NCBI GenBank assembly: GCA_045578845.1
Contig: JAZNLA010000061.1
Location: 12,581-76,580, forward strand
Direction: 5' to 3'
Source: Acutalibacteraceae bacterium
Lineage (GTDB): Bacteria > Bacillota > Clostridia > Oscillospirales > Acutalibacteraceae
Length of the DNA stretch: 64,000 nt
Part shown: in pieces, positions 1-64,000 of the stretch
How the letters are laid out: the number at the start of each line of letters is the position of its first letter
Numbering within the stretch: position 1 is the stretch's first letter
Notes under the pieces: model-generated
The model's database searches: none
Told to the model about the DNA's origin: nothing
What the model saw: only the letters and a program-made list of their open reading frames with translations
Translations under genes and position numbers: made by a program

Positions 1-982
1 AAATATCGTCGCCTTTGAGTTTCGGGTTTCCTTCTTTTAATTTTTTAAAATCAAATGCGTATTTATTAATAACATTTGCAACACTGAGTTTAAATCCCTG
101 CTCATGGGTACCGCCGTCTATAGTGTGCAAAGTGTTAGCAAACGACATAATTTTAGAGTCGTATGCCGTTGACCATAAAAGTGCAATTTCGGCGGTCGAG
201 TCGCCGTCAGTGGTTGAAAGGTAAATAACGTCGCAAAGTTTATCTTTTTTAGTCTGTTCCAAAAGATATTCAACATACGATTTTATACCGCCCTCATAGT
301 GGAACTCGTCACTCTTCGGCTCAAAAACGTCGGTGCGTTTATCTAAAAGTTCTATTCTTATACCTGCATTTAAGAAAGACTGCTCGCGAAGTCTTGTTTT
401 TAAAATATCATAATCATATGTTGTGGTGTCGGTAAAAATTGTAGCGTCGGGTTTAAATGTAACAATAGTACCTGTTTCATTTGTTTCGCCGATTATATTC
501 AAGTCGGTTACGATATTACCTTTTTCATAACGCTGTTTATAAATATTTTTACCGTCTTTAACCTCAACTTCAAGCCACTCGGACAAAGCATTTACAACCG
601 ATGCACCAACGCCGTGAAGTCCGCCCGAAACCTTATATCCGCTGCCGCCGAACTTACCGCCTGCGTGCAAAATAGTAAATACTACCGTAACAGTGGGAAT
701 ACCTTTTTGAGGATTTATGCCGACAGGAATACCGCGGCCGTTATCGGTTACTTTAATAATTCCGTCATCTAAAATTTCAACGGTGATTTTATCACAATAA
801 CCCGCCAACGCCTCGTCAATAGAGTTATCCACAATTTCATATACAAGATGGTGAAGACCTCTTTCACCGGTCGAGCCGATATACATACCCGGTCTTTTTC
901 TGACGGCTTCAAGTCCTTCCAAGACCTGTATGGAATTTTCGTCATAACTTTCCGTTACGGGTATATTAATTTCGTTACTCAT
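1..982 (-). CDS. gyrB: DNA gyrase subunit B, N-terminal part (gene runs off the left edge)
   Basis: Not in the ORF track because no stop lies in the window. My translation of the minus strand from ATG 982-980 gives MSNEINIPVTESYDENSIQVLEGLEAVRKRPGMYIGSTGERGLHHLVYEIVDNSIDEA...GGLHGVGASVVNALS, a GHKL ATPase GyrB N-terminus. GGAG RBS at ~989-992. Canonical position after recF-remB. Confidence 0.93.
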   Translation of the reverse strand, partial: MSNEINIPVTESYDENSIQVLEGLEAVRKRPGMYIGSTGERGLHHLVYEIVDNSIDEALAGYCDKITVEILDDGIIKVTDNGRGIPVGINPQKGIPTVTVVFTILHAGGKFGGSGYKVSGGLHGVGASVVNALSEWLEVEVKDGKNIYKQRYEKGNIVTDLNIIGETNETGTIVTFKPDATIFTDTTTYDYDILKTRLREQSFLNAGIRIELLDKRTDVFEPKSDEFHYEGGIKSYVEYLLEQTKKDKLCDVIYLSTTDGDSTAEIALLWSTAYDSKIMSFANTLHTIDGGTHEQGFKLSVANVINKYAFDFKKLKEGNPKLKGDDI

Positions 983-1000
983 TTTTATCTCCTTAAAATA

Positions 1001-1267
1001 TTATTTTACTATTTCTAAAACACCCTCGTTGCGTTTTTCTAAGGTTGAGGGCGAAATTTGTGAAATATAAACAGTAATTTTTCCGTCTTCATTGCACACA
1101 ATAAAAGATTTCGGCAGTTCATAAGAAACGTTTACTACTCTACCTTTTTTTTCGGCAATATTTAAAAAATTTCGGGTTGATTTTGCAACAGTTGAAGTAT
1201 CCATATCAAAAATACCTATGATATTTTTCTTTTTAACAACAAAATCCTTACCTAAATGAAGATACAT
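1001..1267 (-). CDS. remB: DUF370 family protein (YaaB/RemB-like)
   Basis: 88-aa ORF. Small conserved protein in the invariant Firmicutes slot between recF and gyrB. GGAG RBS upstream. Confidence 0.75.
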   Translation of the reverse strand: MYLHLGKDFVVKKKNIIGIFDMDTSTVAKSTRNFLNIAEKKGRVVNVSYELPKSFIVCNEDGKITVYISQISPSTLEKRNEGVLEIVK

Positions 1268-1276
1268 ATTTTCTCC

Positions 1277-2347
1277 TTAAAAAATATTGCCGTTTTCTAC
1301 ATAAAAAACTTTACCGTTCTTTAAATCTTCAAAATTTGATTTATCACAGCAGGTTATAAAAACCTGACTGTTTTTTATGTGATTTAAAATATAATTTTGC
1401 CGGCATTTATCAAGTTCGCTCAGCACATCGTCAAGTAACATTACGGGTTTTATTCCGGTAATTTCGTTTATTACCTCGGCTTCACTGAGTTTTAGTGCCA
1501 AAGCACACGACCTTTTTTGTCCTTGTGAGCCGAAATTTCTTGCACTTATGTTATTTATTTTAATATTAAGGTCATCTCGGTGAGGACCAATCGACGTAGT
1601 TTGATTAAAAATATCATTTTTTCTGCAATTTTTAAGGGTTATTTTAAATTCTTCTTTTATTTTCGAACATTCAGTTTCAAGTTCTAAAGATATATCCTCT
1701 TTACCTCCTGAAATTCCGTTAAAAATTTCGGGCAAATATTTATTTAAGGAATTTACATATTCAATTCTGTATTTGGTAATTGCCGAACCGGTAATACTCA
1801 GTTCATTTTCAAAATCTTCTAAAAATTCCTCTAAATTGGGATTATATTTTATTTCTTTTAAAATTTTATTTCGTTGGTCTAATGCCCTTAAATATCTACG
1901 CGATAAATCAATGTATAAAGGATAAAGTTGACAAAGTGCGGTATCTAAAAATTTTCTTCTGAATATTGGACCGTCTTTTACAATATTAAGGTCATTAGGT
2001 GAAAAAACAACCGCTAAAATTTTACCCGCAAGTAAAGACGCACTGCTTAATTCAACATCATTTAAGGTTGCTTTTCGGCGGGACTCAATATCAATTACAC
2101 AGGTATTTTCTCTGTTACCGTCAAAAAATTCTAAAGAAATTTTAGATATTTCTTTTCCAAAACTTATAAGTTCTGTGTCTTTTGACCCTCTGAAACTTTT
2201 TGCACCGGTAAAAAGCCAAAGCGACTCTAAAATATTGGTTTTACCTTGTGCATTTTCTCCGTAAATAACGTTTACTTTTTCTGAAAGTTCAATTTTTACT
2301 TCATTTATATTTCTGAAATTTTTTAAAGACAATTTTTTAAATATCAT
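1277..2347 (-). CDS. recF: DNA replication/repair protein RecF
   Basis: 356 aa. Walker A GENAQGKTN near the N-terminus, Walker B-like MLLDDVLSELD near the C-terminus. Sits in dnaN-yaaA-recF-gyrB synteny. Confidence 0.95.
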   Translation of the reverse strand: MIFKKLSLKNFRNINEVKIELSEKVNVIYGENAQGKTNILESLWLFTGAKSFRGSKDTELISFGKEISKISLEFFDGNRENTCVIDIESRRKATLNDVELSSASLLAGKILAVVFSPNDLNIVKDGPIFRRKFLDTALCQLYPLYIDLSRRYLRALDQRNKILKEIKYNPNLEEFLEDFENELSITGSAITKYRIEYVNSLNKYLPEIFNGISGGKEDISLELETECSKIKEEFKITLKNCRKNDIFNQTTSIGPHRDDLNIKINNISARNFGSQGQKRSCALALKLSEAEVINEITGIKPVMLLDDVLSELDKCRQNYILNHIKNSQVFITCCDKSNFEDLKNGKVFYVENGNIF

Positions 2348-2555
2348 CTTTTGAAACCTTTATAGTAATATTATCAAATTCAATAATTTCACCGCCGCGA
2401 AGTTTTTTACCACGTATAGTACAAACTTCTCCGTTTACTTTAACCAATCCTTCCAAAATAACAATCTTAGAATGTCCGCCGGTAGCAGTTAAACCTGCAA
2501 ATTTAAGAAGGTCGGCAAGCGTTATATAATTTGTGTGAATTTTAACAATTTCCAT
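2337..2555 (-). CDS. yaaA: S4-domain RNA-binding protein (YaaA-like)
   Basis: 72-aa ORF. Overlaps the recF start by 11 nt and shares 1 nt with the dnaN stop. Conserved dnaN-yaaA-recF position. Confidence 0.8.
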   Translation of the reverse strand: MEIVKIHTNYITLADLLKFAGLTATGGHSKIVILEGLVKVNGEVCTIRGKKLRGGEIIEFDNITIKVSKDDI

Positions 2556-3661
2556 TATTCAGCTTTTAACCTCATAGGCATTACCATATAAAGGAAATCG
2601 TCGCCCGAAGTGGGATTTATAATAACCGATGCAAACGGACCGTTAAAGTTTATAGTAACCTCTTCGCTTTCGGTTGCCTTTAATGCATCAAGTAAAAATC
2701 TGCTGTTAATACCTATTTCAAAAGTCTCGCCATTTGTTTCTACAGAATAAGAGTCGGTTGCTCTGCCAAGTGCTGTAGCACAGGAAAATAAAATTTCACC
2801 TTCACCTATTTTACATCTCATAGGAGTTTTTAATTGGTCATTTATAATAAGAGAAATTCTTTCAATTATTGAAATTACTTCTTTAGTGGAAATTTTAATT
2901 GTAGTAGCAAAAGAAGAAGGCATAATTTTTTTATAATCAATAAATTCACCCTCTATTTTACGGGAAACAATTGTGTAACCGTCAACACACATTGAAACAT
3001 GGCGTTTACCGACATAAAACTCAACATTTTCGTCTTCTTCTGTAATAATTTTTACCGCTTCGCCGATAGTTTTTGCTGAAATTACAAACGACATTTCAGC
3101 ACCTATATTAAGATTTTCTTTCCTTACTGCCAAACGGTAACCGTCAACACCTACAACACTGACATTTGTATTTTTTATATCAAATAAAAGTCCTGTTAAA
3201 ACAGGTTTTTGAGCATCTGCAGGAGCAGTTGCAAATATAGTTTGACGTACCATATCCTTTAAATTTTCACTTGGAAATACTATTTTTTCTAAATTTTCAA
3301 CAGTTGGCATTTCAGGAAAATCAGAAGGAGGCATACCCATAATATCAAAAACGGCAGAACCGCATTTAATTTTACAAACAAGTCGGTCATCTACTTCAAA
3401 ACTCACATTATCACCTGTCATACTGCGAAGAATTTCACCTAAAAGTTTTGCTTTAAATACAACACTTCCCTCTTCGGCACAGGTAATATCAATAGTTTTG
3501 GTCATTCCTATTTCAAGATTATATGCCATCATTTTAAGACCGTCGTTAGTAGCGGTCATATGAATACCCTCTAGTACAGGAAAGGTGGCTTTTGTGGCAA
3601 CTGCACGGGATAGATTTGTAACAGCTTCGCATAATTTTTCTCTATTAACTAAAAATCTCAT
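2555..3661 (-). CDS. dnaN: DNA polymerase III beta sliding clamp
   Basis: 368 aa. N-terminus MRFLVNREKL...AV and C-terminal MPMRL motif are typical of DnaN. Directly downstream of dnaA. Confidence 0.96.
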   Translation of the reverse strand: MRFLVNREKLCEAVTNLSRAVATKATFPVLEGIHMTATNDGLKMMAYNLEIGMTKTIDITCAEEGSVVFKAKLLGEILRSMTGDNVSFEVDDRLVCKIKCGSAVFDIMGMPPSDFPEMPTVENLEKIVFPSENLKDMVRQTIFATAPADAQKPVLTGLLFDIKNTNVSVVGVDGYRLAVRKENLNIGAEMSFVISAKTIGEAVKIITEEDENVEFYVGKRHVSMCVDGYTIVSRKIEGEFIDYKKIMPSSFATTIKISTKEVISIIERISLIINDQLKTPMRCKIGEGEILFSCATALGRATDSYSVETNGETFEIGINSRFLLDALKATESEEVTINFNGPFASVIINPTSGDDFLYMVMPMRLKAE

Positions 3662-3912
3662 TTTAAAATCCCCTTATTATGTATTATAAATAGAAGTAGC
3701 AGTAGTATGGTGGATAAATCTAATAACTTAAAAAATTGGCTTAATAAAGCCTTATTTAAATTATTTTTTTACTAACATGATATGTTAATTAAAAATAAAA
3801 TAAAAATACAACTTTTATTTAACTAACAGGCCGGTGGATAACGACCTGTTAGTTTCTGTTTATAAGTGGAAAACTTTAGGTTATTATGTTAACTTTTGTA
3901 ACCTATGGAAAA
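3662..3912. promoter_or_regulatory. oriC, dnaA-dnaN intergenic half (DnaA boxes, DnaA-trio-like array, AT-rich tract)
   Basis: Boxes on the plus strand: GGTGGATAA at 3709-3717 and at 3833-3841 (one mismatch each to TGTGGATAA), and AGTGGAAAA at 3865-3873 (two mismatches). The array tag-aag-tag-cag-tag-tat (3691-3708) abuts the first box. Very AT-rich tracts lie at 3745-3820 and 3672-3690. Confidence 0.75.
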
Positions 3913-5208
3913 TCATAGTGATTTTATATTTTTAATTATATCATCAATTAACCTTTTTTCTGATTCATTGTTTTTTATTAAATTTTTTATTTTTTCAACA
4001 GTATAAAGTACCGTAGTATGGTCTTTATTAAATTTTTTACCTATATCGACCGAAGAAAGTTCCATAACCCTGCTTACGATATAAATTGAAATCTGCCTCG
4101 CTTTTGCAATATCAGCGGTTTTTTTCTTAGAAAAAATATCTTCGGGCGGAATATCATAGGTCCTTGAAACTTCATTAACGATTTTTTCTACCGTTATAGG
4201 CTCGGGCAAGGTTTCGCTTATAACGTCGCGTATATAGTTTTGTACGAGCAACAGCGAAATGTTGGAATTAACCGAAGCCGATGCATGAAGTTTTTTGATA
4301 ATACCTTCAAGTTGTCGAATGTTATCCTTAATTTGTTCTGCAACGTAATAAAGAACATCATCGTCAACCGATAACCCTAAACTGTCGGCTTTGTTTTTCA
4401 ATATACACATTCTTGTTTCGAAATCGGGCGGTGCCATATCGGCCAAAATTCCGCTTTCAAAACGGTAGCGTATTCTTTCTTCCAAGGTTTTGATTTCTTT
4501 CGGCGGACGGTCGGAGGTTACGATTATTTGTTTATGCGGGTAGAGAGCATTAAAGGTATTAAAAAATTCTTCCTGTGCGTAGTCTTTACCTGCAATAAAA
4601 TGAATATCGTCGATAAGAAGAACATCAACCGAACGGAAACGGTTTCTGAATAAATCGGTAGTCTGATTACGGATAGCCTCTACCAAATCATTGGCAAAAT
4701 TTTCACCCGTTAAATAAAGAATTGTCTTATCGGGGTGGTTTATTTTAATATAATTTATAATTGCACCCATGAGGTGGGTTTTTCCAAGTCCCGAATTACC
4801 GTAAATAAATAAAGGGTTGTAAAGATTTGAAGACGGATTTTTAGCAACTGCAAGTGCCGCAGCGTGGGCAAATTTATTACTTGAACCTACAACAAAGTTA
4901 TCAAAAGTGTAGCGTTCTTCGGGTTTTTTCTCAGGCTCTTTAGGTGTTTCTGCGTGTACCACTACATTAACCTTCATTGGAAGTCCCGAAACGATTTCGC
5001 AAACATCTTCAAAAATCTTTTTATAATAAGAATCAATAGCGTTTTTCTTATATTCGCTGTTGGTGACAAGGGTTAAAAAACCGTCGTCGGTGGTAAGCGG
5101 AACAAGGTCATCAATCCACATTTTAAAACCAACTGCGGAAATACGCTCATTTTTTTGACAGTCTTCATAAATTTTATTCCACAGTTCGTTTACAGAATTT
5201 ATTGCCAT
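3913..5208 (-). CDS. dnaA: Chromosomal replication initiator DnaA
   Basis: 431 aa. AAA+ Walker A GNSGLGKTHL, Walker B LLIDDIHF, and C-terminal DNA-binding helix with DHTTVLY. Confidence 0.97.
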   Translation of the reverse strand: MAINSVNELWNKIYEDCQKNERISAVGFKMWIDDLVPLTTDDGFLTLVTNSEYKKNAIDSYYKKIFEDVCEIVSGLPMKVNVVVHAETPKEPEKKPEERYTFDNFVVGSSNKFAHAAALAVAKNPSSNLYNPLFIYGNSGLGKTHLMGAIINYIKINHPDKTILYLTGENFANDLVEAIRNQTTDLFRNRFRSVDVLLIDDIHFIAGKDYAQEEFFNTFNALYPHKQIIVTSDRPPKEIKTLEERIRYRFESGILADMAPPDFETRMCILKNKADSLGLSVDDDVLYYVAEQIKDNIRQLEGIIKKLHASASVNSNISLLLVQNYIRDVISETLPEPITVEKIVNEVSRTYDIPPEDIFSKKKTADIAKARQISIYIVSRVMELSSVDIGKKFNKDHTTVLYTVEKIKNLIKNNESEKRLIDDIIKNIKSL

Positions 5209-5486
5209 TTATAAATTTCCTTTCTTTTTTACTAAAAACTACGGTTGCGGCCCCATTAAAACTCGTTCTTAGACGTAATATAAAGCAAGACTCATCGGCA
5301 GCGAAAACCATATAGTTATCCACTTAAAATAATAGCACATTTTAATAAATTTTTCAAGGAAAACAAACGCAAAAAACGATAAAATTTTCCACAAATTTTA
5401 AGGCAATAATTGTGCAACCTTTCGGCACTATGTAAACCCTAACAAAAGTTGCGTTTTTGTTGTTGCAACAAGTGACGAAAATATAA
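5209..5486. promoter_or_regulatory. oriC, dnaA-upstream half plus the dnaA promoter region
   Basis: TTATCCACT at 5316-5324 and TTTTCCACA at 5385-5393 (one mismatch each to TTATCCACA) in an AT-rich non-coding stretch directly upstream of dnaA. Confidence 0.65.
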
Positions 5487-5488
5487 AA

Positions 5489-5524
5489 ACATCACCTATT
5501 TAAAAAGTGATGTTTTATATTTTA
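5489..5524. terminator. Weak AU-rich hairpin with T-rich tail
   Basis: aacatcac (5489-5496) pairs with gtgatgtt (5508-5515) across an 11-nt loop, with A/T runs on both sides. It could end the transcript from the MBL gene side. Confidence 0.35.
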
Positions 5525-5536
5525 GATATTATGGAT

Positions 5537-5705
5537 TGCCTCGCCTTCGGCTCACAATGAAAGCCTCCTGCTTGTCATGTTGAGTGTAGCCGAAGCGTCG
5601 GAAATATTCCTTGGCTTTGCTCGGAATGACAGTGAAAAAGGAATGATACAACCGCTTTACTCGTTGAGGTAGTAGGGTGACCTGCAGTCGCCCGAGGGTA
5701 TCTGC
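5537..5705. repeat. Cluster of 3-4 degenerate arms of the palindromic GTCAYYCYGAGCG-AGCCGAAGG / CTCGGAATGAC repeat family (copy C)
   Basis: Arms: cctcgccttcggctcacaatgaaag, gtcatgttgagtgtagccgaagcgtc, ccttggctttgctcggaatgac, and a weaker ggtgacctgcagtcgcccgagggtatc. Same family as 17506-17622, 18421-18537 and 38436-38535. Track ORF 5529-5744 is read across it. Confidence 0.7.
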
Positions 5706-5724
5706 CATCTGTATTAAAAATAAT

Positions 5725-7341
5725 CTAATCTTTCCATTTTTCAATTATAGACCTTATTTGAGAGGTGAGGCGGGCATTATCTTTATTAGGCCGACCTTGT
5801 CTTAATTTTACAATATCAAGCAGTTTTTCGGCCTCCAAAACCATATTTTTATAAATCTTTTCTGCCCTTGAGTCGACAGCCGATTTGTTCTTTGCGGGGA
5901 CAAATTTGCCTTCGGTCAGCAAGGTTGCTTTACCGTTGATTAAATTATATTCACTTCCGCTGAATGGTGCTACTGCCTCAAAACCCAAACCTATCAGGGT
6001 GTTTTTGAAATCTTCGCAAGATTCGTCGTCACCGTGATTTACGAAAATTTTTTGAGGTTTAACACTAAAACCGTCAATCCAACGAAGCAGTCCGTCGCGG
6101 TCGGCGTGACCGCTTGTGCCGTGAAGTGAGGCAATTTCTGCATTAACAGTAACATCTTCACCGAACAGCGTAACCGAGGGACTGCCGTTTAAAAGACGTC
6201 TTCCGAGTGAGCCTTCGGCTTGGTAGCCGACAAAAAGCACCGTACAACTGTCTTTCCAGAGATTATGCTTTAGGTGGTGCCTTATTCTGCCCGCCTCACA
6301 CATTCCGCTTGCCGAAATAATAACCTTAGGTGTCGGGTCCTCGTTTATAAGTTTAGATTCGTCGGAAGTTTGGGTTATTTTTATGCTGTCAAACCAAATG
6401 GGGTTAATGCCTTTTTTGAGAAGTGCCAAGGTTTCTTCGTCAAAACAAATTTGGTTGCACTGCATAAAAATTGCGGTTGCCTCGGCTGCCAAAGGACTGT
6501 CGACATAAACAGGAAAACGGTCATGTCCCTTTATTAAGCCTTCGTTTTTAATTTCTCTTATGGCGTAAAGCATTTCCTGTGTTCTGCCGACCGCAAATGA
6601 CGGGATTATAACATTACCGCCCCTATCAAATGTGCGTTGCAAAATGTCGGCTAATTCTTTTTTTGTATCTTTTATTTCGCCCGAATGAAGTCGGTTGCCG
6701 TATGTGGACTCTATTACCAAATAATCGGTTTGGTCGACAAATTTCGGGTCGCAGATAATACGCTGACCGCTGTTACCCACGTCACCGCTGAAAACAATTT
6801 TTTTAGAGGTGCCGTTTTCTTCCAGCCATAGTTCAATACAAGCCGAGCCCAAAAGGTGGCCGATGTCGGTAAACCGCACCGAAACACCTTCTGCCACCAT
6901 AATTTTGTCGCCGTAGTCACATCTGCGAAAGAGTGATAATACACCGACTGCGTCTTCTATAGTGTAGGTCGGCTCGACAATATCACCGCCTGCACGTTCG
7001 GACTTTTTAGACCTCCATTTAGCCTCAGTTTCCTGAATGTGGGCAGAGTCGCGAAGCATAATGTTACATAAATCGCAGGTGACGTCGGTAGCGTAAACCG
7101 TACCGCTGAAACCGTCCTTGTAAAGTTTAGGTATCATGCCCGAATGGTCGATATGAGCGTGGGTGAGGAAAACCGCCTCGATAAGAGAGGGGGATATGGG
7201 AAGTTCGATATTTTGAAAAACATCTCTGCCCTGTTCCATACCGCAGTCGACAAGGAAGTATCTGCCACAGACTTCCAAAAGCGTGCAACTGCCTGTAACT
7301 TCATGAGTAGCACCGATAAAACAAATTTTCATAAATTCCAC
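5725..7341 (-). CDS. MBL-fold metallo-hydrolase with beta-CASP / RNA-specificity domain (RNase J/CPSF-like)
   Basis: 538 aa. HAHIDHSG metallo-beta-lactamase motif near the N-terminus. Length and C-terminal region fit beta-CASP nucleases. Confidence 0.85.
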   Translation of the reverse strand: MEFMKICFIGATHEVTGSCTLLEVCGRYFLVDCGMEQGRDVFQNIELPISPSLIEAVFLTHAHIDHSGMIPKLYKDGFSGTVYATDVTCDLCNIMLRDSAHIQETEAKWRSKKSERAGGDIVEPTYTIEDAVGVLSLFRRCDYGDKIMVAEGVSVRFTDIGHLLGSACIELWLEENGTSKKIVFSGDVGNSGQRIICDPKFVDQTDYLVIESTYGNRLHSGEIKDTKKELADILQRTFDRGGNVIIPSFAVGRTQEMLYAIREIKNEGLIKGHDRFPVYVDSPLAAEATAIFMQCNQICFDEETLALLKKGINPIWFDSIKITQTSDESKLINEDPTPKVIISASGMCEAGRIRHHLKHNLWKDSCTVLFVGYQAEGSLGRRLLNGSPSVTLFGEDVTVNAEIASLHGTSGHADRDGLLRWIDGFSVKPQKIFVNHGDDESCEDFKNTLIGLGFEAVAPFSGSEYNLINGKATLLTEGKFVPAKNKSAVDSRAEKIYKNMVLEAEKLLDIVKLRQGRPNKDNARLTSQIRSIIEKWKD

Positions 7342-7468
7342 CTCTGTTATTCTATTTTTGGTTGTGCCGAGTTGTAATACAAAATTGTTTTGTAAGCCTT
7401 CCGTAACGGCTCTTTTTATGCAAGGGAGGCTTCATGGGGACTTTGGCAAAGTGGGCATTATTTACTTT

Positions 7469-7497
7469 AATATACCATTTTACATTACATTTTTCAA
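7469..7497 (-). promoter_or_regulatory. Sigma-A-type promoter for the MBL gene
   Basis: Minus strand reads TTGAAA, 17 nt, TATATT, with TGg immediately upstream of the -10 (extended -10). Confidence 0.5.
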
Positions 7498-7524
7498 GTA
7501 TAACCAAATCATACAACAAAACAA

Positions 7525-7550
7525 AAACCGAAGTCATAGGACTTCGGTTT
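7525..7550 (-). terminator. Intrinsic terminator of the thioesterase transcript
   Basis: aaaccgaagtc / gacttcggttt stem overlapping the stop codon. On the minus strand it is followed by TTTTTGTTTTG. Confidence 0.7.
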
Positions 7551-8292
7551 TAATTTCTATTTCGGCGGTAAAGCAAGGGGTGTCCCCTACTGTGCCGACT
7601 GCTTTGTATGTGTTTTCCGTCTTTTCGCAGGAAAGATTTATTGTGTCAAGTTCCTTTGCTTCGTTTAAAAAGTTGATTTCAAACGATTTTAATTTATTTT
7701 TATGTGTGTCGGGCGGCAAAAGGTCAAACACAATATCTGCATAGACTGTATTGTTAAGGTGGTGGTTGTAATCCAAATCGGAATAACGCACAGTGCGTTC
7801 CGAGGTAAAATCAGCATTTATAATACGATTTAGTTTTTTAGGGTATTCGCACTCGTTTTCAAGGTCATAATTATAAAGAAAACAGTCGAAAACGGCAACG
7901 TCTTTAGGTCTTACAACCGAACGGTCGCTCAGTTTTATTGCTGCAACCTCCGCCTTGCTTTGGGTTAAAATCTCACCGTCGTGGGATAAAAGCAGATAGT
8001 TTCGCGTAAACCTTACGCCTTTGAGTTGACTGCACCAGGTTCTTACCGTAACCTTTTCTTCCGCTTTGGGAAGGTTTATAATTTCAACCTTGAGTTTTGT
8101 GAAAATAAACGCCAAATCGTGGTCGTTACGAAGAGTTTCCGATGTTACACCGAACGTTGTTATGTGTTTTTCGCCTATTTCTTGGTGCAGTCTCAGAAGT
8201 GCCGAGATTTTGAGCCGATTTTCGCAGTCAACATCAAAACACGGCACCGTAACTTGTAGTTCGTAGGCGGTGTTATCAAGTATCGCACCCAT
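7534..8292 (-). CDS. Acyl-ACP thioesterase
   Basis: 252 aa. Double hot-dog length and sequence pattern of the FatA/B-like bacterial acyl-ACP thioesterase family. Start overlaps the serS stop by 1 nt. Confidence 0.8.
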   Translation of the reverse strand: MGAILDNTAYELQVTVPCFDVDCENRLKISALLRLHQEIGEKHITTFGVTSETLRNDHDLAFIFTKLKVEIINLPKAEEKVTVRTWCSQLKGVRFTRNYLLLSHDGEILTQSKAEVAAIKLSDRSVVRPKDVAVFDCFLYNYDLENECEYPKKLNRIINADFTSERTVRYSDLDYNHHLNNTVYADIVFDLLPPDTHKNKLKSFEINFLNEAKELDTINLSCEKTENTYKAVGTVGDTPCFTAEIEIKTEVL

Positions 8293-9575
8293 TATTTTTT
8301 AACGATTTTTTCCATACCGCCCATATAAGGACGGAGTGCTTCGGGGATTTTAATACTGCCGTCTTCTTGTAAATTGTTTTCGAGGAAAGCAATCAACATT
8401 CTGGGCGGTGCAACGACGGTGTTATTAAGTGTGTGTGCAAAATAGTTGCCGTTTTTGGACTTGACGCGGATTTTAAGACGGCGGGCTTGGGCGTCGGTTA
8501 GGTTAGAACAGGAGCCGACCTCGAAATATTTTTTCTGCCTCGGTGACCAAGCCTCAACGTCAATCGATTTTACCTTGAGGTCGGCGAGGTCGCCCGAACA
8601 ACACTCTAATGTTCTTACTGGGATATCGAGTGTGCGGAATAAATCAACTGTGTTTTGCCACAGTTTATGGAACCACATAGCCGAGTCTTCCGGCTTGCAG
8701 ACTACTATCATTTCTTGTTTTTCAAACTGGTGAATTCTGTAGACACCTCGTTCTTCGATGCCGTGGGCACCCTTTTCTTTGCGGAAGCAGGGCGAATAAC
8801 TGGTTAAGGTGTAGGGCAGTTTTTCTTCAGGTGTTATTGTGTCGATAAATTTACCTATCATACTGTGTTCAGATGTGCCGATAAGGTAGAGGTCCTCGCC
8901 TTCGATTTTATACATCATGGCGTCCATTTCGGCAAAACTCATAACGCCGGTTACAACATCGGAACGAATCATAAACGGCGGTACGCAGTAGGTAAAACCG
9001 CGGTCTATCATAAAGTCGCGGGCATAGGAAATAACGGCAGAGTGAAGCCTTGCGATGTCACCCATTAAATAGTAAAAACCGTTACCTGCAACCTTTCTTG
9101 CACCGTCAAGGTCAATACCGTCGAATTTTTCCATAATTTCGGTGTGGTAAGGAATGGGAAATTCGGGAACAACCGGCTCGCCGTAACGTTTGACTTCAAC
9201 ATTTTCGCTGTCGTCTTTGCCTATAGGCACCGACGGGTCTATGATATTGGGAATGGTCATCATGACCTTTAAAAGTTTTTCTTCAAGTTCGTTTTCTAAA
9301 ACTTCAAGTTCTGCAAGCCTTGAAGCAAACTCGGTCACTTTTTTCTTAGCCTCTTCGGCTTCCGCTTTTTGACCTTTAGCCATAAAACCGCCGATTTGCT
9401 TGGAAATGGCATTTCGCTCGGCACGAAGAGCGTCGGCCTCACGTTGAGCCTCGCGTTTTTTTACATCTAATTCGATAGCCTCGTCAACAAGAGGAAGTTT
9501 GCTGTCTTGGAACTTGTTTTTGATATTTTGTTTTACAATTTCGGGATTTTCTCTTACGAATTTAATGTCTAACAT
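8292..9575 (-). CDS. serS: Serine--tRNA ligase
   Basis: 427 aa. N-terminal MLDIKFVRENPE and coiled-coil arm, then a class II core (YRIHQFEKQE, GSCSN). Confidence 0.96.
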   Translation of the reverse strand: MLDIKFVRENPEIVKQNIKNKFQDSKLPLVDEAIELDVKKREAQREADALRAERNAISKQIGGFMAKGQKAEAEEAKKKVTEFASRLAELEVLENELEEKLLKVMMTIPNIIDPSVPIGKDDSENVEVKRYGEPVVPEFPIPYHTEIMEKFDGIDLDGARKVAGNGFYYLMGDIARLHSAVISYARDFMIDRGFTYCVPPFMIRSDVVTGVMSFAEMDAMMYKIEGEDLYLIGTSEHSMIGKFIDTITPEEKLPYTLTSYSPCFRKEKGAHGIEERGVYRIHQFEKQEMIVVCKPEDSAMWFHKLWQNTVDLFRTLDIPVRTLECCSGDLADLKVKSIDVEAWSPRQKKYFEVGSCSNLTDAQARRLKIRVKSKNGNYFAHTLNNTVVAPPRMLIAFLENNLQEDGSIKIPEALRPYMGGMEKIVKK

Positions 9576-9620
9576 TTTATAAACTCCTTATCAAAAAACA
9601 CAATATATAGTGTTTAATAA

Positions 9621-9836
9621 TTACTTTTGTACAAAATATGCCAAAATTATGCCGATAGCAACGGCTATGCCGAGCCAAAGGATTAAGTTTTCAAAAATTA
9701 TGCCTGCTACTACACCTATAACCGTAAAAAGCGGAATTACGGCAGTGGGTTTTGCTTTTTTTAAAACGCCTACCGTTCTTTTGATTTTGGTCATACTGCG
9801 TTTTATTGTCTTTTTGGCTTTTGTATTTTTACTCAT
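9621..9836 (-). CDS. Small membrane protein (basic N-terminus, two hydrophobic segments)
   Basis: Internal ATG of track ORF 9621-9947: MSKNTKAKKTIKRSMTKIKRTVGVLKKAKPTAVIPLFTVIGVVAGIIFENLILWLGIAVAIGIILAYFVQK. The ATG lies within ATGAGTAA, overlapping the parB stop by 8 nt (translational coupling). No family recognised. Confidence 0.5.
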   Translation of the reverse strand: MSKNTKAKKTIKRSMTKIKRTVGVLKKAKPTAVIPLFTVIGVVAGIIFENLILWLGIAVAIGIILAYFVQK

Positions 9837-10680
9837 CGCGGTTGCCTGCGAGCAGTGATGCCAAATGGAACAGGTCGTCGTCACTGAAAAATTCAATCTG
9901 CAGCGTGCCCGATTTTCCGTTGCCGGAAATCTTGACTTTTCTGCCAATCTGCGACGCTAAAGCCGCCTCAGTTTCGACGTACAGTTTGTTTTTAAGTTTC
10001 GGCCGTTTCATTTGTATGCCGACCTTTTGCTGTTTTGAGATGTTTTCAATATCCCTCACCGATGCACCGCTTTTAGCCAGCATAAACGCTTCGGCACGGA
10101 TGTTTCCTTCAGGTATACCGAGTAGTGCTCTTGCGTGGCCTGAGGTTATTTCACCGTTTTTCAGTGCTTCGGTTTCAGCGTCGGTCAACGATAAAAGTCT
10201 TAGTGCGTTTGCCACCGCCGGGCGGGATTTACCAACCCTTTGTGACACCTGTTCTTGGGTGAGCCCAAAATTATCCATGAGTGTTTTGTAGCCTGCCGCC
10301 TCTTCAACGGGGTTTAAATCTTCGCGTTGCAGGTTTTCTATAAGGGCGATTTCCATGGTTTCCTTTTCATCTATTTCGCGGATTACTACGGGTACCTTGT
10401 CAAGACCTGCAAGTCGGCTTGCACGCCAACGGCGTTCGCCTGCTACTATTTGGTATGTACCGCCGTTTAAAGGACGGACAAGTAACGGCTGAATTAGTCC
10501 GTGTTCTTTGATACTGTCGGACAGTTCTTTCAAAGCGGCATCGTCAAACGCTTTTCGCGGCTGGTCGCGATTTGGGACTATTTGTGATAGCCTCAGTTCC
10601 GAAACCTGTCGGGTTTCAATATCGTTTTCTGTGAAGAGTGAATCAAAACCTCTGCCCAGCCCACCTTTTTTTGCAGCCAT
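9829..10680 (-). CDS. parB: Chromosome partitioning protein ParB/Spo0J
   Basis: 283 aa. GLGRGFDSLF N-terminus, ParB box IVAGERRWRA, HTH region. Confidence 0.95.
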   Translation of the reverse strand: MAAKKGGLGRGFDSLFTENDIETRQVSELRLSQIVPNRDQPRKAFDDAALKELSDSIKEHGLIQPLLVRPLNGGTYQIVAGERRWRASRLAGLDKVPVVIREIDEKETMEIALIENLQREDLNPVEEAAGYKTLMDNFGLTQEQVSQRVGKSRPAVANALRLLSLTDAETEALKNGEITSGHARALLGIPEGNIRAEAFMLAKSGASVRDIENISKQQKVGIQMKRPKLKNKLYVETEAALASQIGRKVKISGNGKSGTLQIEFFSDDDLFHLASLLAGNRDE

Positions 10681-10683
10681 ATT

Positions 10684-11463
10684 CTATTCTCCTTTATTCT
10701 TGCGGTTTCGCTTTATAAACTCTTTTGCCAAATCGTTGTAACCGTCGGCACCTTTGCTGCGGCGGTCATAATACTGTATCGGCATGCCGTAACTCGGTGC
10801 CTCGGAAAGCCTTACTCCGCGTGGAATGGTGGTTTTATAGAGTTCCTTTGAAAAATACTTTTTAAGTTCATTTACCACTTGTGCGGTGAGGTTTAGCCTG
10901 CCGTCATACATGGTCAGCACAACGCCTTCCAAATAAATGTCAGGGTTGTAACTCACTTTAACCTGTTTTACGGTGGCGATAAGTTGCGAAAGGCCTTCGA
11001 GTGCGTAGTATTCGCATTGTACGGGCACTAAAAACGCGTCGGCGGCGGTCAGTGCGTTGACCGTTATGAGTCCTAAGGACGGCGGACAATCTATAAATAT
11101 GTAGTCAAATTCGTCTTTTATAAGAGCCAAAGCCGTTTTTAACTGATTTTCTCGCGATTTTATGTCGATTAGTTCGATTTCGGCACCCGCAAGGCCGATG
11201 TTTGCGGGTATTACCGAAACGTTTTTAAACTCGGTTTTTATTACGGCATCTTTGGCGTGGGCACCTGTGGTAAAAAGGTCGTAACTCGAAACGGTTACAT
11301 CACGCTTGTTTATACCGTATCCGCTGGTTGAGTTGCCCTGCGGGTCGGCATCAATAAGCAGTACCTTTTTACCTAAAATTCCTACACCTGCCGCAAGGTT
11401 GACGGCGGTTGTGGTTTTACCGACACCGCCCTTTTGATTTATAATGGCAATGATTTTACCCAT
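10684..11463 (-). CDS. parA: Chromosome partitioning ATPase ParA/Soj
   Basis: 259 aa. Deviant Walker A NQKGGVGKTTT. 3-nt gap to parB. Confidence 0.95.
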   Translation of the reverse strand: MGKIIAIINQKGGVGKTTTAVNLAAGVGILGKKVLLIDADPQGNSTSGYGINKRDVTVSSYDLFTTGAHAKDAVIKTEFKNVSVIPANIGLAGAEIELIDIKSRENQLKTALALIKDEFDYIFIDCPPSLGLITVNALTAADAFLVPVQCEYYALEGLSQLIATVKQVKVSYNPDIYLEGVVLTMYDGRLNLTAQVVNELKKYFSKELYKTTIPRGVRLSEAPSYGMPIQYYDRRSKGADGYNDLAKEFIKRNRKNKGE

Positions 11464-11507
11464 TTTTGCCTCCGTTTAAGGGTTGTGGTTAAATATTATC
11501 TCAAACC

Positions 11508-11535
11508 ATTATACCCAACCTTGCGGCTTTTGTAA
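11508..11535 (-). promoter_or_regulatory. Sigma-A-type promoter for parA
   Basis: Minus strand reads TTACAA, 16 nt, TATAAT, about 45 nt upstream of the parA ATG. Confidence 0.5.
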
Positions 11536-11557
11536 AGAGGAAACGGTCAAATTTTAA

Positions 11558-11573
11558 TATTTCACGTGAAACA
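11558..11573. promoter_or_regulatory. parS: parS site (ParB/Spo0J binding)
   Basis: TATTTCACGTGAAACA has one mismatch to the Firmicutes parS consensus TGTTNCACGTGAAACA. It lies between the spoVAE stop and the parA promoter. Confidence 0.8.
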
Positions 11574-11575
11574 TT

Positions 11576-11941
11576 TTACTTAATTCGGGGTTTTGAAAAA
11601 AGTGATACAAGCAGACCGAAAACTATGGCGGCGGTTATTCCTGCGGCTGTGGCGGTGATTCCGCCAAGCAATGCACCGATAAGCCCGTTTTCGGCAACCG
11701 CCTTTTCGACGCCCTTGGCAAGCGAATAACCGAAACCTGTCAGCGGAACTGTGGCACCTGCACCGGCAAACCTGACAATCGGCTCGTAAATGCCGATAGC
11801 GGTCAACAAAACGCCCGAAACAACATAGGCAACAAGTATTCTTGCGGGTGTTAGTTTGGTTTTATCAATTAAAATTTGGCCGATAACACACAGTATCCCG
11901 CCAACCCAAAAGGCATTCAGACAGTCAATAAATATTTCCAT
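11576..11941 (-). CDS. spoVAE: Stage V sporulation protein AE (SpoVAEb-type)
   Basis: 121 aa. Collinear with B. subtilis SpoVAEb as I recall it (GGxxCVIGQxLxD...LTPA...YEPxVxFAGAGATVPxTGFG...AAIVFG). Confidence 0.88.
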   Translation of the reverse strand: MEIFIDCLNAFWVGGILCVIGQILIDKTKLTPARILVAYVVSGVLLTAIGIYEPIVRFAGAGATVPLTGFGYSLAKGVEKAVAENGLIGALLGGITATAAGITAAIVFGLLVSLFSKPRIK

Positions 11942-11955
11942 AAAATCTATCCTTT

Positions 11956-11971
11956 CGTTTCACGTGAAACA
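11956..11971. promoter_or_regulatory. parS: parS site (ParB/Spo0J binding)
   Basis: CGTTTCACGTGAAACA has one mismatch to the consensus and a 14-bp perfect palindrome core. It lies in the 32-nt gap between spoVAF and spoVAE. Confidence 0.8.
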
Positions 11972-11973
11972 AT

Positions 11974-13395
11974 TTAGTGTCCCGAACCGTTTTTTATGCC
12001 GGTGCGAATAAAAATCTTGCGGAAACCGTCGGGGGAAAACGGGATTATAGGATAAAGGTAACATCTTCCGCTTAATGTTTTGGTAAAGCCTGCGAGCAAT
12101 AATATAAGCACTGTTCCTGCGAGCAATCCCCAGAAATTAAAGAATTGGCTCAAAACAAGCAGAAATATGCGGCAAAACTTCATGGCGTAACCCATTTCAA
12201 AACTTGGCTGTGCGAATGAGGCTATGGTTACGAATGCCATATAAATAATGGTTTCTGACACAAACCACTGTGCGTTGACGGCAAATTCACTCAAAACCAA
12301 ACCGCCGATTATACCAAGCGAACTCGACAAAGCATTGGGAGTGTTGAGTGACGCCATTCTCAGTCCGTCGATTACAAGTTCCAAAAGTAAATATTGAAAG
12401 AAAATCGGTATAAGGTATTCTTCTTTTGTGTTTATAAATGAAAGCCAGTTCGGGATATATTGAGGATTGTTAAGCAGTATTAAGGTCAGTGGGGTTAAGA
12501 ATATGGTCAGCAAGGAAACAAACAGCCGTATTATACGAACATATGTTCCTGTGAATGGGGGAAAGTAGTAGTCATCGGTTTCTTTGCCGAAATCGGCAAA
12601 CGAGGTGGGAAAAATCATTACCGACGGTGAATTGTCCATTATAAGCAGCACCTTGCCTTCAAGCAGGCAGGCGGCGGCAAAGTCGGGGCGTTCGGTGTAC
12701 CGCACTTTCGGGAAAGGATTAAAAAATGCCGACGGCAGTATCGCTTCGCTTAAAGCCTGAGAGGTCATGGAAATGCCAGAAATATCAATGTTTTTGAGTT
12801 TCTTTCGCAAGTTTTTAAGTGCGTTTTTATCCGCCATGCCCTCAATATAGGAAATAGCAACATCGACCTTAGACGATTTACCGACTTGATAGTATTCCAT
12901 TCTGAGTCTTGTGTCGCGGATACGTCGGCGGATAAGTGCGGTGTTAAATATAAATGTTTCGACAAAGCCGTCACGTGAGCCCCTTAGCGATTTGTCCTTT
13001 TCCGGCTCATCGATTGAGCGGGAAGGGTAGGTTCTTGTATCGACAAGCAATGCACCTACCACGCCGTCGATTATTATAGCCGCTTGGCCTGACAGCACTG
13101 CTGTGGCTACTTTGTCGTTGTCATTTTCGGCGGCGACCTCGACATATGGCATTTTTACAAGCGAAAATTCTTGCATATTGGGGATTTTCTTGAGTTCGTC
13201 GGGGGTTATTTTATATAAAAATTCAAGGATTTTCTCGAAAACTTCATCTTTGATAAATCCGTCAACAAAGTAAAGCGAGGCAGGCCGTTTGGCTATTATG
13301 ATGTCACGCCTAACAAGGTCAAAACTTTTGTCAACCGCCAAAAGGCTCGACAGTGCCAGTTCGTCAGCAGTATATTTTCCGGTCATAAATAACAT
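11974..13395 (-). CDS. spoVAF: Spore germination protein, GerA family (SpoVAF-like)
   Basis: 473 aa. Soluble N-terminal domain plus C-terminal multi-TM region typical of the GerAA/SpoVAF family. Adjacent to spoVAE. Confidence 0.8.
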   Translation of the reverse strand: MLFMTGKYTADELALSSLLAVDKSFDLVRRDIIIAKRPASLYFVDGFIKDEVFEKILEFLYKITPDELKKIPNMQEFSLVKMPYVEVAAENDNDKVATAVLSGQAAIIIDGVVGALLVDTRTYPSRSIDEPEKDKSLRGSRDGFVETFIFNTALIRRRIRDTRLRMEYYQVGKSSKVDVAISYIEGMADKNALKNLRKKLKNIDISGISMTSQALSEAILPSAFFNPFPKVRYTERPDFAAACLLEGKVLLIMDNSPSVMIFPTSFADFGKETDDYYFPPFTGTYVRIIRLFVSLLTIFLTPLTLILLNNPQYIPNWLSFINTKEEYLIPIFFQYLLLELVIDGLRMASLNTPNALSSSLGIIGGLVLSEFAVNAQWFVSETIIYMAFVTIASFAQPSFEMGYAMKFCRIFLLVLSQFFNFWGLLAGTVLILLLAGFTKTLSGRCYLYPIIPFSPDGFRKIFIRTGIKNGSGH

Positions 13396-13511
13396 CCTTT
13401 CATGTTTTCAAAACCTATTTTTACCGTAAACGGACCGTTTATTCTGAAATTGGGTTAAAGACGGCAGGATTTTACATATATATAATGTATATTTTATTTG
13501 TGGGGGATAAA

Positions 13512-15020
13512 ATGAAGGTTAAAATTTTTATAAAAAACACACTTGTGCTTGTGGCAACCTCGCTGATACTTCGCAGTGTGGGTATAGTTTTTCGCACATA
13601 TCTTGCTGACAAAATAGGCTCGGAAGGAATGGGCGTTTATCAACTGATATTTTCTGTCTATATGTTGGCTGCAACCTTTGCGACGTCTGGTGTAAGCACT
13701 GCGGTAACAAGACTTGTTTCGGAAAATATAGATAAAGGCAAAAAAGCGGTTGCGAAGATAATGCGAAAAGCGGCGTATGTTACACTTTTTGCGGCGGTGA
13801 TTTCGGCGGCGGTAGTGTTTTTCGGGGCAAAACCGATTGCGGTTTTCCTTCTGAATGAGCCGAGGGCAACCGCTTCTCTTAAAATTTTAAGTTTTTCACT
13901 GCCGTTTATGGGCTTTTCGTCGCTTATAAGGGGATATTTTTTAGCACGAAGGAAAACCTTGTCACCTTCTTTAGTGCAAATGCTCGAACAGTGTGTTCGA
14001 ATAGCAACGGTGCTTTTTTGCTTAAATCTTACAAAAGGAAAAGGCATTACATATATGTCGGCGTCGGTGCTTATGGGTGATACGGTTGCCGAAACGGTGT
14101 CGTGTATTGTAGGATACATAATTTATAAAGTTGACCTTAGCAAGCAAAAAGGCGAGGGAACAGTAAACAAAATTTTTGCTAAAATCATGCATATAGCATT
14201 GCCTATAACGGGCAGCGGATATTTGAGCACGGCACTGCATACGGCAGAAAATCTGCTTGTGCCGTCAGGTTTACATAAATTCTACGGCGTAAGAGAAAGA
14301 GGACTCGAACTATTTGGAGCGGTAAGAGGAATGGCAATGCCGATTTTATTTTTCCCCGCCTCTTTTTTAACCTCGCTTTCAACCCTTTTAATTCCCGAAG
14401 TGTCCGAGGCAAAAGCCTGCGGCCGAGAGGGCGAGGTCAAACGAACTACCGAAAGGGCAGTTGAAATCACACTCACTTTGTCGATACTTGCGGGTGCGAT
14501 TTTCCTGTTTTCGGGACAGGATTTGGCATTGCTTTTATACGGTGACCGTGATGTCGGGTTTGTACTGAGAGTGCTTTCGCCCATAGTGCCGTTTATGTAC
14601 ATGGAAAGCGTTTCGGCGGGTATTTTAAAGGGACTCGACCGTCAAGCCGATATGTTCCGTTACAATCTTTTTGACTCATGCGTCAGGATAGTTGCGGTCT
14701 TTGTGCTGTTGCCGTTTTTAGGCATAAAAGGATATTTGGGCATAATGATTGTCAGCAATTCGCTAACATCTTCGCTTTGTTTTTTTAAACTGAAAAAATC
14801 AACCGAAATCGAGGTGCCGATAGGAAAAGTAATAGTAAAACCCGTTGCTTTAGCGGTTTTGGGCGGTTTTTTAGGTGTTGCCGCCGCAAAATATATAGAA
14901 ATGTTGCTTTTAAAAATTGTAATTTCGGTAGGCGTTCAGGTTGCAGTTTTTACGGTTTCGGTGTTTCTGCTTGGCAAAGGAAAATTTAGATTTAAAATGT
15001 TGAATATCGGCAAAGTTTAG
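13512..15020 (+). CDS. spoVB: Stage V sporulation protein B / MOP-superfamily (MurJ-like) flippase
   Basis: Multi-TM protein of about 500 aa. I prefer the ATG at 13512 (MKVKIFIKN, GGGGG RBS) over the track start at 13485. Confidence 0.75.
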   Translation: MKVKIFIKNTLVLVATSLILRSVGIVFRTYLADKIGSEGMGVYQLIFSVYMLAATFATSGVSTAVTRLVSENIDKGKKAVAKIMRKAAYVTLFAAVISAAVVFFGAKPIAVFLLNEPRATASLKILSFSLPFMGFSSLIRGYFLARRKTLSPSLVQMLEQCVRIATVLFCLNLTKGKGITYMSASVLMGDTVAETVSCIVGYIIYKVDLSKQKGEGTVNKIFAKIMHIALPITGSGYLSTALHTAENLLVPSGLHKFYGVRERGLELFGAVRGMAMPILFFPASFLTSLSTLLIPEVSEAKACGREGEVKRTTERAVEITLTLSILAGAIFLFSGQDLALLLYGDRDVGFVLRVLSPIVPFMYMESVSAGILKGLDRQADMFRYNLFDSCVRIVAVFVLLPFLGIKGYLGIMIVSNSLTSSLCFFKLKKSTEIEVPIGKVIVKPVALAVLGGFLGVAAAKYIEMLLLKIVISVGVQVAVFTVSVFLLGKGKFRFKMLNIGKV

Positions 15021-15026
15021 TGTATA

Positions 15027-15989
15027 ATGTATAAAAAAGGGGGAAGTTTTGTGTTTCGTGAATTTATAGGTAACACTGAAATTAAAGAAACGGTAAAAAG
15101 TGCCGTCAAAAGCGGCAGATTTCCCCATGCGATAATTATTGAGGGTGAAAAGGGAAGCGGCAGGCATACGCTGGCTAAAATTATAGCGGCGGCGGCGGTG
15201 TGCGAAAGTGAAAATGCACCTTGCGGTGAGTGTCGAGTTTGCAGGTTAGTGTCGTCAGACGGGCACAGTGATGTTTTAACCTATGCACCAGACGGTGCAT
15301 CGTTTAAGGTTGATACCGTCAGAAAAATCCGCGATAATGCGTATATTATGCCGATAGAAGCAAAACGCAAGGTTAACATAATGCTTGATTGTGACAAGAT
15401 GAACGAGTCGGCACAAAACGCATTTTTAAAGGTGTTGGAAGAGCCGCCGTCATTTATGGTTTTCATACTCGTTTGCCGAAGTGCATCGGCGTTACTTCCG
15501 ACCGTGCGGTCAAGATGTGTAACCTTGACGGTGCAAAACCCCGAAATAGAGATTGCAGCCGACTATTTGGAAACAAAACTCAACAAACCACGCAATGATA
15601 TTTTGGAAGCGTTGGAAAATTCAAGGGGAAATATAGGCTATGCATTGTCTTTGCTTTCGGGCGAAGAGGGTAAAACAGAGCAGGCGGCAAAGGAATATTG
15701 GCAGGCGGTGTTAAAAAATGACCGACTGCAGGCGGTCAAGGTTATATTTAGGTTTGAAAAAGACCGCATAGGGTATTTAAATTTCATGGAAGAACTTGAA
15801 AGAATTGTGGCTTATGATATAAAACGGTCGGCATTGGGCGAAAACGTCGGTTTAAAATCGACCTCGCTCGGCAAAGTTTATAAACTTGTGTGCCATTATG
15901 GCGACCGACACCGTCACCACATAGGTCAGCCTTTATCACTCGGCATTTCGCAGACTAGTATGACGGCAGAAATATTTACCGTCATTTAA
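15027..15989 (+). CDS. holB: DNA polymerase III delta-prime subunit
   Basis: 320 aa. AAA+ P-loop GEKGSGRHTLA and Zn module CGECRVCRLV. holB-ricT synteny. The true start may be slightly downstream. Confidence 0.85.
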   Translation: MYKKGGSFVFREFIGNTEIKETVKSAVKSGRFPHAIIIEGEKGSGRHTLAKIIAAAAVCESENAPCGECRVCRLVSSDGHSDVLTYAPDGASFKVDTVRKIRDNAYIMPIEAKRKVNIMLDCDKMNESAQNAFLKVLEEPPSFMVFILVCRSASALLPTVRSRCVTLTVQNPEIEIAADYLETKLNKPRNDILEALENSRGNIGYALSLLSGEEGKTEQAAKEYWQAVLKNDRLQAVKVIFRFEKDRIGYLNFMEELERIVAYDIKRSALGENVGLKSTSLGKVYKLVCHYGDRHRHHIGQPLSLGISQTSMTAEIFTVI

Positions 15990-15992
15990 AGG

Positions 15993-16021
15993 TTGTAAAT
16001 AAAAAAATTCTATGGTATAAT
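15993..16021 (+). promoter_or_regulatory. Sigma-A-type promoter for ricT
   Basis: TTGTAA, 17 nt, TATAAT, with TGg extended -10. Confidence 0.5.
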
Positions 16022-16054
16022 CAGTTGTTAAGTAAATTATAAACGGAGATAAAA

Positions 16055-16903
16055 ATGGTAGAAGTTATTGGAGTAAAATTTCGCTCTGACGGGCGTATAT
16101 ATTCGTTTGACCCTAAAGGCGAAAAGTATGAGCAGGGTAAATATGTAATAGTTACCACTTCAAGGGGTACCGAAATCGGTGAGGTTGCAAGCGAAAACCA
16201 CAATGTGCCTGACAGTCAAATTGTCGGCGAACTCAAACCGGTTGTAAGACTTGCCGATAGTAATGATTTGGCAAAAATGAACGAAAACCGCAAAAAAGAA
16301 CGTGAAGCCTTCCGGTTTTGCGAAAATAAAATAATCGAACGCGGTCTTGAAATGAAGTTGGTCGATGTTGAGTATGCTTTTGACGGCTCAAAACTGCTGT
16401 TTTTCTTTACGGCCGACGGCAGAGTTGACTTCCGAGAACTTGTTAAAGACCTTGCGGGTAACTTCCATACAAGAATTGAACTTCGCCAAATCGGTGTCCG
16501 CGATGAGGCAAAAATGATGGGCGGACTTGGTATTTGCGGACAGCCGTTTTGCTGTTCGAGATTTTTGTCCGACTTTCAGCCTGTGTCTATTAAAATGGCT
16601 AAAGAACAGGGTTTATCACTTAATCCTGCTAAAATTTCGGGCACCTGCGGAAGACTTATGTGTTGTTTGAAATATGAGCAAGACGCATACGAGTATCTTG
16701 ATAAATTAACCCCGAAAGTAGGCTCTTATGTCGAAACACCCGATGGTAAAGGCATTGTTGCCGAAGTAAGTATTTTGACCGGCAGAGTAAAGGTTGCACT
16801 TGACGGGTCAGACGGACTGCCTATAGCCTTCCACCGTGACGATATTACGGTTATTACACGCGGTAACGGTAAACGCCCTAAACCCCAACCGAAAGAGGAA
16901 TGA
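16055..16903 (+). CDS. ricT: PSP1-domain protein RicT (YaaT)
   Basis: 282 aa. PSP1 C-terminal domain with Cys cluster GICGQPFCCSRF...CGRLMCCLKYE. Confidence 0.9.
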   Translation: MVEVIGVKFRSDGRIYSFDPKGEKYEQGKYVIVTTSRGTEIGEVASENHNVPDSQIVGELKPVVRLADSNDLAKMNENRKKEREAFRFCENKIIERGLEMKLVDVEYAFDGSKLLFFFTADGRVDFRELVKDLAGNFHTRIELRQIGVRDEAKMMGGLGICGQPFCCSRFLSDFQPVSIKMAKEQGLSLNPAKISGTCGRLMCCLKYEQDAYEYLDKLTPKVGSYVETPDGKGIVAEVSILTGRVKVALDGSDGLPIAFHRDDITVITRGNGKRPKPQPKEE

Positions 16904-16915
16904 CAATGTTAAAAC

Positions 16916-16947
16916 AAAAAGCCGAACACATACGTGTTCGGCTTTTT
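16916..16947. terminator. Bidirectional intrinsic terminator (copy X)
   Basis: AAAAA, gccgaacac, atac, gtgttcggc, TTTTT. Serves ricT (+) and the convergent XRE gene (-). Part of the 55-nt direct repeat 16897-16951. Confidence 0.85.
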
Positions 16948-16960
16948 GTGTTTCTTATAT

Positions 16961-17266
16961 TTATTTTATACTCTTAATTATTGTAATAAGTGACTCTAAC
17001 TGTTCGTTGTTAAGTGACCTTGCAGTCGAAATCAACTCATTTAACCTTGTGGGATTGGTGTTTTCGGTTTCAAAAAACTCGTAAGGCTCAATTCCAAAAT
17101 ATTCACATATATAAAAGAATACCGTCATAGAAGGAAGATTGACACCGTTTTCGATATTATTGATATAGCCTTCGCTTTGTCCAAGAGATAAACTCATATC
17201 TCTTGCCGAAACGCCTTTATTAAGTCTTAATTCTGTCAATCTCTTGGAAAAATCACGCTTATCCAT
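16961..17266 (-). CDS. XRE-family helix-turn-helix transcriptional regulator
   Basis: 101 aa. HTH_3-type LRLNKGVSARDMSLSLGQSEGYINNIENG plus a C-terminal helical extension. Confidence 0.85.
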   Translation of the reverse strand: MDKRDFSKRLTELRLNKGVSARDMSLSLGQSEGYINNIENGVNLPSMTVFFYICEYFGIEPYEFFETENTNPTRLNELISTARSLNNEQLESLITIIKSIK

Positions 17267-17336
17267 ATCATCACCTCTATATATAATTGTACTATATAGA
17301 CACGGTTATTTTATTCAGTTAAAACATTGATTATTA

Positions 17337-17365
17337 TTGACATATCTATTTTAATTATATATAAT
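17337..17365 (+). promoter_or_regulatory. Sigma-A-type promoter in front of the truncated SLOG copy
   Basis: TTGACA, 17 nt, TATAAT. Confidence 0.5.
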
Positions 17366-17406
17366 TTTAAATATATATAATTTAAACACTATTTAGAGGC
17401 TATAAT

Positions 17407-17550
17407 ATGGTATGTACATTTTTCGGTCATAGGGATACCCCGCAGGAAATAAAGGCAGATTTAAAAAATTTATTGGTAGATTTGATTGAAAACAAATCTA
17501 CCAATAATCCCGCAGGGCGAACAGGAAAGCCCCTGCGTTTTGCAATCTGA
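17407..17550 (+). pseudogene. Truncated SLOG/DUF1273 gene copy (first ~30 codons only) fused to a repeat element
   Basis: 17407-17498 is about 91% identical (hand count, 8 differences in 92 nt) to the 5' end of the intact gene at 17976. It encodes MVCTFFGHRDTPQEIKADLKNLLVDLIENKS. The frame then runs into repeat copy A and stops at TGA 17548-17550. Confidence 0.8.
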
Positions 17551-17622
17551 CCTGTCACCCTGAGCGTAGCCGAAGGGTCTTATAAAAAGATTCCTCGACT
17601 TCGCTCGGAATGTCAATGTGAA
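17506..17622. repeat. 117-nt palindromic repeat element, copy A
   Basis: aatcccgcagggcgaacaggaaagcccctgcg...gtcaccctgagcgtagccgaagggtc-ttataaaaa-gattcctcgacttcgctcggaatgtcaatgtgaa. 3 differences in 117 nt from copy B (hand count). Two internal hairpins. Confidence 0.9.
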
Positions 17623-17625
17623 AAC

Positions 17626-17656
17626 AAAAAGCCAAACACATACGTGTTCGGCTTTT
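17626..17656. terminator. Bidirectional intrinsic terminator (copy Y)
   Basis: AAAAA, gccaaacac, atac, gtgttcggc, TTTT. Near-identical duplicate of 16916-16947 (one stem mismatch). Confidence 0.75.
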
Positions 17657-17659
17657 GTG

Positions 17660-17859
17660 TTATTCTTTTTCAAATTTTATTATATCGCTTACTTCACAAT
17701 CAAGTGCGTAACAAAGTGAGTCAAGAGTTTTAGTGCTTATCGCCTGACCTTTTTTATTCTATGCAGGGTGTTAGCCGAAAAGCCTTGTTTGAAAATCAAG
17801 TGATATTCAGTTATGTTTTTCTTGAAAAGCGTTTCGTAAAACGGTTTATAACTTATCAT
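17660..17859 (-). pseudogene. Small HTH (XRE/HTH_26-like) regulator disrupted by a -1 frameshift in an A6 run
   Basis: MISYKPFYETLFKKNITEYHLIFKQGFSANTLHRIKK, then a stop after 3 codons. Adding one A to the run (plus-strand T6 at 17749-17754) restores ...GQAISTKTLDSLCYALDCEVSDIIKFEKE, ending at 17660-17662. That is the typical C-terminus of this ~66-aa family. Confidence 0.8.
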
Positions 17860-17895
17860 TTTTATCACCGAATTTATTTTAACACACTTAACTTC

Positions 17896-17924
17896 TTGAC
17901 TATACTCAACAAATAGAGTATAAT
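17896..17924 (+). promoter_or_regulatory. Sigma-A-type promoter for the intact SLOG gene
   Basis: TTGACT, 17 nt, TATAAT. About 50-nt leader, GGTG RBS. Confidence 0.55.
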
Positions 17925-17975
17925 TCATTATTTGATATAATAAGTAATATATAAAATAAAATTTAAGGTGATAAT

Positions 17976-18404
17976 ATGGTATGTACATTTTTCGGTCATA
18001 GTGTTACTCCGCAGGAAATAAAGGAAGATTTAAAAAAATTATTGGTAGATTTAATAGAAAATAAATCGGTTTATAAATTTTTGGTCGGTAATAACGGTAG
18101 TTTCGATTATTTGGTGCAGTGTGTTTTGGCCAAATTGAAAGAGGAATATAAAATTGAGGTTTTAATAGTATTTGCCCGTCTGCCTAAAAGTATAGAAGAA
18201 ACCGAATATTTAAAACATGAAACCATATTGCCTGAAGCGGTTGATACTGCACCGCCGAGATTTGCGATTGATTACCGCAACCGTTATATGTTGGAAAAGG
18301 CGGACTATGTCGTAACATATGTAAAACGAGGTTTCGGCGGTGCACAAAAGTTCAAATCACTGGCAGAAAGAAAAAATAAGAAAGTATATAATTTGTATAA
18401 GTGA
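17976..18404 (+). CDS. SLOG-family protein (DUF1273 / YpsA-like)
   Basis: 142 aa. FFGH N-terminus, GNNGSFDYLVQCVLAKLKEEY, IDYRNRYMLEKADYVVTYV and GGAQKF match the DUF1273 pattern as I recall it. Confidence 0.8.
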   Translation: MVCTFFGHSVTPQEIKEDLKKLLVDLIENKSVYKFLVGNNGSFDYLVQCVLAKLKEEYKIEVLIVFARLPKSIEETEYLKHETILPEAVDTAPPRFAIDYRNRYMLEKADYVVTYVKRGFGGAQKFKSLAERKNKKVYNLYK

Positions 18405-18420
18405 TAGATTTCTAACATTT

Positions 18421-18537
18421 AATCCCGCAGTGCGAACAGGGAAGCCCCTGCGTTTTGCAATCTGACCTGTCACCCTGAGCGTAGCCGAAGGGTCTTATAA
18501 AAAGATTCCTCGACTTCGCTCGGAATGACAATGTGAA
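18421..18537. repeat. 117-nt palindromic repeat element, copy B
   Basis: About 97% identical to copy A. Lies 16 nt after the SLOG stop codon. Track ORF 18412-18648 is read across it. Confidence 0.9.
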
Positions 18538-18583
18538 GATGGAATAGCAAACAGTTGCCACACCTGAGCCGAACTTTTTATTT

Positions 18584-18850
18584 TCAATCGTCCTGTCCGA
18601 AACGGTCGGAGGCAGGGTTTTGGTCGGAGCCGTCGCGGTGAAATTCAAGGTCTGGGCAGTCTTGCTTTGCTATTCCTTGTGCTATGGCGGGAAACGTCGA
18701 GTCACTTACAGCGGTGGGTTGAATTTCATATGTGCCGTAGGTGTTAACCATTTCAAGTGCCGTTTCGGGCGTTGTGTCAAATGGAATGGCCGAAATATTT
18801 ACGGGCGAATAAAAATTATCTTTGTCTTTTCGTTTTTTATCACTGTTCAT
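18584..18850 (-). CDS. Small hypothetical protein (basic N-terminus, acidic C-terminus)
   Basis: 88 aa. Strong AAGGAG RBS 7 nt upstream of the ATG. Directly downstream of the PBP gene. No family recognised. Confidence 0.6.
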   Translation of the reverse strand: MNSDKKRKDKDNFYSPVNISAIPFDTTPETALEMVNTYGTYEIQPTAVSDSTFPAIAQGIAKQDCPDLEFHRDGSDQNPASDRFGQDD

Positions 18851-18892
18851 ATAATTATCTCCTTCTATACTATTTTGTCCTTTATTTTTAAA

Positions 18893-20470
18893 TTACATAT
18901 TGGAAATTCCAACCGTTATATTTTTAAAAATCGGCGAACAGTCAGCACCGCCCGACAAAACGTCTTCTTTGAGCACAACTATCACATAGGTTGTATCTAT
19001 TGTTTCAACAAACCCGCAAAACCAACCGTTTAAAATGTTTCGGCCGTCTTTCTTTTTGCCTGTTTGTGCAGTGCCTGTTTTACCACCCGCCTTAATACCC
19101 TCGAAATAAGCCTCGCTTCCGGTACCGCTTTTTAAGGTTTCAAAAAGGTATTCTTTTAAAATTTCGGCGTGCTCTTCCGCTAAAGCAGAGGTGGGAGGGA
19201 GAGTTTGATATTCTTTGTAAATACCGTTTTCGGTGACCCCTTCAATAACGCTCGGTAAATAATATTCACCGCCGTTTACAATGCTCATGTACATTGTGGT
19301 CAGTGCAATCGGCGATAACATCAGTTCGCCCTGACCTATCGAAAGGTTTATGAGTGAACCTTCGTTCTGAAGCAGAGTGTCTTTGCTTGGCACCGTACCT
19401 TTTGCAGATGATATGCCGTAACCTAAATCTATGGGTTGGCCGAAACGGAACGTGTTTGCAAATTTTAAGATATTTTCGGCACCTAAATTTTGTCCTAAAG
19501 TGTAAAAATATGTGTTGCAGGATTTGGCAATAGCGGTTTTAAGGTCTAAATTTCCGTGACCCGAAAGTCGATTGCACTTAAAGGTATTACCGTCAAAATA
19601 GTAGTCGCCGACACAAGAGTAGATGTAGTCGGCAAACCCTGTTTTCAGTGCTGCGGCGGCAAGGCAGGGTTTAAAAACCGAGCCGACATCAAAGGGTAAA
19701 AGTGCACGGTTTATAAGCGGTGAGGTTTGGTCGTTTAAATAATCTGCTATATTTAATGGGTCAAAGTCGGGTTTGCTTAAAAGTGCTCTCACCTTGCCGT
19801 TTTCGGCATCGACCACTACCGCTGCACCCGACTCTACATTTTCCATTGCCGATTCGCAAATTTTCTGTATTGTGTTGTCAATGGTAAGCGTAACACTGTT
19901 TTGTTCTTCGTTGCCTTTAATTTCTATTTCGGCACCCGAAAGCATGTGCCCTAAAGAATCGGTTTTATATGTTACGGTCAGCCCGCCTTCAACAAAAAGA
20001 TAGCGGTCAAGTGTTTTTTCTATTCCCGAAATACCCCTTGAGTCGGCATCGACATAACCTAAAAGGTGGGAAAGTGAGCCGTTGTACCGTTTTGGAACAC
20101 TTACGCCTAAAACGCCTGAAAGGCCTTCGGGACATTCAGTGTTAATAACTACGGGTGTGTTGTCTTTTAAGATTTCAAGAGAATTGTCCAATGTTTCACC
20201 TTGGCATAAGGCGGGCAAGGAAGCAACACCCTGCTCGGTCGGGAAAACTACCGTAACTTCGGATTTAAAAGTGTTGGTCAGCGGAAGTCCGTTGCAATCG
20301 TAAACGGTGTTTCGGTAGTTTGCAACCTTAAATTTTCTGGTCGACTGCATTTCTGCCGCCTGCAAATATTTTTCGTTTACGGTAAGTGTGAATACCCTTG
20401 CACCGCAAAGGGAAAGCAGTAAAACGATTGTTAAGAACGCACCCAAGGAACGTTTGTGAAATGAACTCAT
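18893..20470 (-). CDS. Class B penicillin-binding protein (PBP2/SpoVD-type transpeptidase)
   Basis: 525 aa. N-terminal TM, SxxK (GSVFKP), SxN (KSCN) and KTG(T) (GGKTGTAQ) motifs. Confidence 0.9.
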   Translation of the reverse strand: MSSFHKRSLGAFLTIVLLLSLCGARVFTLTVNEKYLQAAEMQSTRKFKVANYRNTVYDCNGLPLTNTFKSEVTVVFPTEQGVASLPALCQGETLDNSLEILKDNTPVVINTECPEGLSGVLGVSVPKRYNGSLSHLLGYVDADSRGISGIEKTLDRYLFVEGGLTVTYKTDSLGHMLSGAEIEIKGNEEQNSVTLTIDNTIQKICESAMENVESGAAVVVDAENGKVRALLSKPDFDPLNIADYLNDQTSPLINRALLPFDVGSVFKPCLAAAALKTGFADYIYSCVGDYYFDGNTFKCNRLSGHGNLDLKTAIAKSCNTYFYTLGQNLGAENILKFANTFRFGQPIDLGYGISSAKGTVPSKDTLLQNEGSLINLSIGQGELMLSPIALTTMYMSIVNGGEYYLPSVIEGVTENGIYKEYQTLPPTSALAEEHAEILKEYLFETLKSGTGSEAYFEGIKAGGKTGTAQTGKKKDGRNILNGWFCGFVETIDTTYVIVVLKEDVLSGGADCSPIFKNITVGISNM

Positions 20471-20514
20471 AAAAAAATCACCCCAAATTAGTGTTGGCTA
20501 ACTTGGAGTGATTT
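20471..20514 (-). terminator. Hairpin plus T-run after prs, abutting the PBP start codon
   Basis: Minus strand reads aatcactccaa, 17 nt, ttggggtgatt, TTTTTTT, ATG. The GGGGTG Shine-Dalgarno of the PBP gene lies in the 3' arm. Confidence 0.6.
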
Positions 20515-20527
20515 ATTTTTTGAAAAC

Positions 20528-21655
20528 TTATTTATTGTTATATTTTTCAATAACATTGTTTATGCGGTCAATGGGGTCGAGCAACGAACTTATAGAGTTG
20601 TCATAGTTAATGGTATCTACTAAGTATGCAACATACTTAGACATCTCAACACGCTGATACCATGGCTTTGTCATAAGTTCTTCGTTTCCGTAGACCAAGT
20701 TTGTGGTGAAAATTTTATCAATAAGTCCGTCTTTGTAATATTGGTCAAATTTATCGTAACCCTCAACAAATAAACCGAAAGTGGTAAATGCAAAAACGCG
20801 GTTGCAGTTTTTCTTTTTGAGTTGAGCCGCAATATCAAGCAATGAATCGCCCGAAGAAATCATGTCGTCAACAATAATAAGGTCTTTGCCGGTAACATCG
20901 TTGCCTAAGAATTCATGTGCTTCAATGGGGTTTCTGCCGTTGACGATTATAGAATAGTTTCTGCGTTTGTAGAACATACCGAGTTCAACGCCCAAAACCG
21001 ATGAATAATAAATACAACGCGACATAGCACCTTCATCGGGTGCAACAATCATAAGGTGGTCGCGATCTATTTTAACATCGGGCACGGTGCGAAGTAATGA
21101 TTTAATCATCTGATAGGAGGGTTGTACATTATCGAAACCGCCCAAAGGAATTGCATTGCAAATTCTGGGGTCGTGGGCGTCAAATGTCAAAATGTTTTTT
21201 ACGCCGAGTGCGGTCAGTTCCTGCAAAGCCATGGCACAGTCGAGTGATTCGCGTGCCGAACGGCGGTGCTGTCTGCCTTCATAAAGCATGGGCATAATTA
21301 CGGTAATTCTTCTTGCTTTACCGCCCATTGCGGCTATAATTCTCTTCAAATCTTGGAAATGGTCGTCGGGACTCATGGGTACGGTTTGACCGTACATTTT
21401 GTATGTAACACCGTAGTTGAAACAGTCACAAATAATAAATACGTCTAAACCTCTGGCAGTGTGGTCAAATAAACCTTTTGCTTCACCTGTGCCGAATCTC
21501 GGACATTTTGCGTTTATAACATAGGTGTGCTCCTCAGGCATACCACGCCACTGTAAAAGATAGTAGTCTACCTTTGAGGCAAACTCTTCACATCCACGCA
21601 TGGCGACTATTGCCAAATCTCCGTAAGGCATATGCTTGATAGTAACCGTAGACAT
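20528..21655 (-). CDS. prs: Ribose-phosphate pyrophosphokinase (long form)
   Basis: PRPP-binding loop IIVDDMISSGDS, plus IVAPDEGAMSR. I prefer the ATG at 21655 (MSTVTIKH, GGAGG upstream) to the track start at 21730. Confidence 0.85.
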   Translation of the reverse strand: MSTVTIKHMPYGDLAIVAMRGCEEFASKVDYYLLQWRGMPEEHTYVINAKCPRFGTGEAKGLFDHTARGLDVFIICDCFNYGVTYKMYGQTVPMSPDDHFQDLKRIIAAMGGKARRITVIMPMLYEGRQHRRSARESLDCAMALQELTALGVKNILTFDAHDPRICNAIPLGGFDNVQPSYQMIKSLLRTVPDVKIDRDHLMIVAPDEGAMSRCIYYSSVLGVELGMFYKRRNYSIIVNGRNPIEAHEFLGNDVTGKDLIIVDDMISSGDSLLDIAAQLKKKNCNRVFAFTTFGLFVEGYDKFDQYYKDGLIDKIFTTNLVYGNEELMTKPWYQRVEMSKYVAYLVDTINYDNSISSLLDPIDRINNVIEKYNNK

Positions 21656-21780
21656 TTTTGACTCATCCTCCGTAAATTTTAAAGTAGGTGCTGTTTTGAT
21701 TGCACCGTTATCCTGTACATCATAACACAAAACCCTTAATATTAAAAGAGTTTTTTTGATATTTGTCGAAATTTTTTCTA

Positions 21781-22524
21781 TTATGTCAAATCGTCTTCCT
21801 TGACATCTTTCGGTGCAATAATTTTGCCGTTTATTATGAGTTTATATTGCTTTGAATGTAAAATATTTGCAAGGTGTTTCGTATCCTTTATTTTAACATC
21901 GGTCGCTATGCCGAATTCACCTATTGCACCTGAATAACTTTCATGCGTGTCACTTCCGCAGGTCATTTTAAGACCGTTGTCTTTGGCAAATTTCAGTGCT
22001 AAATAATTTCTGTTGTCCCTTAGTTGATTTTGGCGGCTGCCGTTGTTAACTTCCACACCGTCTAAAAGGCAAGGGTCGGGGGTGATATCGGGGTCGGGAA
22101 TGTAACTTTCTTCTCTAAAAGGGTGTGCAACCGCTATAAAACCGCCGTTTTTCCTTACAAATTCCGAAATCTGTTCAATTTCAAAATTTCTATATCCTTT
22201 TTCTGCCTTAAATTCTTCGGGAGTTATGCCGTAGATAAGCACTTCTTTACCGCGTTTTTTGTACCCGTCTTCGACAGCAAAAATAACCTCAAAATCCAAA
22301 GTTTCGCCGAAAGCTTTAGCCTCTAGCCATTCTTTTTCGTAAGCATCTACAAAATCTTCCCAAGGAAGATTTTTATCAACAGCGGAATATCCGCCGTAAA
22401 AATGGTTGGTCATGACAATTCCGTCGAACCCTTTTTCCTTATATTTCGTTATCATATCGGCAAAGGAAGTGTAGGAACATTTACTAGTACCGCTTGTGTG
22501 TACATGCATTTCATATTTGAACAT
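21781..22524 (-). CDS. PHP-domain metal-dependent phosphoesterase
   Basis: 247 aa. N-terminal HVHT motif (MHVHTSGTSKC) and later His/Asp ligands typical of the PHP family. Confidence 0.8.
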   Translation of the reverse strand: MFKYEMHVHTSGTSKCSYTSFADMITKYKEKGFDGIVMTNHFYGGYSAVDKNLPWEDFVDAYEKEWLEAKAFGETLDFEVIFAVEDGYKKRGKEVLIYGITPEEFKAEKGYRNFEIEQISEFVRKNGGFIAVAHPFREESYIPDPDITPDPCLLDGVEVNNGSRQNQLRDNRNYLALKFAKDNGLKMTCGSDTHESYSGAIGEFGIATDVKIKDTKHLANILHSKQYKLIINGKIIAPKDVKEDDLT

Positions 22525-22614
22525 AAAAACACCTCGTTTTACGGTTCTATTATACTATTTTTGTATGAGGTTGGCAACAAATTTTAAAGGGCGGGAAATA
22601 TTTAAAGTTTGCGG

Positions 22615-22643
22615 TTGCAAAGGGCCGAAATATTTGGTATAAT
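22615..22643 (+). promoter_or_regulatory. Sigma-A-type promoter for thyX
   Basis: TTGCAA, 17 nt, TATAAT, with TGg extended -10. Confidence 0.55.
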
Positions 22644-22688
22644 ATTTGAGAATATAAGCATTTTAATTTTATTTTTAGGGAGGATAAT

Positions 22689-23447
22689 ATGAAGGTTGAA
22701 CTTTTAGCCTATACCCCCAATCCCGAACTTACCGTTGCTTCGGCGGCAAGACTTTGCTATTCGGGTGCAACCATTGACCAAGTAAGGGAAAAACTCACCC
22801 CCGAAAAGACGGCGGCATTTGTTGATATGCTGTCCGAAATCGGACACGAAAGTCCTATTGAACACGCCTCGTTCACATTCGGTATTGAGGGCGTATCGAG
22901 GGCACTTTTGGCACAGATTACACGCCACCGTATAGCCTCGTTTTCGGTGCAGAGCCAACGTTATGTCAGTGAAAAACAGTTCGAGTATGTCACCCCTCCC
23001 GAAATTGCCGACAATGAAGAGGCACTTGAGATTTTTGGCGAGGCAATGGCAAAAACACAAGAGTATTATGACCGCCTTACCGATATTTTAAAAGCAAAAC
23101 ATAAAGCGGAAATGTTGGAAAAAGGCATGGACGAAAAATCTGCCGAGCGCGCTGCAGAGAAAAAGGCGATTGAAGATGCACGCTTTGTACTGCCCAATGC
23201 CTGTGACACTAAAATGATTGTCACAATGAACGCAAGAAGTTTACACAATTTCTTCAGACACCGTTGTTGTAACCGTGCTCAGTGGGAGATAAGAGAATTA
23301 GCCGAAAAAATGTTGTTCGCCTGCCGCGAAGTTGCACCTAATCTCTTTAAAAATGCGGGTCCCGCTTGTTTAACAGGACCTTGTCCCGAAGGCAAAATGT
23401 GTTGCGGCGAAAGTCTTAAAATGAGAGAAAAATATAAACAAAAGTGA
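22689..23447 (+). CDS. thyX: FAD-dependent thymidylate synthase ThyX
   Basis: 252 aa. ThyX signature RHRIASFSVQSQRY. Confidence 0.95.
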   Translation: MKVELLAYTPNPELTVASAARLCYSGATIDQVREKLTPEKTAAFVDMLSEIGHESPIEHASFTFGIEGVSRALLAQITRHRIASFSVQSQRYVSEKQFEYVTPPEIADNEEALEIFGEAMAKTQEYYDRLTDILKAKHKAEMLEKGMDEKSAERAAEKKAIEDARFVLPNACDTKMIVTMNARSLHNFFRHRCCNRAQWEIRELAEKMLFACREVAPNLFKNAGPACLTGPCPEGKMCCGESLKMREKYKQK

Positions 23448-23456
23448 GTAAAATTT

Positions 23457-24122
23457 ATGGGAAAACTTATAGTTATTGAGGGACTTGACGGCAGCGGAAA
23501 GACAACTCAGGTAAATCTTTTGCCTGAAAAATTAAAGACTTTGGGGGTTGATGCCAAAACGGTATCCTTCCCCGACTATAAAGACCCGTCAAGCACACTT
23601 GTAAGAATGTATTTGGGCGGTGAATTCGGCGAAAGTCCCGACGCGGTAAACGCCTATGCGGCGTCACTGTTTTATGCCGTTGACCGATACGCAAGTTTTA
23701 AAAGGCATTGGGAGAAATATTATTTAGACGGCGGTGTGGTAATTGCCGGCCGTTATGTTGAGTCTAACGCTTATCACCAAATGGCCAAACTGCCTGAGGA
23801 TAAATGGGAACAGTATATTTCTTGGCTTTATGAAACCGAGTATGAAAAAACCTCAATTCCCAAGCCCGATTTGGTCATTTTTCTTGATATGCCTTTGGAA
23901 GTTTCGTCTAAACTTATGACTTCGCGTTATGAGGGTGATGAGTCAAAGCGTGATATTCACGAAAAGGACCGCGAATATCTGTCGCGTTGCCGAAAAGCGG
24001 CGAGATTTGCCGCCGATATGTGCGGTTGGAAGATTATAAACTGCAGTAAAGACGGCGACCCCAGAACAATCGAGGAAATTTCCGCCGATATTTTAAATTC
24101 GGTTTTAGAAGTTACAAAATAA
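23457..24122 (+). CDS. tmk: Thymidylate (dTMP) kinase family protein
   Basis: 221 aa. P-loop GLDGSGKTTQ and a DRY-like motif (AVDRYAS). Confidence 0.8.
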   Translation: MGKLIVIEGLDGSGKTTQVNLLPEKLKTLGVDAKTVSFPDYKDPSSTLVRMYLGGEFGESPDAVNAYAASLFYAVDRYASFKRHWEKYYLDGGVVIAGRYVESNAYHQMAKLPEDKWEQYISWLYETEYEKTSIPKPDLVIFLDMPLEVSSKLMTSRYEGDESKRDIHEKDREYLSRCRKAARFAADMCGWKIINCSKDGDPRTIEEISADILNSVLEVTK

Positions 24123-24136
24123 AGGAGTAATTTTTA

Positions 24137-24682
24137 ATGTATTATATGTTTTTAGCCCCCGGGTTTGAAGAAACTGAGGCTATTGCTCCGCTTGATATTA
24201 TTCGCCGTGCCGATATTGAAATTTATACGGTAGGAATAGGCGGTAAAACGGTAATCGGAGCACATAATATCCCCGTTATTGCCGATGTTATGGACAGTGA
24301 AATTTGTCCGAGCGACGACATTGAAGGTATTATTTTACCCGGAGGTATGCCCGGTACGCTTAATCTTGAAAAATCGGCGTTTGTGGGTAAGTTTATTGAC
24401 TACTGTGTCGAAAAAAATCTGCTTATCGGTGCAATTTGTGCCGCACCGTCTATTTTAGGTCATAAAAATCTTCTGATTGGCAAAAAAGCGGTTTGTTTCC
24501 CCGGTTTTGAAGAGCAACTGTTGGGTGCAACCGTACTTAAAGATGCAGTTTGCACAGACGGAAATATTATCACCGCCTGCGGTGCAGGTGCCGCCATGAA
24601 GTTCGGTTTTGAAATTGTGAAATATATAAGCGGGAAGGCTGTAGCCGACCACTATAAGGACACGATGTTATGCGACCGTTAG
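24137..24682 (+). CDS. DJ-1/PfpI family protein
   Basis: 181 aa. Nucleophile-elbow motif AICAAPS and GFEE N-terminal motif. Confidence 0.85.
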   Translation: MYYMFLAPGFEETEAIAPLDIIRRADIEIYTVGIGGKTVIGAHNIPVIADVMDSEICPSDDIEGIILPGGMPGTLNLEKSAFVGKFIDYCVEKNLLIGAICAAPSILGHKNLLIGKKAVCFPGFEEQLLGATVLKDAVCTDGNIITACGAGAAMKFGFEIVKYISGKAVADHYKDTMLCDR

Positions 24683-25293
24683 ACATAAGACAGTACAAAA
24701 CGGAACTTCGTGACTTAATCAAAGATGAACGCAGAAATTTAAGTGCAGAAGAAAAGGCTAAACTTGACAGCGGTGTTACACGCAATGTTTCAAGGCTCTA
24801 TCAGTACAGGTCCGCAAAAACGGTATTGGTTTATGTATCCACCGCTATTGAGGTTGATACGTTTAAAATTATCGAAAATGCGTGGGCTGACGGCAAAAAG
24901 GTTGCCGTTCCGCGTTGTATTCCGAATACAAGAAAAATGGAATTTCATTATATAACCTCTTTCGACGATTTGTCTTCGGGGACCTTCGGTGTATTAGAGC
25001 CTGACGAAAATTTGCCGATGGTTCAGGATTTTACGGGCTGCTTAATGCTTTTGCCGGCACTGTCGCTTGACTATTTGGGTTTTAGACTCGGTTACGGCAA
25101 AGGATATTATGACCGCTATTTGGCAAGGTTTAACGGACCGTGTGCGGGTATTTGTTATTCGTCGTGTATACGCCGCCATATGTACCATGGCAGGTTTGAC
25201 CGACCGGTTGATGTCATTGTTACCGAAAAATGGATTAAAGATGTAAGTTCCCGCAGAAAAGATGAACGCAAGCGGTTTTTTAACTCAAAGTAA
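24670..25293 (+). CDS. 5-formyltetrahydrofolate cyclo-ligase
   Basis: 207 aa. GYGKGYYDRYL motif. 13-nt overlap with the upstream gene. Confidence 0.88.
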   Translation: MRPLDIRQYKTELRDLIKDERRNLSAEEKAKLDSGVTRNVSRLYQYRSAKTVLVYVSTAIEVDTFKIIENAWADGKKVAVPRCIPNTRKMEFHYITSFDDLSSGTFGVLEPDENLPMVQDFTGCLMLLPALSLDYLGFRLGYGKGYYDRYLARFNGPCAGICYSSCIRRHMYHGRFDRPVDVIVTEKWIKDVSSRRKDERKRFFNSK

Positions 25294-25305
25294 ATACATG
25301 AAAGG

Positions 25306-26580
25306 ATGAAAATGTTGGAAGAGTTTGAAAAAAACAATGGCTTCGACGCTTTAGACCAACCACATGACGCCGCCGAATTAAAAGACGGTGTGCTTGATGA
25401 CAGCAATTTGTCGGAAGATTTTGTTATAGGAAAAGACTTTTTTATCGACAGTTCCGAGGCTGATGACATAGCCGTTGCCGAGCAGTCTAAGAGCAAAAAA
25501 AAGACAAAGAAAAAGGTTTCCGCCGGAAAAAGTTGTTTAACTTCGGTTATTTGGATGGCGGCAATTCTTGTAATTGCCATTTCCGCTGCTTCCTTTTTTA
25601 TGTATTTCGGTATGGACTATTTGGGTGTGAGTTTTTCAAAAAACACTACCGAAGAAATTGAGTTTAATATAGCCGAGGGTACAAGTGCCAAAGAGGTTGC
25701 GGAAATTTTAGAGGATAAGGGTATTATAAACAGTTCTCTGTTTTTCAGATTTTTCTGTAAACAAAAGGGGTATGACAGCAAATTCCAGTACGGAATTTAC
25801 TATTTCTGCAAGCAGGATACATACGAGGATATTGCTGAGGCACTTATAAAACAGGGTGCCCACGGTACCGAGGTTACTGTCACAATCCCCGAAGGTTGGA
25901 GTATCGACCAAATAGCCGAACGCCTCGAAGCCAACGGTGTTTGTACGGCAAGAGAGTTTAAAGAGGCTGTAAACGAGGCAAACTATGAAAAATACCCTTA
26001 TGAGTTTATGAACGGCGTGAAAAATCCGTCACAGGGCGTTCACTATAAATTAGAGGGTTATTTATTTCCCGACACCTACAGATTTTATAATACAGGCGAT
26101 AAAAGCGGTGCCGAGCAGGCTATAAAGAAAATGCTTGCCCGCTTTGACGAAATGGTTACCGCCGAAATGCGGGAAAGGGCTGACAGCATGGGTTATTCAC
26201 TTCATGACTGTATTACAATGGCTTCTATTATCGAACTTGAGTCAAGTTCTGCCGACTTTGCTACAAAGCAAAGGGTTTCGGGCGTATTTTGGAACAGGCT
26301 TAACAACTGGGGCGAGCAGGCAAAACTACAGTCCGACCCGACCTCGGATTACCCGTATAACAAAGAAAAGTACGATACATATAAAATTGTAGGACTTGCA
26401 CCGGGTGCCTACTGTTCGCCAGGCATTGATGCTATAAAAGCGGCTTTATCCCCCGAGGAAAATTGTAAATATTACTTTTTTGTCAGCGATAAAAACATGA
26501 GGTTTTACTTTAATGTTACCAATAAGGAACATAATTCGACCATAAGCCGACTGAAAAGAGAAGGGCTGTGGTTAAAATAA
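25306..26580 (+). CDS. mltG: Endolytic murein transglycosylase MltG (YceG family) with long N-terminal extension
   Basis: 424 aa. Acidic/basic N-terminal tail, one TM, then a YceG domain (LEGYLFPDTY). Confidence 0.88.
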   Translation: MKMLEEFEKNNGFDALDQPHDAAELKDGVLDDSNLSEDFVIGKDFFIDSSEADDIAVAEQSKSKKKTKKKVSAGKSCLTSVIWMAAILVIAISAASFFMYFGMDYLGVSFSKNTTEEIEFNIAEGTSAKEVAEILEDKGIINSSLFFRFFCKQKGYDSKFQYGIYYFCKQDTYEDIAEALIKQGAHGTEVTVTIPEGWSIDQIAERLEANGVCTAREFKEAVNEANYEKYPYEFMNGVKNPSQGVHYKLEGYLFPDTYRFYNTGDKSGAEQAIKKMLARFDEMVTAEMRERADSMGYSLHDCITMASIIELESSSADFATKQRVSGVFWNRLNNWGEQAKLQSDPTSDYPYNKEKYDTYKIVGLAPGAYCSPGIDAIKAALSPEENCKYYFFVSDKNMRFYFNVTNKEHNSTISRLKREGLWLK

Positions 26581-27788
26581 CGGACAAATGTGAACTGCTG
26601 TGCCCTGCAGGCGATTTAATACGGCTTACCGCCGCCGTAGATTTCGGTGCCGATGCCGTTTATTTGGCAGGGCAGGAGTTCGGTATGCGTACTGCCGCAA
26701 CCAACTTTGGCGAAGAAGATTTAAAAAAAGGTATTGAATATGCTCATAAAAACGGCGTTAAGGTTTTTGTGACCTGTAACACGTTGCCGCATAATGACGA
26801 AATTCCCCGTCTGCCTGCATTTTTGGAAATGTTAGGCTCGCTTTCTGCCGACGGAATTATTGTGTCCGACCTCGGCACTATGAAGATGGCTCAAAAATAT
26901 GCACCTAAAGCCGAAATTCACGTTTCGGTGCAGTCGGGTATCGTGAATTATGCCACCGCCAACGCGTTCTACGATTTAGGTGCTAAAAGAATAGTTGTCG
27001 CACGTGAACTTTCTATAAAGGAAATCGCCGAAATCCGAGAAAAAACACCTAAGGATCTTGACATTGAGGCTTTTGTCCACGGTGCTATGTGTGTTTCTTT
27101 CTCGGCAAGGTGTCTTTTGTCTTCCTATATGACAGGGCGTGATGCCAACCGAGGCGATTGTGCCCAACCTTGCCGTTGGAGTTATTCACTCATGGAAGAA
27201 AAACGCCCCGGACAGTATTTCGATATAACCGAAACCGACAAGGGCACATATATTTTGAACGCCAACGACCTTTGTATGGCTGAACATTTGGGCGAAATGA
27301 TGTCGGCGGGCGTAACCTCGTTTAAGATTGAGGGCAGAGCAAAATCCCACTACTACACCGCCGTTGTAACCAACGCCTACCGCGGTGCGTTGGACAGTGC
27401 CGTAAAGGGTGAAAAATGCCCGGAGTGGGTAACGGAAGAACTAAATAAAATCAGCCACCGTCCGTATTCCAAAGGGTTTTATTACGGAAACCCTAAAGGT
27501 GAACAAACCTACAAAAACGCAGGTTATATGAGGGATTATTCGGTTGCAGGCACCGTTATTGGATATGAAGACGGGTGTCTTTTAATGCAACTTAAAAACA
27601 AGTTTTTAAAGGGTCAGATTTTGGACTGTTTGGAACCACAAAATGTGCCGTTCGTCCTTACTGCCGATGTAATGTATAATGAAAAAGGCGAAGAAATTGA
27701 CTCGGCACCGCACCCAATGATGACCGTTAAAATTCCATATGACCGACCTATAAAGACAGGCTCACTGCTTAGAATGAAAACAGAGTAA
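26568..27788 (+). CDS. Peptidase U32 family protein
   Basis: 406 aa. U32 signature region (E..VHGAMCVSFSARCLLS). Overlaps mltG by 13 nt. Confidence 0.88.
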   Translation: MVKITDKCELLCPAGDLIRLTAAVDFGADAVYLAGQEFGMRTAATNFGEEDLKKGIEYAHKNGVKVFVTCNTLPHNDEIPRLPAFLEMLGSLSADGIIVSDLGTMKMAQKYAPKAEIHVSVQSGIVNYATANAFYDLGAKRIVVARELSIKEIAEIREKTPKDLDIEAFVHGAMCVSFSARCLLSSYMTGRDANRGDCAQPCRWSYSLMEEKRPGQYFDITETDKGTYILNANDLCMAEHLGEMMSAGVTSFKIEGRAKSHYYTAVVTNAYRGALDSAVKGEKCPEWVTEELNKISHRPYSKGFYYGNPKGEQTYKNAGYMRDYSVAGTVIGYEDGCLLMQLKNKFLKGQILDCLEPQNVPFVLTADVMYNEKGEEIDSAPHPMMTVKIPYDRPIKTGSLLRMKTE

Positions 27789-27790
27789 AT

Positions 27791-27827
27791 AAAAAATGCA
27801 ACTGTTTAACACAGTTGCATTTTTTTG
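27791..27827. terminator. Bidirectional intrinsic terminator between the convergent U32 and pseudokinase genes
   Basis: AAAAA, atgcaactgt, ttaac, acagttgcat, TTTTTTT. Confidence 0.85.
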
Positions 27828-29543
27828 TTATTCTGTAATATTTTCGTTACCAGTACCGGGGGTGGCGGGCTCACCTTGATAGGAATTGATAAATACCTCA
27901 ATTCTCATATCGGTATTTATGTTGACACCCTTTGCAGGCTCGGTTTCAACAACCGTAGCAGGGGGTTTTGTGTCATCCCATTTTTCGGTAAATACGATAT
28001 TGTCATAATCAAATCCCGCTTTTAGCAGTTCAAGCAGTGCATCATCGGCACTTTTGCCCGTAACATTTATCATTTGAATGTAGTACGAGCCGAGGCTTAC
28101 TACAAACTCAACCGTAGTGCCTTCTTCAACGACGGTGTTCGGGGCAGGTGTCTGCGAAATGATTCGACCTGCGGGAACAGAATCGCTGTACTGTTTTGAA
28201 GAAATCTTGAATTTGTAAATGTTAGCAAACTGCGGGTCGTAAGCGATATCTGAAAATTCGTTTTTCTCAAAGTCAGGTAACGATGAGAACTTGGTTTCGT
28301 CTTCAACGGGGACTTTGGAGGCAACCGATTCGGTGCTTGCGACAGAATTCAGTCCGTTATTAATTGAATTTCCCGATTCGGTATCGTTTTTGTCAAATAC
28401 ACCCATAAACCATAATACAAAGAAGATGATTACCGCCAGTAAAAATGCGGTGGCTATACCGGCGACAAGTCCGTATATTTTGCCGGTGTTCTTTTTGGAT
28501 TTGGATTTGGGTTTGCCGTTTTGTGCAGTTTCCGAAGTGTGTTTTTGTACAGTGCCTGCGGCGACAACACCTGTGCCGTTTGCAGCAACCGAGGAAATCG
28601 ACAATCCTTTTCGCATTTCATCTATAGAGCGAGTACGGTCGTCGGGAAGCACCTGCAATGCGTTAGCCAAGGTTTCAAGCACCGATTTAGGTGTTTCCCT
28701 TGCAATAACGGCAGGAATGGTCATATTGTCGCTCTCAAGTCGGCTTGTTGCTTCAGGCGGGGGACTGCCGACCAAAGTTCTGTAAATGGTGGCGGCAAAG
28801 GCGTAAACGTCGGTCCATGTTCCCTGAACGCCCGCATCGCCGTACTGCTCAACAGCGGCAAATCCGGGGAAAAGTTGCGAAGTGAGGGGACTTTTGGCGG
28901 TGCGTTCGTCGGCAATACAAAAACCGTTTATACGCAGTTTTCCGTCTTTGCTGACAAAAAGTGTGTCGGGCGAAATTCCGCGGTGGATAATGCCCACCTT
29001 GTGCAGTGCCGAAATAGACGAGATAAGCGGAACAAACAACGACCTCGCTTGGTCCCATTTAAGGGTGTTGCCGTTACGCATTAAAAACTCGCGAAGCGAA
29101 ATGCCCGGTACACTGCGGGTGATTCTGTAAGCGGTGCCGTTGGCTTCTCTTATATCCAAAATATCAAACAGTGCGGGAAGTTCGTTGAGTTTAAAAAGTG
29201 TCTTTGAAAGTTCCAAAAATTTAATCAAAGCATCGTTATAATCGTATTCAAAGCCGGCCTTCATAAGTACCGACTCATCATCGGCACGCTCGCAAAGTCC
29301 TACAGGAAAAAATTCTCTTATATTGACAACAGCCGAGGTTACCGAGTCGAAACCTAAATATGTAACACCTTCGCCGTTTTGGTCCAAAACCTTGCCGATA
29401 ATATATCTGCCTTCAAGCAACGAAGACGGTTTTAAATATGAGGGGTTTATAGGCTCGTCTGGATTGTAACCGCAAACGGGACACTTGCCCTCTGCAAGTT
29501 TTTCACCCATGCAACCGGGACAAATCTTTTTAGGGTCAATCAT
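27828..29543 (-). CDS. Membrane protein with zinc ribbon, kinase-like (pseudokinase) domain and two PASTA domains
   Basis: Start is at ATG 29543 (MIDPKKICPGC...). The track start is a TTG 18 nt upstream. CPGC...CPVC ribbon. Hanks-type kinase fold with degenerate motifs (VNIRE, HRGISPDT, NGF). TM segment IYGLVAGIATAFLLAVIIFFVLWFMGVF. Two PASTA-like repeats at the C-terminus. Confidence 0.8.
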   Translation of the reverse strand: MIDPKKICPGCMGEKLAEGKCPVCGYNPDEPINPSYLKPSSLLEGRYIIGKVLDQNGEGVTYLGFDSVTSAVVNIREFFPVGLCERADDESVLMKAGFEYDYNDALIKFLELSKTLFKLNELPALFDILDIREANGTAYRITRSVPGISLREFLMRNGNTLKWDQARSLFVPLISSISALHKVGIIHRGISPDTLFVSKDGKLRINGFCIADERTAKSPLTSQLFPGFAAVEQYGDAGVQGTWTDVYAFAATIYRTLVGSPPPEATSRLESDNMTIPAVIARETPKSVLETLANALQVLPDDRTRSIDEMRKGLSISSVAANGTGVVAAGTVQKHTSETAQNGKPKSKSKKNTGKIYGLVAGIATAFLLAVIIFFVLWFMGVFDKNDTESGNSINNGLNSVASTESVASKVPVEDETKFSSLPDFEKNEFSDIAYDPQFANIYKFKISSKQYSDSVPAGRIISQTPAPNTVVEEGTTVEFVVSLGSYYIQMINVTGKSADDALLELLKAGFDYDNIVFTEKWDDTKPPATVVETEPAKGVNINTDMRIEVFINSYQGEPATPGTGNENITE

Positions 29544-29630
29544 ATGTATTGTTCCTTTCAAAAAATTTAAAACTTAATAAATCAATTATACTATATGAGT
29601 TTTAAAAAATCAACCGAAGTAGGCCTAAGG

Positions 29631-30221
29631 TTACAAACCTGTGATATTTTTGTCTATAGGTTCTAAGAAACTTTGTGCAAATTCATTCAAAAATATGTTG
29701 GCAGAAGGCAGGTTTAAAGCCTTAATAGACTGTAAAGTTGACCGTTCCGCCTCGGAAAATTCGCGGTTGCCCAAGGTGATTTCGTCACGGCACTTTATAA
29801 GTGCCGAAATTTTGTCGGCAGCCTTGATTATTTTTTTTAGGTGCGGGTCGTCTTCTTTGAAAATCGACTGAAACTCAGGGCGTAAATCGTCGGGTAACAG
29901 ACTTAACAAACGGTCGTCTGCCGCATTTTCAAGGCTTTTATATGCCGACTTTATATCGTCATTGTAGTATTTGACGGGTGTCGGCAAATCGCCCGTAATG
30001 ATTTCCGACGCATCGTGGAACATGGCAAGCAAAGCCACCCTTTCGGCGTTTATGTTTCCGCCGAGTCTTGTGTTTTCAATGACCGCTAAGGCGTGGGCGA
30101 TAAACGCGGTTTCGAGGGTGTGTTCGCTTAAAGTTTCTTTGCGGGTGTTTCGCATTAAAGCCCAACGGTCAATGTACTTCATGCGAAATAACATCGCGTA
30201 AAAATGGCAGGTGTTTTCCAT
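29631..30221 (-). CDS. HD-domain 5'-deoxynucleotidase (YfbR-like)
   Basis: 196 aa. SEHT...HDASE HD-domain motifs. Confidence 0.8.
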   Translation of the reverse strand: MENTCHFYAMLFRMKYIDRWALMRNTRKETLSEHTLETAFIAHALAVIENTRLGGNINAERVALLAMFHDASEIITGDLPTPVKYYNDDIKSAYKSLENAADDRLLSLLPDDLRPEFQSIFKEDDPHLKKIIKAADKISALIKCRDEITLGNREFSEAERSTLQSIKALNLPSANIFLNEFAQSFLEPIDKNITGL

Positions 30222-30224
30222 ATT

Positions 30225-31610
30225 TTATTCCTCAATAAACAGTGAAAGCACTGCACGGTAGGTCATGTAAACGTCAAACTTCGATACTACCTCAAACGGT
30301 GCATGCATTGAGAGTACGGGCACACCGAGGTCGACAACATCGACACCCAAATTTGCAATATACATCGCAACCGTACCGCCGCCGCCGAGGTCAACCTTAC
30401 CGAGTTCGCCGGTCTGCCAAACGACGTTGTTTTTGTCTAAAATTTTTCTAATCCAAGCCATATATTCGGCCGAGGCATCGGAAGTATTGCCTTTACCGCG
30501 TGCACCGGTATACTTTGTGATAACTGCACCGTAGTTGAGTTTACATGCGTTACGGCGTTCAAAAACATCGGGGAAAGTGGGGTCGAAAGCGGCGTTTACG
30601 TCGGCAGAAAGGCACTTTGAATTATCGAGTGCAAGTTCAGTATCCCCGCCCTGCGTTTTTGCAAGGTAGCCTATAAAATGGGCCAAAAATGCCGAATTCA
30701 TGCCGGTGTTTCCGTCAGAGCCGGTTTCTTCTTTGTCGGCAAGTACGGTGATTGATGTGTACTTGGGTGCCGTTTGCTCTAAAACAGCAACAAGACAAGG
30801 GTAGGCACAAACGCGGTCATCGTGACCGTAAGCACCCATCATGGAACGGTCAAAACCGATATCTCTCGGACCGCCTGCGGGCACACATTCAAGTTCTGCC
30901 GACAAAAAGTCTTCCTCTTTAATGCCGTATTTTTGGAATAAAATATTTAAAATGTTGAGTTTTACAAGTTCGCTGCCTTCGTCATCTTTAAAGGGACGGC
31001 TGCCGACTAAAATGTTTAATTCCTCGCCGCGGATAATTTCCGAAGCGGGGCGTTTTACTTGGTCTTGAGCCAAATGCGGCAGCAAATCGGTCACAACAAA
31101 GCAAGGCTCATCGGGTTCTTCACCGACGGAAACTTCAACCGCAGTGCCGTCTTTTTTGCAGAAAACGCCGTGAAGTGCCAAAGGTACGGCGGTCCACTGA
31201 TATTTCTTAATTCCGCCGTAGTAGTGGGTTTTGAAAAGTGCAAGTTCAGAGTCCTCGTAAAGCGGATTGGGTTTTAGGTCAAGTCTTGGCGAGTCGATGT
31301 GTGCGACGGCAATTCGGGTACCGTTTTCAACAGGCTCTGTGCCTAAAACTGCAAGTGCCAATGCTTTACCGCGGTTATTAAAGTAAACCTTGTCGCCTGA
31401 TTTGTAGGTTTTTTTGGGGTCGAACTCTTTAAATCCCGCTTTTTTTGCCATTTCGATTGATTTTTTTACGGCAAGACGTTCGGTTTTGCCCACACGCAAG
31501 TAGTCGGCATATCCTTTACAAAATTCTTCTGCCGCTTTGTCGTTTTCCTCGCAGAAAAGGCCGTTTTTTTGGGATAAGCATAAATTTTCTTTTAATTCTT
31601 TTGCCTTCAT
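30225..31610 (-). CDS. M18-family aminopeptidase
   Basis: 461 aa. AHIDSP and HDDR motifs, typical length. Confidence 0.85.
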   Translation of the reverse strand: MKAKELKENLCLSQKNGLFCEENDKAAEEFCKGYADYLRVGKTERLAVKKSIEMAKKAGFKEFDPKKTYKSGDKVYFNNRGKALALAVLGTEPVENGTRIAVAHIDSPRLDLKPNPLYEDSELALFKTHYYGGIKKYQWTAVPLALHGVFCKKDGTAVEVSVGEEPDEPCFVVTDLLPHLAQDQVKRPASEIIRGEELNILVGSRPFKDDEGSELVKLNILNILFQKYGIKEEDFLSAELECVPAGGPRDIGFDRSMMGAYGHDDRVCAYPCLVAVLEQTAPKYTSITVLADKEETGSDGNTGMNSAFLAHFIGYLAKTQGGDTELALDNSKCLSADVNAAFDPTFPDVFERRNACKLNYGAVITKYTGARGKGNTSDASAEYMAWIRKILDKNNVVWQTGELGKVDLGGGGTVAMYIANLGVDVVDLGVPVLSMHAPFEVVSKFDVYMTYRAVLSLFIEE

Positions 31611-31611
31611 A

Positions 31612-32166
31612 TCAGTTACCGTCCTTATATAAAGAGTTGTATATTTTTATGGTTTTTTCTATTCGTTTAACGTATTCTTTGGTTTCGGAGAACACTATAT
31701 CCTCTTGTTCCAATTTACCGTCGTCGGCAATCCATTTATTTACGTTTCCGAGTCCCGCGTTGTAAGCGGCGATTACGGTTTTTTGGTCGCCGTCAAAATA
31801 CTCGATTAAATATTTAAGGTACCGTATACCGTATTTTATATTGATTTCAGGGTCGGTTGCGTATTCATTAAAGGCCTTGTCTTCGCCTAAAATTTTTGCC
31901 ATATCTAAAAATGTTTCTTCGGTCAGTTGCATTAATCCGACGGCATTGGCTGAGGATTTTGCATTACTGTCAAAGTTACTTTCGCATTTTATAACCGAAA
32001 AACATAAAGTTGTAGGAACGTCGAATTCCTCAGAATATTTCGTAACAAAATCGGCATAGTCTTTGGGATACAATGCCTTCATTATAGTATTATATCCAAA
32101 AATCACGAAAATTATAAGCAGTACTGCCGCTAAGATACCGCAAATTGCCTTTTTAAAAATTTTCAT
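31612..32166 (-). CDS. Lytic transglycosylase (SLT domain), membrane-anchored
   Basis: 184 aa. N-terminal TM. Catalytic motif CESNFD...GLMQL. Confidence 0.88.
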   Translation of the reverse strand: MKIFKKAICGILAAVLLIIFVIFGYNTIMKALYPKDYADFVTKYSEEFDVPTTLCFSVIKCESNFDSNAKSSANAVGLMQLTEETFLDMAKILGEDKAFNEYATDPEINIKYGIRYLKYLIEYFDGDQKTVIAAYNAGLGNVNKWIADDGKLEQEDIVFSETKEYVKRIEKTIKIYNSLYKDGN

Positions 32167-32765
32167 TTGCCGTATCCTTTCATAAGCGTTTCGAGTATTG
32201 TTTCGATTTTTAATGTGAAATCTTGCAAATTCCCGTTGTTTTCGACAATATAGTCGGTCTTTTCATAGAATTGGTCGGGTTTTCCTGCGTCAAGCCTTAT
32301 TTCGGCATCTGTGTCACTCAAATTATCGCGGGAAATTATCCGTTTTTTTCTAAGATTTCGGTCACAAAGTACCGCAACCGTTACGTCGCAAACCGAGTCA
32401 ATACCGCTTTCAAACAGCGTCGGTGCATCTAAAATAAGCAGTTTTACGCCGTTTTCCTTTTCGGTTGCTATCAGTTGCTTTATTTTTTCTGCAATTACGG
32501 GTAACATTATCGAATTTAAAATTTCGGTTTTTTCGCTTGTCGCAAATGCCTTTTCGGCGAGTTTTTTTCGCAGAAGTTCACCGTTTTGGTCTAAAATATC
32601 GTCACCGAAAGCAGTTTTGAGTGTGTTTAAAACCGCACTTTCTTTTGCGGTTACTTCTCTTGCCACTTTGTCGCAGTCAATAGTTACGGCACCAAAACTT
32701 TCGGCTATAGGAGCGATAGACGATTTTCCGCTGCCCGTGGGGCCTGTAAGTCCTAAAATAATCAC
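32163..32765 (-). CDS. coaE: Dephospho-CoA kinase
   Basis: 200 aa. P-loop GLTGPTGSGKSS. Confidence 0.92.
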   Translation of the reverse strand: MIILGLTGPTGSGKSSIAPIAESFGAVTIDCDKVAREVTAKESAVLNTLKTAFGDDILDQNGELLRKKLAEKAFATSEKTEILNSIMLPVIAEKIKQLIATEKENGVKLLILDAPTLFESGIDSVCDVTVAVLCDRNLRKKRIISRDNLSDTDAEIRLDAGKPDQFYEKTDYIVENNGNLQDFTLKIETILETLMKGYGK

Positions 32766-33793
32766 AGTTTTATCACCTCAAACGCGGCGGCACGGATAAG
32801 TCGGTTATAAACCGCTAAACCAACGCCGTTTTTTTCGGGCACCCTTGCAAAACAGACCTTGCAATTTTTACTGTCAAGTTCACGCAACGCATCAAAAAGC
32901 ACTGCGGCTTGGGCGGATTGGTCAGACCTTTCGCCAAATGATACGGTTGGAACTGTCAGTCCCTCTTCTTCGCCCGAAAAAACGAGGGCGAAGGTGCCGT
33001 TTGTTGCATTTTGGTTTACATAAATCTTAAATTTTTCCAAATCGCCGTCAAGCATAACCACCTTGGCTTTGGGCGAGTAGTGTTTATACTTCATACCGGG
33101 TGAGGCAACAGGTTTGCCTTTTTCGGGCTCGGATAATACCGCTTTGTCAACCTCAATGTCGGGTAAAACTTCGCGTAACTGTTCTAAAGTCACACCGCCC
33201 GGGCGTAGCAGTTTGGGCGGATTGGTGCAAAGCGTTATAACGGTTGACTCTACGCCGACTTCTGACCTGTCCGATACAATTACGGCGTCAATTTTTCCGT
33301 CTAAATCCAAAAGCACATGGTCGGCTGTGGTGGGACTGGGCGAGCCCGATTTATTTGCCGACGGTGCTGCCAACGGCAGACCGCTCAAACGTATAAGTTC
33401 TCTTGCTATTTTATTGGAGGGCATACGAACGGCCACCGTATCAAGTCCCGCACTGACCGAAGACGGCACCTTGTCACTTCGTTTTAACACCATAGTAAAG
33501 GGGCCGGGCCAAAATTTTTCGGCAAGTTCAAGTGCTGTTGAGGGCAAATTCTCAACCACTTCTTTTAACATTTCGAGGTCTGACACATGAACTATCAAGG
33601 GATTATCCTGCGGACGTCCCTTTGCTTTAAAAATGTTTTCGACTGCGGTTTGGTTATAGGTACTTGCCGCAAGTCCGTACACCGTTTCGGTGGGCATGGC
33701 GACAAGACCGCCGTCTTGCAAAATTTTTGCGGCGGTTTTTAAATTTTCACAGTCTTTTTTTGTGTCAAATACCGAAAGTCTAAGGGTTTTCAA
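32762..33793 (-). CDS. tsaC: L-threonylcarbamoyladenylate synthase (Sua5/TsaC long form)
   Basis: 343 aa. YrdC domain (PTETVYGLAA...KGRP..NPLIVH) plus Sua5 C-terminal domain. Confidence 0.92.
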   Translation of the reverse strand: MKTLRLSVFDTKKDCENLKTAAKILQDGGLVAMPTETVYGLAASTYNQTAVENIFKAKGRPQDNPLIVHVSDLEMLKEVVENLPSTALELAEKFWPGPFTMVLKRSDKVPSSVSAGLDTVAVRMPSNKIARELIRLSGLPLAAPSANKSGSPSPTTADHVLLDLDGKIDAVIVSDRSEVGVESTVITLCTNPPKLLRPGGVTLEQLREVLPDIEVDKAVLSEPEKGKPVASPGMKYKHYSPKAKVVMLDGDLEKFKIYVNQNATNGTFALVFSGEEEGLTVPTVSFGERSDQSAQAAVLFDALRELDSKNCKVCFARVPEKNGVGLAVYNRLIRAAAFEVIKL

Positions 33794-34864
33794 TTAAGCG
33801 TCTTCCTCTTGTTTTAACATTTGGGTGCGGTAGTGGGTGATAAGCGGGTCTATAATATCGTCAAGGTCACCGTTCAGCACCGAGTCTAATTTATAAAGGG
33901 TCAGTCCTATTCGGTGGTCGGTCACTCTGCCCTGAGGGAAGTTATAGGTGCGAATTCTTTCCGAACGGTCGCCTGTGCCGACCTGTGATTTACGGTCGCT
34001 CGCCAAGGCGGCGTTTTGTTCGGCAACCATTTGCTCATACAGTCTTGAACGCAGCACCTTCATGGCTTTGTCCTTGTTTTTGTACTGACTGCGTTCGTCT
34101 TGACATTCAACCACAAGTCCCGTAGGCAGGTGGGTGATACGTATTGCCGATTCGGTTTTGTTAACGTGTTGACCGCCTGCACCGCCTGCACGGTAGGTGT
34201 CAATCTGCAAATCGGCAGGATTTATCTGGAGTTCGACTTCTTCTGCTTCGGGTAGTACCGCAACCGTTACGGTTGAGGTGTGTATTCTGCCGCTCGTTTC
34301 GGTTTCGGGTACACGCTGAACGCGGTGAACACCGCTTTCGTATTTAAGTCTTGAGTAGGCACCCTGCCCCTCAATCATAAAACTTACTTCTTTGTATCCG
34401 CCAAGTTCGGTTTCGTTCGCACCGACAGGTTCAATATGCCAACGGCGGGACTCGGCGTACATTCCGTACATTCTCGAAAGTTCGCCTGCAAAAAGTGCCG
34501 CTTCTTCGCCGCCTGCACCGCCGCGGATTTCGACAATTACATTTCGGTCGTCGTTGGGGTCGCGTGGCAAAAGCAAAATTTTAAGTTGGTCCGAAAGTGC
34601 GGAGATATTTTCCTTTAAACTGCCGAGTTCTTCTTCGGCAAGTTGTTTCATTTCTTTGTCAAGACCGCCTGTTTCCAATAGTGACAGGGTGTCTTGGAGT
34701 TCCTTTTTTGCCGATTTATATTCGCGGTATTTTTCAACAATAGGCGACAGAGTGCTGTGCTCTTTCATAAGTTCGGTAAAGGTTTCGCCCGTATTTGAGG
34801 GGTCGGACATTCTTGTACTTATTTCTTCGAATTTTAATTCAACTGCTTCTAATTTATCAAACAT
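33794..34864 (-). CDS. prfA: Peptide chain release factor 1
   Basis: 356 aa. GGQ motif ([12 protein letters not shown]) and PET-type tripeptide (RVPETE). Confidence 0.96.
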
Positions 34865-35060
34865 TATTCTGCTCTTTTCCCGCTTGTTTTTCTAGTTTTT
34901 TAATGAATTTTTCTATTTTTGCTCTCGGGGTCATAACCTCATGTCCGCATTTTTCACACTTAATTTTAAAATCTATACCGACACGCAAAACCAAAAACAT
35001 GTTACAGCCACAAGGATGTGGTTTTTTGAGTTGCAGTCGGTCGCCGATCGAAATATCCAT
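34857..35060 (-). CDS. DUF951 family small protein
   Basis: 67 aa. KKPHPCG...CEKCGH pattern of DUF951. Overlaps the prfA start by 8 nt. Confidence 0.75.
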
Positions 35061-35089
35061 GGAAAAATCCCCCTTTTGAAAAATTTACT

Positions 35090-35129
35090 TAAAAAAGGTA
35101 TGGCAACCCCATAAAAAGCCGCCATACCT
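35090..35129 (-). terminator. Intrinsic terminator after jag
   Basis: Minus strand reads aggtatggc, 16 nt, gccatacct, TTTTTT. Confidence 0.7.
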
Positions 35130-35137
35130 CAAAAAAT

Positions 35138-36103
35138 CTATTTACCGAGTTTGCCGTAAAGTTTTGTGCCGTCAACCTGTTTTGGTTTTTCGGACTCAAT
35201 ACTGTCAGGTGCGGGCGAATCGGTTGTTCTGGCGGCTTTACCGCTGAAACCCTGTCTTGCTCTGCCTTGACGGTTATCTCTGCCGCCTCTACCGGACATA
35301 GGACGGGGTGACTTGCCGTCGGGACAAATAACAACGCGTCTTGAGGCACCGTCGCCAACAGATGTAGAGTAAACACCCTCTATACTTTGAACGGCAGTGT
35401 GGATAATTCTACGCTCGTACGGATTCATAGGCTCAAGTGAACGGGTATGGCCGGTGCGAAGTACCTGACCGGCAGTTCTTTTGGCAAGCGACTCTAAGGT
35501 CGATTCTCTTCTTTCGCGGTAGTTGCCGATGTCGATAACAATGCGGTAGTAACCGCCGCCGTTTTCGTTGGCAACAAGCGAGGCCAAATACTGTAAAGCG
35601 TCTAAGGTTTCGCCGCGGCGACCTATAATAACGCCCAATTTATCATTGCCCAAAAGGGTGATTTTCGAGCCGCCTTCTATTTCCGAAATAGTTGCACCGT
35701 TTACGTCACAGTCTAACTTTGCCAAAATGCCCGAAATGTATTTAAAGGCCTTGCCTGCAGGGGAGTTTTCGTCAACGCTTTCGGCGGGAACACCGACTGC
35801 TGCGGGCTCTTTTGCTTGGTCTTTAACGGTTTCTTTAACTGCAGGGGAAGGGGTTTTTGCAGGTGCGGTTTTTTTGCCATGTTTTGCGTTGCGGTCTTTA
35901 CGGGGCTTAACCTCATCGGGACCTTCAACATAAGCACGTACTTTGGCTTCACTGCCGCCGAAAAGTCCCAAAACTTTTTTCTTTGCTTCGGCAAGAATTT
36001 CAAAGTTTACGTCTTCTTCAATATTTGCACCTAATTTATTTATTGCGTCTTCCTGTGCCTCTGTAACGGTGGCACCGACGCCGATTGCTTCTTTAATAAT
36101 CAA
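35138..36103 (-). CDS. khpB: Jag/KhpB RNA-binding protein (Jag_N, KH, R3H) with RG-rich C-terminal tail
   Basis: 321 aa. KH GVIIGRRGETLDALQYL, R3H ...LEPMNPYERRIIH. Follows yidC. Confidence 0.9.
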   Translation of the reverse strand: MIIKEAIGVGATVTEAQEDAINKLGANIEEDVNFEILAEAKKKVLGLFGGSEAKVRAYVEGPDEVKPRKDRNAKHGKKTAPAKTPSPAVKETVKDQAKEPAAVGVPAESVDENSPAGKAFKYISGILAKLDCDVNGATISEIEGGSKITLLGNDKLGVIIGRRGETLDALQYLASLVANENGGGYYRIVIDIGNYRERRESTLESLAKRTAGQVLRTGHTRSLEPMNPYERRIIHTAVQSIEGVYSTSVGDGASRRVVICPDGKSPRPMSGRGGRDNRQGRARQGFSGKAARTTDSPAPDSIESEKPKQVDGTKLYGKLGK

Positions 36104-36123
36104 CGTATTTTTCTCCTTAACGG

Positions 36124-37293
36124 TTATTTCTCTTCTGTGTCAGGTTGCGGTGTGGTGCAGGCAGCAATTCTTGCTTTTTCTTGCTTGTCGCGGTCGATTA
36201 CCGTTTTAGCCTGCTCTTTGGCTATGATTACATTCGGTCCGTATACAATCTGCGAAAGTATCTGAAGTCCTCCCGAAATTACATTGGAACACGCCCAATA
36301 GAAACCGACAGCACCGGGAACGGTGAACGCAATGTAAAGCGAAAACAGCGGCATCATGAGCATCATTACAGCCATATTGGGTGCATCGGGATTGATTTTC
36401 TTTTGCATAATCATAGAGGCAATACTTGAAAGCATTGCAGTTGCAAAGGATAAAATAGGTATCAGCCAAATCGCCTCGAATTTGGTTAAATTCCAAGAGA
36501 AGCGGGGCGTTTCGGTTAAATCAAGACCGAAAAGACCGAAGTTGGTTTTTCGGACATCTTCTAAATCTCCGCCGCTTTTTTGGAACTGATAAGCGATAAC
36601 GGGGTATTTAGACTGTCCGTTCTCGTCGGCTGATAAGAACTCTACCAATTCAACCTCTCTGACCACTTTTGATTTGTCAGTGGCTTTGCGGATGATTTCT
36701 TCGACTGAGCCTTTTTGAACATTATCCTTTTTCATTGCGTTAGCATTTTCGACAATGATAAGTTTAGCAAAATATTCGTTGGCGTCTACACCGTATTCTT
36801 TGGAAAGTTCAATAACAGTATCAGATGTCATAACACTCTGGAGTCCTGCGGCATTCCAATCAATGGTGCTGTCGTTGCTTTCGGCAACCCTTGTGTAAGA
36901 AACCCAGTTTTTAGCGGAATTGATAGCGTCAGTATCAACCATTTGAACGAATTTAAGCGGACTTACAACCGCCCAATAAACGCCCATAAGCACTACCATT
37001 CTTATTATCATCGGCAGACAACCGCCCGACATTGAAACCTTCTCTTTTGCGTAGAGTTCGTTCATAGCCTGACTGTATTTCTGCTTGTCATTACCGTATT
37101 TTTTCTTTAAAGCGTCAAGTTTCGGCTTTAATTTTGCCTGCTTTGCGGTAGATTTTTGGGATTTTAAGGTAAGCGGTAACATGCAAAGGTTTACAAGTAA
37201 AGTAAACGCAACAACCGAAGCGGCAAAGTTGTTGCCGAGTAGGTCGCTGAGCCTGCCCAAAATCCATCCCATAGCGTAACTGATATAATCCAT
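36124..37293 (-). CDS. yidC: Membrane protein insertase YidC (with ~150-aa insertion)
   Basis: 389 aa. Conserved KQAKLKPKLDALKKKYGND...ELYAKEKVSMSGGCLPMI and C-terminal TM bundle. A large extra segment lies between TM2 and the FGL..DLTE motif. Confidence 0.9.
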   Translation of the reverse strand: MDYISYAMGWILGRLSDLLGNNFAASVVAFTLLVNLCMLPLTLKSQKSTAKQAKLKPKLDALKKKYGNDKQKYSQAMNELYAKEKVSMSGGCLPMIIRMVVLMGVYWAVVSPLKFVQMVDTDAINSAKNWVSYTRVAESNDSTIDWNAAGLQSVMTSDTVIELSKEYGVDANEYFAKLIIVENANAMKKDNVQKGSVEEIIRKATDKSKVVREVELVEFLSADENGQSKYPVIAYQFQKSGGDLEDVRKTNFGLFGLDLTETPRFSWNLTKFEAIWLIPILSFATAMLSSIASMIMQKKINPDAPNMAVMMLMMPLFSLYIAFTVPGAVGFYWACSNVISGGLQILSQIVYGPNVIIAKEQAKTVIDRDKQEKARIAACTTPQPDTEEK

Positions 37294-37302
37294 AGCAAAT
37301 CC

Positions 37303-37593
37303 TTACTTCCGACCGTTAGCCTTGTCGGATAAAAATAATGTGTCCTTTGTGGCGACGGCGTGTTTTTTACGGCGTTCGCCCTTTGACGGTACGGGGTCGT
37401 AACCGCCCTTGCAAAACGGATTGCACCGCAAAATTCGCCAAACAGTAAGAAATAAACCGACTATGGCACCTCTTTCGGCGAAGGCTTCAACCGAATATTC
37501 AGAGCAGGTCGGTGTGAACCGACAGCACGGTGCTTTTAAAGGCGACAAAAATTTGCGGTAAAACTTTACAAGTGCAATAAATATGTGTTTCAT
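37303..37593 (-). CDS. yidD: Membrane protein insertion efficiency factor YidD
   Basis: 96 aa. YRKFLSP...[10 protein letters not shown] signature. Confidence 0.92.
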
Positions 37594-37937
37594 TGTGTGT
37601 TTTCGGGGATTAACCCTAATTTTTCAAGGTGTTCTTTCATAACGCGGGCAATTTCGGTGCTTTTTGTATACGGGGTTTTGCCGCGGGCGACAAAAACAAT
37701 ATCGGCACCGCCGCAGTCTAAATACGGGAAACATTCCCTTGCCGCTGCCGCAATTACCCGTCTTGCCCGATTTCTCATGACGGCACAACCGACTTTTTTG
37801 CCGGAAGTAATACCGTAGCGAATAACACCCAGACGGTTGTTTTGTACATAAGTAACAAGCACAGGGCTAATCATACTACGCCCTCTGCCGTAAAGACGGC
37901 GGAAATCCTTATTAAGATTTAATTTTTCGGATTTCAA
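37590..37937 (-). CDS. rnpA: Ribonuclease P protein component
   Basis: 115 aa. Basic protein with the RNR motif region (AVMRNRARR). rpmH-rnpA-yidD-yidC synteny. Confidence 0.92.
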
Positions 37938-38004
37938 TTAAGCAGTCCTCTCTTTAAAACGTCCTATATATTATAATGTATAGGGCAAAATTAACTCACC
38001 ATTC

Positions 38005-38031
38005 GAAAAAAGGTCACATAAGGTGACCTTT
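38005..38031 (-). terminator. Hairpin plus T-run just after rpmH
   Basis: Minus strand reads aggtcac, cttat, gtgacct, TTTTTT. Possibly a partial terminator, since rnpA follows. Confidence 0.6.
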
Positions 38032-38033
38032 TC

Positions 38034-38168
38034 TCAGTAGGTAAGACTTTGTCTGCCTTTTGCTCTGCGGCGGGCAAGTACCTTGCGGCCGTTAGCGGTA
38101 GACATTCTCTTACGGAAACCGTGTTCCTTCATACGATGAAGTTTTTTAGGCTGATAAGTTCTTTTCAT
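38034..38168 (-). CDS. rpmH: 50S ribosomal protein L34
   Basis: Below the ORF-track size cutoff. My translation is [53 protein letters not shown] upstream. Confidence 0.95.
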
Positions 38169-38279
38169 GGTTACAAACCTCCTTTATTTTCGGTTGCGGT
38201 TATGTCGCGGGGGTTTAGACGGCGTAATATATAACACCCTTAAACGAGTATAGTTACAGACATAACCTATCAATTTAGG

Positions 38280-38309
38280 ATTATACCTCAAATAACCGTA
38301 TTCTGTCAA
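38280..38309 (-). promoter_or_regulatory. Consensus sigma-A promoter for rpmH
   Basis: Minus strand reads TTGACA, 18 nt, TATAAT. About 105-nt leader. Confidence 0.65.
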
Positions 38310-38435
38310 TAAATTTTTGATTTGTTAACATAAATTTTTTACCCTTGGTCCGCAAAACACATTATGTAGTGGGGAAAAATTTCACAAGCACAACGAAAAT
38401 GAGCAAGGGCGGTACGGCTTGCCCGCAAATATCTC

Positions 38436-38535
38436 TTAGGGTTGTCATTCCGAGCGAAGCCGAGAAATCTCTACTGTCTACAAATCGGGGACGGTGTTTA
38501 CAACGTTTTGCGAAATCCCCCTGTCTTGCCGAACG
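38436..38535. repeat. Degenerate copy D of the palindromic repeat family
   Basis: gtcattccgagcgaagccgagaaatc arm (opposite orientation to the ...gctcggaatgac arms of copies A-C), followed by cgttttgcgaaatccccctgtcttgccgaacgg, which resembles the cgttttgcaatctgacctgtcaccctgagcg part of copies A/B. Confidence 0.6.
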
Positions 38536-38597
38536 GTAATCCGCTTATTTGCACAAAAATAAAACTTTTTGCGATGGCAAAAAGCAGTAAGTTGTAA

Positions 38598-38626
38598 TTG
38601 ACTTTGGGTGTGATATAGGGTACAAT
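38598..38626 (+). promoter_or_regulatory. Sigma-A-type promoter for the pyrH operon
   Basis: TTGACT, 17 nt, TACAAT, 35 nt upstream of the pyrH ATG. Confidence 0.6.
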
Positions 38627-38661
38627 GTAAATGAATATAAATTTAACGGAGTTGTGAAATT

Positions 38662-39366
38662 ATGGAACCTGCATTTAAACGAATTTTACTCAAACTCAGC
38701 GGCGAGGTGCTTGCCGGCGAAAAGAAAACGGGCATTGATTTTGGGATGGTTGAAACGGTTTCGGAACGTATTAAAACAATCGTTGAAATGGGTGTTGAGG
38801 TCGGTATTGTTATCGGCGGCGGCAACTTTTGGCGTGGTAGGTCGAGCGGCAGTATGGACCGCACAAGGGCCGACAGTATGGGTATGCTTGCCACCGTTAT
38901 AAACTGCCTTGCACTTTGTGACACTTTAGAGCAAATGGGTGTAAAATCCACTGTTATGACGGCGGTTGATATGAACAAAATCGCCGAGCCGTTTACCGCA
39001 AGAGGTGCTAAAGAACGTTTGGAAAAGGGCGAGGTTGTAATCTTCGGTGCGGGTACGGGAAATCCGTTCTTCTCAACCGATACGGGTGCCGCACTGCGTG
39101 CTGCAGAGATAAATGCAGATGTTATCTTTAAGGCAACCAACGTTGACGGTGTTTACGACTCTGACCCCAATAAAAACCCCGATGCCAAAAAGTTCGACAC
39201 CTTAACACATTCCGATGTTTTAGCAAAGGATTTACACGTAATGGATGCCGCGGCGGCTTCGCTTTGCAGGGACAACGACATTAACATACTTGTATTTAAC
39301 CTTAACGACCCCGACAATATTGTACGTGCGGTCAAGGGTGAAAAAATAGGCACATTGGTAAAGTAA
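38662..39366 (+). CDS. pyrH: UMP kinase
   Basis: 234 aa. [10 protein letters not shown]...GGGN(F)WRG motifs. Confidence 0.96.
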
Positions 39367-39386
39367 TAGAAATAAGGAGATATATT

Positions 39387-39941
39387 ATGAAAACGGTTAT
39401 AAGCAATACAGAAAGTAAAATGGAAAAGAGCCTTGACTCGGTAGCAAGAGATTTTGCGGGAGTCAGAGCAGGCAGAGCCAATCCTTCGGTACTTGACAAG
39501 GTAGCGGTCGATTATTACGGCTGTCCCACACCTATAAATCAGTTGGCGTCGGTTTCGGTTGCCGAGGCGAGAGTTTTGCAAATTCAACCCTATGATGCTT
39601 CGGTTTTAAAGGCCATTGAAAAGGCAATTTTAGTGTCGGACATCGGTATCAATCCTCAAAATGACGGCAGAATTATCCGTCTTACATTCCCGCCGCTTAC
39701 CGAGGAAAGACGTAAAGATTTGGCAAAAGAAATCAAAAAACTTGCCGAAGAAGGAAAGGTTGCTGTTCGTTCGATAAGACGTGACGCCATTGAAAAATTA
39801 AAGGCATTAAAGAAAAACAACGAAATCACCGAAGACGACCAAGCAAACGGTGAAAAGAAAATCCAAACCCTTACAGACAAATACTGCAAGGAAATTGACG
39901 ACCTTACCGCAGTAAAAGAAAAGGAAATCATGGAGATTTAA
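39387..39941 (+). CDS. frr: Ribosome recycling factor
   Basis: 184 aa. Typical RRF sequence (RAGRANPSVLD..V.YYG). Confidence 0.96.
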   Translation: MKTVISNTESKMEKSLDSVARDFAGVRAGRANPSVLDKVAVDYYGCPTPINQLASVSVAEARVLQIQPYDASVLKAIEKAILVSDIGINPQNDGRIIRLTFPPLTEERRKDLAKEIKKLAEEGKVAVRSIRRDAIEKLKALKKNNEITEDDQANGEKKIQTLTDKYCKEIDDLTAVKEKEIMEI

Positions 39942-39963
39942 GTTAAAGAGAGGTGTTACTTTA

Positions 39964-40719
39964 GTGTTTGGCAGAAAGAAACAAATTTTGCCCACAGTGT
40001 TGCCCAACCATATCGGCATTATCATGGACGGCAATGGCAGATGGGCTAAAAAAAGAATGTTGCCCCGTTCGGCAGGCCATGCTGCAGGGTCGGAGAACTT
40101 TAAAACCATTGCCCGCTACTGTAACAAAATCGGTATAAAATATCTTACCGTTTACGCATTTTCGACCGAAAACTGGAAACGTCCGAAAGACGAAGTTGAC
40201 GGTATTATGAACTTGCTTCGCAAGTATTTAAGGGACTCCGAAAACTTTAAAGCCGAAAACATTAAACTTCGGTTTATAGGCGAACTGTCGGTACTGCCCG
40301 AAGATATCAAGGAACTTATCAAAAAGGCGGAGTATGACTCTAAAGACGCTACCGGCCTTACGGTCAACATGGCGGTTAATTACGGCGGCAGAGATGAGAT
40401 TTTGCACGCGGTTAAGGATATTTGCCGCGAGGTGCAAAGCGGCAGTTTGGATATAAACGACATCACTGAGAAGTCGGTTACCGACCGCCTTTACATGAGT
40501 GACTGCCCCGAACCCGATTTTATAATCAGACCAAGCGGTGAGTATAGGCTTTCCAACTTTCTCGTTTGGCAGTCAGCTTATGCTGAGTTTTGGTATTCAG
40601 ATGTTTTATGGCCCGATTTTTCTACCAAAGATTTAGACCGAGCCATTGCTGATTTCAGTCTTCGCAACCGTCGTTTCGGCGGGGTGGAAGAAGAAAAGGA
40701 AGAAGATAAAAAATGCTGA
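39964..40719 (+). CDS. uppS: Isoprenyl transferase (undecaprenyl diphosphate synthase)
   Basis: 251 aa. HIGIIMDGNGRWA and SGEYRLSNFLVWQSAYAE motifs. GTG start. Confidence 0.95.
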   Translation: MFGRKKQILPTVLPNHIGIIMDGNGRWAKKRMLPRSAGHAAGSENFKTIARYCNKIGIKYLTVYAFSTENWKRPKDEVDGIMNLLRKYLRDSENFKAENIKLRFIGELSVLPEDIKELIKKAEYDSKDATGLTVNMAVNYGGRDEILHAVKDICREVQSGSLDINDITEKSVTDRLYMSDCPEPDFIIRPSGEYRLSNFLVWQSAYAEFWYSDVLWPDFSTKDLDRAIADFSLRNRRFGGVEEEKEEDKKC

Positions 40720-41534
40720 CCAGAATTATCAGTGCCATAGTCGGTGCGGCAATTTTTGCGGCGGCTATTGTTGCCTCAATTAAAATTGATTCAATGATTT
40801 TGTTTGTACTCATCACTTGGGTGGGTACTATTGGTGTTTTCGAGGCACTTGTAAACACAGGTTATGTAAAGTCGAGATTGGTTGCTTTTTGCTGCCTTAT
40901 TTATTCACTTATAGTGCCGTTTGCGTACAGTGAGTATATCCCCGTGCCCCATACGGTTTTTGTCGTGTTATTGGGATTTATACTGTTTGCGGCAGGTATG
41001 TGCAATCACGAAAAAATCACACCGTTTGACGTGAGTTACGCGTTCGCGGTTACGGTTGCGATTACCTTTTGTTTCTGGGCGTTCGCGGCTCTGTTCCAGT
41101 CGGGCAAATACGGACTTTTCTATATGCTTTTGGCGGTGCTTATGGCTTGGGGTTGCGACACAGGTGCATATTTTACAGGTGTATTTTTGGGCAAACACAA
41201 ACTTGCCCCCGAAATCAGTCCTAAAAAGACTATTGAAGGTGCAATAGGCGGTGTTATTTTTGCCATGATTTTGATGTTTGTTGCCTGTTTTGTCTTTAAC
41301 AAAGTTACGGGTGTTGCAACTAATGTGACATTGCTTATGATAGCGTCACCTATACTCGCTATTGCGGGTATGCTCGGCGACCTTATTGCATCATATGTTA
41401 AAAGAGCAAGCGGAATTAAAGACTACGGCAAAATTATGCCCGGTCACGGCGGTGTTTTAGACCGTTTTGACAGTATCATGACGGTTGTGCCGCTCATATA
41501 TTTAATGGTTACCTATCTTCCTGTTTTAAAATAA
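40713..41534 (+). CDS. cdsA: Phosphatidate cytidylyltransferase
   Basis: 273 aa multi-TM protein with the C-terminal signature S..KR..G.KD.G...PGHGG.LDR.DS. Confidence 0.93.
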   Translation: MLTRIISAIVGAAIFAAAIVASIKIDSMILFVLITWVGTIGVFEALVNTGYVKSRLVAFCCLIYSLIVPFAYSEYIPVPHTVFVVLLGFILFAAGMCNHEKITPFDVSYAFAVTVAITFCFWAFAALFQSGKYGLFYMLLAVLMAWGCDTGAYFTGVFLGKHKLAPEISPKKTIEGAIGGVIFAMILMFVACFVFNKVTGVATNVTLLMIASPILAIAGMLGDLIASYVKRASGIKDYGKIMPGHGGVLDRFDSIMTVVPLIYLMVTYLPVLK

Positions 41535-41543
41535 GGTGATAAT

Positions 41544-42689
41544 ATGTCAAAAAGTATAGCGGTGTTAGGCTCTACGGGGTCAATAGGTACACAGACCTTA
41601 GATGTTGCAAGACGTAATGGCTTTAGGGTTGAAACCCTTGCGGCTCACAGTAACATTAAATTATTAGAAGAACAGATTAGAGAATTTAAACCCAAAACGG
41701 TTGCCGTATTAAACGAGCAGGCGGGAAAAGAACTTAAAACCGCCGTAGCCGATACTAACACAAAGGTCATTTTCGGCAGTGAGTCGGTTACATCTGCTGC
41801 CGCTTCTACAGGTGCCGATACGGTGCTTAATGCGATAGTCGGTATTGCGGGATTGAAACCCACCTTGGCGGCAATAGAAAACGGCAAGGAAATAGCACTT
41901 GCCAACAAAGAAACCTTGGTTACGGGCGGCAGTTTGGTAAAAAGAAAACTAAAAGAAAAAAATGTTAAATTACTGCCGGTTGATAGTGAACATTCGGCTA
42001 TTTTTCAGTGTTTGCAAGGTGCCCCCGAGGGTGCCTTAAAACGCATAATTTTGACCGCTTCGGGTGGTCCTTTTTTCGGAAAAACACGCGAAGAACTAAA
42101 ACAAGTTACACCCGCAATGGCTCTTAAACACCCTAACTGGAATATGGGTGCTAAAATCACCATTGACTCGGCAACCTTAATGAATAAAGGTCTTGAAGTT
42201 ATTGAGGCGGTGCATCTTTTTGATGTTAACCCTGACAAAATAACCGTTGCGGTGCATAGGCAAAGTATAATCCATTCGGCTGTTGAGTTTAACGACGGTG
42301 CCGTTATAGCACAACTCGGTGCTCCGGATATGCGTTTGCCCATTCAGTATGCCATAACCTACCCCGAAAGGGTAGAGTGCCCGGGTGACGATTTGGACAT
42401 TTTTTCAATGGGTAACCTTACCTTCCAAAAACCCGATTTAGATACCTTTTCCTGCCTTTCTACCTGCATAAAGGCGATAGGCGAGGGCGGACTTAAACCC
42501 GCGGCGGCTAACGGTGCCAACGAAGAGGCGGTACGGCTTTTTTTAGATGGGAAAATCGGTTTTCTCGATATCGCCGAAATCGTAGCCTTGGCAGCAGACA
42601 GTGAAAAACGCACAGGCGTCTATACTTTGGAAGAAATTTTTGACGCCGATAAAGCGGCAAGAGAAAAAGCACTTGCATTTGTGAAGTGA
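41544..42689 (+). CDS. dxr: 1-deoxy-D-xylulose 5-phosphate reductoisomerase
   Basis: 381 aa. GSTGSIGTQTLDV N-terminus and LANKE...DSEHSAIFQC motifs. Confidence 0.96.
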   Translation: MSKSIAVLGSTGSIGTQTLDVARRNGFRVETLAAHSNIKLLEEQIREFKPKTVAVLNEQAGKELKTAVADTNTKVIFGSESVTSAAASTGADTVLNAIVGIAGLKPTLAAIENGKEIALANKETLVTGGSLVKRKLKEKNVKLLPVDSEHSAIFQCLQGAPEGALKRIILTASGGPFFGKTREELKQVTPAMALKHPNWNMGAKITIDSATLMNKGLEVIEAVHLFDVNPDKITVAVHRQSIIHSAVEFNDGAVIAQLGAPDMRLPIQYAITYPERVECPGDDLDIFSMGNLTFQKPDLDTFSCLSTCIKAIGEGGLKPAAANGANEEAVRLFLDGKIGFLDIAEIVALAADSEKRTGVYTLEEIFDADKAAREKALAFVK

Positions 42690-42741
42690 AATCGGCATAA
42701 ACTAATAGGAAAATATAGCATTTAAAAGGCGGTAATCTAAT

Positions 42742-43800
42742 TTGATTTTAGGCAGTGTTTTTGGCACTATTGCAGATGTATGGGGTACGGTTTGGCCTTA
42801 TTTGGCGGCAGTTTTATTGTTTTTGTTCATGATTGTAATTCACGAACTCGGACATTTTGTTGCGGCAAAACTGCTGGGTGTCAGGGTGAATGAATTTGCG
42901 GTCGGTTTCGGACCTGCGATATTCAAAAAACAGGGCAAAGAAACCCTTTATTCACTGCGTGCCGTACCATTTGGCGGATTTTGTGCCATGGAAGGCGAAG
43001 ACGAGGGTAGCAGTGACCCTAAAGCATTTTGCAATAAATCGGCTTGGCGAAGGCTTATAATTATTGTTGCGGGTGCATTTTGCAACCTTGTTTTCGGTCT
43101 TGTGATTGTTATGTTCATTTTAGCCCCTGCCGACCGATTTATTACCACTACCGTTGACGGTTTCCACGAAAATTCAGTCAGTGCCGAAACCTTAGCGGTC
43201 GGTGATGAGATTTTAAAAATCAACGGCAGACGTATTTTTTCGGTCAACGATTTAAGTTACTGTCTTAGCAATGTCGAGGGCGACACCCTTAATATGCGGG
43301 TCAAAAGAAACGGTGAAAAACACGACCTTAACGTGAAATTTAACACCGAAACGGTTGAAGATATAAATTATGTCAAGGTCGATTTCTACCTTGAAACCGA
43401 AAATAAAACATTTTTTACATTCATAGGTCAGGCGTTCACCCGCACCTTTTCATATGCGAGGGTGGTTTGGTTTTCGCTTATTGACCTTATTACGGGCAAG
43501 TTTGGCATAAGCCAAATGTCCGGCCCTGTCGGAATAACTGCGGTAGTAGGCCAAGCGGCAAAAACGGGACTTAGCGACCTGCTTCCCATAATTGCACTCA
43601 TAACGGTCAATTTAGGTGTCTTTAACCTGCTACCCGTTCCCGCACTTGACGGCGGCAGAGCCTTTTTCATACTTGTAGAAATGATAATACGCCGCAAAAT
43701 TCCCGCCAAGTTCGAGGCGGTTGTTCACGGCGTAGGCCTTGTGTTGCTTTTGGGACTCATAGCCGTAATTACAATAAAGGATATTGTCGGTTTCTTTTAA
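42742..43800 (+). CDS. rseP: Site-2 (M50) RIP metalloprotease RseP
   Basis: 352 aa. HELGH zinc motif, one PDZ, C-terminal NLLPVPALDGG. TTG start. Confidence 0.92.
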   Translation: MILGSVFGTIADVWGTVWPYLAAVLLFLFMIVIHELGHFVAAKLLGVRVNEFAVGFGPAIFKKQGKETLYSLRAVPFGGFCAMEGEDEGSSDPKAFCNKSAWRRLIIIVAGAFCNLVFGLVIVMFILAPADRFITTTVDGFHENSVSAETLAVGDEILKINGRRIFSVNDLSYCLSNVEGDTLNMRVKRNGEKHDLNVKFNTETVEDINYVKVDFYLETENKTFFTFIGQAFTRTFSYARVVWFSLIDLITGKFGISQMSGPVGITAVVGQAAKTGLSDLLPIIALITVNLGVFNLLPVPALDGGRAFFILVEMIIRRKIPAKFEAVVHGVGLVLLLGLIAVITIKDIVGFF

Positions 43801-43814
43801 AAGGGGGATTTTAA

Positions 43815-44867
43815 ATGTATACCCGATACGATACAAAAGCAGTAAATGTCGGTGGTATTAAGATTGGCGGCGGAAACAATGTTTCGGTTCAGTCAATGTT
43901 AAACACACCGTCTTATGATATAGAAAAAAGCGTTGCCCAAGCGGTTGAGTTGGAAAAGGCAGGGTGCGATATTATTCGTGCCGCCATTCCCGATTTGGAA
44001 TCGGTAAAACTTATTCCCGCACTTAAAAATGCCGTCAAAACACCTATTGTTGCCGATATTCATTTTGATTATAAATTAGCGATTGAGTCGGCGGCGGCAG
44101 GGGTTGATAAAATAAGAATAAACCCCGGAAATATCGGTGACGAGCAGAGGGTAAAGGCAGTGGTGCAAGCCTGCCGACTGCGTAATATCCCCATAAGAAT
44201 AGGTGTAAATTCAGGCTCGGTTGAAAAAGAAATTTTAAAAAAGTATGGTTCGCCAACCGCAGATGCACTTGTTGAGAGTGCTATGTACCACGCCTCACTG
44301 CTTGAAAAATTTGACTTTGACGATATAGTGATTTCTATAAAATCATCAACCGTTCCCACCATGTTTTCTGCCTATAAAAAAGCGGCCGAAATATGCTCAT
44401 ATCCGTTGCATTTAGGCGTTACCGAGGCGGGCACTTTCCACAGCGGAGTTATAGCTTCAAGTGCAGGCATAGGCGGTTTGCTGCTTAGCGGTATAGGGGA
44501 CACGATAAGGGTATCGCTGACCGACGAGCCTGTAAAAGAAGTTTACGCCGCAAAGGATATTTTAAAGGCGGTAGGACTAAAGAACAACGGCATAAAAATC
44601 GTTTCCTGCCCCACCTGCGGCAGAACGAGGATTGACCTTATAGGAATTGCAAAAAAGGTCGAAGAACTATTGAGAAATTGCGAAAAGAACATAACCGTAG
44701 CCGTAATGGGTTGCGTTGTGAACGGCCCGGGCGAAGCCAAAGAGGCCGACATAGGTATTGCAGGCGGTGACGGTTGCGGACTTATTTTCAAAAAGGGCGA
44801 AATTATAAAAAAAGTGCCCGAAAACGAACTTATCGAAAACCTAATGGCCGAAATCGAGAAGATGTAA
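43815..44867 (+). CDS. ispG: 4-hydroxy-3-methylbut-2-enyl diphosphate synthase
   Basis: 350 aa. C-terminal Fe-S ligands SCPTCGR...GCVVNGPGE. Confidence 0.96.
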   Translation: MYTRYDTKAVNVGGIKIGGGNNVSVQSMLNTPSYDIEKSVAQAVELEKAGCDIIRAAIPDLESVKLIPALKNAVKTPIVADIHFDYKLAIESAAAGVDKIRINPGNIGDEQRVKAVVQACRLRNIPIRIGVNSGSVEKEILKKYGSPTADALVESAMYHASLLEKFDFDDIVISIKSSTVPTMFSAYKKAAEICSYPLHLGVTEAGTFHSGVIASSAGIGGLLLSGIGDTIRVSLTDEPVKEVYAAKDILKAVGLKNNGIKIVSCPTCGRTRIDLIGIAKKVEELLRNCEKNITVAVMGCVVNGPGEAKEADIGIAGGDGCGLIFKKGEIIKKVPENELIENLMAEIEKM

Positions 44868-44887
44868 AAAAGGATAAGGTGTAAATT

Positions 44888-47800
44888 TTGAGCATACATA
44901 AAATGGCAGATGTCTTCGGCAGTGTTATCGAAGATTTCAGTGAGGACATTAAAAATGCAGACTTAGAAACCTGTGATATAAATACGGAAGACAGGCGGCT
45001 TTTTGCCGGCTGTTCTTTTGCCGTATATATAAAAAAAAGTGACATATTAAGTCTGACAGACGCCATTTGTAACCGCCTTAATTTAAGTTCGGTAAAAATT
45101 TCGGGGCGTTTTGCACCCGACTGTTATTGTGCCGCAGCGGCGGAGGACATAGCACATGAACTTCGTGCCGAAAATGTAATGATTAACGGCTATTTTAACG
45201 CCGCTTTGTTTACTGTGGAAGATAAACACACCGAAATTGAACTGAAATACGGCGGTTTTGAAACTTTACAATCGGTAGATTTTGAAAAGAAGTTTAAGGC
45301 TATGGTAAAAGACCGTTTCGGCATCGATGTAAACCTAAAGTTTACAGGCCAACTCCAAGATGTCGAAATAAAAATGCCCGAAATAAAGCAAGAGCCGATA
45401 AAATACACTGAAATTCCGCCTCAAAATAACTACGGTGGTCACGAAACACCGCGTGCCGTTCGCCCAAAGTCGCCAAAAGTTACCGAGCCGAGGCAGATTT
45501 CGGGGCTAAGTATACCTGAAGATTTAGGTATACTGCCCGACTCGGTAGAGCAGGTGTACGGTAAAACTTTAAACGGAACATTTAAAAGACTTAAAGATAT
45601 AAATCCCGAGGACGACGAAAACCTTGTTTGGGGCGAAATCTTTTTTGCCGACGCACATGCAACAAGAACGGGCAAAAGTTACATAGTAAAATTCCAAATA
45701 TACGACGGTACTAACTCAATAACGGTCAAAAACCTTATGGGTACCGCACAGTATGAGGCGTTAAGCGATATAATCAAGGTAGGAAAAACCGTTGTTGTTC
45801 ACGGCAAATACGCTATGGACGATTACGATAAGGACTACTGCCTTGAAATGGATGCCTTGGCTACCGCAAAGAAAAAAGGCGGAAGGGTTGATACTGCAGA
45901 CCAAAAACGAGTAGAACTTCATTTGCACACAAGTATGTCGCAGATGGATGCGGTGTCACCTGTAGCAAATATCATAAAACAGGCGGTAAAGTGGGGACAT
46001 AAAGCAATTGCCATAACCGACCACGGTGTCGTACAGGCGTTCCCCGACGCCATGAATACCCTTGACGATTTACGCCGCAGCGGTGAGGGTGAAGATTTTA
46101 AAATCATTTACGGTGTTGAGTGTTATTTCGTTAATGATGTCACAGGTCAAGCCGACGGCGGTATCGACGGCGGTGTTGACTCGACAACCCTTGAAAGATA
46201 CCATCAAATTATATTGGTTAAAGACCAAGCGGGACTTAAAAATTTATACAAGTTGGTATCTTTTGCACATCTTAATTATTATAAAAAGACGTTAAACCCG
46301 AAAAATCCCGCCAAACCCCGCCCTGCAAAGCCGTTAATTCCCCGTTCGGTGCTCGAAAAATACCGCGAGGGGCTTATTGTCGGCAGTGCTTGCGAACAGG
46401 GTGAAATTTTCCGTGCGGTAATGGATAAAAAGTCGGAAAAAGAACTGCTTGAACTTGCCTCATTTTATGATTATTTGGAAATTCAGCCGCTCGGCAATAA
46501 CGGATTTATGTTAAGGGACGGCTTAGTTCAAAACGAGAAGGATTTAATTAACTTTAACCTTAAAATTATAGAAATTGCCGACAAACTGCAAAAGCCTGTT
46601 GTTGCAACGGGCGACGTTCACTTTTTAAACCCCGAGGATAAGGCACTGCGTACCATTTTAATGGCGGCTCAAAAGTTCAGCGATGCCGAACATCAACCGC
46701 CTTTGTATCTTAAAACAACCGACGAAATGTTGGCTGACTTTAAGTATTTGGGCGATAGGGCAAGAGAGGTTGTAATAGATAATCCAACTAAAATTGCCGA
46801 CATGATAAGCGGTGAAGTCAGAGCGGTGCCGAGCGGCAACTATCCGCCTAAAATCGAAGGCTCTGACGATATTTTGACCGAAAAGGCAATGCGTAGAGCA
46901 AAGGATATTTACGGCGAAGAGTTACCGCCGACAGTTGCAGAACGCCTGCAAAGAGAACTTGACTCTATTATAAAACACGGTTTTTCGGTCATGTACGTTA
47001 CGGCTCAAAAATTGGTTGAATATTCCGAAGAAAAGGGTTATTTGGTCGGCTCGCGTGGTTCGGTCGGCTCGTCTTTTGTCGCTACAATGGCGGGTATTTC
47101 CGAAGTAAACCCACTGCAACCGCACTATGTTTGTCCTAAATGTAAAAACACCGAATTTATTACCGACGGGACTGTCGGCTCAGGTTTTGATCTGCCGCCC
47201 AAGAAATGTCCTAAATGCGGTGCCGATTACAACCGCGACGGACACGATATACCGTTCGAAACCTTCTTAGGATTTGACGGTGACAAGGTGCCCGATATTG
47301 ACCAAAACTTCTCGGGCGAAGTGCAACCCTTTGTCCACAGATACACTGAAGAACTTTTCGGTGCCGAAAACGTTTTTAAAGCGGGCACTATTTCAACCGT
47401 AGCCGATAAAACGGCATACGGTTATGTCAAAGGCTATGCCGAGGACTACGGAAAAACGGTCAATAAGGCCGAGGAAACAAGGCTTGCTACGGCTATTGAT
47501 AAGGCAAGTATCAAACGCACAACAGGTCAGCACCCCGGCGGCATGGTTGTTGTCCCGAGAGATATGGAAATTTACGATTTTTGCCCCGTTCAGCACCCTG
47601 CCGATAAGGTGGACTCCGACATGGTTACAACCCATTTCGATTTCCATAAAATTCACGATAATATACTGAAACTTGACGAACTCGGTCACGATGTGCCGAC
47701 CATTTATAAGTATTTGGAAGAGTATACGGGCGTTCCCGTGCTCTCGGTTTCAATGAGTGATAAAGATGTTATGAGTCTGTTTTTATCGCCCGAGGTATTA

Positions 47801-48727
47801 GGCGTTACCGAGGCGGATATAGGCTCAAAAACGGGTACGTTTGCACTGCCCGAACTCGGTACAAAATTCGTTCGTGATATGTTGGTCGAGTCCAAACCCA
47901 AAACCTTTTCCGATTTGTTGCAGATTTCGGGACTGTCCCACGGTACCGATGTTTGGATAGGCAACGCACAGGAACTTATCCGCAACAAAACCTGTACGAT
48001 TTCCGAGGTTATAGGTACGCGTGACAGTATTATGACCTACCTTATCTACCGCGGTGTGCCAAAGAAAATGGCGTTTAAAATCATGGAAATTGTCCGTAAA
48101 GGCAAGGCTAAAAAACTGCTTACCGAGGAACATTTACAGGTTATGCGAGAGAACAATGTGCCCGAATGGTATATCGACTCTTGCTATAAAATTAAGTATA
48201 TGTTCCCCAAAGCCCATGCGGCCGCGTATATGATTGCGGCACTAAGACTCGGTTGGTATAAGGTCCATCGACCTGTCGAGTTTTACTGTGCGTATTTCAC
48301 AGTTCGTGCCGAAGATGTCGAGGTTGAAACCCTCTTAAAGGGCAAAGAAGCGGTAAAAAAGCGTATCAATGACATAAAACTTTTGGGCAACGCGGCAAGT
48401 GCCAAAGAAAAATCGGTTGCCGATACGCTCGATATTTTCAACGAAATGCTCTGCCGTGGCATTGAGATTTTACCTATCGACCTCAATAAATCCGACGCAA
48501 GAAAGTTCCTTGTAGAAGACGGAAAAATGCGTTTGCCCATAGGCGTTTTGCCCGGTGTCGGTGCCAAGGCGGCGGCCGATTTGGGCGAGGCTCTTAAAAA
48601 AGGCAACTTTATTTCGGTTGACGATTTGCAACTTGAAGCAGGCGTTTCAAAAACCGTTATTGAAGCACTGAAAGGTGTCGGGGCACTTGACTTTTTGCCC
48701 GATACCAACCAAATGACACTGTTTTAA
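44888..48727 (+). CDS. polC: PolC-type DNA polymerase III alpha subunit, apparently without the internal exonuclease domain
   Basis: 1279 aa, TTG start. OB fold, PHP HLHTSMSQMDA, Zn finger CPKCKN...CPKCG, palm PDIDQNF and TTHFDFHKIHDN, GLSHGTDVW and KAHAAAY, all collinear with B. subtilis PolC as I recall it. There is no FDxETTG, HNAxFD or HxAxxD exonuclease motif. Canonical locus after rseP-ispG. Confidence 0.9.
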   Translation: MSIHKMADVFGSVIEDFSEDIKNADLETCDINTEDRRLFAGCSFAVYIKKSDILSLTDAICNRLNLSSVKISGRFAPDCYCAAAAEDIAHELRAENVMINGYFNAALFTVEDKHTEIELKYGGFETLQSVDFEKKFKAMVKDRFGIDVNLKFTGQLQDVEIKMPEIKQEPIKYTEIPPQNNYGGHETPRAVRPKSPKVTEPRQISGLSIPEDLGILPDSVEQVYGKTLNGTFKRLKDINPEDDENLVWGEIFFADAHATRTGKSYIVKFQIYDGTNSITVKNLMGTAQYEALSDIIKVGKTVVVHGKYAMDDYDKDYCLEMDALATAKKKGGRVDTADQKRVELHLHTSMSQMDAVSPVANIIKQAVKWGHKAIAITDHGVVQAFPDAMNTLDDLRRSGEGEDFKIIYGVECYFVNDVTGQADGGIDGGVDSTTLERYHQIILVKDQAGLKNLYKLVSFAHLNYYKKTLNPKNPAKPRPAKPLIPRSVLEKYREGLIVGSACEQGEIFRAVMDKKSEKELLELASFYDYLEIQPLGNNGFMLRDGLVQNEKDLINFNLKIIEIADKLQKPVVATGDVHFLNPEDKALRTILMAAQKFSDAEHQPPLYLKTTDEMLADFKYLGDRAREVVIDNPTKIADMISGEVRAVPSGNYPPKIEGSDDILTEKAMRRAKDIYGEELPPTVAERLQRELDSIIKHGFSVMYVTAQKLVEYSEEKGYLVGSRGSVGSSFVATMAGISEVNPLQPHYVCPKCKNTEFITDGTVGSGFDLPPKKCPKCGADYNRDGHDIPFETFLGFDGDKVPDIDQNFSGEVQPFVHRYTEELFGAENVFKAGTISTVADKTAYGYVKGYAEDYGKTVNKAEETRLATAIDKASIKRTTGQHPGGMVVVPRDMEIYDFCPVQHPADKVDSDMVTTHFDFHKIHDNILKLDELGHDVPTIYKYLEEYTGVPVLSVSMSDKDVMSLFLSPEVLGVTEADIGSKTGTFALPELGTKFVRDMLVESKPKTFSDLLQISGLSHGTDVWIGNAQELIRNKTCTISEVIGTRDSIMTYLIYRGVPKKMAFKIMEIVRKGKAKKLLTEEHLQVMRENNVPEWYIDSCYKIKYMFPKAHAAAYMIAALRLGWYKVHRPVEFYCAYFTVRAEDVEVETLLKGKEAVKKRINDIKLLGNAASAKEKSVADTLDIFNEMLCRGIEILPIDLNKSDARKFLVEDGKMRLPIGVLPGVGAKAAADLGEALKKGNFISVDDLQLEAGVSKTVIEALKGVGALDFLPDTNQMTLF

Positions 48728-48742
48728 AAGCAGGACTTTATT

Positions 48743-49348
48743 ATGTACGAAAATTTTTTCATACCATACCCGCAAATTAAAACTGACCGACTTATAATCC
48801 GCAGAGTACGGAGAAGTGACGCCAAGGGACTTTTTCGTCTTTGCTCACTGCCCGAAACCTCGAAATATTCACTCTGGAGTCCGCATGAGAGTTTAAGCGT
48901 AACCAAACAGTTTATCGCCTACCAACATTCGCTCGAAAGACGGCAAAGTTGCTTTTTCTTTGTTGTTGAGGAAGCGGCAAGTAAAGAAATTGTCGGCTCT
49001 TGCAGTTATGTGTCGTTTGACGAGTTTTATAAAATTGCCGAAATCGGCTACAGTGTATTAAAATCACGGTGGGGGAAAGGCTACGGCACCGAAATTGCCG
49101 ATGCCCTTACGGCGTTCGCCTTTAACCGAATAGGCGTGCAACGTGTATTTGCAAGGGTTGTGCCCGAAAATGTGTACTCTGCGGCAGTGCTTGAAAATTT
49201 GGGGTTTGCCTTTGAGGGCACCCTCAAAAAAGCCTACTATTACGGTGAAAAATCCTACGATATTGCGGTTTACGGCATGACCGACGACCAATTCAAAAAG
49301 AGAGAAAATGAAAATGGAACTAAAGAAAATTGCGAGTTTTACGGTTGA
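48743..49348 (+). CDS. GNAT-family N-acetyltransferase (RimJ/RimL-like)
   Basis: 201 aa. GNAT motif A region (RWGKGYGTE). Confidence 0.85.
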   Translation: MYENFFIPYPQIKTDRLIIRRVRRSDAKGLFRLCSLPETSKYSLWSPHESLSVTKQFIAYQHSLERRQSCFFFVVEEAASKEIVGSCSYVSFDEFYKIAEIGYSVLKSRWGKGYGTEIADALTAFAFNRIGVQRVFARVVPENVYSAAVLENLGFAFEGTLKKAYYYGEKSYDIAVYGMTDDQFKKRENENGTKENCEFYG

Positions 49349-49772
49349 CCACAGCACCCTTAAAAAAGGGATTTACATTTCCCGAATTGACGGGGACATT
49401 ACAACCTATGACATAAGAATGAAACCCCCAAATATGGGTGACTATCTTGAAAACAAGGCACTTCACACGCTTGAACACCTCATAGCAACCTTTTTAAGAA
49501 GCGGTGAAAAGGAAAACGAGATTATCTATTTCGGCCCCATGGGTTGCAGAACGGGTTTTTATCTGCTTGTAAGAAACATAGAGCCTAAAGACGTGATAGA
49601 ACTTATAAAATCAGCCTTTAAATTTTCGGCGGATTTCAGCGGTACAATCCCGGGCACTACCGCAATAGAGTGCGGAAACTATCTTGACCATGACCTTTCA
49701 GGTGCAAAACAAGAGGCAAATGAATTTTTACTTGTTATACAAAATTACACAGTCGAGCGGTTAAAATACTAA
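49308..49772 (+). CDS. luxS: S-ribosylhomocysteine lyase LuxS
   Basis: 154 aa. HTLEHL metal motif and GCRTGFY. The start may be the second ATG, at 49314. Confidence 0.93.
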   Translation: MKMELKKIASFTVDHSTLKKGIYISRIDGDITTYDIRMKPPNMGDYLENKALHTLEHLIATFLRSGEKENEIIYFGPMGCRTGFYLLVRNIEPKDVIELIKSAFKFSADFSGTIPGTTAIECGNYLDHDLSGAKQEANEFLLVIQNYTVERLKY

Positions 49773-49859
49773 GTAAAACCGCTTTATATAAATATTTCCA
49801 CTAACCCCGAGGTGTCACATCTTCGGGGCCAAAGTGCTTTTAAAAATAAGGAGAAAATT

Positions 49860-50444
49860 ATGTTTTTCAGCAAACCTAAATATGAAAAAATTATTGTAGG
49901 ACTCGGCAACTTCGGGGATAAGTATGAGGCAACCCGTCACAATGTCGGATTTAGGTGTATTGATTTGATTGCTAACAATAAAGAGGTTGTTTGGAGAAAC
50001 AAATTTGAGTCGCAGATTGCAGACATTTCGTTAAACGGTAAGAAAATTTTGCTTGTAAAACCAATGACCTATATGAACAATTCGGGGCGTGCGGTGAGCG
50101 GTATTTTAAAGTTTTATAAAATGCAACCCGAAAGCGTCATAGTAATTTCCGACGACGTTTCAATGGAGGCGGGCCGACTGCGTATTAGGGCAAACGGCAG
50201 TCACGGCGGTCATAACGGACTTCGTGACATCATAGAACTTATAGGCAGTGACAACTTCGCCCGCGTAAAGGTCGGTGTCGGTCAAAAACCGCACCCCGAT
50301 TATGACCTTGCCGACTGGGTTTTGGGCAAACCGCAGGGGGAGGACCTTGAAAAATTAAAGGAAACCGAAGGTTTGGCCGCTAAGGCGGTGCTTTCTATTG
50401 TGACCGACGGCGTGCAAAAGGCAATGAGCAAATTTAACCGATAA
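49860..50444 (+). CDS. pth: Peptidyl-tRNA hydrolase
   Basis: Start is at ATG 49860 (AAGGAG RBS), inside track ORF 49812-50444. GLGNFG..Y..TRHNVGF and GGHNGLRDI motifs. Confidence 0.94.
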   Translation: MFFSKPKYEKIIVGLGNFGDKYEATRHNVGFRCIDLIANNKEVVWRNKFESQIADISLNGKKILLVKPMTYMNNSGRAVSGILKFYKMQPESVIVISDDVSMEAGRLRIRANGSHGGHNGLRDIIELIGSDNFARVKVGVGQKPHPDYDLADWVLGKPQGEDLEKLKETEGLAAKAVLSIVTDGVQKAMSKFNR

Positions 50445-50456
50445 TTTGAGGTAAAA

Positions 50457-53400
50457 ATGGATTTCAGATATAAATTTTTAAGCGAAAGTTTGGGTAGTAC
50501 CGAAAGTTTCGGCAAAATTCTGACAGCAGTAAAAAACGAAAAATACCCCATAGCACTGTCGGGAATTTCCCATATCCAAAGGGTGTTGCTGTCGGCGGTG
50601 CTACAGCAAGAAAACTCTCAAAAACTGCTTATAATTACGGCGGGCGACTCCGAAAGCGAACGCACCATAGAAGACCTGACAGCGTTAGGTATAACCTGTG
50701 TTTACTATCCCGCAAGAGAGTATTCCTTTAGAAGCGGTGTTACGGTTTCACATGAGTACGAGCACAAAAGACTGGGTGCGTTATCCCGTGTTTTAACCGG
50801 TGAGTTTGATGTTTTGGTGGCGTCGGCCGATGCGGCGGTCAGTGCGACTGTGCCTGTTAAAGTGCTTAGAAACCGCAGGTTTAAACTTAAAACCGCCGAG
50901 GAAATCTCGGTCCAAGATATAATATCCCGACTTGTCGCGGGCGGTTATTCACGTGCCGAGCAGGTCGACGGTGCAGGACAGTTTTCGGCAAGAGGAAGTA
51001 TTATCGACATCTTTCCGCCTAATTTGGAAAATCCTTGCCGAATTGACTTTTTCGGTGACGAAATTGACACGATTTACATTTTTGACCCCGATACACAGCG
51101 TCGTACCGACAGTGTTGACGAGGTGGAAATTTTCCCCGTTTCGGAAATATTCCCCGAAACAAAAGAGGATTTTAAGGTTAAATTAAAGGCACTTTGTGAA
51201 AATAAAAAAACTTCGGCTAATATAAAACAGAGAATAACCGAGGATTTGGATAGATTAGAGGCGGGTGCGAATATAGGCTTTGACGCCTATATTACGCAGG
51301 TGTACGGTACATCTGCCACACTTTTTGATTATTTTGAGTCGTTTCCCTATTCCACACTGATTTTCGACACAAACGGTTGTTTAGAAAAAATAGACAACTG
51401 TTTAAAACTTCATTTTGAGGAAATAAAACAACTGCTTTCAGAGGGTGTTTTACCGCCCGATTTTAAATCGGTTTATTTGGATAGGGTGGGTTTTTGCGAA
51501 AGGTTAAAAACCCATAATACTATCTACTGCGACAGTTTTCAAAAAACATCTTATGAGCCTAAACCCTTTACAGTTTTACCGCTTGACTACCGCCAAAACG
51601 GAAATTTCGGCGGCCCTGTCGCCTCGCTTTGCGAGGATATAAAATCGGCAAACAGGAAACTTACCGTAATACTTGCGGGCGGTGAAAAAGCGGCATCAAA
51701 CTTGACCGAAGAACTGAACGAACGCGGTATAAACGCCGTATTTTGTGCCGAGCCCGAAAGGGTGGGCAAAGAGGGCGTATTTATAACCGTAGGTTTTTTA
51801 AGTGCAGGGTTTGAACTGCCCGAAGCAGGATTGTCATGCATAGTTTACGGTAAAACCGCCGTCAAAAAGACAAAACACCGCTTTAAAAAGGGTAACGCCG
51901 TCGGCTCTTTAGAGGAATTGGAACGTGGCGACTATGTAGTCCACGCAAACCATGGTATAGGAATATTCAGCGGTGTCGAACAACTGACCACCCACGGTGT
52001 CACAAGGGACTATATAAAAATAAATTACGCGGGCAAAGACGCACTTTATGTACCCGTCACCTCGCTTGATATGGTGTCGAGATATATCGGCAGTGCCGAG
52101 GATAGTGCTGTAAAACTCAACCGTTTAGGCTCTGCCGAGTGGTCAAGAACGAGAACCAGGGTAAAAAAAGCAGTTAAGGATATGGCAAAGCAACTGACCG
52201 CTTTATATGCAAAGCGAATGCATGCCGAAGGCTACGCCTTTTCGCCCGACGGCGATATGCAGTCCGATTTTGAACGCCGTTTTAATTTCGATGAAACCGA
52301 CGACCAATTGCGTTGCTCAGCCGAAATCAAAAAGGATATGGAACGCAAGGTGCCCATGGACCGCCTGCTTTGCGGTGATGTAGGCTTCGGCAAGACCGAG
52401 GTCGCGTTTCGAGCTGCCTTTAAGGCCATAGCCGACGGCAAGCAGTGTGCTTTGTTGGTGCCGACCACAATCCTTGCTTGGCAACACTACAATAACGCTC
52501 TTGAGCGGTTCGGTAATATGGCGGTTGAGGTTGAAATGCTTTCGCGTTTCAGAACTTTAAAACAGCAGGAAAGAATAAAAAAAGACTTGGCGGCGGGCAA
52601 TATAGATTTAATCGTCGGCACCCATAGTCTTATTTCAAAGGACGTAAAATTTCGCGATTTGGGACTTATAATCGTCGATGAAGAACAACGTTTCGGCGTT
52701 GCACAAAAAGAAAAACTAAAAGAACTGTATCCTACGGTCGACGCCCTTACGCTGTCGGCAACACCCATTCCCCGAACGCTTAACATGGCACTGTCGGGGC
52801 TTCGCGACATGTCCTCAATAGAAGAAGCACCTGCTGACCGAAGGCCTGTGCAAACCTTTGTCATGGAACAAAACATGGGTGTTATCGACGAGGCGATAAG
52901 CAGGGAATTACGACGAGGAGGACAGGTATATTATCTTCATAACCGCACCGAAAATATAGAAACCGTAGCGGCGAAAATTGCCGAACGGCACGAAGGTGCG
53001 AGCGTTGCCGTAGCACACGGAAAAATGGGCGAAGAAGAACTGTCGAAAGTGTGGCAGCGTTTGATAGAGCATGAAATTGATATTTTAGTCTGCACCACCA
53101 TTATCGAAACGGGCGTAGACGTGCCTAATGTCAATACGCTTATAATCGAAAACGCCGACCGTTTAGGTCTTGCACAACTGCACCAGTTAAGGGGCAGAGT
53201 CGGCAGGTCACACCGCACTGCGTTTGCCTATCTTTTGTATGCGGGCGGTAAGGCTTTAAGCGAAATTTCTCAAAAACGGCTTGACGCAATAAGGCGGTTT
53301 ACCGAGTTCGGCTCGGGATTTAGAATAGCCATGCGTGACCTTGAAATAAGGGGTGCGGGCAGTATTTTGGGCGGTGAACAGCACGGGCATATGGAAGCGG

Positions 53401-53909
53401 TCGGTTACGATATGTATTTAAAACTGCTTAACGATGCCATAGCCGAAGAAAAGGGTGAAACTACCGCCGAACAAAAAGACTGTACCGTCGATATGCGTCT
53501 TTCGGCACATATCCCCGAACGGTATATAAAATCGCTGTCGGGCAGGCTTTTTGCGTATCGACGAATTGCCGGTATAAGAACAAAAGAAGATGTCTTAGAC
53601 GTCACAGACGAACTTATCGACCGTTACGGCGAGCCGCCGCAGGCGGTACTCACCCTTATAGATGTGTCATATCTCAGAGCCGAGGCAACCAAACTTGATA
53701 TAACCGAAATAGCCGAAAGAAACGGCAGAATTCTACTTTTTACAGACGGTTTAACCGAAGCGGTTGCAAAACTGGTTTCGTCGCCGATAAAAAGAAGGGT
53801 TTTGTTCAGTGCGGGTACAAAGCCGTATGTATCGGTAAGACCTGCCGAAAATCAAAAACCCATTGACACTTTAAAAGAGGCACTTTGCATTATGTCCGAA
53901 GAAAAATAA
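50457..53909 (+). CDS. mfd: Transcription-repair coupling factor
   Basis: 1150 aa. SF2 helicase motifs GDVGFGKTEVA and DEEQRFG, TRG motif region, pth-mfd synteny. Confidence 0.96.
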   Translation: MDFRYKFLSESLGSTESFGKILTAVKNEKYPIALSGISHIQRVLLSAVLQQENSQKLLIITAGDSESERTIEDLTALGITCVYYPAREYSFRSGVTVSHEYEHKRLGALSRVLTGEFDVLVASADAAVSATVPVKVLRNRRFKLKTAEEISVQDIISRLVAGGYSRAEQVDGAGQFSARGSIIDIFPPNLENPCRIDFFGDEIDTIYIFDPDTQRRTDSVDEVEIFPVSEIFPETKEDFKVKLKALCENKKTSANIKQRITEDLDRLEAGANIGFDAYITQVYGTSATLFDYFESFPYSTLIFDTNGCLEKIDNCLKLHFEEIKQLLSEGVLPPDFKSVYLDRVGFCERLKTHNTIYCDSFQKTSYEPKPFTVLPLDYRQNGNFGGPVASLCEDIKSANRKLTVILAGGEKAASNLTEELNERGINAVFCAEPERVGKEGVFITVGFLSAGFELPEAGLSCIVYGKTAVKKTKHRFKKGNAVGSLEELERGDYVVHANHGIGIFSGVEQLTTHGVTRDYIKINYAGKDALYVPVTSLDMVSRYIGSAEDSAVKLNRLGSAEWSRTRTRVKKAVKDMAKQLTALYAKRMHAEGYAFSPDGDMQSDFERRFNFDETDDQLRCSAEIKKDMERKVPMDRLLCGDVGFGKTEVAFRAAFKAIADGKQCALLVPTTILAWQHYNNALERFGNMAVEVEMLSRFRTLKQQERIKKDLAAGNIDLIVGTHSLISKDVKFRDLGLIIVDEEQRFGVAQKEKLKELYPTVDALTLSATPIPRTLNMALSGLRDMSSIEEAPADRRPVQTFVMEQNMGVIDEAISRELRRGGQVYYLHNRTENIETVAAKIAERHEGASVAVAHGKMGEEELSKVWQRLIEHEIDILVCTTIIETGVDVPNVNTLIIENADRLGLAQLHQLRGRVGRSHRTAFAYLLYAGGKALSEISQKRLDAIRRFTEFGSGFRIAMRDLEIRGAGSILGGEQHGHMEAVGYDMYLKLLNDAIAEEKGETTAEQKDCTVDMRLSAHIPERYIKSLSGRLFAYRRIAGIRTKEDVLDVTDELIDRYGEPPQAVLTLIDVSYLRAEATKLDITEIAERNGRILLFTDGLTEAVAKLVSSPIKRRVLFSAGTKPYVSVRPAENQKPIDTLKEALCIMSEEK

Positions 53910-54040
53910 TTTTACAAATAGGACATATTGTAAGAGAAAAATTACTGGACTTTTTAAAGGTAATAATATATACTGAATAGGATAGAACATCAAATGTTCA
54001 ATAAAACATTTAGTTTCAATTAAACGGTTAGGAGTTAAAA

Positions 54041-55258
54041 ATGAAAAAACTGCTCAAAATATCAGCCTTTTTACTTGCGGTACTTATGGTAGTGCCTATG
54101 TTTGCCGGCTGTCACGAAAAGGACGAAATTGCCTACACAATAGACGATTACACCTACACTTCGGCCATGTACAGTTGTGTGCTTTATGTTGCCGCAAGCA
54201 GTGCAAGGGGTGATATTGACACGTTTATTACCGATAGCGGTAAAGAGGCAAAAGATGTAAATTACGAAAATTACAAGTTCGACGAAAACGGCAAGGTCAG
54301 TGCAACCGGTACTGTGTCTTATGCAACATTTGTTAAAAATGAAGCGATAAGAATTTTGCGTCAGTATTCTGTACTTCAAAGCAAAATGAAAGCAGAAAAC
54401 TTAAAACTTGACGAGGATACTGAATATACCGCAAAAGTTAACGCAGAATATTATTGGTACGCAGGTTGTGACTACAGCACATATCAGTATTATTCGGCTT
54501 ACGGTGCCGATGTTTCGCAGTATTTCACACCATATGCAAACCGTTTTGAGCCTAACGGCGTTTCGCTTTCAACCTATACAGATTATCTTATCTTAGAGTA
54601 TACCTATGACTTCTACTTTAAACACCTTTACGGCGAAGGCGGTGCCAAAGAGGTCGGCAAGGATGCTTTGACTGAGTATATGAACGCACATTATGCTTTG
54701 GGCGATGTTATTTCGCTATCCACCACAGATGACAAGGGCACAGACCTTTCAGCCGAAAAAAAGGCAGAGGTTAAGGCTAAAGCCGATGCCTATGCGGAAC
54801 GTCTTAACAAGGGTGAGGATTTCGAAACGGTTTATAACGAGTATCAAGAGTCTTTAGAGGCAGAAGATGAAGAAACCTCGAGCGAGGAAGAAACTTCAAG
54901 CGAGGAAGATACTTCAAGTGAGGAAGATACCGAGGAAGAATACACCCCTGAAGAGTACAAAACTGTTTTCGGCGACAGCGAAACATCTTATGACGATACA
55001 CTTTATAAAGATGTCAGTGCTTTAAAGGTGGGTGAGGCAAAGGTTTTGGAAGATACCGACCAAAAGTGCTATATTGTAGTGGCAAAACGCGATATGACTG
55101 AGCAGGAATATTGGTTAGACAGTTTAACCGACAGTATTCTCTATAAACTTAAACAGGAAGAGTACAACAAGGACCTCGATGAGGCAGGAAAACTGCTCAC
55201 CGCTACCGAGGATAAACATGCAACAAAACCTTTCAAGGTTAAGGATATCAAATTCTGA
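54041..55258 (+). CDS. Putative lipoprotein with acidic Ser/Glu tandem repeat
   Basis: 405 aa. Signal peptide with lipobox MFAGC. (E/D)TSSEE repeats. No catalytic domain recognised, though it loosely resembles the SurA/PrsA N-terminal chaperone region. Confidence 0.7.
   Translation: MKKLLKISAFLLAVLMVVPMFAGCHEKDEIAYTIDDYTYTSAMYSCVLYVAASSARGDIDTFITDSGKEAKDVNYENYKFDENGKVSATGTVSYATFVKNEAIRILRQYSVLQSKMKAENLKLDEDTEYTAKVNAEYYWYAGCDYSTYQYYSAYGADVSQYFTPYANRFEPNGVSLSTYTDYLILEYTYDFYFKHLYGEGGAKEVGKDALTEYMNAHYALGDVISLSTTDDKGTDLSAEKKAEVKAKADAYAERLNKGEDFETVYNEYQESLEAEDEETSSEEETSSEEDTSSEEDTEEEYTPEEYKTVFGDSETSYDDTLYKDVSALKVGEAKVLEDTDQKCYIVVAKRDMTEQEYWLDSLTDSILYKLKQEEYNKDLDEAGKLLTATEDKHATKPFKVKDIKF
54872..54940 (+). 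repeat. In-frame 18-nt tandem repeat, about 3.8 copies
   Basis: gaaacctcgagcgaggaa / gaaacttcaagcgaggaa / gatacttcaagtgaggaa / gataccgaggaagaa, encoding ETSSEE-ETSSEE-DTSSEE-DTEEE. Confidence 0.9.
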
Positions 55259-55275
55259 TAGTCCGATATATAAAA

Positions 55276-55306
55276 AATCTTCGGGCAATTTGCCCGAAGA
55301 TTTTTG
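55276..55306 (+). terminator. Intrinsic terminator after the lipoprotein gene
   Basis: aatcttcgggca, aat, tgcccgaagatt, TTTT. Confidence 0.85.
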
Positions 55307-55335
55307 CTTTATTATAAATAAAAGGTGGAAAACAT

Positions 55336-56604
55336 ATGGAAACAACCATTTTAAAAGACGGGGTAAACTACTCGTTTTATAAAACTTCCCGCTTTAAAAC
55401 TACCGTTTTGTCAATAGGTTTTTATCTACCGTTGGGCAGTCTTAATGCCGCGACATCTCTTGCGTTGGGACTTATGAAAAGCGGAACTGCAAATTTGCCC
55501 GATTTATATTCATTTAACCGCCGTTTGGCTACACTTTACGGTGCAACCGTTTCGTCGTGGACCTCTAAGGTCGGCGACCAAAAAGAATTAAGGCTTAATT
55601 TGACCGTTAATTCCGACCGTTTTTCGCTTGACGGTGAAAGTACCGTAAACGGGGCTGCAGAACTTTTTCTTGACATGGTTTTCAGCCGTGAAAAGAGCGG
55701 ATTTTCATACCCTAAGGATGTTTTCGACCGCGAAAAACGTCTGCTTATCGAAAAAATCGAAGGCACTTTAAATGATAAGCGGGTTTATTCAAAATTAAAA
55801 TTGGAAGCGGCAATGTGCGAGGGCGAGCCGTACGGCACATGTGTAAACGGCACCAAGGAAGAGGTAAGCGAATTAACCCCTGCTATAGTTGCTGACTCTT
55901 TTAAAACCTTGCTTGAATCCGCCTTTATTTCGGTGACAGTAATAGGCGATAAAGAACCCGATAATTTTAAGGACATTTTAAAATCAAAATTCAATGCTTT
56001 AGGCAGAAAATTTTTGGGTGTTACTTCTAACACTTTAAAACCTGCACGCCAAAATGCTTTGGAAGTAACCGAAGAAATGAACGTCACCCAAGGTAAACTT
56101 GTTTTGGGGTTTAGGTCGGCAGTCGGCGGAAACAGCCGCGATACCGTAGCCGTAAGGGTTATGACTGCGGTGTTCGGCGGCGGTCCGTTCTCGAAACTCT
56201 TTTTAAATGTCCGCGAAAAACAAAGCCTTTGCTACTACTGTGCGGCAAGGGGTATCCGCCAAAAGGGGCTAATATTGGTTGACAGCGGTGTTGAAACCGA
56301 AAACATTGAAAAGGCTAAAACGGCAATACTAAAGCAGTTTAAAGATATGCAAGACGGCAATTTTACTGAAGACGATTTGAACTTTGCGAAACTTGCCATA
56401 TGCGATGCATTGCGTTCGGCTGAGTCCGACCAGTATGCGTTGCTTACATGGATTTCGGGAAATGCTTTGGAAAATGACCCGCCCACAATAGAAGAAACCT
56501 GCAGGCTTATAGAAAATGTAATCTCTGATGATGTTAAAAAATCGGCAAAGTTGTTTTCGCTTGATACGGTTTTCACACTAAACCCTAAAAAGGAGGAAAA
56601 GTAA
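55336..56604 (+). CDS. M16-family peptidase, non-catalytic subunit type (no HxxEH)
   Basis: 422 aa. M16 fold length and pattern, but the N-terminal zinc motif is absent. Its stop shares 1 nt (56604) with the start of the next M16 gene. Confidence 0.8.
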   Translation: METTILKDGVNYSFYKTSRFKTTVLSIGFYLPLGSLNAATSLALGLMKSGTANLPDLYSFNRRLATLYGATVSSWTSKVGDQKELRLNLTVNSDRFSLDGESTVNGAAELFLDMVFSREKSGFSYPKDVFDREKRLLIEKIEGTLNDKRVYSKLKLEAAMCEGEPYGTCVNGTKEEVSELTPAIVADSFKTLLESAFISVTVIGDKEPDNFKDILKSKFNALGRKFLGVTSNTLKPARQNALEVTEEMNVTQGKLVLGFRSAVGGNSRDTVAVRVMTAVFGGGPFSKLFLNVREKQSLCYYCAARGIRQKGLILVDSGVETENIEKAKTAILKQFKDMQDGNFTEDDLNFAKLAICDALRSAESDQYALLTWISGNALENDPPTIEETCRLIENVISDDVKKSAKLFSLDTVFTLNPKKEEK

Positions 56605-57878
56605 TGAGTTTCAAAAAACACACCGAAAACTGTGCTTTGGCAGGGGAGCAGTGTTTGGTAGCCATTCATTCCTCAGGGTTAAAGGTTATACTTTGTGAAA
56701 GAAAAGATATGTCGTCGAATTATGCTGTTTTCGGCACAAAGTACGGCTCGGTCGATACCGATTTTGCCGTTGACGGCGGCAAAATGCAACATGTTCCCGA
56801 CGGAATTGCCCATTTTTTAGAGCATAAACTTTTTGAAGGCGAAGACGGTGATGCTTTTACAAAATATTCCGTAACGGGTGCTTCGGCTAATGCTTATACC
56901 TCGTTTGACCGCACCTGCTATCTTTTCAGTTGCAGTGATAAATTTTACGAAAATTTGGATATTTTACTGTCCTTTGTTTCGTCACCCTACTTTACGCCCG
57001 AAACGGTGGCTAAAGAGCAGGGCATTATCGGTCAGGAAATTAAAATGTACGAAGATGTTGCGGGTTGGCGTGTACTTTTTAATCTTTTGAGATGTATGTA
57101 CAGCAACCACCCCGTAAAAATTGAAATTGCGGGCACAGTTGAGTCAATCGCCGAAATCACCGACCAAACCCTTTACGACTGTTATAATACCTTTTATTCG
57201 CCGTCAAATATGTTTGTTGCAATCTGCGGTAATTTTGATTCGGAAAAAGTATTAAGTATGATTGACGAAAAAATAGAGGAAAAACCGCAAAAAACTATTG
57301 TCCGTTCAGACTTTAATGAGCCAAATACTGTGACAATGCACGAAATTTCCGAAACCATGGCGGTGGCAAAACCGATTTTTGTCGCAGGCATTAAGGATAA
57401 AGTAAAGGAAAGCGTTTCGCCCGAAACGGCAGTTGCAACCGAACTGTTACTCGAAATTGCCGCAGGCAAAATTTCACCGCTTTATGACCGTTTGCAGAAA
57501 AAAGGACTCATAAATAACGGTTTTAGCACAGAATATTTGCACGGTTTCGGCTACGGTGCACTGCTTTTTGAAGGTGAGTCGTCTAATCCTTATGAGGTTG
57601 CCGACCAAATCAAAGCCGAAATATTAAAAATTCAAGACGAGGGCGTTGACGGGGAACTTTTTATCTCAGCCAAGAAAAAACTTTTTGGCCGAGAAATCCG
57701 TCGTTTTAATGATACCGAGGAAACGGTCGGCGTGTTTATCGACAGTATAATTGAGGGAACAAAACCGTATGCAAGGGTCGAACTTTTAAGTTCTGCCGCC
57801 GTAACCTCAGTAAATAAAAGGGCAAAGGAATTAGACCTTAATAACTTTGCTATTTCGGTTATAAATCCTAAAAAATAA
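56604..57878 (+). CDS. M16-family zinc peptidase, catalytic subunit type
   Basis: 424 aa. Inverted zinc motif HFLEH (GIAHFLEHKLFEG). Confidence 0.85.
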   Translation: MSFKKHTENCALAGEQCLVAIHSSGLKVILCERKDMSSNYAVFGTKYGSVDTDFAVDGGKMQHVPDGIAHFLEHKLFEGEDGDAFTKYSVTGASANAYTSFDRTCYLFSCSDKFYENLDILLSFVSSPYFTPETVAKEQGIIGQEIKMYEDVAGWRVLFNLLRCMYSNHPVKIEIAGTVESIAEITDQTLYDCYNTFYSPSNMFVAICGNFDSEKVLSMIDEKIEEKPQKTIVRSDFNEPNTVTMHEISETMAVAKPIFVAGIKDKVKESVSPETAVATELLLEIAAGKISPLYDRLQKKGLINNGFSTEYLHGFGYGALLFEGESSNPYEVADQIKAEILKIQDEGVDGELFISAKKKLFGREIRRFNDTEETVGVFIDSIIEGTKPYARVELLSSAAVTSVNKRAKELDLNNFAISVINPKK

Positions 57879-57978
57879 TAAGTTTTCAAAAAGTTTTAAA
57901 AAAACTCTTTCCATAGGCAGTATGTTTAGTATATAATAAGTATAAATATACTGCTAGAGTTTTGAAAGGAATCTTAAA

Positions 57979-58959
57979 ATGCAAGCACTTACAGCATATT
58001 CGGTAAATCTATTTGGCTTAAAACTTAAATTCGACCCCGTAGCCTTTACCCTGCCCATAGGTGACGGGTGGAGTGTATATTGGTACGGCATTTGTATTGC
58101 GTTGGGCTTTTTGCTTGCGGTCATTTATTGTTTCCGGCGTGCCAAAAAATTCGGTGTTGATTTAGACCGTTTGACCGACGTTGTACTTATCACAACACCT
58201 CTTGCCATACTTTGTGCAAGACTGTACTACATAATTTTCGATAACGAAACAAAAATTGACTCAATTGCCGACTTTTTCGGCATAAGCGGGACTTCCGGTG
58301 TTTCGGGACTTGCCATTTACGGCGGTGTCATCGGTGCCGTTTTATTTGGCTTTATTACCTGTAAAATTCGTAAGGTAAAGGTGTTAGATGCTTTTGACCT
58401 CGCCGCAAGCGGCTTTTTAATCGGTCAGGCAATCGGCAGATGGGGTAACTTCTTTAACCAAGAGGCGTTCGGCTCGCTTACCGGAAGTACTTTTTGGGGA
58501 ATGAGCAGTGAAAACACCGTTCGTGAACTGGGTGAAGGTTTAGTTCACCCTTGTTTCCTTTATGAGTCTGTGTGGTGTATTTTGGGTGCAGTTTTACTGC
58601 ATTTTGTCGGCAATCGCCGAAAGTTTGGCGGTCAAATTGCCCTTTGCTACGGCGTTTGGTACGGATTTGGCAGAATGATTATCGAAGGGTTCAGAACCGA
58701 CAGTCTTTATATAGGACCGCTTCGTGTTTCGCAGTGGCTGTCGGCACTTTTAATGGTAGCGTGTGCTATTGTTCTTGCGATTGTTTTCAATAAACTTCGC
58801 ACCGCTAAAACCGACCTCACCTATGAATCGGTGTTTGATGACATTGACCCCGATTCTCGACGCGGTGTGGAATACTACGAAGGCGAAGAAAACTCGGAAG
58901 AAGACCAAGAAACAGAGATTGAAAACGAACAAGAAAACGAGGAAGAAAACGATGGCTAA
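57979..58959 (+). CDS. lgt: Prolipoprotein diacylglyceryl transferase with acidic C-terminal tail
   Basis: 326 aa. [13 protein letters not shown] signature. The last ~45 aa are Glu/Asp/Asn-rich. Confidence 0.93.
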
Positions 58960-59800
58960 ACTTATTAACGGCAAAGAAATTTCCGCTTTTGTAAAATCAA
59001 GAATTGCCGGCGAAGTGGCAGAACTTAAAATTCAAGGCACAACCCCCGGTCTTGCCGTTATAATTGTAGGCGAGGACCCCGCGTCAAAGGTTTATGTAGG
59101 CTCTAAAGAAAGGGCATGTATTGAACTCGGTATGTATTCTGAAAAGTATGAACTGCCCGAAACTACCACCGAAAACGAACTTTTAGATCTTATAAACAAA
59201 TTAAATAAAGACGATAAAATACACGGCATTTTGTGTCAGTTGCCGTTGCCGAAAGGTCTTGACGAAAAGGCGGTAATAAACGCGATTGACCCTAAAAAAG
59301 ATGTCGATGCCTTTCACCCCGTAAACGTCGGAAAAATTATGATTGGCGACTATGACTTTTTACCATGCACCCCTGCGGGCGTAATGGAAATGCTTAAATA
59401 TGAAGGCATAGAGATAGAGGGTAAACACTGTGTTGTGATAGGCAGAAGCAACATAGTCGGCAAACCTATGGCAATGCTGACCCTACATGCCAATGCAACC
59501 GTAACCATATGCCATTCGAGAACGAAAAATTTAAAAGAACTCTGCAAGCAGGCAGATATTTTGATAGCCGCAGTCGGCAGAGCGAAGTTTGTAACACCCG
59601 ATATGGTTAAAGAAGGTGCCGTTGTGATTGACGTCGGTATGAACAGACCTTCCTGCGGTAAACTTTGCGGAGATGTCGATTTTGAAAAGGTCGAACCTAT
59701 TTGCTCGGCGATAACCCCCGTACCCGGCGGTGTAGGACCTATGACTATAGCAATGCTCATGCAAAACACGTTGACCGCCGCAAAGCGTTTTGCAAAATAA
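58952..59800 (+). CDS. folD: Bifunctional methylenetetrahydrofolate dehydrogenase/cyclohydrolase
   Basis: Start is at ATG 58952 ([11 protein letters not shown]), in frame within track ORF 58763-59800 and overlapping the lgt stop by 8 nt. GRSNIVGKP and [10 protein letters not shown] motifs. Confidence 0.94.
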
Positions 59801-59830
59801 TAAAAAGAAAAACTAAAAGGAGGTAAAACG

Positions 59831-60505
59831 GTGAAAAAAATATTTGTTGTTTTATTGTCTTTGCTTATCGTTATATTTGCCGTTTTACCTGCAGGTGCAG
59901 TCACAACAAGTTATACCGCAGAGGATATAACCTTTTCGCTTTCCGACGGTTATACTGTTTATACCAAAGAAGATTTGGCACCCGGCTCAGAAGTAGAGGG
60001 ACTTTTGTTTTTTGCAGTGTCGGGTGACGGCAAACACAGTATACAGGCAAGACGTACCCAAACCGAATTTTCAAAGCAAATTGGCACATTTTCGGGACTC
60101 GATAGTGAAATGATAAAACCTATAGGCGAAAAAATCTTCGCCGAAGGTTTTGAAACGGTGCAGATTTCCTCAGGTGTATATTTAAAATCCATAACTGCCG
60201 AGGGAAACGGTTATACTGCCGTTTATGTTACCGCAAGAAAAGGCAAACTCTACACCTTTACCTATTTCGGCTCGGACCCCACCAAAGCAGGTGAATTTTT
60301 GTCAACTGTAACACTGCCTAAAGATAAAGAACGGTCCGGCATGTGGGTTTATACCGTAATAATAATTTCGGTCTTTATCCTTTTTGATGTAGCATTTATT
60401 GTGGTGCTTGTGTTATCTTTCATAAGGGATTACCGCCGCCGCAAAATGGAACGTGACCGCAATATTGTAAGTCAGTACATTAAAATCAAAAGAAGAAAAT
60501 ATTAA
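59831..60505 (+). CDS. Hypothetical secreted/membrane-anchored protein
   Basis: 224 aa. GTG start with AGGAGG RBS, N-terminal signal-like segment, C-terminal TM followed by a basic tail RDYRRRKMERDR. No family recognised. Confidence 0.6.
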   Translation: MKKIFVVLLSLLIVIFAVLPAGAVTTSYTAEDITFSLSDGYTVYTKEDLAPGSEVEGLLFFAVSGDGKHSIQARRTQTEFSKQIGTFSGLDSEMIKPIGEKIFAEGFETVQISSGVYLKSITAEGNGYTAVYVTARKGKLYTFTYFGSDPTKAGEFLSTVTLPKDKERSGMWVYTVIIISVFILFDVAFIVVLVLSFIRDYRRRKMERDRNIVSQYIKIKRRKY

Positions 60506-60540
60506 AAAACGCCGAAGTTTTAAAACTTCGGCGTTTTTGA
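60504..60540. terminator. Bidirectional intrinsic terminator
   Basis: AAAAA, acgccgaagtt, ttaa, aacttcggcgt, TTTT, between convergent genes. Confidence 0.85.
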
Positions 60541-60543
60541 AAT

Positions 60544-61935
60544 TTAAAACAGTTTATCGGGATTGAGAATGTTTTTGGGGTCGAAAGCCTGTTTGATTTT
60601 TTTCATAAGTTCAATCTGTGTATCGCCCAAACTTTCCTTAAGATAGGATTTTTTTGCAAAACCTATACCGTGCTCGCCTGAAACTTGACCGCCCATTTCG
60701 ATGGCTTTTTTATACATTTTATCAAAACATAAAAGCAGTTTTTCATGCCACTTGTGGTCGCTCAGCCCGTCGCGGCAGATGTAAATGTGCAGGTTTCCGT
60801 CACCCGCGTGGCCGAAACTTGGTATTCTTACACCGATTTCATCCGACAGCAAATGGGTGTATTTTATAAAATCGGCAATTCGGTTACGGGGTACTACAAC
60901 GTCGCACTCGTCCATTTCGTCGGTCGAAGCCTTTATTGCCTCTAAAAAAGCACCTCTTGCGGTCCACACCGATTTTTTGCGTTCGTCGGTATCTATAAAA
61001 TAGGCATCAAACGCACCGTTTTCTATACAAATATCGGCGGCAACGGGGTAGTTGCGTTTAATTTCATCGTCGTTACAGCCGTCGAAGGTTAAAAGCAGGT
61101 ATGCTTCGTGGTTTGTGTCGGGGAATTTTTTAGAAAGATAATTTTCGGCAAAAAGAATGGTGTCACGCGACATATATTCGATAGCCGTCGGGTTGGTGTT
61201 GGATTTTACAATAAGCGGAACGGTGTCCAAAGCCTGCTCCATAGTATCAAACGGAACTAATAAACTTACCGATTTAATGGGTTTCGGGATAAGTTTCAAA
61301 ACCGCTTGGGTGATAATACCGAGCGTACCTTCCGAGCCTACAAAAAGGTTTAAAAGGCTGTATCCCGAACTGTTTTTAACAACTTTGCCGCCTAATGTTA
61401 ACACTTCGCCGTCGGCTAAAACAACGGTCAGTTCGCGGACATAGTCCCTCGTTACGCCGTAGCGTACCGCACGCATACCGCCTGCGTTGGTCGAAATATT
61501 ACCGCCTATTGTGGCGGATTTTTCACCGGGGTCGGGCGGATAAAAAAGGTCCATCTCTTCGACATAAGACGACAGTTCCATAAGCAAAACACCCGGCTCT
61601 ACCGTTACGGTTAAATTTTCGGTGTCAACCTCTAAAATACTGTTCATACGTGAGGTGCACAGCATAATACCGCCCTTTACCGCAACCGCCGCACCGACAA
61701 GACCTGTGCCGCTGCCTCTCGCTGTAACGGGAATGTTTTGTTCGTAGGCGTACTTCATAATGCTTGCGGTTTCTTTGGTCGATTTAACAAAAATCAATAC
61801 TTCGGGAGGGTTTTCGGTGCCGCTCAGTTCGTCGTGCGAATAGTCGGCGTTTATATCGTCGCCTATAAAAATTCGGTCGGCAGGGACAATGCTTTTTAAA
61901 ACCTCTATATCTTGGACGGTTATTTTTTTATACAT
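60544..61935 (-). CDS. FAD-binding oxidoreductase, GlcD / D-lactate dehydrogenase family (LctD-like)
   Basis: 463 aa. FAD PCMH domain ([10 protein letters not shown]), C-terminal GEHGIG. Immediately downstream of etfBA. Confidence 0.88.
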
Positions 61936-63136
61936 TTTTGCCTGCCTCCTTTATCATTACACTTAGTTCATCTAAAACTTCGTACATATCGCCGACAACA
62001 CAGTAGTGTGCAACGTCAAAAACCGGTACATTTGGGTCAGAGTTTACAGCAATTATGCACTCGGCACCCTTCATGCCTGCGGCAAACTGTACCGCACCCG
62101 ATATACCTAAGGTTATTATAAGTTTCGGTGCAACCGTTTTACCGCTGAGGCCTATTTGCCTTGTGGACTCTAAAGTGCCGTTTTCGGCAAGCGGCCGTGA
62201 ACAGGCAAGTTCGGCACCGATGCTGTCGGCAAAGGCTTTGATTTTCATAAGGTCGTCTTTGTTTTTAAGTCCTCTGCCTACCGCAACCAAAATTTCCGCT
62301 TCCGAAATGTCGGTTGCTTTTGGGGCACGTATAGAAGATTTAACGGTTATGCGGTTGTCAAGCCATTGCTCGCTAACGTCCATATATTCGACTGTGCCCA
62401 AAGGATTTTGAATTTCCTTAGGTGCGGTGAATACCTTGTACCGCACAGTGCAAAACTGAGGTCTTGTGTTCGGGCAAAGAATTCTCGCCATAATATTTCC
62501 GCCGAAAGCAGGGCGGATTTGTACTAAATCGGTGTTGTCTTTAATTTCAAGAGCCGTACAGTCGGCAGTAAGTCCCGTCTTAAAACGGCAGGCAATACGG
62601 GGTGCCAAACTTCTGCCTATGTTGGTAGCACCGACCAATACCGCTGACGGTTTTATTCGGTTTATAAAATCTTCAAAAGCGTTGGCGTATGTAGTGGCGG
62701 AAAAGTGTTTGAAAATGGGTGATGAATATACGAACACCTTGTCGGCACCGCTTTTTATAAGGCTTTCGGAATATCCGTTGTCGCCGTCGCATAAAACAAC
62801 GGCGTAAACGGGCTGGTTGGTTTTTTTTGCCAATTCTTTCGCCTTGCCCAAAAGTTCAAACCCAACGGGGTGTACCTTGCCGTTGCTAATACCGGCAAAA
62901 ACGGTGATACCCTGCCAAGCCGATTTGTCTATAGCGGGCTTTTCTTCGTTTTCAATATATTCAACTGCACCTATAGGGCCTTTTTTAACGCACAGTTTAC
63001 ACATTTTGCAGGCAGAATTTATATTAAGTTTTCCGTCATAGGAAATAGCCGAAAACGGACACAAATTTATAAGTTTATCTGCGATTTCTTTGGTTATCTT
63101 TTCTTGGTTTATTTTGAGTTCGGGCATATTTACCAC
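61928..63136 (-). CDS. etfA: Electron transfer flavoprotein alpha subunit with N-terminal ferredoxin-like domain
   Basis: 402 aa. N-terminal Cys clusters ([18 protein letters not shown]), then an ETF-alpha FAD domain ([12 protein letters not shown]). Confidence 0.9.
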
Positions 63137-63140
63137 CCCT

Positions 63141-63932
63141 TTATATAAATTTTTTGTCTTTTAGTACGCTGAAAATCCCTTCGGCCAAGGTTTTGCTGTC
63201 ACCGGTGAGCGTTATGTGGGAAACATTTTTTTCAGGCGGGAAAATCTTTTCAACCTGTGTCGGCGAGCCCGAAAGACCGTAATTTTTTTCGTCTTGGTCC
63301 GCAAAATCGGAAAGGGATAAAACGGTTATGCCGTCTTCACGTTTGTCGGCGGTGAGTTTGCGTTTATACGACGGTAAGCGGGGTGTATTGATATCACTGT
63401 CGGTACAAATAAGGCACGGGAAGGTCATGTTAGCATCCATAACCGTACTGCCTAAAGCACAGGTGAACTCTATGCTGTCACCCTTCTTTTCACAGTTTGT
63501 AACATTGGAATAATGAGGAATACCCAAAAATTCCGCCATTTCCGCTCCTACTTGGGCGGTGTCGCCGTCGGTGGTCTGTTTTCCGCAGATTATAAGGTCG
63601 TATTCGCCAAGTGATTTTATTGCCGAAGACAAAGTATATGATGTTGCCAAAACATCGGCACCTGCAAACTTGCGGTCGCTTATAAGTACGCCTCTGTCGG
63701 CACCCATGTAAAGTGCTTCTCGAAGTATTGTCGTTGCGGCGTTAGGTCCCATGGAAACCGCGGTTACGGTGCCTCCGTATTTATCCTTTAAATAAAGGGC
63801 GGTTTCGACCGCAAAAAGGTCATAAGGATTCATTTTACTGTCAACACCGTTTCTTATCAGTACACCTGTTATGGGGTCGACCTTGACCTTGGAACTTGCG
63901 GGCACTTGTTTTATACATACAATAATATTCAT
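63141..63932 (-). CDS. etfB: Electron transfer flavoprotein beta subunit
   Basis: 263 aa. MNIIVCIKQVP N-terminus and LIICGKQTTDGDTAQVG. Confidence 0.92.
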   Translation of the reverse strand: MNIIVCIKQVPASSKVKVDPITGVLIRNGVDSKMNPYDLFAVETALYLKDKYGGTVTAVSMGPNAATTILREALYMGADRGVLISDRKFAGADVLATSYTLSSAIKSLGEYDLIICGKQTTDGDTAQVGAEMAEFLGIPHYSNVTNCEKKGDSIEFTCALGSTVMDANMTFPCLICTDSDINTPRLPSYKRKLTADKREDGITVLSLSDFADQDEKNYGLSGSPTQVEKIFPPEKNVSHITLTGDSKTLAEGIFSVLKDKKFI

Positions 63933-64000
63933 ACAGCACCTCTTGAATTTGTATTTTATCTATAAAATAAATTTAACACATTAAAGCGAGGATTACAACA

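Follow-up and report, generated by a model that had tools for sequence, protein, structure and literature searches.

A 33-kb block on the right side of the replication origin (oriC) of an uncultured gut Clostridia species (Acutalibacteraceae) is transcribed mostly head-on to replication, and we consider it likely (probability roughly 70%) that this is an old, fixed architecture that arose stepwise by reshuffling of the origin region and not by a recent single inversion. Arrangements of this kind are already known. The source genome is a metagenome-assembled genome (short-read, 71 contigs, 1.58 Mb), and the window is the whole 64,000-nucleotide stretch of contig C61 that was analysed. The initial annotation had interpreted the block as an apparent inversion; its placement of oriC at dnaA and its head-on minus-strand genes stand, but the history appears to be neither recent nor that of a simple single event.

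Gene map around dnaA

The dnaA-dnaN-recF-gyrB-gyrA operon (the A-block) occupies the left end of the window, with dnaA at 3913-5208 (NCBIfam TIGR00362, 434 bits), dnaN at 2555-3661 (NCBIfam TIGR00663) and, to the left of 2555, recF and gyrB (from the gene map), all on the minus strand; gyrA, at the end of the operon, lies left of the window (C61:9039-11603). The intergenic region at 5209-5724 forms the left junction of the block. Family matches identify, on the minus strand, a beta-CASP RNase, a thioesterase-like protein, serS, parB, parA, spoVAE and spoVAF (5725-13395), followed on the plus strand by spoVB, holB and ricT (13485-16903), which are co-directional with the rightward fork. Beyond an AT-rich region of small HTH modules between ricT and PBP2 come, again by family matches, a head-on minus-strand group encoding a PBP2-type transpeptidase, prs and a PHP-like hydrolase (18893-22524), a co-directional plus-strand run of thyX, tmk, DJ-1, MTHFS, mltG and a TrhP-like U32 peptidase (22689-27788), and a head-on minus-strand group of STK-like, 5′-deoxynucleotidase, M18, LT, coaE, tsaC, prfA, jag, yidC, rnpA and rpmH genes (27828-38168), with rpmH (38034-38168, minus) recognized from its translation. 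After the right-junction intergenic region (38169-38661), the run pyrH-frr-uppS-cdsA-dxr-rseP-ispG-polC-GNAT-luxS-pth-mfd...lgt (38662-60505) is entirely plus-strand and co-directional. Two conserved units are named here: the B-block, comprising spoVB and the spoVAF-spoVAE-parA-parB-serS side genes (5725-13395), which are kept together, and the F-block, the conserved M18-LT-coaE-tsaC-prfA-jag-yidC-rnpA-rpmH.

Between 5.7 and 38.2 kb, ORFs of at least 90 aa sum to 20,658 nt on the minus strand and 8,868 nt on the plus strand, compared with the hand sum of ∼22 kb and ∼9 kb in the initial annotation, and the gene map confirms both that rpmH, rnpA, yidC, prfA, prs, serS and parAB are on the minus strand and that 22 kb from 38.6 kb is uniformly plus (pyrH onward, to 60505). 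The canonical Bacillota origin cluster, for example in Bacillus subtilis, reads jag-yidC-rnpA-rpmH, oriC, dnaA-dnaN-recF-gyrB-gyrA. The block had been said to retain the same gene order, which holds only loosely, since mnmE, mnmG, rsmG and noc are absent from the 33-kb block and jag is separated from parA by 24 kb of unrelated genes that run in both directions. Nor is the effect one-sided, as had been proposed: the rimP-nusA-infB-rbfA-truB-ribF-ppa operon beyond gyrA on the left likewise runs against the fork, over at least 8.5 kb.

Origin position and strand composition

When per-gene skew was regressed on gene strand and replication side with a change point, an origin-type skew switch was placed at 3662/5209 (F = 32), with the whole-gene GC skew optimum at 3662 in the dnaA-dnaN spacer (3662-3912), which bears out the proposed oriC at dnaA. 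As the initial annotation had noted, DnaA boxes (at most one mismatch) flank dnaA: those at 3709 and 3833 lie in the spacer together with a very AT-rich stretch, and those at 5316 and 5385 lie upstream of dnaA. At 0.30 boxes per kb, the density over the whole genome, ∼0.23 would be expected by chance in the two spacers, although box clusters are not specific to dnaA, as 12 windows of 2 kb genome-wide contain at least four such boxes. The dnaA-dnaN spacer is a candidate for the unwinding half of a bipartite oriC. The DnaA boxes, the AT-rich spacer, the conserved dnaA promoter and two parS-like sites all fall within ∼7 kb of the dnaA operon; the parS-like sites, at 11558 and 11956 (span 11558-11971), bracket spoVAE, and no other site in the assembly matches the consensus with at most one mismatch.

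Within the block, coding-strand GC skew was 0.009 for minus genes versus 0.140 for plus genes (p = 5e-5), GC3 skew −0.262 versus +0.011 (p = 1.4e-4) and GC4 skew −0.337 versus −0.106 (p = 0.016), and this difference between strands indicates that the top strand is leading. Compared with genome GC4 references of −0.192 for majority-strand and −0.382 for minority-strand genes, the minus genes of the block scored −0.349 ± 0.041, and the plus run at 38662-60505 (−0.211) was close to the majority-strand value. By segment, coding-strand GC3 skew was −0.259 for the pooled genes of 5725-13395, +0.26 for spoVB, +0.17 for holB, −0.20 for ricT, −0.31 and −0.32 in the PBP2-prs-PHP segment and −0.079 in the thyX-U32 run. 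We conclude that the block's minus genes do run head-on to replication, with a composition typical of genes long resident on the lagging strand, and that its plus genes are leading-type. The reversed skew expected from a recent inversion was absent from the block, and a reversed-block model fitted more poorly than no switch at all.

Comparison with relatives points the same way. Pooled F-block skew here is +0.012 at all sites and −0.286 at GC3, versus +0.07 to +0.16 and −0.10 to +0.03 in 10 relatives, a deviation of z ∼ −4 to −5.5 when calculated from the 11-genome values. The F-block (rpmH to M18) is thus lagging-type in this genome alone among 11 and leading-type in 10 of 10 genus relatives, which indicates that its orientation here is real, derived and old. 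B-block skew follows orientation relative to dnaA over nine species: GC3 skew is −0.20 to −0.21 in three relatives with a predicted head-on copy and −0.07 to +0.28 in five whose copy faces away from dnaA. Genome-wide co-orientation is only ∼70%, which suggests that selection against head-on essential genes may be weak in this lineage.

On the left flank, nusA-ribF (plus strand) is lagging-type here (all sites +0.027, GC3 −0.303) and leading-type in the sister species G010 (+0.108 and −0.005). These genes and the lagging-type minus genes to the right together confine oriC to −3.7 to +5.7 kb, where the dnaA operon lies, and a position at 38.3 kb is excluded. Local skew history is noisy in this genome, as two more contigs (C10 and C48) also carry origin-type skew switches and GC4 skew is lagging-like for plus-strand genes between 64 and 95 kb. 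The dnaA-gyrA genes themselves show lagging-type GC3 and GC4 skew, but they do so likewise in canonical genomes, including the complete genome G027, so this property seems intrinsic to them.

Junctions, gene order in relatives and history

Both junctions look functional and unlike assembly joins, judging from their predicted signals. At the left, a putative dnaA promoter (5357-5329, minus; −35 TTGAAA, TG-extended −10 TATTAT) and its overlapping DnaA box are kept in 15 genus members, but sequence farther upstream is not, and a predicted intrinsic terminator (5516-5486, minus) for the incoming beta-CASP gene would stop transcription ahead of oriC. At the right, a consensus rpmH promoter (TTGACA-18-TATAAT; 38309-38280, minus) is kept with its leader in 10 relatives, in none of which pyrH adjoins rpmH; a terminator-like hairpin (38585-38564, minus) and a putative pyrH promoter (38598-38626, plus) complete this region.

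The canonical divergent rpmH, dnaA order with outward parAB-serS is found in sister families of the order (G022, G026, G027 and G029), so the arrangement here is derived. No jag or rpmH was present on the dnaA contig in any of 23 genus relatives, one of which (G004) has 90 kb upstream of dnaA, which indicates that the dnaA/rpmH split is older than this species. Thus the layout that a flip of the block was said to restore exists in sister families but is hypothetical for this lineage. Every relative examined keeps the A-block together, at least four distinct A-block/B-block configurations occur within the genus, and the block is a patchwork of conserved sub-blocks that have different neighbours in every species examined, not the one collinear inverted segment between two intergenic regions that had been envisaged. 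Synteny confirmed that the order here is not shared by relatives, but the un-flipped 33 kb was likewise found in none. In an eight-protein tree, which needs at least two changes in B-block state, G010 is the sister species, on branches of ∼0.42-0.44 substitutions per site. It has none of the junctions of the block, and its thyX-U32 run directly follows nusA...ribF on the same strand, with skew of the leading type. This genome and G033 share the PHP, thyX adjacency.

Palindromic repeat elements occupy both junctions (5537-5705, core 5610-5630, minus; right core 38444-38464, plus), and their cores are 19/21 identical in opposite orientation, so the inverted arms reported at the breakpoints do exist. 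The likeness ends at ∼21-25 nt (the core is 21 nt), however, and the motif occurs 15-17 times across the 1.58-Mb assembly, seven times in C61, including copies in the AT-rich HTH region between ricT and PBP2 (17594-18529; cores 17594 and 18509, minus) and at −3573 and 73029. Because the family is dispersed and internally palindromic, the inverted orientation of two arms weighs little. Its near absence from 845 kb of genus relatives indicates expansion in this lineage. A single inversion of 5.7-38.2 kb between these repeats, maybe recent or still switching, would draw on the opposed cores and the lineage-specific expansion, and flipping the block does yield the canonical rpmH, dnaA divergence. 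Yet we find it improbable: the missing reversed skew disfavours a recent event, both the F-block and the B-block are fully lagging-type in composition, the homology is short and shared with the other copies, and neither an un-flipped form in any relative nor a block junction in G010 was found. The repeats also raise the prospect that C61 was mis-joined or mis-oriented at these intergenic regions, given a short-read assembly with a repeat at both junctions and a G010 contig that ends 394 nt upstream of dnaA. Assembler k-mers are typically longer than the ∼21-26 nt of repeat identity. Composition that matches the assembled orientation argues against this artefact, since a mis-flipped block would show leading-type minus genes; moreover, the nusA flank, by its own composition, independently demands an origin just to its right, the terminator, promoter and DnaA-box layouts are coherent at the junctions, and the low-GC step at 5.4 kb is no sign of a chimera, since the dnaA operon is a low-GC island throughout the genus. 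We give this explanation very little credence.

Gene orientation alone is fitted best by a true origin in the rpmH-pyrH intergenic region (38.2-38.66 kb), with the dnaA-side boxes merely autoregulatory: strands diverge at rpmH, and the left replichore would carry the dnaA operon and 70% of the block in co-directional orientation, a reading that could extend to the tandem rpmH...serS-then-dnaA arrays of G036-G038. This is highly improbable, because the 38.2-38.66 kb region has no DnaA boxes (at most one mismatch), a model with its switch at 38.4 kb (RSS 352 vs 200 for GC, 1805 vs 1336 for GC3) fits worse than no switch, the block's minus genes are lagging-type and its plus genes leading-type, and F-block orthologs change from leading-type in 10 relatives to lagging-type here. 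A different history, though the same present-day state, is offered by movement of the origin itself: a ∼26-kb segment (gyrA...dnaA-oriC and the serS-parAB and prs blocks) may have translocated into a nusA-infB...ribF → thyX...U32 array. We think this unlikely, and equally so its corollary that the nusA half was turned head-on, the thyX-U32 half stayed co-directional and the rpmH block came separately. It is consistent with the uninterrupted array in G010, into which the origin segment would here be set between ppa and thyX, with the head-on left flank and co-directional thyX-U32 run that it predicts, with the genus-wide low-GC character of the dnaA operon and its bounding here by repeat copies at −3573 and 5610, and with the variation of dnaA-operon neighbours among species. 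However, the PHP, thyX adjacency in G033 means that the insertion boundary is not genome-specific, the G010 order may itself be derived, and equilibrated skew has erased the direction of events.

We favour stepwise reshuffling, in which the number and order of events are as yet provisional. Replication would proceed bidirectionally from a bipartite oriC formed by the dnaA-dnaN spacer and the region upstream of dnaA, with lagging-strand enrichment of ∼70:30 in the right 33 kb and at least 8.5 kb (rimP-ppa) head-on at the left. The canonical rpmH, oriC, dnaA linkage was probably lost before the genus radiated, after which origin-proximal inversions and translocations would have permuted the sub-blocks (dnaA-gyrA; spoVB/spoVAF-parAB-serS; rpmH-M18; thyX-U32) differently in each species. 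The lagging placement of rpmH-M18 appears specific to the long branch of this species, and the head-on state is old enough that synonymous-site strand asymmetry has fully re-equilibrated.

Comparison with known systems

Like the canonical Bacillota cluster, this origin region has an intact dnaA-dnaN-recF-gyrB-gyrA, DnaA boxes on both sides of dnaA, an AT-rich dnaA-dnaN spacer, and parAB with parS near the origin; unlike it, rpmH is 33 kb away on dnaA's own strand, there is no outward strand switch at oriC, both flanks face inward, and the block lacks mnmE, mnmG, rsmG and noc. Further parallels are two other Acutalibacteraceae MAGs, G037 and G038 (and in part G036 and G039), in which rpmH...jag...noc-parA-parB-serS and then dnaA are all in tandem, so that the rpmH-side cluster is on dnaA's strand and faces dnaA, with block skew below that of canonical genomes. 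There, however, the block is compact (∼14 kb) and uninterrupted, whereas here it is broken up by 24 kb of mixed-orientation genes and has lost mnmE, mnmG, rsmG and noc.

In B. subtilis, engineered origin-proximal and quarter-chromosome inversions are reported to moderately impede replication throughout the inverted region and to give a small competitive disadvantage in minimal medium, with rRNA inversion as the case that obstructs strongly and is lethal in rich medium (Srivatsan et al. 2010, PMC2797598). The present genome resembles those strains in having a large origin-adjacent stretch transcribed head-on, but here the arrangement is natural, fixed, skew-equilibrated and without an rRNA operon. 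Natural co-directional-to-head-on gene inversions have been inferred from per-gene GC skew (Merrikh & Merrikh 2018, PMC6220195), and control of gene-strand bias by inversion and inverted repeats has been described (Atre et al. 2024, PMC11040001). As in those cases, head-on alleles have been kept over evolutionary time and inverted repeats are possible substrates, although the recent-inversion skew signature is absent here. Whereas Merrikh & Merrikh (2018) stress virulence and resistance genes, the head-on genes of this origin region serve core functions in translation, secretion and segregation: rpmH, rnpA, yidC, prfA, prs, serS, parAB and nusA-infB.

Gene order around dnaA and its junctions

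Genes were mapped from an ORF listing and NCBIfam scans on C61, a 108-kb contig whose positions 12581-76580 form the window, in an assembly of 1.58 Mb and 71 contigs that is rated 98% complete and whose nearest public records are MAGs from gut and rumen labelled Acutalibacteraceae or Oscillospiraceae. The genes gyrB, recF, dnaN and dnaA lie on the minus strand up to 5208, and NCBIfam equivalog matches show that the order dnaA-dnaN-recF-gyrB-gyrA is kept as an operon-like array on that strand. Beyond dnaA, a 516-nt spacer beginning after 5208 leads to minus-strand genes for a beta-CASP RNase, thioesterase, serS, parB, parA, spoVAE and spoVAF, and then to spoVB, holB and ricT on the plus strand, which are followed by small HTH modules. 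The remainder consists of PBP2, prs and PHP (minus), thyX, tmk, DJ-1, MTHFS, mltG and U32 (plus), and a run of STK, 5'-nucleotidase, M18, LT, coaE, tsaC, prfA, jag, yidC, rnpA and rpmH (minus) that ends at 38168. After a 493-nt spacer, pyrH, frr, uppS, cdsA, dxr, rseP, ispG, polC, luxS, pth, mfd and the genes onward to 60.5 kb are all on the plus strand.

This map and the coding sums (20,658 nt minus versus 8,868 nt plus) confirm the mostly minus-strand block of 33 kb (5209-38661) described in the initial annotation, as well as the reported split between dnaA and rpmH. The rpmH gene (38034-38168, minus) is on the strand of dnaA and 33 kb from it, and rpmH-rnpA is neither adjacent to dnaA nor divergent from it. 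There is no outward gene-strand switch at the origin; genes on either side are transcribed toward the dnaA operon.

From their sequence, both ends of the block look like working intergenic regions. The left junction comprises, in order, the beta-CASP stop (5725), a repeat, a predicted intrinsic terminator (5516-5486, minus), DnaA boxes with the putative dnaA promoter, and dnaA; the right junction comprises the consensus promoter of rpmH (38309-38280) and its leader, conserved in the genus, then a repeat, a hairpin and the putative pyrH promoter. The rpmH promoter (TTGACA-18-TATAAT) and leader TTGATAGGTTATGTC (38250-38310) are almost invariant in 11 species of the genus. A leader motif seemingly shared by dnaA and rpmH, TATATTACG...CCGCAACCG at equal spacing, was attributed to chance, with a local alignment no better than those of shuffled sequences and 84 occurrences of its 9-mer genome-wide. 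An Rfam scan of the window returned zero families at the gathering score, and none matched the palindromic repeats. The gene beside dnaA (5725-7341) encodes a beta-CASP metallo-beta-lactamase RNase whose highest NCBIfam scores are to the 'type VII CRISPR-associated Cas14' and archaeal aCPSF1 models, both far under the cut-offs (398 versus 800 bits and 296 versus 580, respectively); its ortholog in the related genome G033 adjoins the M18 aminopeptidase gene instead of dnaA.

Strand composition and the position of the origin

Co-orientation of essential genes with replication is among the strongest rules of genome organisation in Bacillota. The contrast between minus and plus genes within the block is free of any assumption about the coding-strand effect. 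Coding-strand GC skew was 0.009 for minus genes and 0.140 for plus genes (p=5e-5), GC3 skew was -0.262 versus +0.011 (p=1.4e-4), and GC4 skew was -0.337 versus -0.106 (p=0.016), indicating that across the block the top strand is G-rich and leading. For reference, 13 contigs of the same genome with a strong bias gave GC4 values of -0.192 for majority-strand and -0.382 for minority-strand genes; the minus genes of the block pooled at -0.349 +/- 0.041 and the plus genes at 38.6-60.5 kb at -0.211. Judged against its own genome, the block has a lagging-strand composition, and ortholog contrasts agree.

The initial annotation regarded the effect as one-sided, a view that the left flank contradicts. 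There, rimP-nusA-(small ORF)-infB-rbfA-nrnA-truB-ribF-ppa (C61:415-8872, or -12165 to -3708 relative to the window; plus strand) converges on gyrA. These genes are lagging-type here (+0.027 at all sites, -0.303 at GC3) but leading-type in the sister species G010 (+0.108 and -0.005), and thus essential operons are head-on on both sides of the origin.

To place the origin in an assembly of 71 contigs with noisy local skew, we modelled the top-strand skew of each gene by regression on its strand and its replication side, with the switch point left free to move. With GC skew over whole genes, an origin-type switch fitted best at 3662 (the dnaN/dnaA boundary) or 5209 (RSS 200-210 versus 274 with no switch; F=32), and for GC3 the candidates -3707, 5209 and 3662 were equivalent. 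An origin near 38.3 kb, an alternative raised in the initial annotation, is disfavored: a model that switches at 38.4 kb (RSS 352 for GC and 1805 for GC3) is outperformed by one with no switch, and the rpmH-pyrH spacer has no DnaA box at up to one mismatch. Boxes of this quality were found at 3709, 3833, 5316 and 5385, flanking dnaA as first described; an AT-rich stretch lies at 3740-3820, the dnaA-dnaN spacer is extremely AT-rich, and the dnaA promoter with its overlapping DnaA box is conserved in 15 members of the genus. Box enrichment at dnaA is nevertheless modest, because comparable densities occur elsewhere in the genome, and box clustering, which is not unique at one mismatch, was rejected as a unique origin marker. 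Two parS-like sites (11558-11573 and 11956-11971), with no others in the assembly matching TGTTNCACGTGNAACA at up to one mismatch, bracket spoVAE immediately upstream of parA. Since the left plus genes and the right minus genes are both lagging-type, the origin should lie between -3.7 and +5.7 kb, an interval that corresponds to the dnaA operon. The skew of the operon itself does not show whether the origin is to the left or the right of it, because coding-strand skew from dnaA to gyrA is low or negative even in canonical genomes.

A GC step at 5.4 kb (0.33 to 0.43) raised the possibility of a chimeric contig. However, the low-GC island covers only the 3' part of gyrB, recF, dnaN and dnaA (~1-5400; 0.31-0.34 versus 0.43-0.44 on both flanks), and the dnaA loci of genus relatives show a like drop of about 8-10 points, and a chimera was rejected.

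Co-orientation across the genome is about 70%, an upper estimate since the sign was fitted separately for each contig. Co-orientation of 35% or less also occurs in 33-kb windows on contigs C4, C42 and C45, so the block is in the low tail yet not unique; it stands out by its content (rpmH, rnpA, yidC, prfA, prs, serS and parAB) and its place directly at the origin, and nusA-infB on the other side is among the striking contents. Plus-strand genes at 64-95 kb have a lagging-like GC4 of -0.341 although they are inside a plus-majority run (C61:76.6-108 kb), which hints at another rearranged segment or a gene-specific codon effect. Further significant skew change points, origin-type on C10 (~38 kb) and C48 (~12.5 kb), both with F about 22, and terminus-type on C70, may mark inversions of more recent date, the terminus or chimeras.

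Age and history of the arrangement

After a recent flip, or an assembler's error in orientation, the minus genes of the block should retain a leading-strand composition, and they do not. A skew model with the block reversed fits worse than the no-switch model, and the composition fits the present orientation. Orthologs in relatives point the same way. For the segment of rnpA to M18, all 10 relatives compared have skews of +0.07 to +0.16 at all sites and -0.10 to +0.03 at GC3, versus +0.012 and -0.286 here. In each of these relatives, GC3 skew is less negative for flanking genes on the strand of this segment than for those on the opposite strand, placing the segment on the leading strand; the flank pattern is reversed in our genome. 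We infer from these contrasts that the head-on state of the rpmH block is derived, real and old enough for full re-equilibration. The genes from spoVAF to the thioesterase pooled at a GC3 skew of -0.259 here, at -0.195 to -0.208 in G001, G016 and G032, where they are also transcribed against a fork leaving dnaA, and at -0.073 to +0.277 in G004, G006, G011, G018 and G015, where they point away from dnaA, a pattern that supports putative dnaA-linked origins across the genus. In an eight-protein tree, G010 is the sister species, and branches of about 0.42-0.44 substitutions per site would have allowed ample time for the skew to re-equilibrate. Exact-protein matching of DnaA and RnpA found no second assembly of the same species, and a metagenome scan found no DnaA closer than 74% identity.

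The initial annotation proposed a single inversion between palindromic repeats, and the repeat arms that it quoted are present (5610-5630, minus; 38444-38464, plus). What they share is GTCATTCCGAGCGAAGTCGAGGAATC, the core of a REP-like palindromic family in which an inverted partner often comes next. Fifteen copies match the core GTCATTCCGAGCGAAGTCGAG(GAATC) with at most 3 mismatches, and in many the inverted partner ...CTTCGGCTACGCTCAGGGTGACA follows; these dispersed intergenic copies with an internal inverted repeat resemble REP or MITE elements. The assembly has 15-17 copies, of which C61 is enriched with 7: -3573 (C61:9007), 5610, 17594, 18509, 38444, 73029 (C61:85609) and one weak copy. 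At the two junction loci (5537-5705 and 38436-38535), the 21-nt core is 19/21 identical in opposite orientation; the family is dispersed, however, and each element is itself palindromic. Because homology between the junction copies extends over only about 21-25 nt and the locus at 5537-5705 holds arms of both orientations, repeat-mediated recombination is possible but unproven. Most of the long intergenic regions that coincide with synteny junctions carry copies, which is suggestive, in a sample biased toward such regions. In 845 kb from relatives in the genus the family is almost missing; the stray copies there include one between the thioesterase gene and gyrA in G032 and two upstream of dnaA in G001 (~2.5 kb away, and ~10 kb away beside ricT).

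Comparative gene order also speaks against a single inversion. G022, G026, G027 and G029, from four other families in the order, have the canonical layout, with rpmH and dnaA divergent and jag...noc-parA-parB-serS pointing outward. Within the genus, jag was on the dnaA contig in 0 of 23 relatives, the rpmH-M18 block is conserved with different neighbors in every species, and pyrH never adjoins rpmH among the relatives compared. The dnaA-gyrA array and the spoVB/spoVAF-parAB-serS block have at least four configurations: the latter is upstream and divergent (G004, G006, G011 and G018), downstream of gyrA and convergent (G001, G032 and G016), downstream with the other polarity (G015), or upstream and in tandem (this genome). 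In G010, nusA...ribF continues straight into thyX...U32, and in G033 prs-PHP-thyX...U32 is inverted relative to PBP2. No relative has the whole 33 kb as one unit, flipped or otherwise; conservation is limited to sub-blocks with differing neighbors, which makes the region a mosaic from several events and not one collinear inverted segment. An ordering of these events into one series of inversions from the genus maps was abandoned, as the four or more configurations and varied neighbors cannot be polarized on such long branches.

Outside the genus, most Acutalibacteraceae-like loci also have no rpmH beside dnaA, and in several noc-parA-parB-serS points into dnaA. In G037 (contig C28) and G038 (contig C129), rpmH-rnpA-yidC-jag...noc-parA-parB-serS-dnaA-dnaN-recF-gyrB-gyrA is all on one strand (loci L256-L260), with a skew of the tandem block lower than in canonical genomes; this order is the clean form of the proposed inversion, in other lineages. 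In G036-G038, opposite-strand genes are too few to separate coding from replication effects at skew change points. In G038, a stretch of 150 nt between jag and noc (8.6-8.75 kb) contains three DnaA boxes. A conserved coding region that points into dnaA and ends about 250 nt upstream of it was seen in 10 genus relatives (loci L003, L004, L006, L008, L010-L014 and L017) and was absent from that position in our genome, G001, G008, G010 and G016; transcription toward dnaA from a neighboring gene is thus common in the genus.

Taken together, comparative sequence data indicate a real and derived arrangement that is old and arose in several steps, with head-on genes on both sides of the predicted origin. 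The initial interpretation is partly supported: a genuine and derived rearrangement stands, and the simple single event, with neither the reversed skew nor a collinear counterpart in any relative, is not supported.

Significance and relation to known inversions

One broader reading is that the lineage has long tolerated, on an evolutionary scale, head-on core operons that are essential and highly expressed and total more than 25 kb on both sides (rpmH-rnpA-yidC, prfA, prs, serS and parAB on one, nusA-infB on the other), with a low conflict cost and with repeat-driven flipping or cassette relocation. As a joint claim we consider this unlikely, at roughly one chance in seven. If true, such tolerance would mean that conflicts between replication and transcription cost the lineage unusually little, which might be tied to the exonuclease-less PolC replicase or to slow growth. 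The species-specific repeats at most synteny junctions would then be a substrate for recurrent origin-proximal flipping; alternatively, a low-GC dnaA-oriC cassette would relocate between sites.

The arrangement does not reveal a new mechanism. It provides a natural, long-lived exception in which core translation, secretion, segregation and transcription-factor operons are head-on beside oriC, in a genus whose origin region is very fluid and in a family with several lineages of related arrangements. It should be useful for gauging the strength of conflict-driven selection in slow-growing gut anaerobes, and it calls for caution with oriC predictors guided by gene-strand switches or by rpmH-dnaA as a landmark. 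Three earlier studies report that large origin-side inversions are costly in B. subtilis (Srivatsan et al. 2010, PMC2797598), that per-gene skew traces natural inversions to the head-on orientation (Merrikh & Merrikh 2018, PMC6220195), and that strand bias is linked to inversion frequency, inverted repeats and polymerase type (Atre et al. 2024, PMC11040001). Compared with this work on inversions, the genome studied here is a natural, skew-equilibrated instance of an already known kind of rearrangement.

Follow-up and report, generated by a model that had tools for sequence, protein, structure and literature searches.

An exonuclease-less PolC in the canonical locus

The 64000-nt stretch of Acutalibacteraceae DNA that we analysed (the window) carries polC on the forward strand at positions 44888–48727, downstream of pyrH, frr, uppS, cdsA, dxr, rseP and ispG (38662–44867, forward strand). 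Matches to NCBIfam equivalogs identify the upstream genes and bear out the original prediction of a canonical pyrH–frr–uppS–cdsA–dxr–rseP–ispG–polC locus, and an identical gene order lies beside a related PolC lacking the exonuclease domain (exo-less), P0067, on a 2.5-Mb contig. The predicted open reading frame of 1279 amino acids is present with a TTG start at 44888; the database copy of the protein (P0001) has 1274 amino acids and starts at an ATG five codons downstream (44903). The frame is intact, and the product scores 1427.8 bits against the PolC equivalog NF001688 (cutoff 873) and 1290.9 bits against the PolC equivalog TIGR01405 (cutoff 1043; both NCBIfam). Its top match in the PDB is 3f2b, a construct of Geobacillus kaustophilus PolC, which aligns with residues 233–1279 in a single collinear stretch (1091 bits, 50% identity), and a Foldseek search with the AF2 model likewise returned 3f2c and 3f2b as the best matches (TM 0.74/0.78). 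The Pfam order, the 3f2b alignment and Foldseek all give the domain order of a PolC-type DNA polymerase III alpha subunit, namely an OB fold, a PHP domain, a Pol3 core and a C-terminal (HhH)2.

The individual domains can be placed along the gene, all on the forward strand. About 230 residues before the OB fold align with other PolCs and probably form the N-terminal domain. The OB-fold region (45665–45811, residues 260–308) has a weak Pfam match to tRNA_anti-codon (E=0.11), aligns with the OB region of 3f2b and is modelled by AF2 with beta strands at model residues 16–98. The PHP domain (45914–46621) is matched by Pfam PHP at residues 343–532 (E=5e-31) and was extended to include its last two metal ligands; its block-mean pLDDT in the AF2 model is mostly 79–94, with low blocks of 65, 72, 57 and 53 besides the linker described below. 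The polymerase core, comprising palm and fingers, spans 46871–48133 (DNA_pol3_alpha, residues 662–933, E=1e-54; finger domain, residues 948–1082; both Pfam) and contains a CPKC...CPKC zinc module at 47126–47236 (residues 747–783). This module and the PDID and KLD motifs align residue for residue with G. kaustophilus PolC and are invariant in the alignment of relatives; PDID and KLD are the catalytic motifs. A tandem helix-hairpin-helix follows at 48458–48700 (Pfam HHH_6, E=2e-11), and the protein ends in QMTLF (48710–48724, residues 1275–1279), which we read from the sequence as a beta-clamp-binding motif. In position and form it matches the PolC clamp motifs QIELF, QMTFF and QLCLF tabulated by Timinskas et al. 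(PMC3919608).

All nine metal-ligand positions of the PHP site had been predicted to be intact, and extraction from the alignment confirmed HHDHEHCDH at H345, H347, D354, H379, E411, H439, C502, D576 and H578. The protein carries the complete signature HHDHEH[C/H]DH as that ligand criterion is given in a 2026 survey (PMC12926913).

A short linker stands in place of the exonuclease domain

Positions 46121–46204 encode residues 412–439, CYFVNDVTGQADGGIDGGVDSTTLERYH. Within them, the 19-residue linker TGQADGGIDGGVDSTTLER (46142–46198, forward strand, residues 419–437) occupies the place of the DnaQ-like exonuclease domain, as had been proposed: in an alignment with the exonuclease-containing (exo+) sister PolCs P0047 and P0050–P0056, the protein shows a gap of about 172 residues at the linker, and the missing block is the one that carries FDVETTG, HNAxFD and HHRAxDD. 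AF2 models the linker as a loop and a short helix, and pLDDT falls under 50 over residues 420–424. The profile NF001688 tells of the same junction, as it matches the protein in two stretches, of which the one listed pairs residues 435–1279 with profile positions 612–1444 and leaves a block of about 190 profile positions just upstream of the junction unmatched.

The claim that no exonuclease motif occurs anywhere in the 1279 residues was upheld by domain, profile and fold searches. Pfam found PHP, DNA_pol3_alpha, finger and HHH_6 in PolC and no RNase_T (PF00929), even at E<=1. An HMM built from the exonuclease domains of exo+ sister PolCs gave no real match in the six-frame translation of the window and no match in the best 80 related species loci (1.49 Mb); the sole match in the window (22650–23444, E=0.004) is ThyX (Pfam Thy1). 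Foldseek returned no DEDD fold among the structure matches of the PolC model. A hidden or relocated exonuclease domain is ruled out by these searches of the protein, the window and the 80 loci. The Exo I–III motifs that define DnaQ/epsilon (DxE, NxxxD and HxxxxD in an RNase T fold) are absent from this PolC, as is the hallmark of canonical PolC, a DEDDh 3′–5′ exonuclease inserted in the PHP domain. The remaining architecture, OB+PHP+Pol3+HhH preceded by the probable NTD, is present and collinear, as supported by Pfam, the sister alignment, the 3f2b alignment and the fold search.

The original prediction had also drawn attention to a 9-bp direct repeat, gacggcggt-atc-gacggcggt. The repeat is indeed present within the linker, but the match between its copies is broken in a 99.4%-identical sister strain (gacggAggt), and we therefore do not regard it as a meaningful feature. 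The surrounding linker also keeps its length throughout the clade, and we reject the repeat as a deletion scar.

Conservation and recurrent loss of the exonuclease domain

The 99.4%-identical strain, represented by an independent assembly (JGI metagenome contig Ga0451895_0216392), has the same junction, which contradicts an assembly collapse. The organism is present in JGI metagenome 3300041547 as well. Whether relatives share the deletion had been posed as a check, and both close and distant relatives proved to be exo-less. PF00929 is absent from all 46 closest protein clusters (57–100% identity, 1252–1303 amino acids), the gene is exo-less in 80/80 of the best related species loci, mostly from Acutalibacteraceae gut and rumen MAGs, and the architecture is kept across hundreds of assemblies, including the 2.5-Mb contig. 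The nearest relatives are Acutalibacteraceae, Oscillospiraceae, Ruminococcaceae and Clostridia MAGs, core identity is 64–84% across the relatives compared, and this PolC shares an intact PHP nonad with 191 of 192 exo-less relatives. We consider it almost certain that the gene encodes a real, conserved exo-less PolC.

This architecture is real but not new: comparative genomics had documented it in 2014, and it is frequent among related bacteria. Timinskas et al. (NAR 42:1393; PMC3919608) found that 6% of PolCs lack the Exo domain, that all but one of these are in Clostridia or Negativicutes and are paired with DnaE1, and that their PHP sites are conserved; of the exo-less-PolC genomes that they assigned to the PolC+DnaE1 combination, 9/9 had a typical DnaE1. 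Acutalibacteraceae belong to the class Clostridia, so the host setting is the same. What our analysis adds is the recurrence of the loss, the existence of dead exonuclease relics as intermediates and the association of the loss with an intact PHP site. We found no experimental work on exo-less PolC in the searchable literature.

The exonuclease domain has been lost repeatedly: NJ trees of 136 representatives show at least 12 state changes, and catalytically dead exonuclease relics exist as intermediates. On these trees, the loss in the lineage studied here appears to be independent of that in other exo-less clades. HHDHEHCDH is kept in 22 of 23 PolCs with short linkers, in all nine with degenerate inserts and in 60 of 94 exo+ PolCs; the association of the PHP site with exonuclease loss (Fisher p=1.6e-4) was computed over representatives of 50%-identity clusters, found by a search with residues 230–1279 of PolC, carries no correction for phylogeny, and has both phylogeny and query-centred sampling as confounders. 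Neither the exonuclease domain nor the PHP ligands are present in one representative, P0346. The intact nonad occurs in 8/8 exo+ sisters, which indicates that it is a general clostridial trait and not a specific compensation for exonuclease loss.

Comparison with characterized and predicted polymerases

The exo-less PolCs of Timinskas et al. (2014) likewise combine HHDHEHCDH with a clamp motif of the form Qxx(L/F)F at the C-terminus in a clostridial setting. Among them, the PolC of Acidaminococcus fermentans (YP_003399045.1, 1191 amino acids) has the same NTD+OB+PHP+Pol3+HhH arrangement; the Acidaminococcus (Negativicutes) examples measure 1191–1210 amino acids, compared with 1279 in the Acutalibacteraceae protein. 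The exo+ sisters P0047 ('Oscillospiraceae bacterium') and P0051 ('Candidatus Howiella sp.') are 1431–1443 amino acids long, share 68–69% core identity and the same PHP nonad with the protein, and differ in carrying the DEDDh domain of about 172 residues (FDVETTG, HNAxFD, HHRAxDD) between the YGVE strand and RYHQ.

The G. kaustophilus construct 3F2B/3F2C/3F2D, which matches best in both sequence and structure, was engineered to lack the N-terminal and exonuclease domains, whereas native G. kaustophilus PolC has an exonuclease domain and the protein described here keeps its N-terminal domain. The natural linker and the engineered GSGSG-containing linker sit in the same place, differ by one residue in length and leave the two proteins collinear through the junction. 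At the last pair of ligands, G. kaustophilus PolC reads GNVH and the present protein GDVH, with N in place of D576, and by the rule of the 2026 survey (PMC12926913), under which 'any deviation' counts, the G. kaustophilus nonad is incomplete.

The DnaE1 polymerases of Mycobacterium tuberculosis and Thermus thermophilus resemble this PolC in being C-family replicases and in having no DEDDh domain of their own and a complete nine-ligand PHP site. PHP-domain proofreading in M. tuberculosis DnaE1 was reportedly described by Rock et al. in 2015. Banos-Mateos et al. (2017; PMC5636811) present the PHP domain of that enzyme as a proofreading exonuclease, and PHP proofreading by the Pol III alpha of T. 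thermophilus is credited to Stano et al. (2006) in bioRxiv 10.1101/2021.07.30.454558. These enzymes are of the DnaE1 type with demonstrated activity; by analogy with them, the activity of the PolC-type protein is putative. Our search of the literature found no report of biochemical exonuclease activity for any PolC PHP domain. Another parallel is the C669Y mutation in Clostridium thermocellum PolC, which gives a 30-fold hypermutator (Lanahan et al. 2021, bioRxiv 10.1101/2021.07.30.454558); C669 is the PHP metal-binding cysteine that corresponds to C502. C. thermocellum is a PolC+DnaE1 clostridium and its PolC, unlike the present one, still has an exonuclease domain. The mutator speaks for a role of the PolC PHP site in fidelity, although misfolding, and not lost catalysis, could also account for it.

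How replication errors may be edited

We propose that the gene encodes the bona fide PolC replicase of the organism, with a naturally exo-less NTD–OB–PHP–Pol3–HhH architecture. The DEDDh domain would have been cleanly excised from the PHP domain, with a short loop closing the PHP fold where the engineered G. kaustophilus construct has its linker, and the protein keeps everything needed for the role of a clamp-tethered replicase. Editing would then most likely fall to the intact trinuclear-metal PHP active site of PolC itself, a reading indirectly supported by the C. thermocellum C669Y mutator. A DnaE1 partner polymerase is probable, as in other Clostridia. DnaE1 genes are present in Acutalibacteraceae and Ruminococcus sp. 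MAGs, and a query with the DnaE1 N-terminus of E. harbinense (from the supplement of Timinskas et al.) matched only partial or split proteins. A dnaE is absent from the window, from some 20 kb of additional flanking sequence and, in relatives, from the sequence up to 10 kb away from polC, and tblastn with the DnaE1 N-terminus returned only PolC-level matches (27–30% identity) across the window and 81 polC loci. The large reading frame at 50457–53909 (1150 amino acids), considered as a DnaE, is Mfd. The PHP exonuclease activity and the partnership with DnaE1 in the host genome are what we infer from these comparisons, and we regard the explanation as a whole, including editing by the PHP mechanism, as probable though well short of certain.

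That the deletion is an assembly collapse, or the gene a pseudogene or decayed accessory paralogue, is effectively refuted. The window, part of a 108-kb contig, is probably short-read MAG sequence and the inspection covered about 84 kb of genome, and we found nothing else in favour of an artefact; the intact frame, the same junction in the independent strain and the like architecture in hundreds of assemblies speak against it, as do the canonical locus and the equivalog scores above cutoff. The canonical locus, the intact PHP site and the otherwise collinear sequence agree with the original prediction that this is not a decayed paralogue. Proofreading in trans, by a stand-alone DnaQ-like DEDDh protein or by the PHP domain of DnaE1, deserves more attention, even if we think it unlikely. 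The PHP domain of PolC would then be structural or serve, for example, as a pyrophosphatase, a role reported for the E. coli PHP domain (PMC4822814). Bacterial proteomes hold on average more than three stand-alone DnaQ homologues according to the 2026 survey, which also notes trans-complementation between PolC and DnaE3 of B. subtilis (PMC12926913), and the DnaE1 of relatives has intact PHP ligands, as read from a spliced DnaE1 sequence. However, neither the window nor the sequence up to 10 kb from polC in 80 related loci contains a DnaQ-like gene, and editing in trans leaves the near-invariance of the nine PHP ligands in exo-less PolCs unexplained.

Somewhat less likely still is that PolC does no proofreading at all, either because its role is reduced and DnaE1 is the bulk replicase or because errors are tolerated and left to mismatch repair. 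Timinskas et al. (PMC3919608) note that DnaE1 is the sole such polymerase in some Clostridia and that exo-less PolCs occur solely in clostridial genomes, and they considered DnaE1 a possible main replicase; the recurrent loss and decay of the exonuclease domain, and P0346 with neither that domain nor the PHP ligands, point the same way. Against this stand strong purifying selection over the whole protein (core 64–84% identical), the retained clamp motif and canonical locus, and PHP ligands that are near-universal in exo-less forms. Disruption of a PHP ligand in C. thermocellum PolC produces a 30-fold mutator, and PolC errors therefore matter in an organism with both PolC and DnaE1.

Editing by the PHP site of PolC itself, the reading that we prefer, invites a broader and more tentative proposal for clostridial PolC at large, which may well not hold: the PHP site could be the primary and sufficient proofreader, and the DEDDh insert a redundant one, inactivated or deleted in many independent events. 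The DEDDh insert commonly counts as the proofreader of PolC and forms part of the rationale for Gram-positive PolC biology and for PolC-targeted antibiotics. If the proposal is true, exo-less PolCs like this one, which abound in Acutalibacteraceae from gut and rumen, would represent minimal natural replicases of the PolC type with PHP editing alone. In a large and abundant set of gut and rumen Clostridia, the PolC used for replication has no DEDDh domain, and the exo-less members offer the cleanest setting in which to ask how polymerases divide their labour and how fidelity is maintained.

A PolC without its internal exonuclease domain

The polC gene (44888–48727, + strand) encodes a protein of 1279 aa, counted from TTG, in which the DnaQ-like DEDDh exonuclease domain normally inserted in the PHP domain is missing (exo-less, as opposed to exo+, PolC). 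The start codon is ambiguous: TTG 44888 gives the longest ORF, whereas the public entry of identical sequence (P0001, 1274 aa) begins at ATG 44903, 5 codons further downstream. Two PolC equivalog models, NF001688 (1427.8 bits; curated cutoff 873) and TIGR01405 (1290.9 bits; cutoff 1043), score far above their cutoffs, each matching in two stretches. In the listed NF001688 stretch, residues 435–1279 correspond to profile positions 612–1444, and about 190 profile positions immediately upstream of this junction, at the site of the exonuclease domain, are unmatched. Pfam placed PHP at residues 343–532, DNA_pol3_alpha at 662–933, the finger domain at 948–1082 and HHH_6 at 1191–1271, and found no RNase_T (PF00929) down to E ≤ 1. 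PDID and KLD (polymerase motifs), the zinc module CPKC...CPKC and the C-terminal clamp motif QMTLF are present; QMTLF matches, in form and position, the clamp motifs listed for other PolCs.

In alignments, the closest exo-containing PolCs (P0047 and P0050–56, 1431–1443 aa) carry a block of about 172 aa between YGVExYFxND and RYHQIILVK that bears FDVETTG, HNAxFD and HHRAxDD. In its place the window PolC has the linker TGQADGGIDGGVDSTTLER (residues 419–437, nt 46142–46198, + strand). An HMM of the sister exonuclease domains detected nothing real in any of the six reading frames of the window; its sole match (E = 0.004) is ThyX, not an exonuclease. The original prediction, a PolC with a 19-aa linker instead of the exonuclease domain, proved right on the coordinates, the flanks, the linker and the missing length; the analysis confirmed the observation and supported its interpretation.

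The window PolC is neither an artefact nor a decayed copy. A JGI metagenome contig (Ga0451895_0216392; 3300041547) is 99.4% identical to window 29386–47280, with 107 mismatches, and therefore comes from another strain and is an independent assembly. Its junction matches that of the window apart from a single synonymous change within the short direct repeat, ruling out an assembly artefact. PF00929 is absent from all 46 closest protein clusters (57–100% identity, 1252–1303 aa). A scan of GTDB species representatives yielded 432 relatives; the best 80, mostly gut or rumen MAGs labelled Acutalibacteraceae and otherwise Oscillospiraceae, Ruminococcaceae, Clostridiaceae, Ruminococcus sp., Eubacteriales or Clostridia, have polC stop-to-stop frames of 1258–1315 codons, and their 1.49 Mb of sequence holds no exonuclease-HMM match. 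Upstream of polC lie pyrH, frr, uppS, cdsA, dxr, rseP and ispG, as predicted, in an order that also flanks P0067, another exo-less PolC, on a 2.5-Mb contig.

Genomic neighbourhood

Downstream of polC lie a GNAT acetyltransferase ORF (48743–49348, +), luxS (49308–49772, +), pth (49812–50444) and mfd (50457–53909); the first two, taken from their first start codons, overlap by 41 nt. The left window end is the chromosomal origin region, comprising recF (1277–2347), dnaN (2555–3661) and dnaA (3913–5208), all on the − strand (Pfam on the retrieved locus L093), and the intergenic region at 5.2–5.7 kb. On the same locus, gyrB and gyrA lie directly past the window start. Given the position of dnaA, polC is about 40 kb away and, if the origin adjoins dnaA, is probably co-oriented with replication. 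GC skew is −0.12, turning positive beyond about 12 kb, and GC content is unusually low in the first 4 kb (0.33 versus about 0.43). In Firmicutes, jag, yidC, yidD, rnpA and rpmH usually adjoin dnaA at oriC; here this cluster (about 35138–38170, −; Pfam on locus L094) is separated from dnaA by about 30 kb and diverges from pyrH, a rearranged origin neighbourhood. A stand-alone 247-aa protein (21781–22524, −), adjoining prs and thyX-tmk, gives weak Pfam matches to PHP (E = 2e-4) and PHP_C (E = 2e-3) and has no NCBIfam assignment.

Resemblance to an engineered construct

The best PDB sequence match is 3f2b, the Geobacillus kaustophilus PolC crystal construct (1091 bits, a single collinear stretch over residues 233–1279). 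This construct was engineered as delta-N, delta-exo, and the Figure 1 legend of Timinskas et al. (PMC3919608) marks its NTD and Exo as missing. The construct sequence DDGVPIAYNETHRRLGSGSGPFHV and the natural NDVTGQADGGIDGGVDSTTLERYHQ align with a single one-residue gap; the natural deletion is almost identical to the crystallographers' one. An AlphaFold2 model of residues 230–1279 (mean pLDDT 74.8) has block means mostly of 79–94 across most of the PHP region, with low-confidence stretches beyond the linker too; in this model the linker takes the form of a loop and a short helix (pLDDT <50 at residues 420–424). Foldseek returned 3f2c and 3f2b as top matches (TMq 0.74, TMt 0.78, 50% identity) and no DEDD exonuclease fold for this model.

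Recurrent loss of the exonuclease domain

All nine predicted PHP metal ligands are intact (H345, H347, D354, H379, E411, H439, C502, D576 and H578), giving HHDHEHCDH, the 'active' signature in the survey of Venclovas and colleagues (PMC12926913). In G. kaustophilus PolC the residue corresponding to D576 is N. This nonad is intact in 191/192 exo-less relatives and in all eight exo+ sisters, and is a general clostridial trait.

An exhaustive HMMER search with residues 230–1279 against 1.84 billion cluster representatives gave 13,913 matches (E ≤ 1e-3), and full-length representatives (≥1100 aa) among the best 150 were grouped. Within these best 150 of 13,913, an exonuclease domain is recognisable in 94 (nonad intact in 60), 23 have a short linker of 11–61 aa from E411 to H439 (intact in 22), and 9 (P0256, P0270, P0277, P0285, P0295, P0297, P0307, P0320 and P0332; all intact) carry at the exonuclease position an insert of 142–291 aa without DEDDh motifs. 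Pfam RNase_T was not found in these nine inserts, even at E ≤ 1, and at least three (P0295, P0320 and P0332) still align with an exonuclease-domain profile at 93–96% probability (hhalign). These three are, on this profile evidence, putative catalytically dead relics, and the nine together look like inactivated intermediates toward deletion. The PHP site is intact in 31/32 of these best-150 PolCs without a functional-looking exonuclease domain versus 60/94 with one (Fisher p = 1.6e-4, a value that ignores phylogenetic non-independence and bias from sampling around the query).

When 136 full-length PolCs were placed on neighbour-joining trees, parsimony required 18 changes of the short-linker state (minimum 12, median 17 over 100 bootstraps), although the exact count is unreliable because the trees are crude (Kimura distances, no outgroup model). 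Several independent losses among PolCs can be reliably inferred, and differing linker lengths between clades are expected if the deletions were independent. The window PolC, P0002 and P0043 form a pure exo-less clan; core identity to the window PolC is 68–69% for exo+ P0051, P0052, P0047 and P0050 versus 64–66% for the other large exo-less clade (1285-aa proteins).

One full-length PolC-like protein (P0346, 1178 aa) has no exonuclease domain and a degenerate PHP signature, HRSLENTDQ, and thus neither recognised proofreader. Several short PolC-like proteins of 850–980 aa (P0294, P0352, P0367 and P0382) likewise combine an absent exonuclease with a degenerate PHP site.

How errors may be edited

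We infer, as the best-supported explanation, that the window PolC would correct its own errors via the PHP metal site. In favour of this are the full set of ligands, which hardly varies among PolCs that lack the exonuclease domain or carry a relic of it, the PHP proofreading exonuclease reported for Mycobacterium tuberculosis DnaE1 (PMC5636811) and PHP proofreading in Thermus thermophilus (Stano 2006, as cited in a preprint). Against it count the general occurrence of the intact nonad in Clostridia and the literature searched, in which a PolC PHP exonuclease is nowhere demonstrated. Proofreading may instead act in trans, by a stand-alone DnaQ homologue or the PHP domain of DnaE1. Neither dnaE nor dnaQ occurs within the window plus about 20 kb; DnaE1 genes are common in MAGs of Acutalibacteraceae and Ruminococcus sp., and Timinskas et al. 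(PMC3919608) describe PolCs of Clostridia and Negativicutes as paired with DnaE1. Their supplement lists nine PolC+DnaE1 genomes with the PolC architecture NTD+OB+PHP+Pol3+HhH, all nine with a typical DnaE1. There may also be no proofreading, with a reduced role for PolC.

In a relative, labelled 'uncultured Ruminococcus sp.', dnaE1 (locus L084, 6001–12325; also L085 and L086) is split into ORFs of 553 aa and 619 aa by a group II intron encoding a 626-aa RVT_1 protein, inserted exactly inside the conserved palm motif ...GLLKMD|FLGLRNL.... A 99% identical intron-less allele exists (P0391, 1160 aa).

Relation to known PolCs

The exo-less PolCs of Timinskas et al. (PMC3919608) belong to Clostridia and Negativicutes, save one extra PolC copy in Thermotogae, and the internal exonuclease is missing in 16% of PolCs of the PolC+DnaE1 system. 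Examples in their supplement, from Acidaminococcus fermentans (YP_003399045.1, 1191 aa) and A. intestini (1210 aa), share HHDHEHCDH with the window PolC and end in QIELF. Given this survey, and as the literature searched yielded no experiments on exo-less PolCs, the kind is known at the level of comparative genomics; the window PolC is a further member, of low novelty. What remains is of moderate interest: the recurrent loss, the putative dead relics as intermediates and the abundance of the variant in gut and rumen Clostridia.
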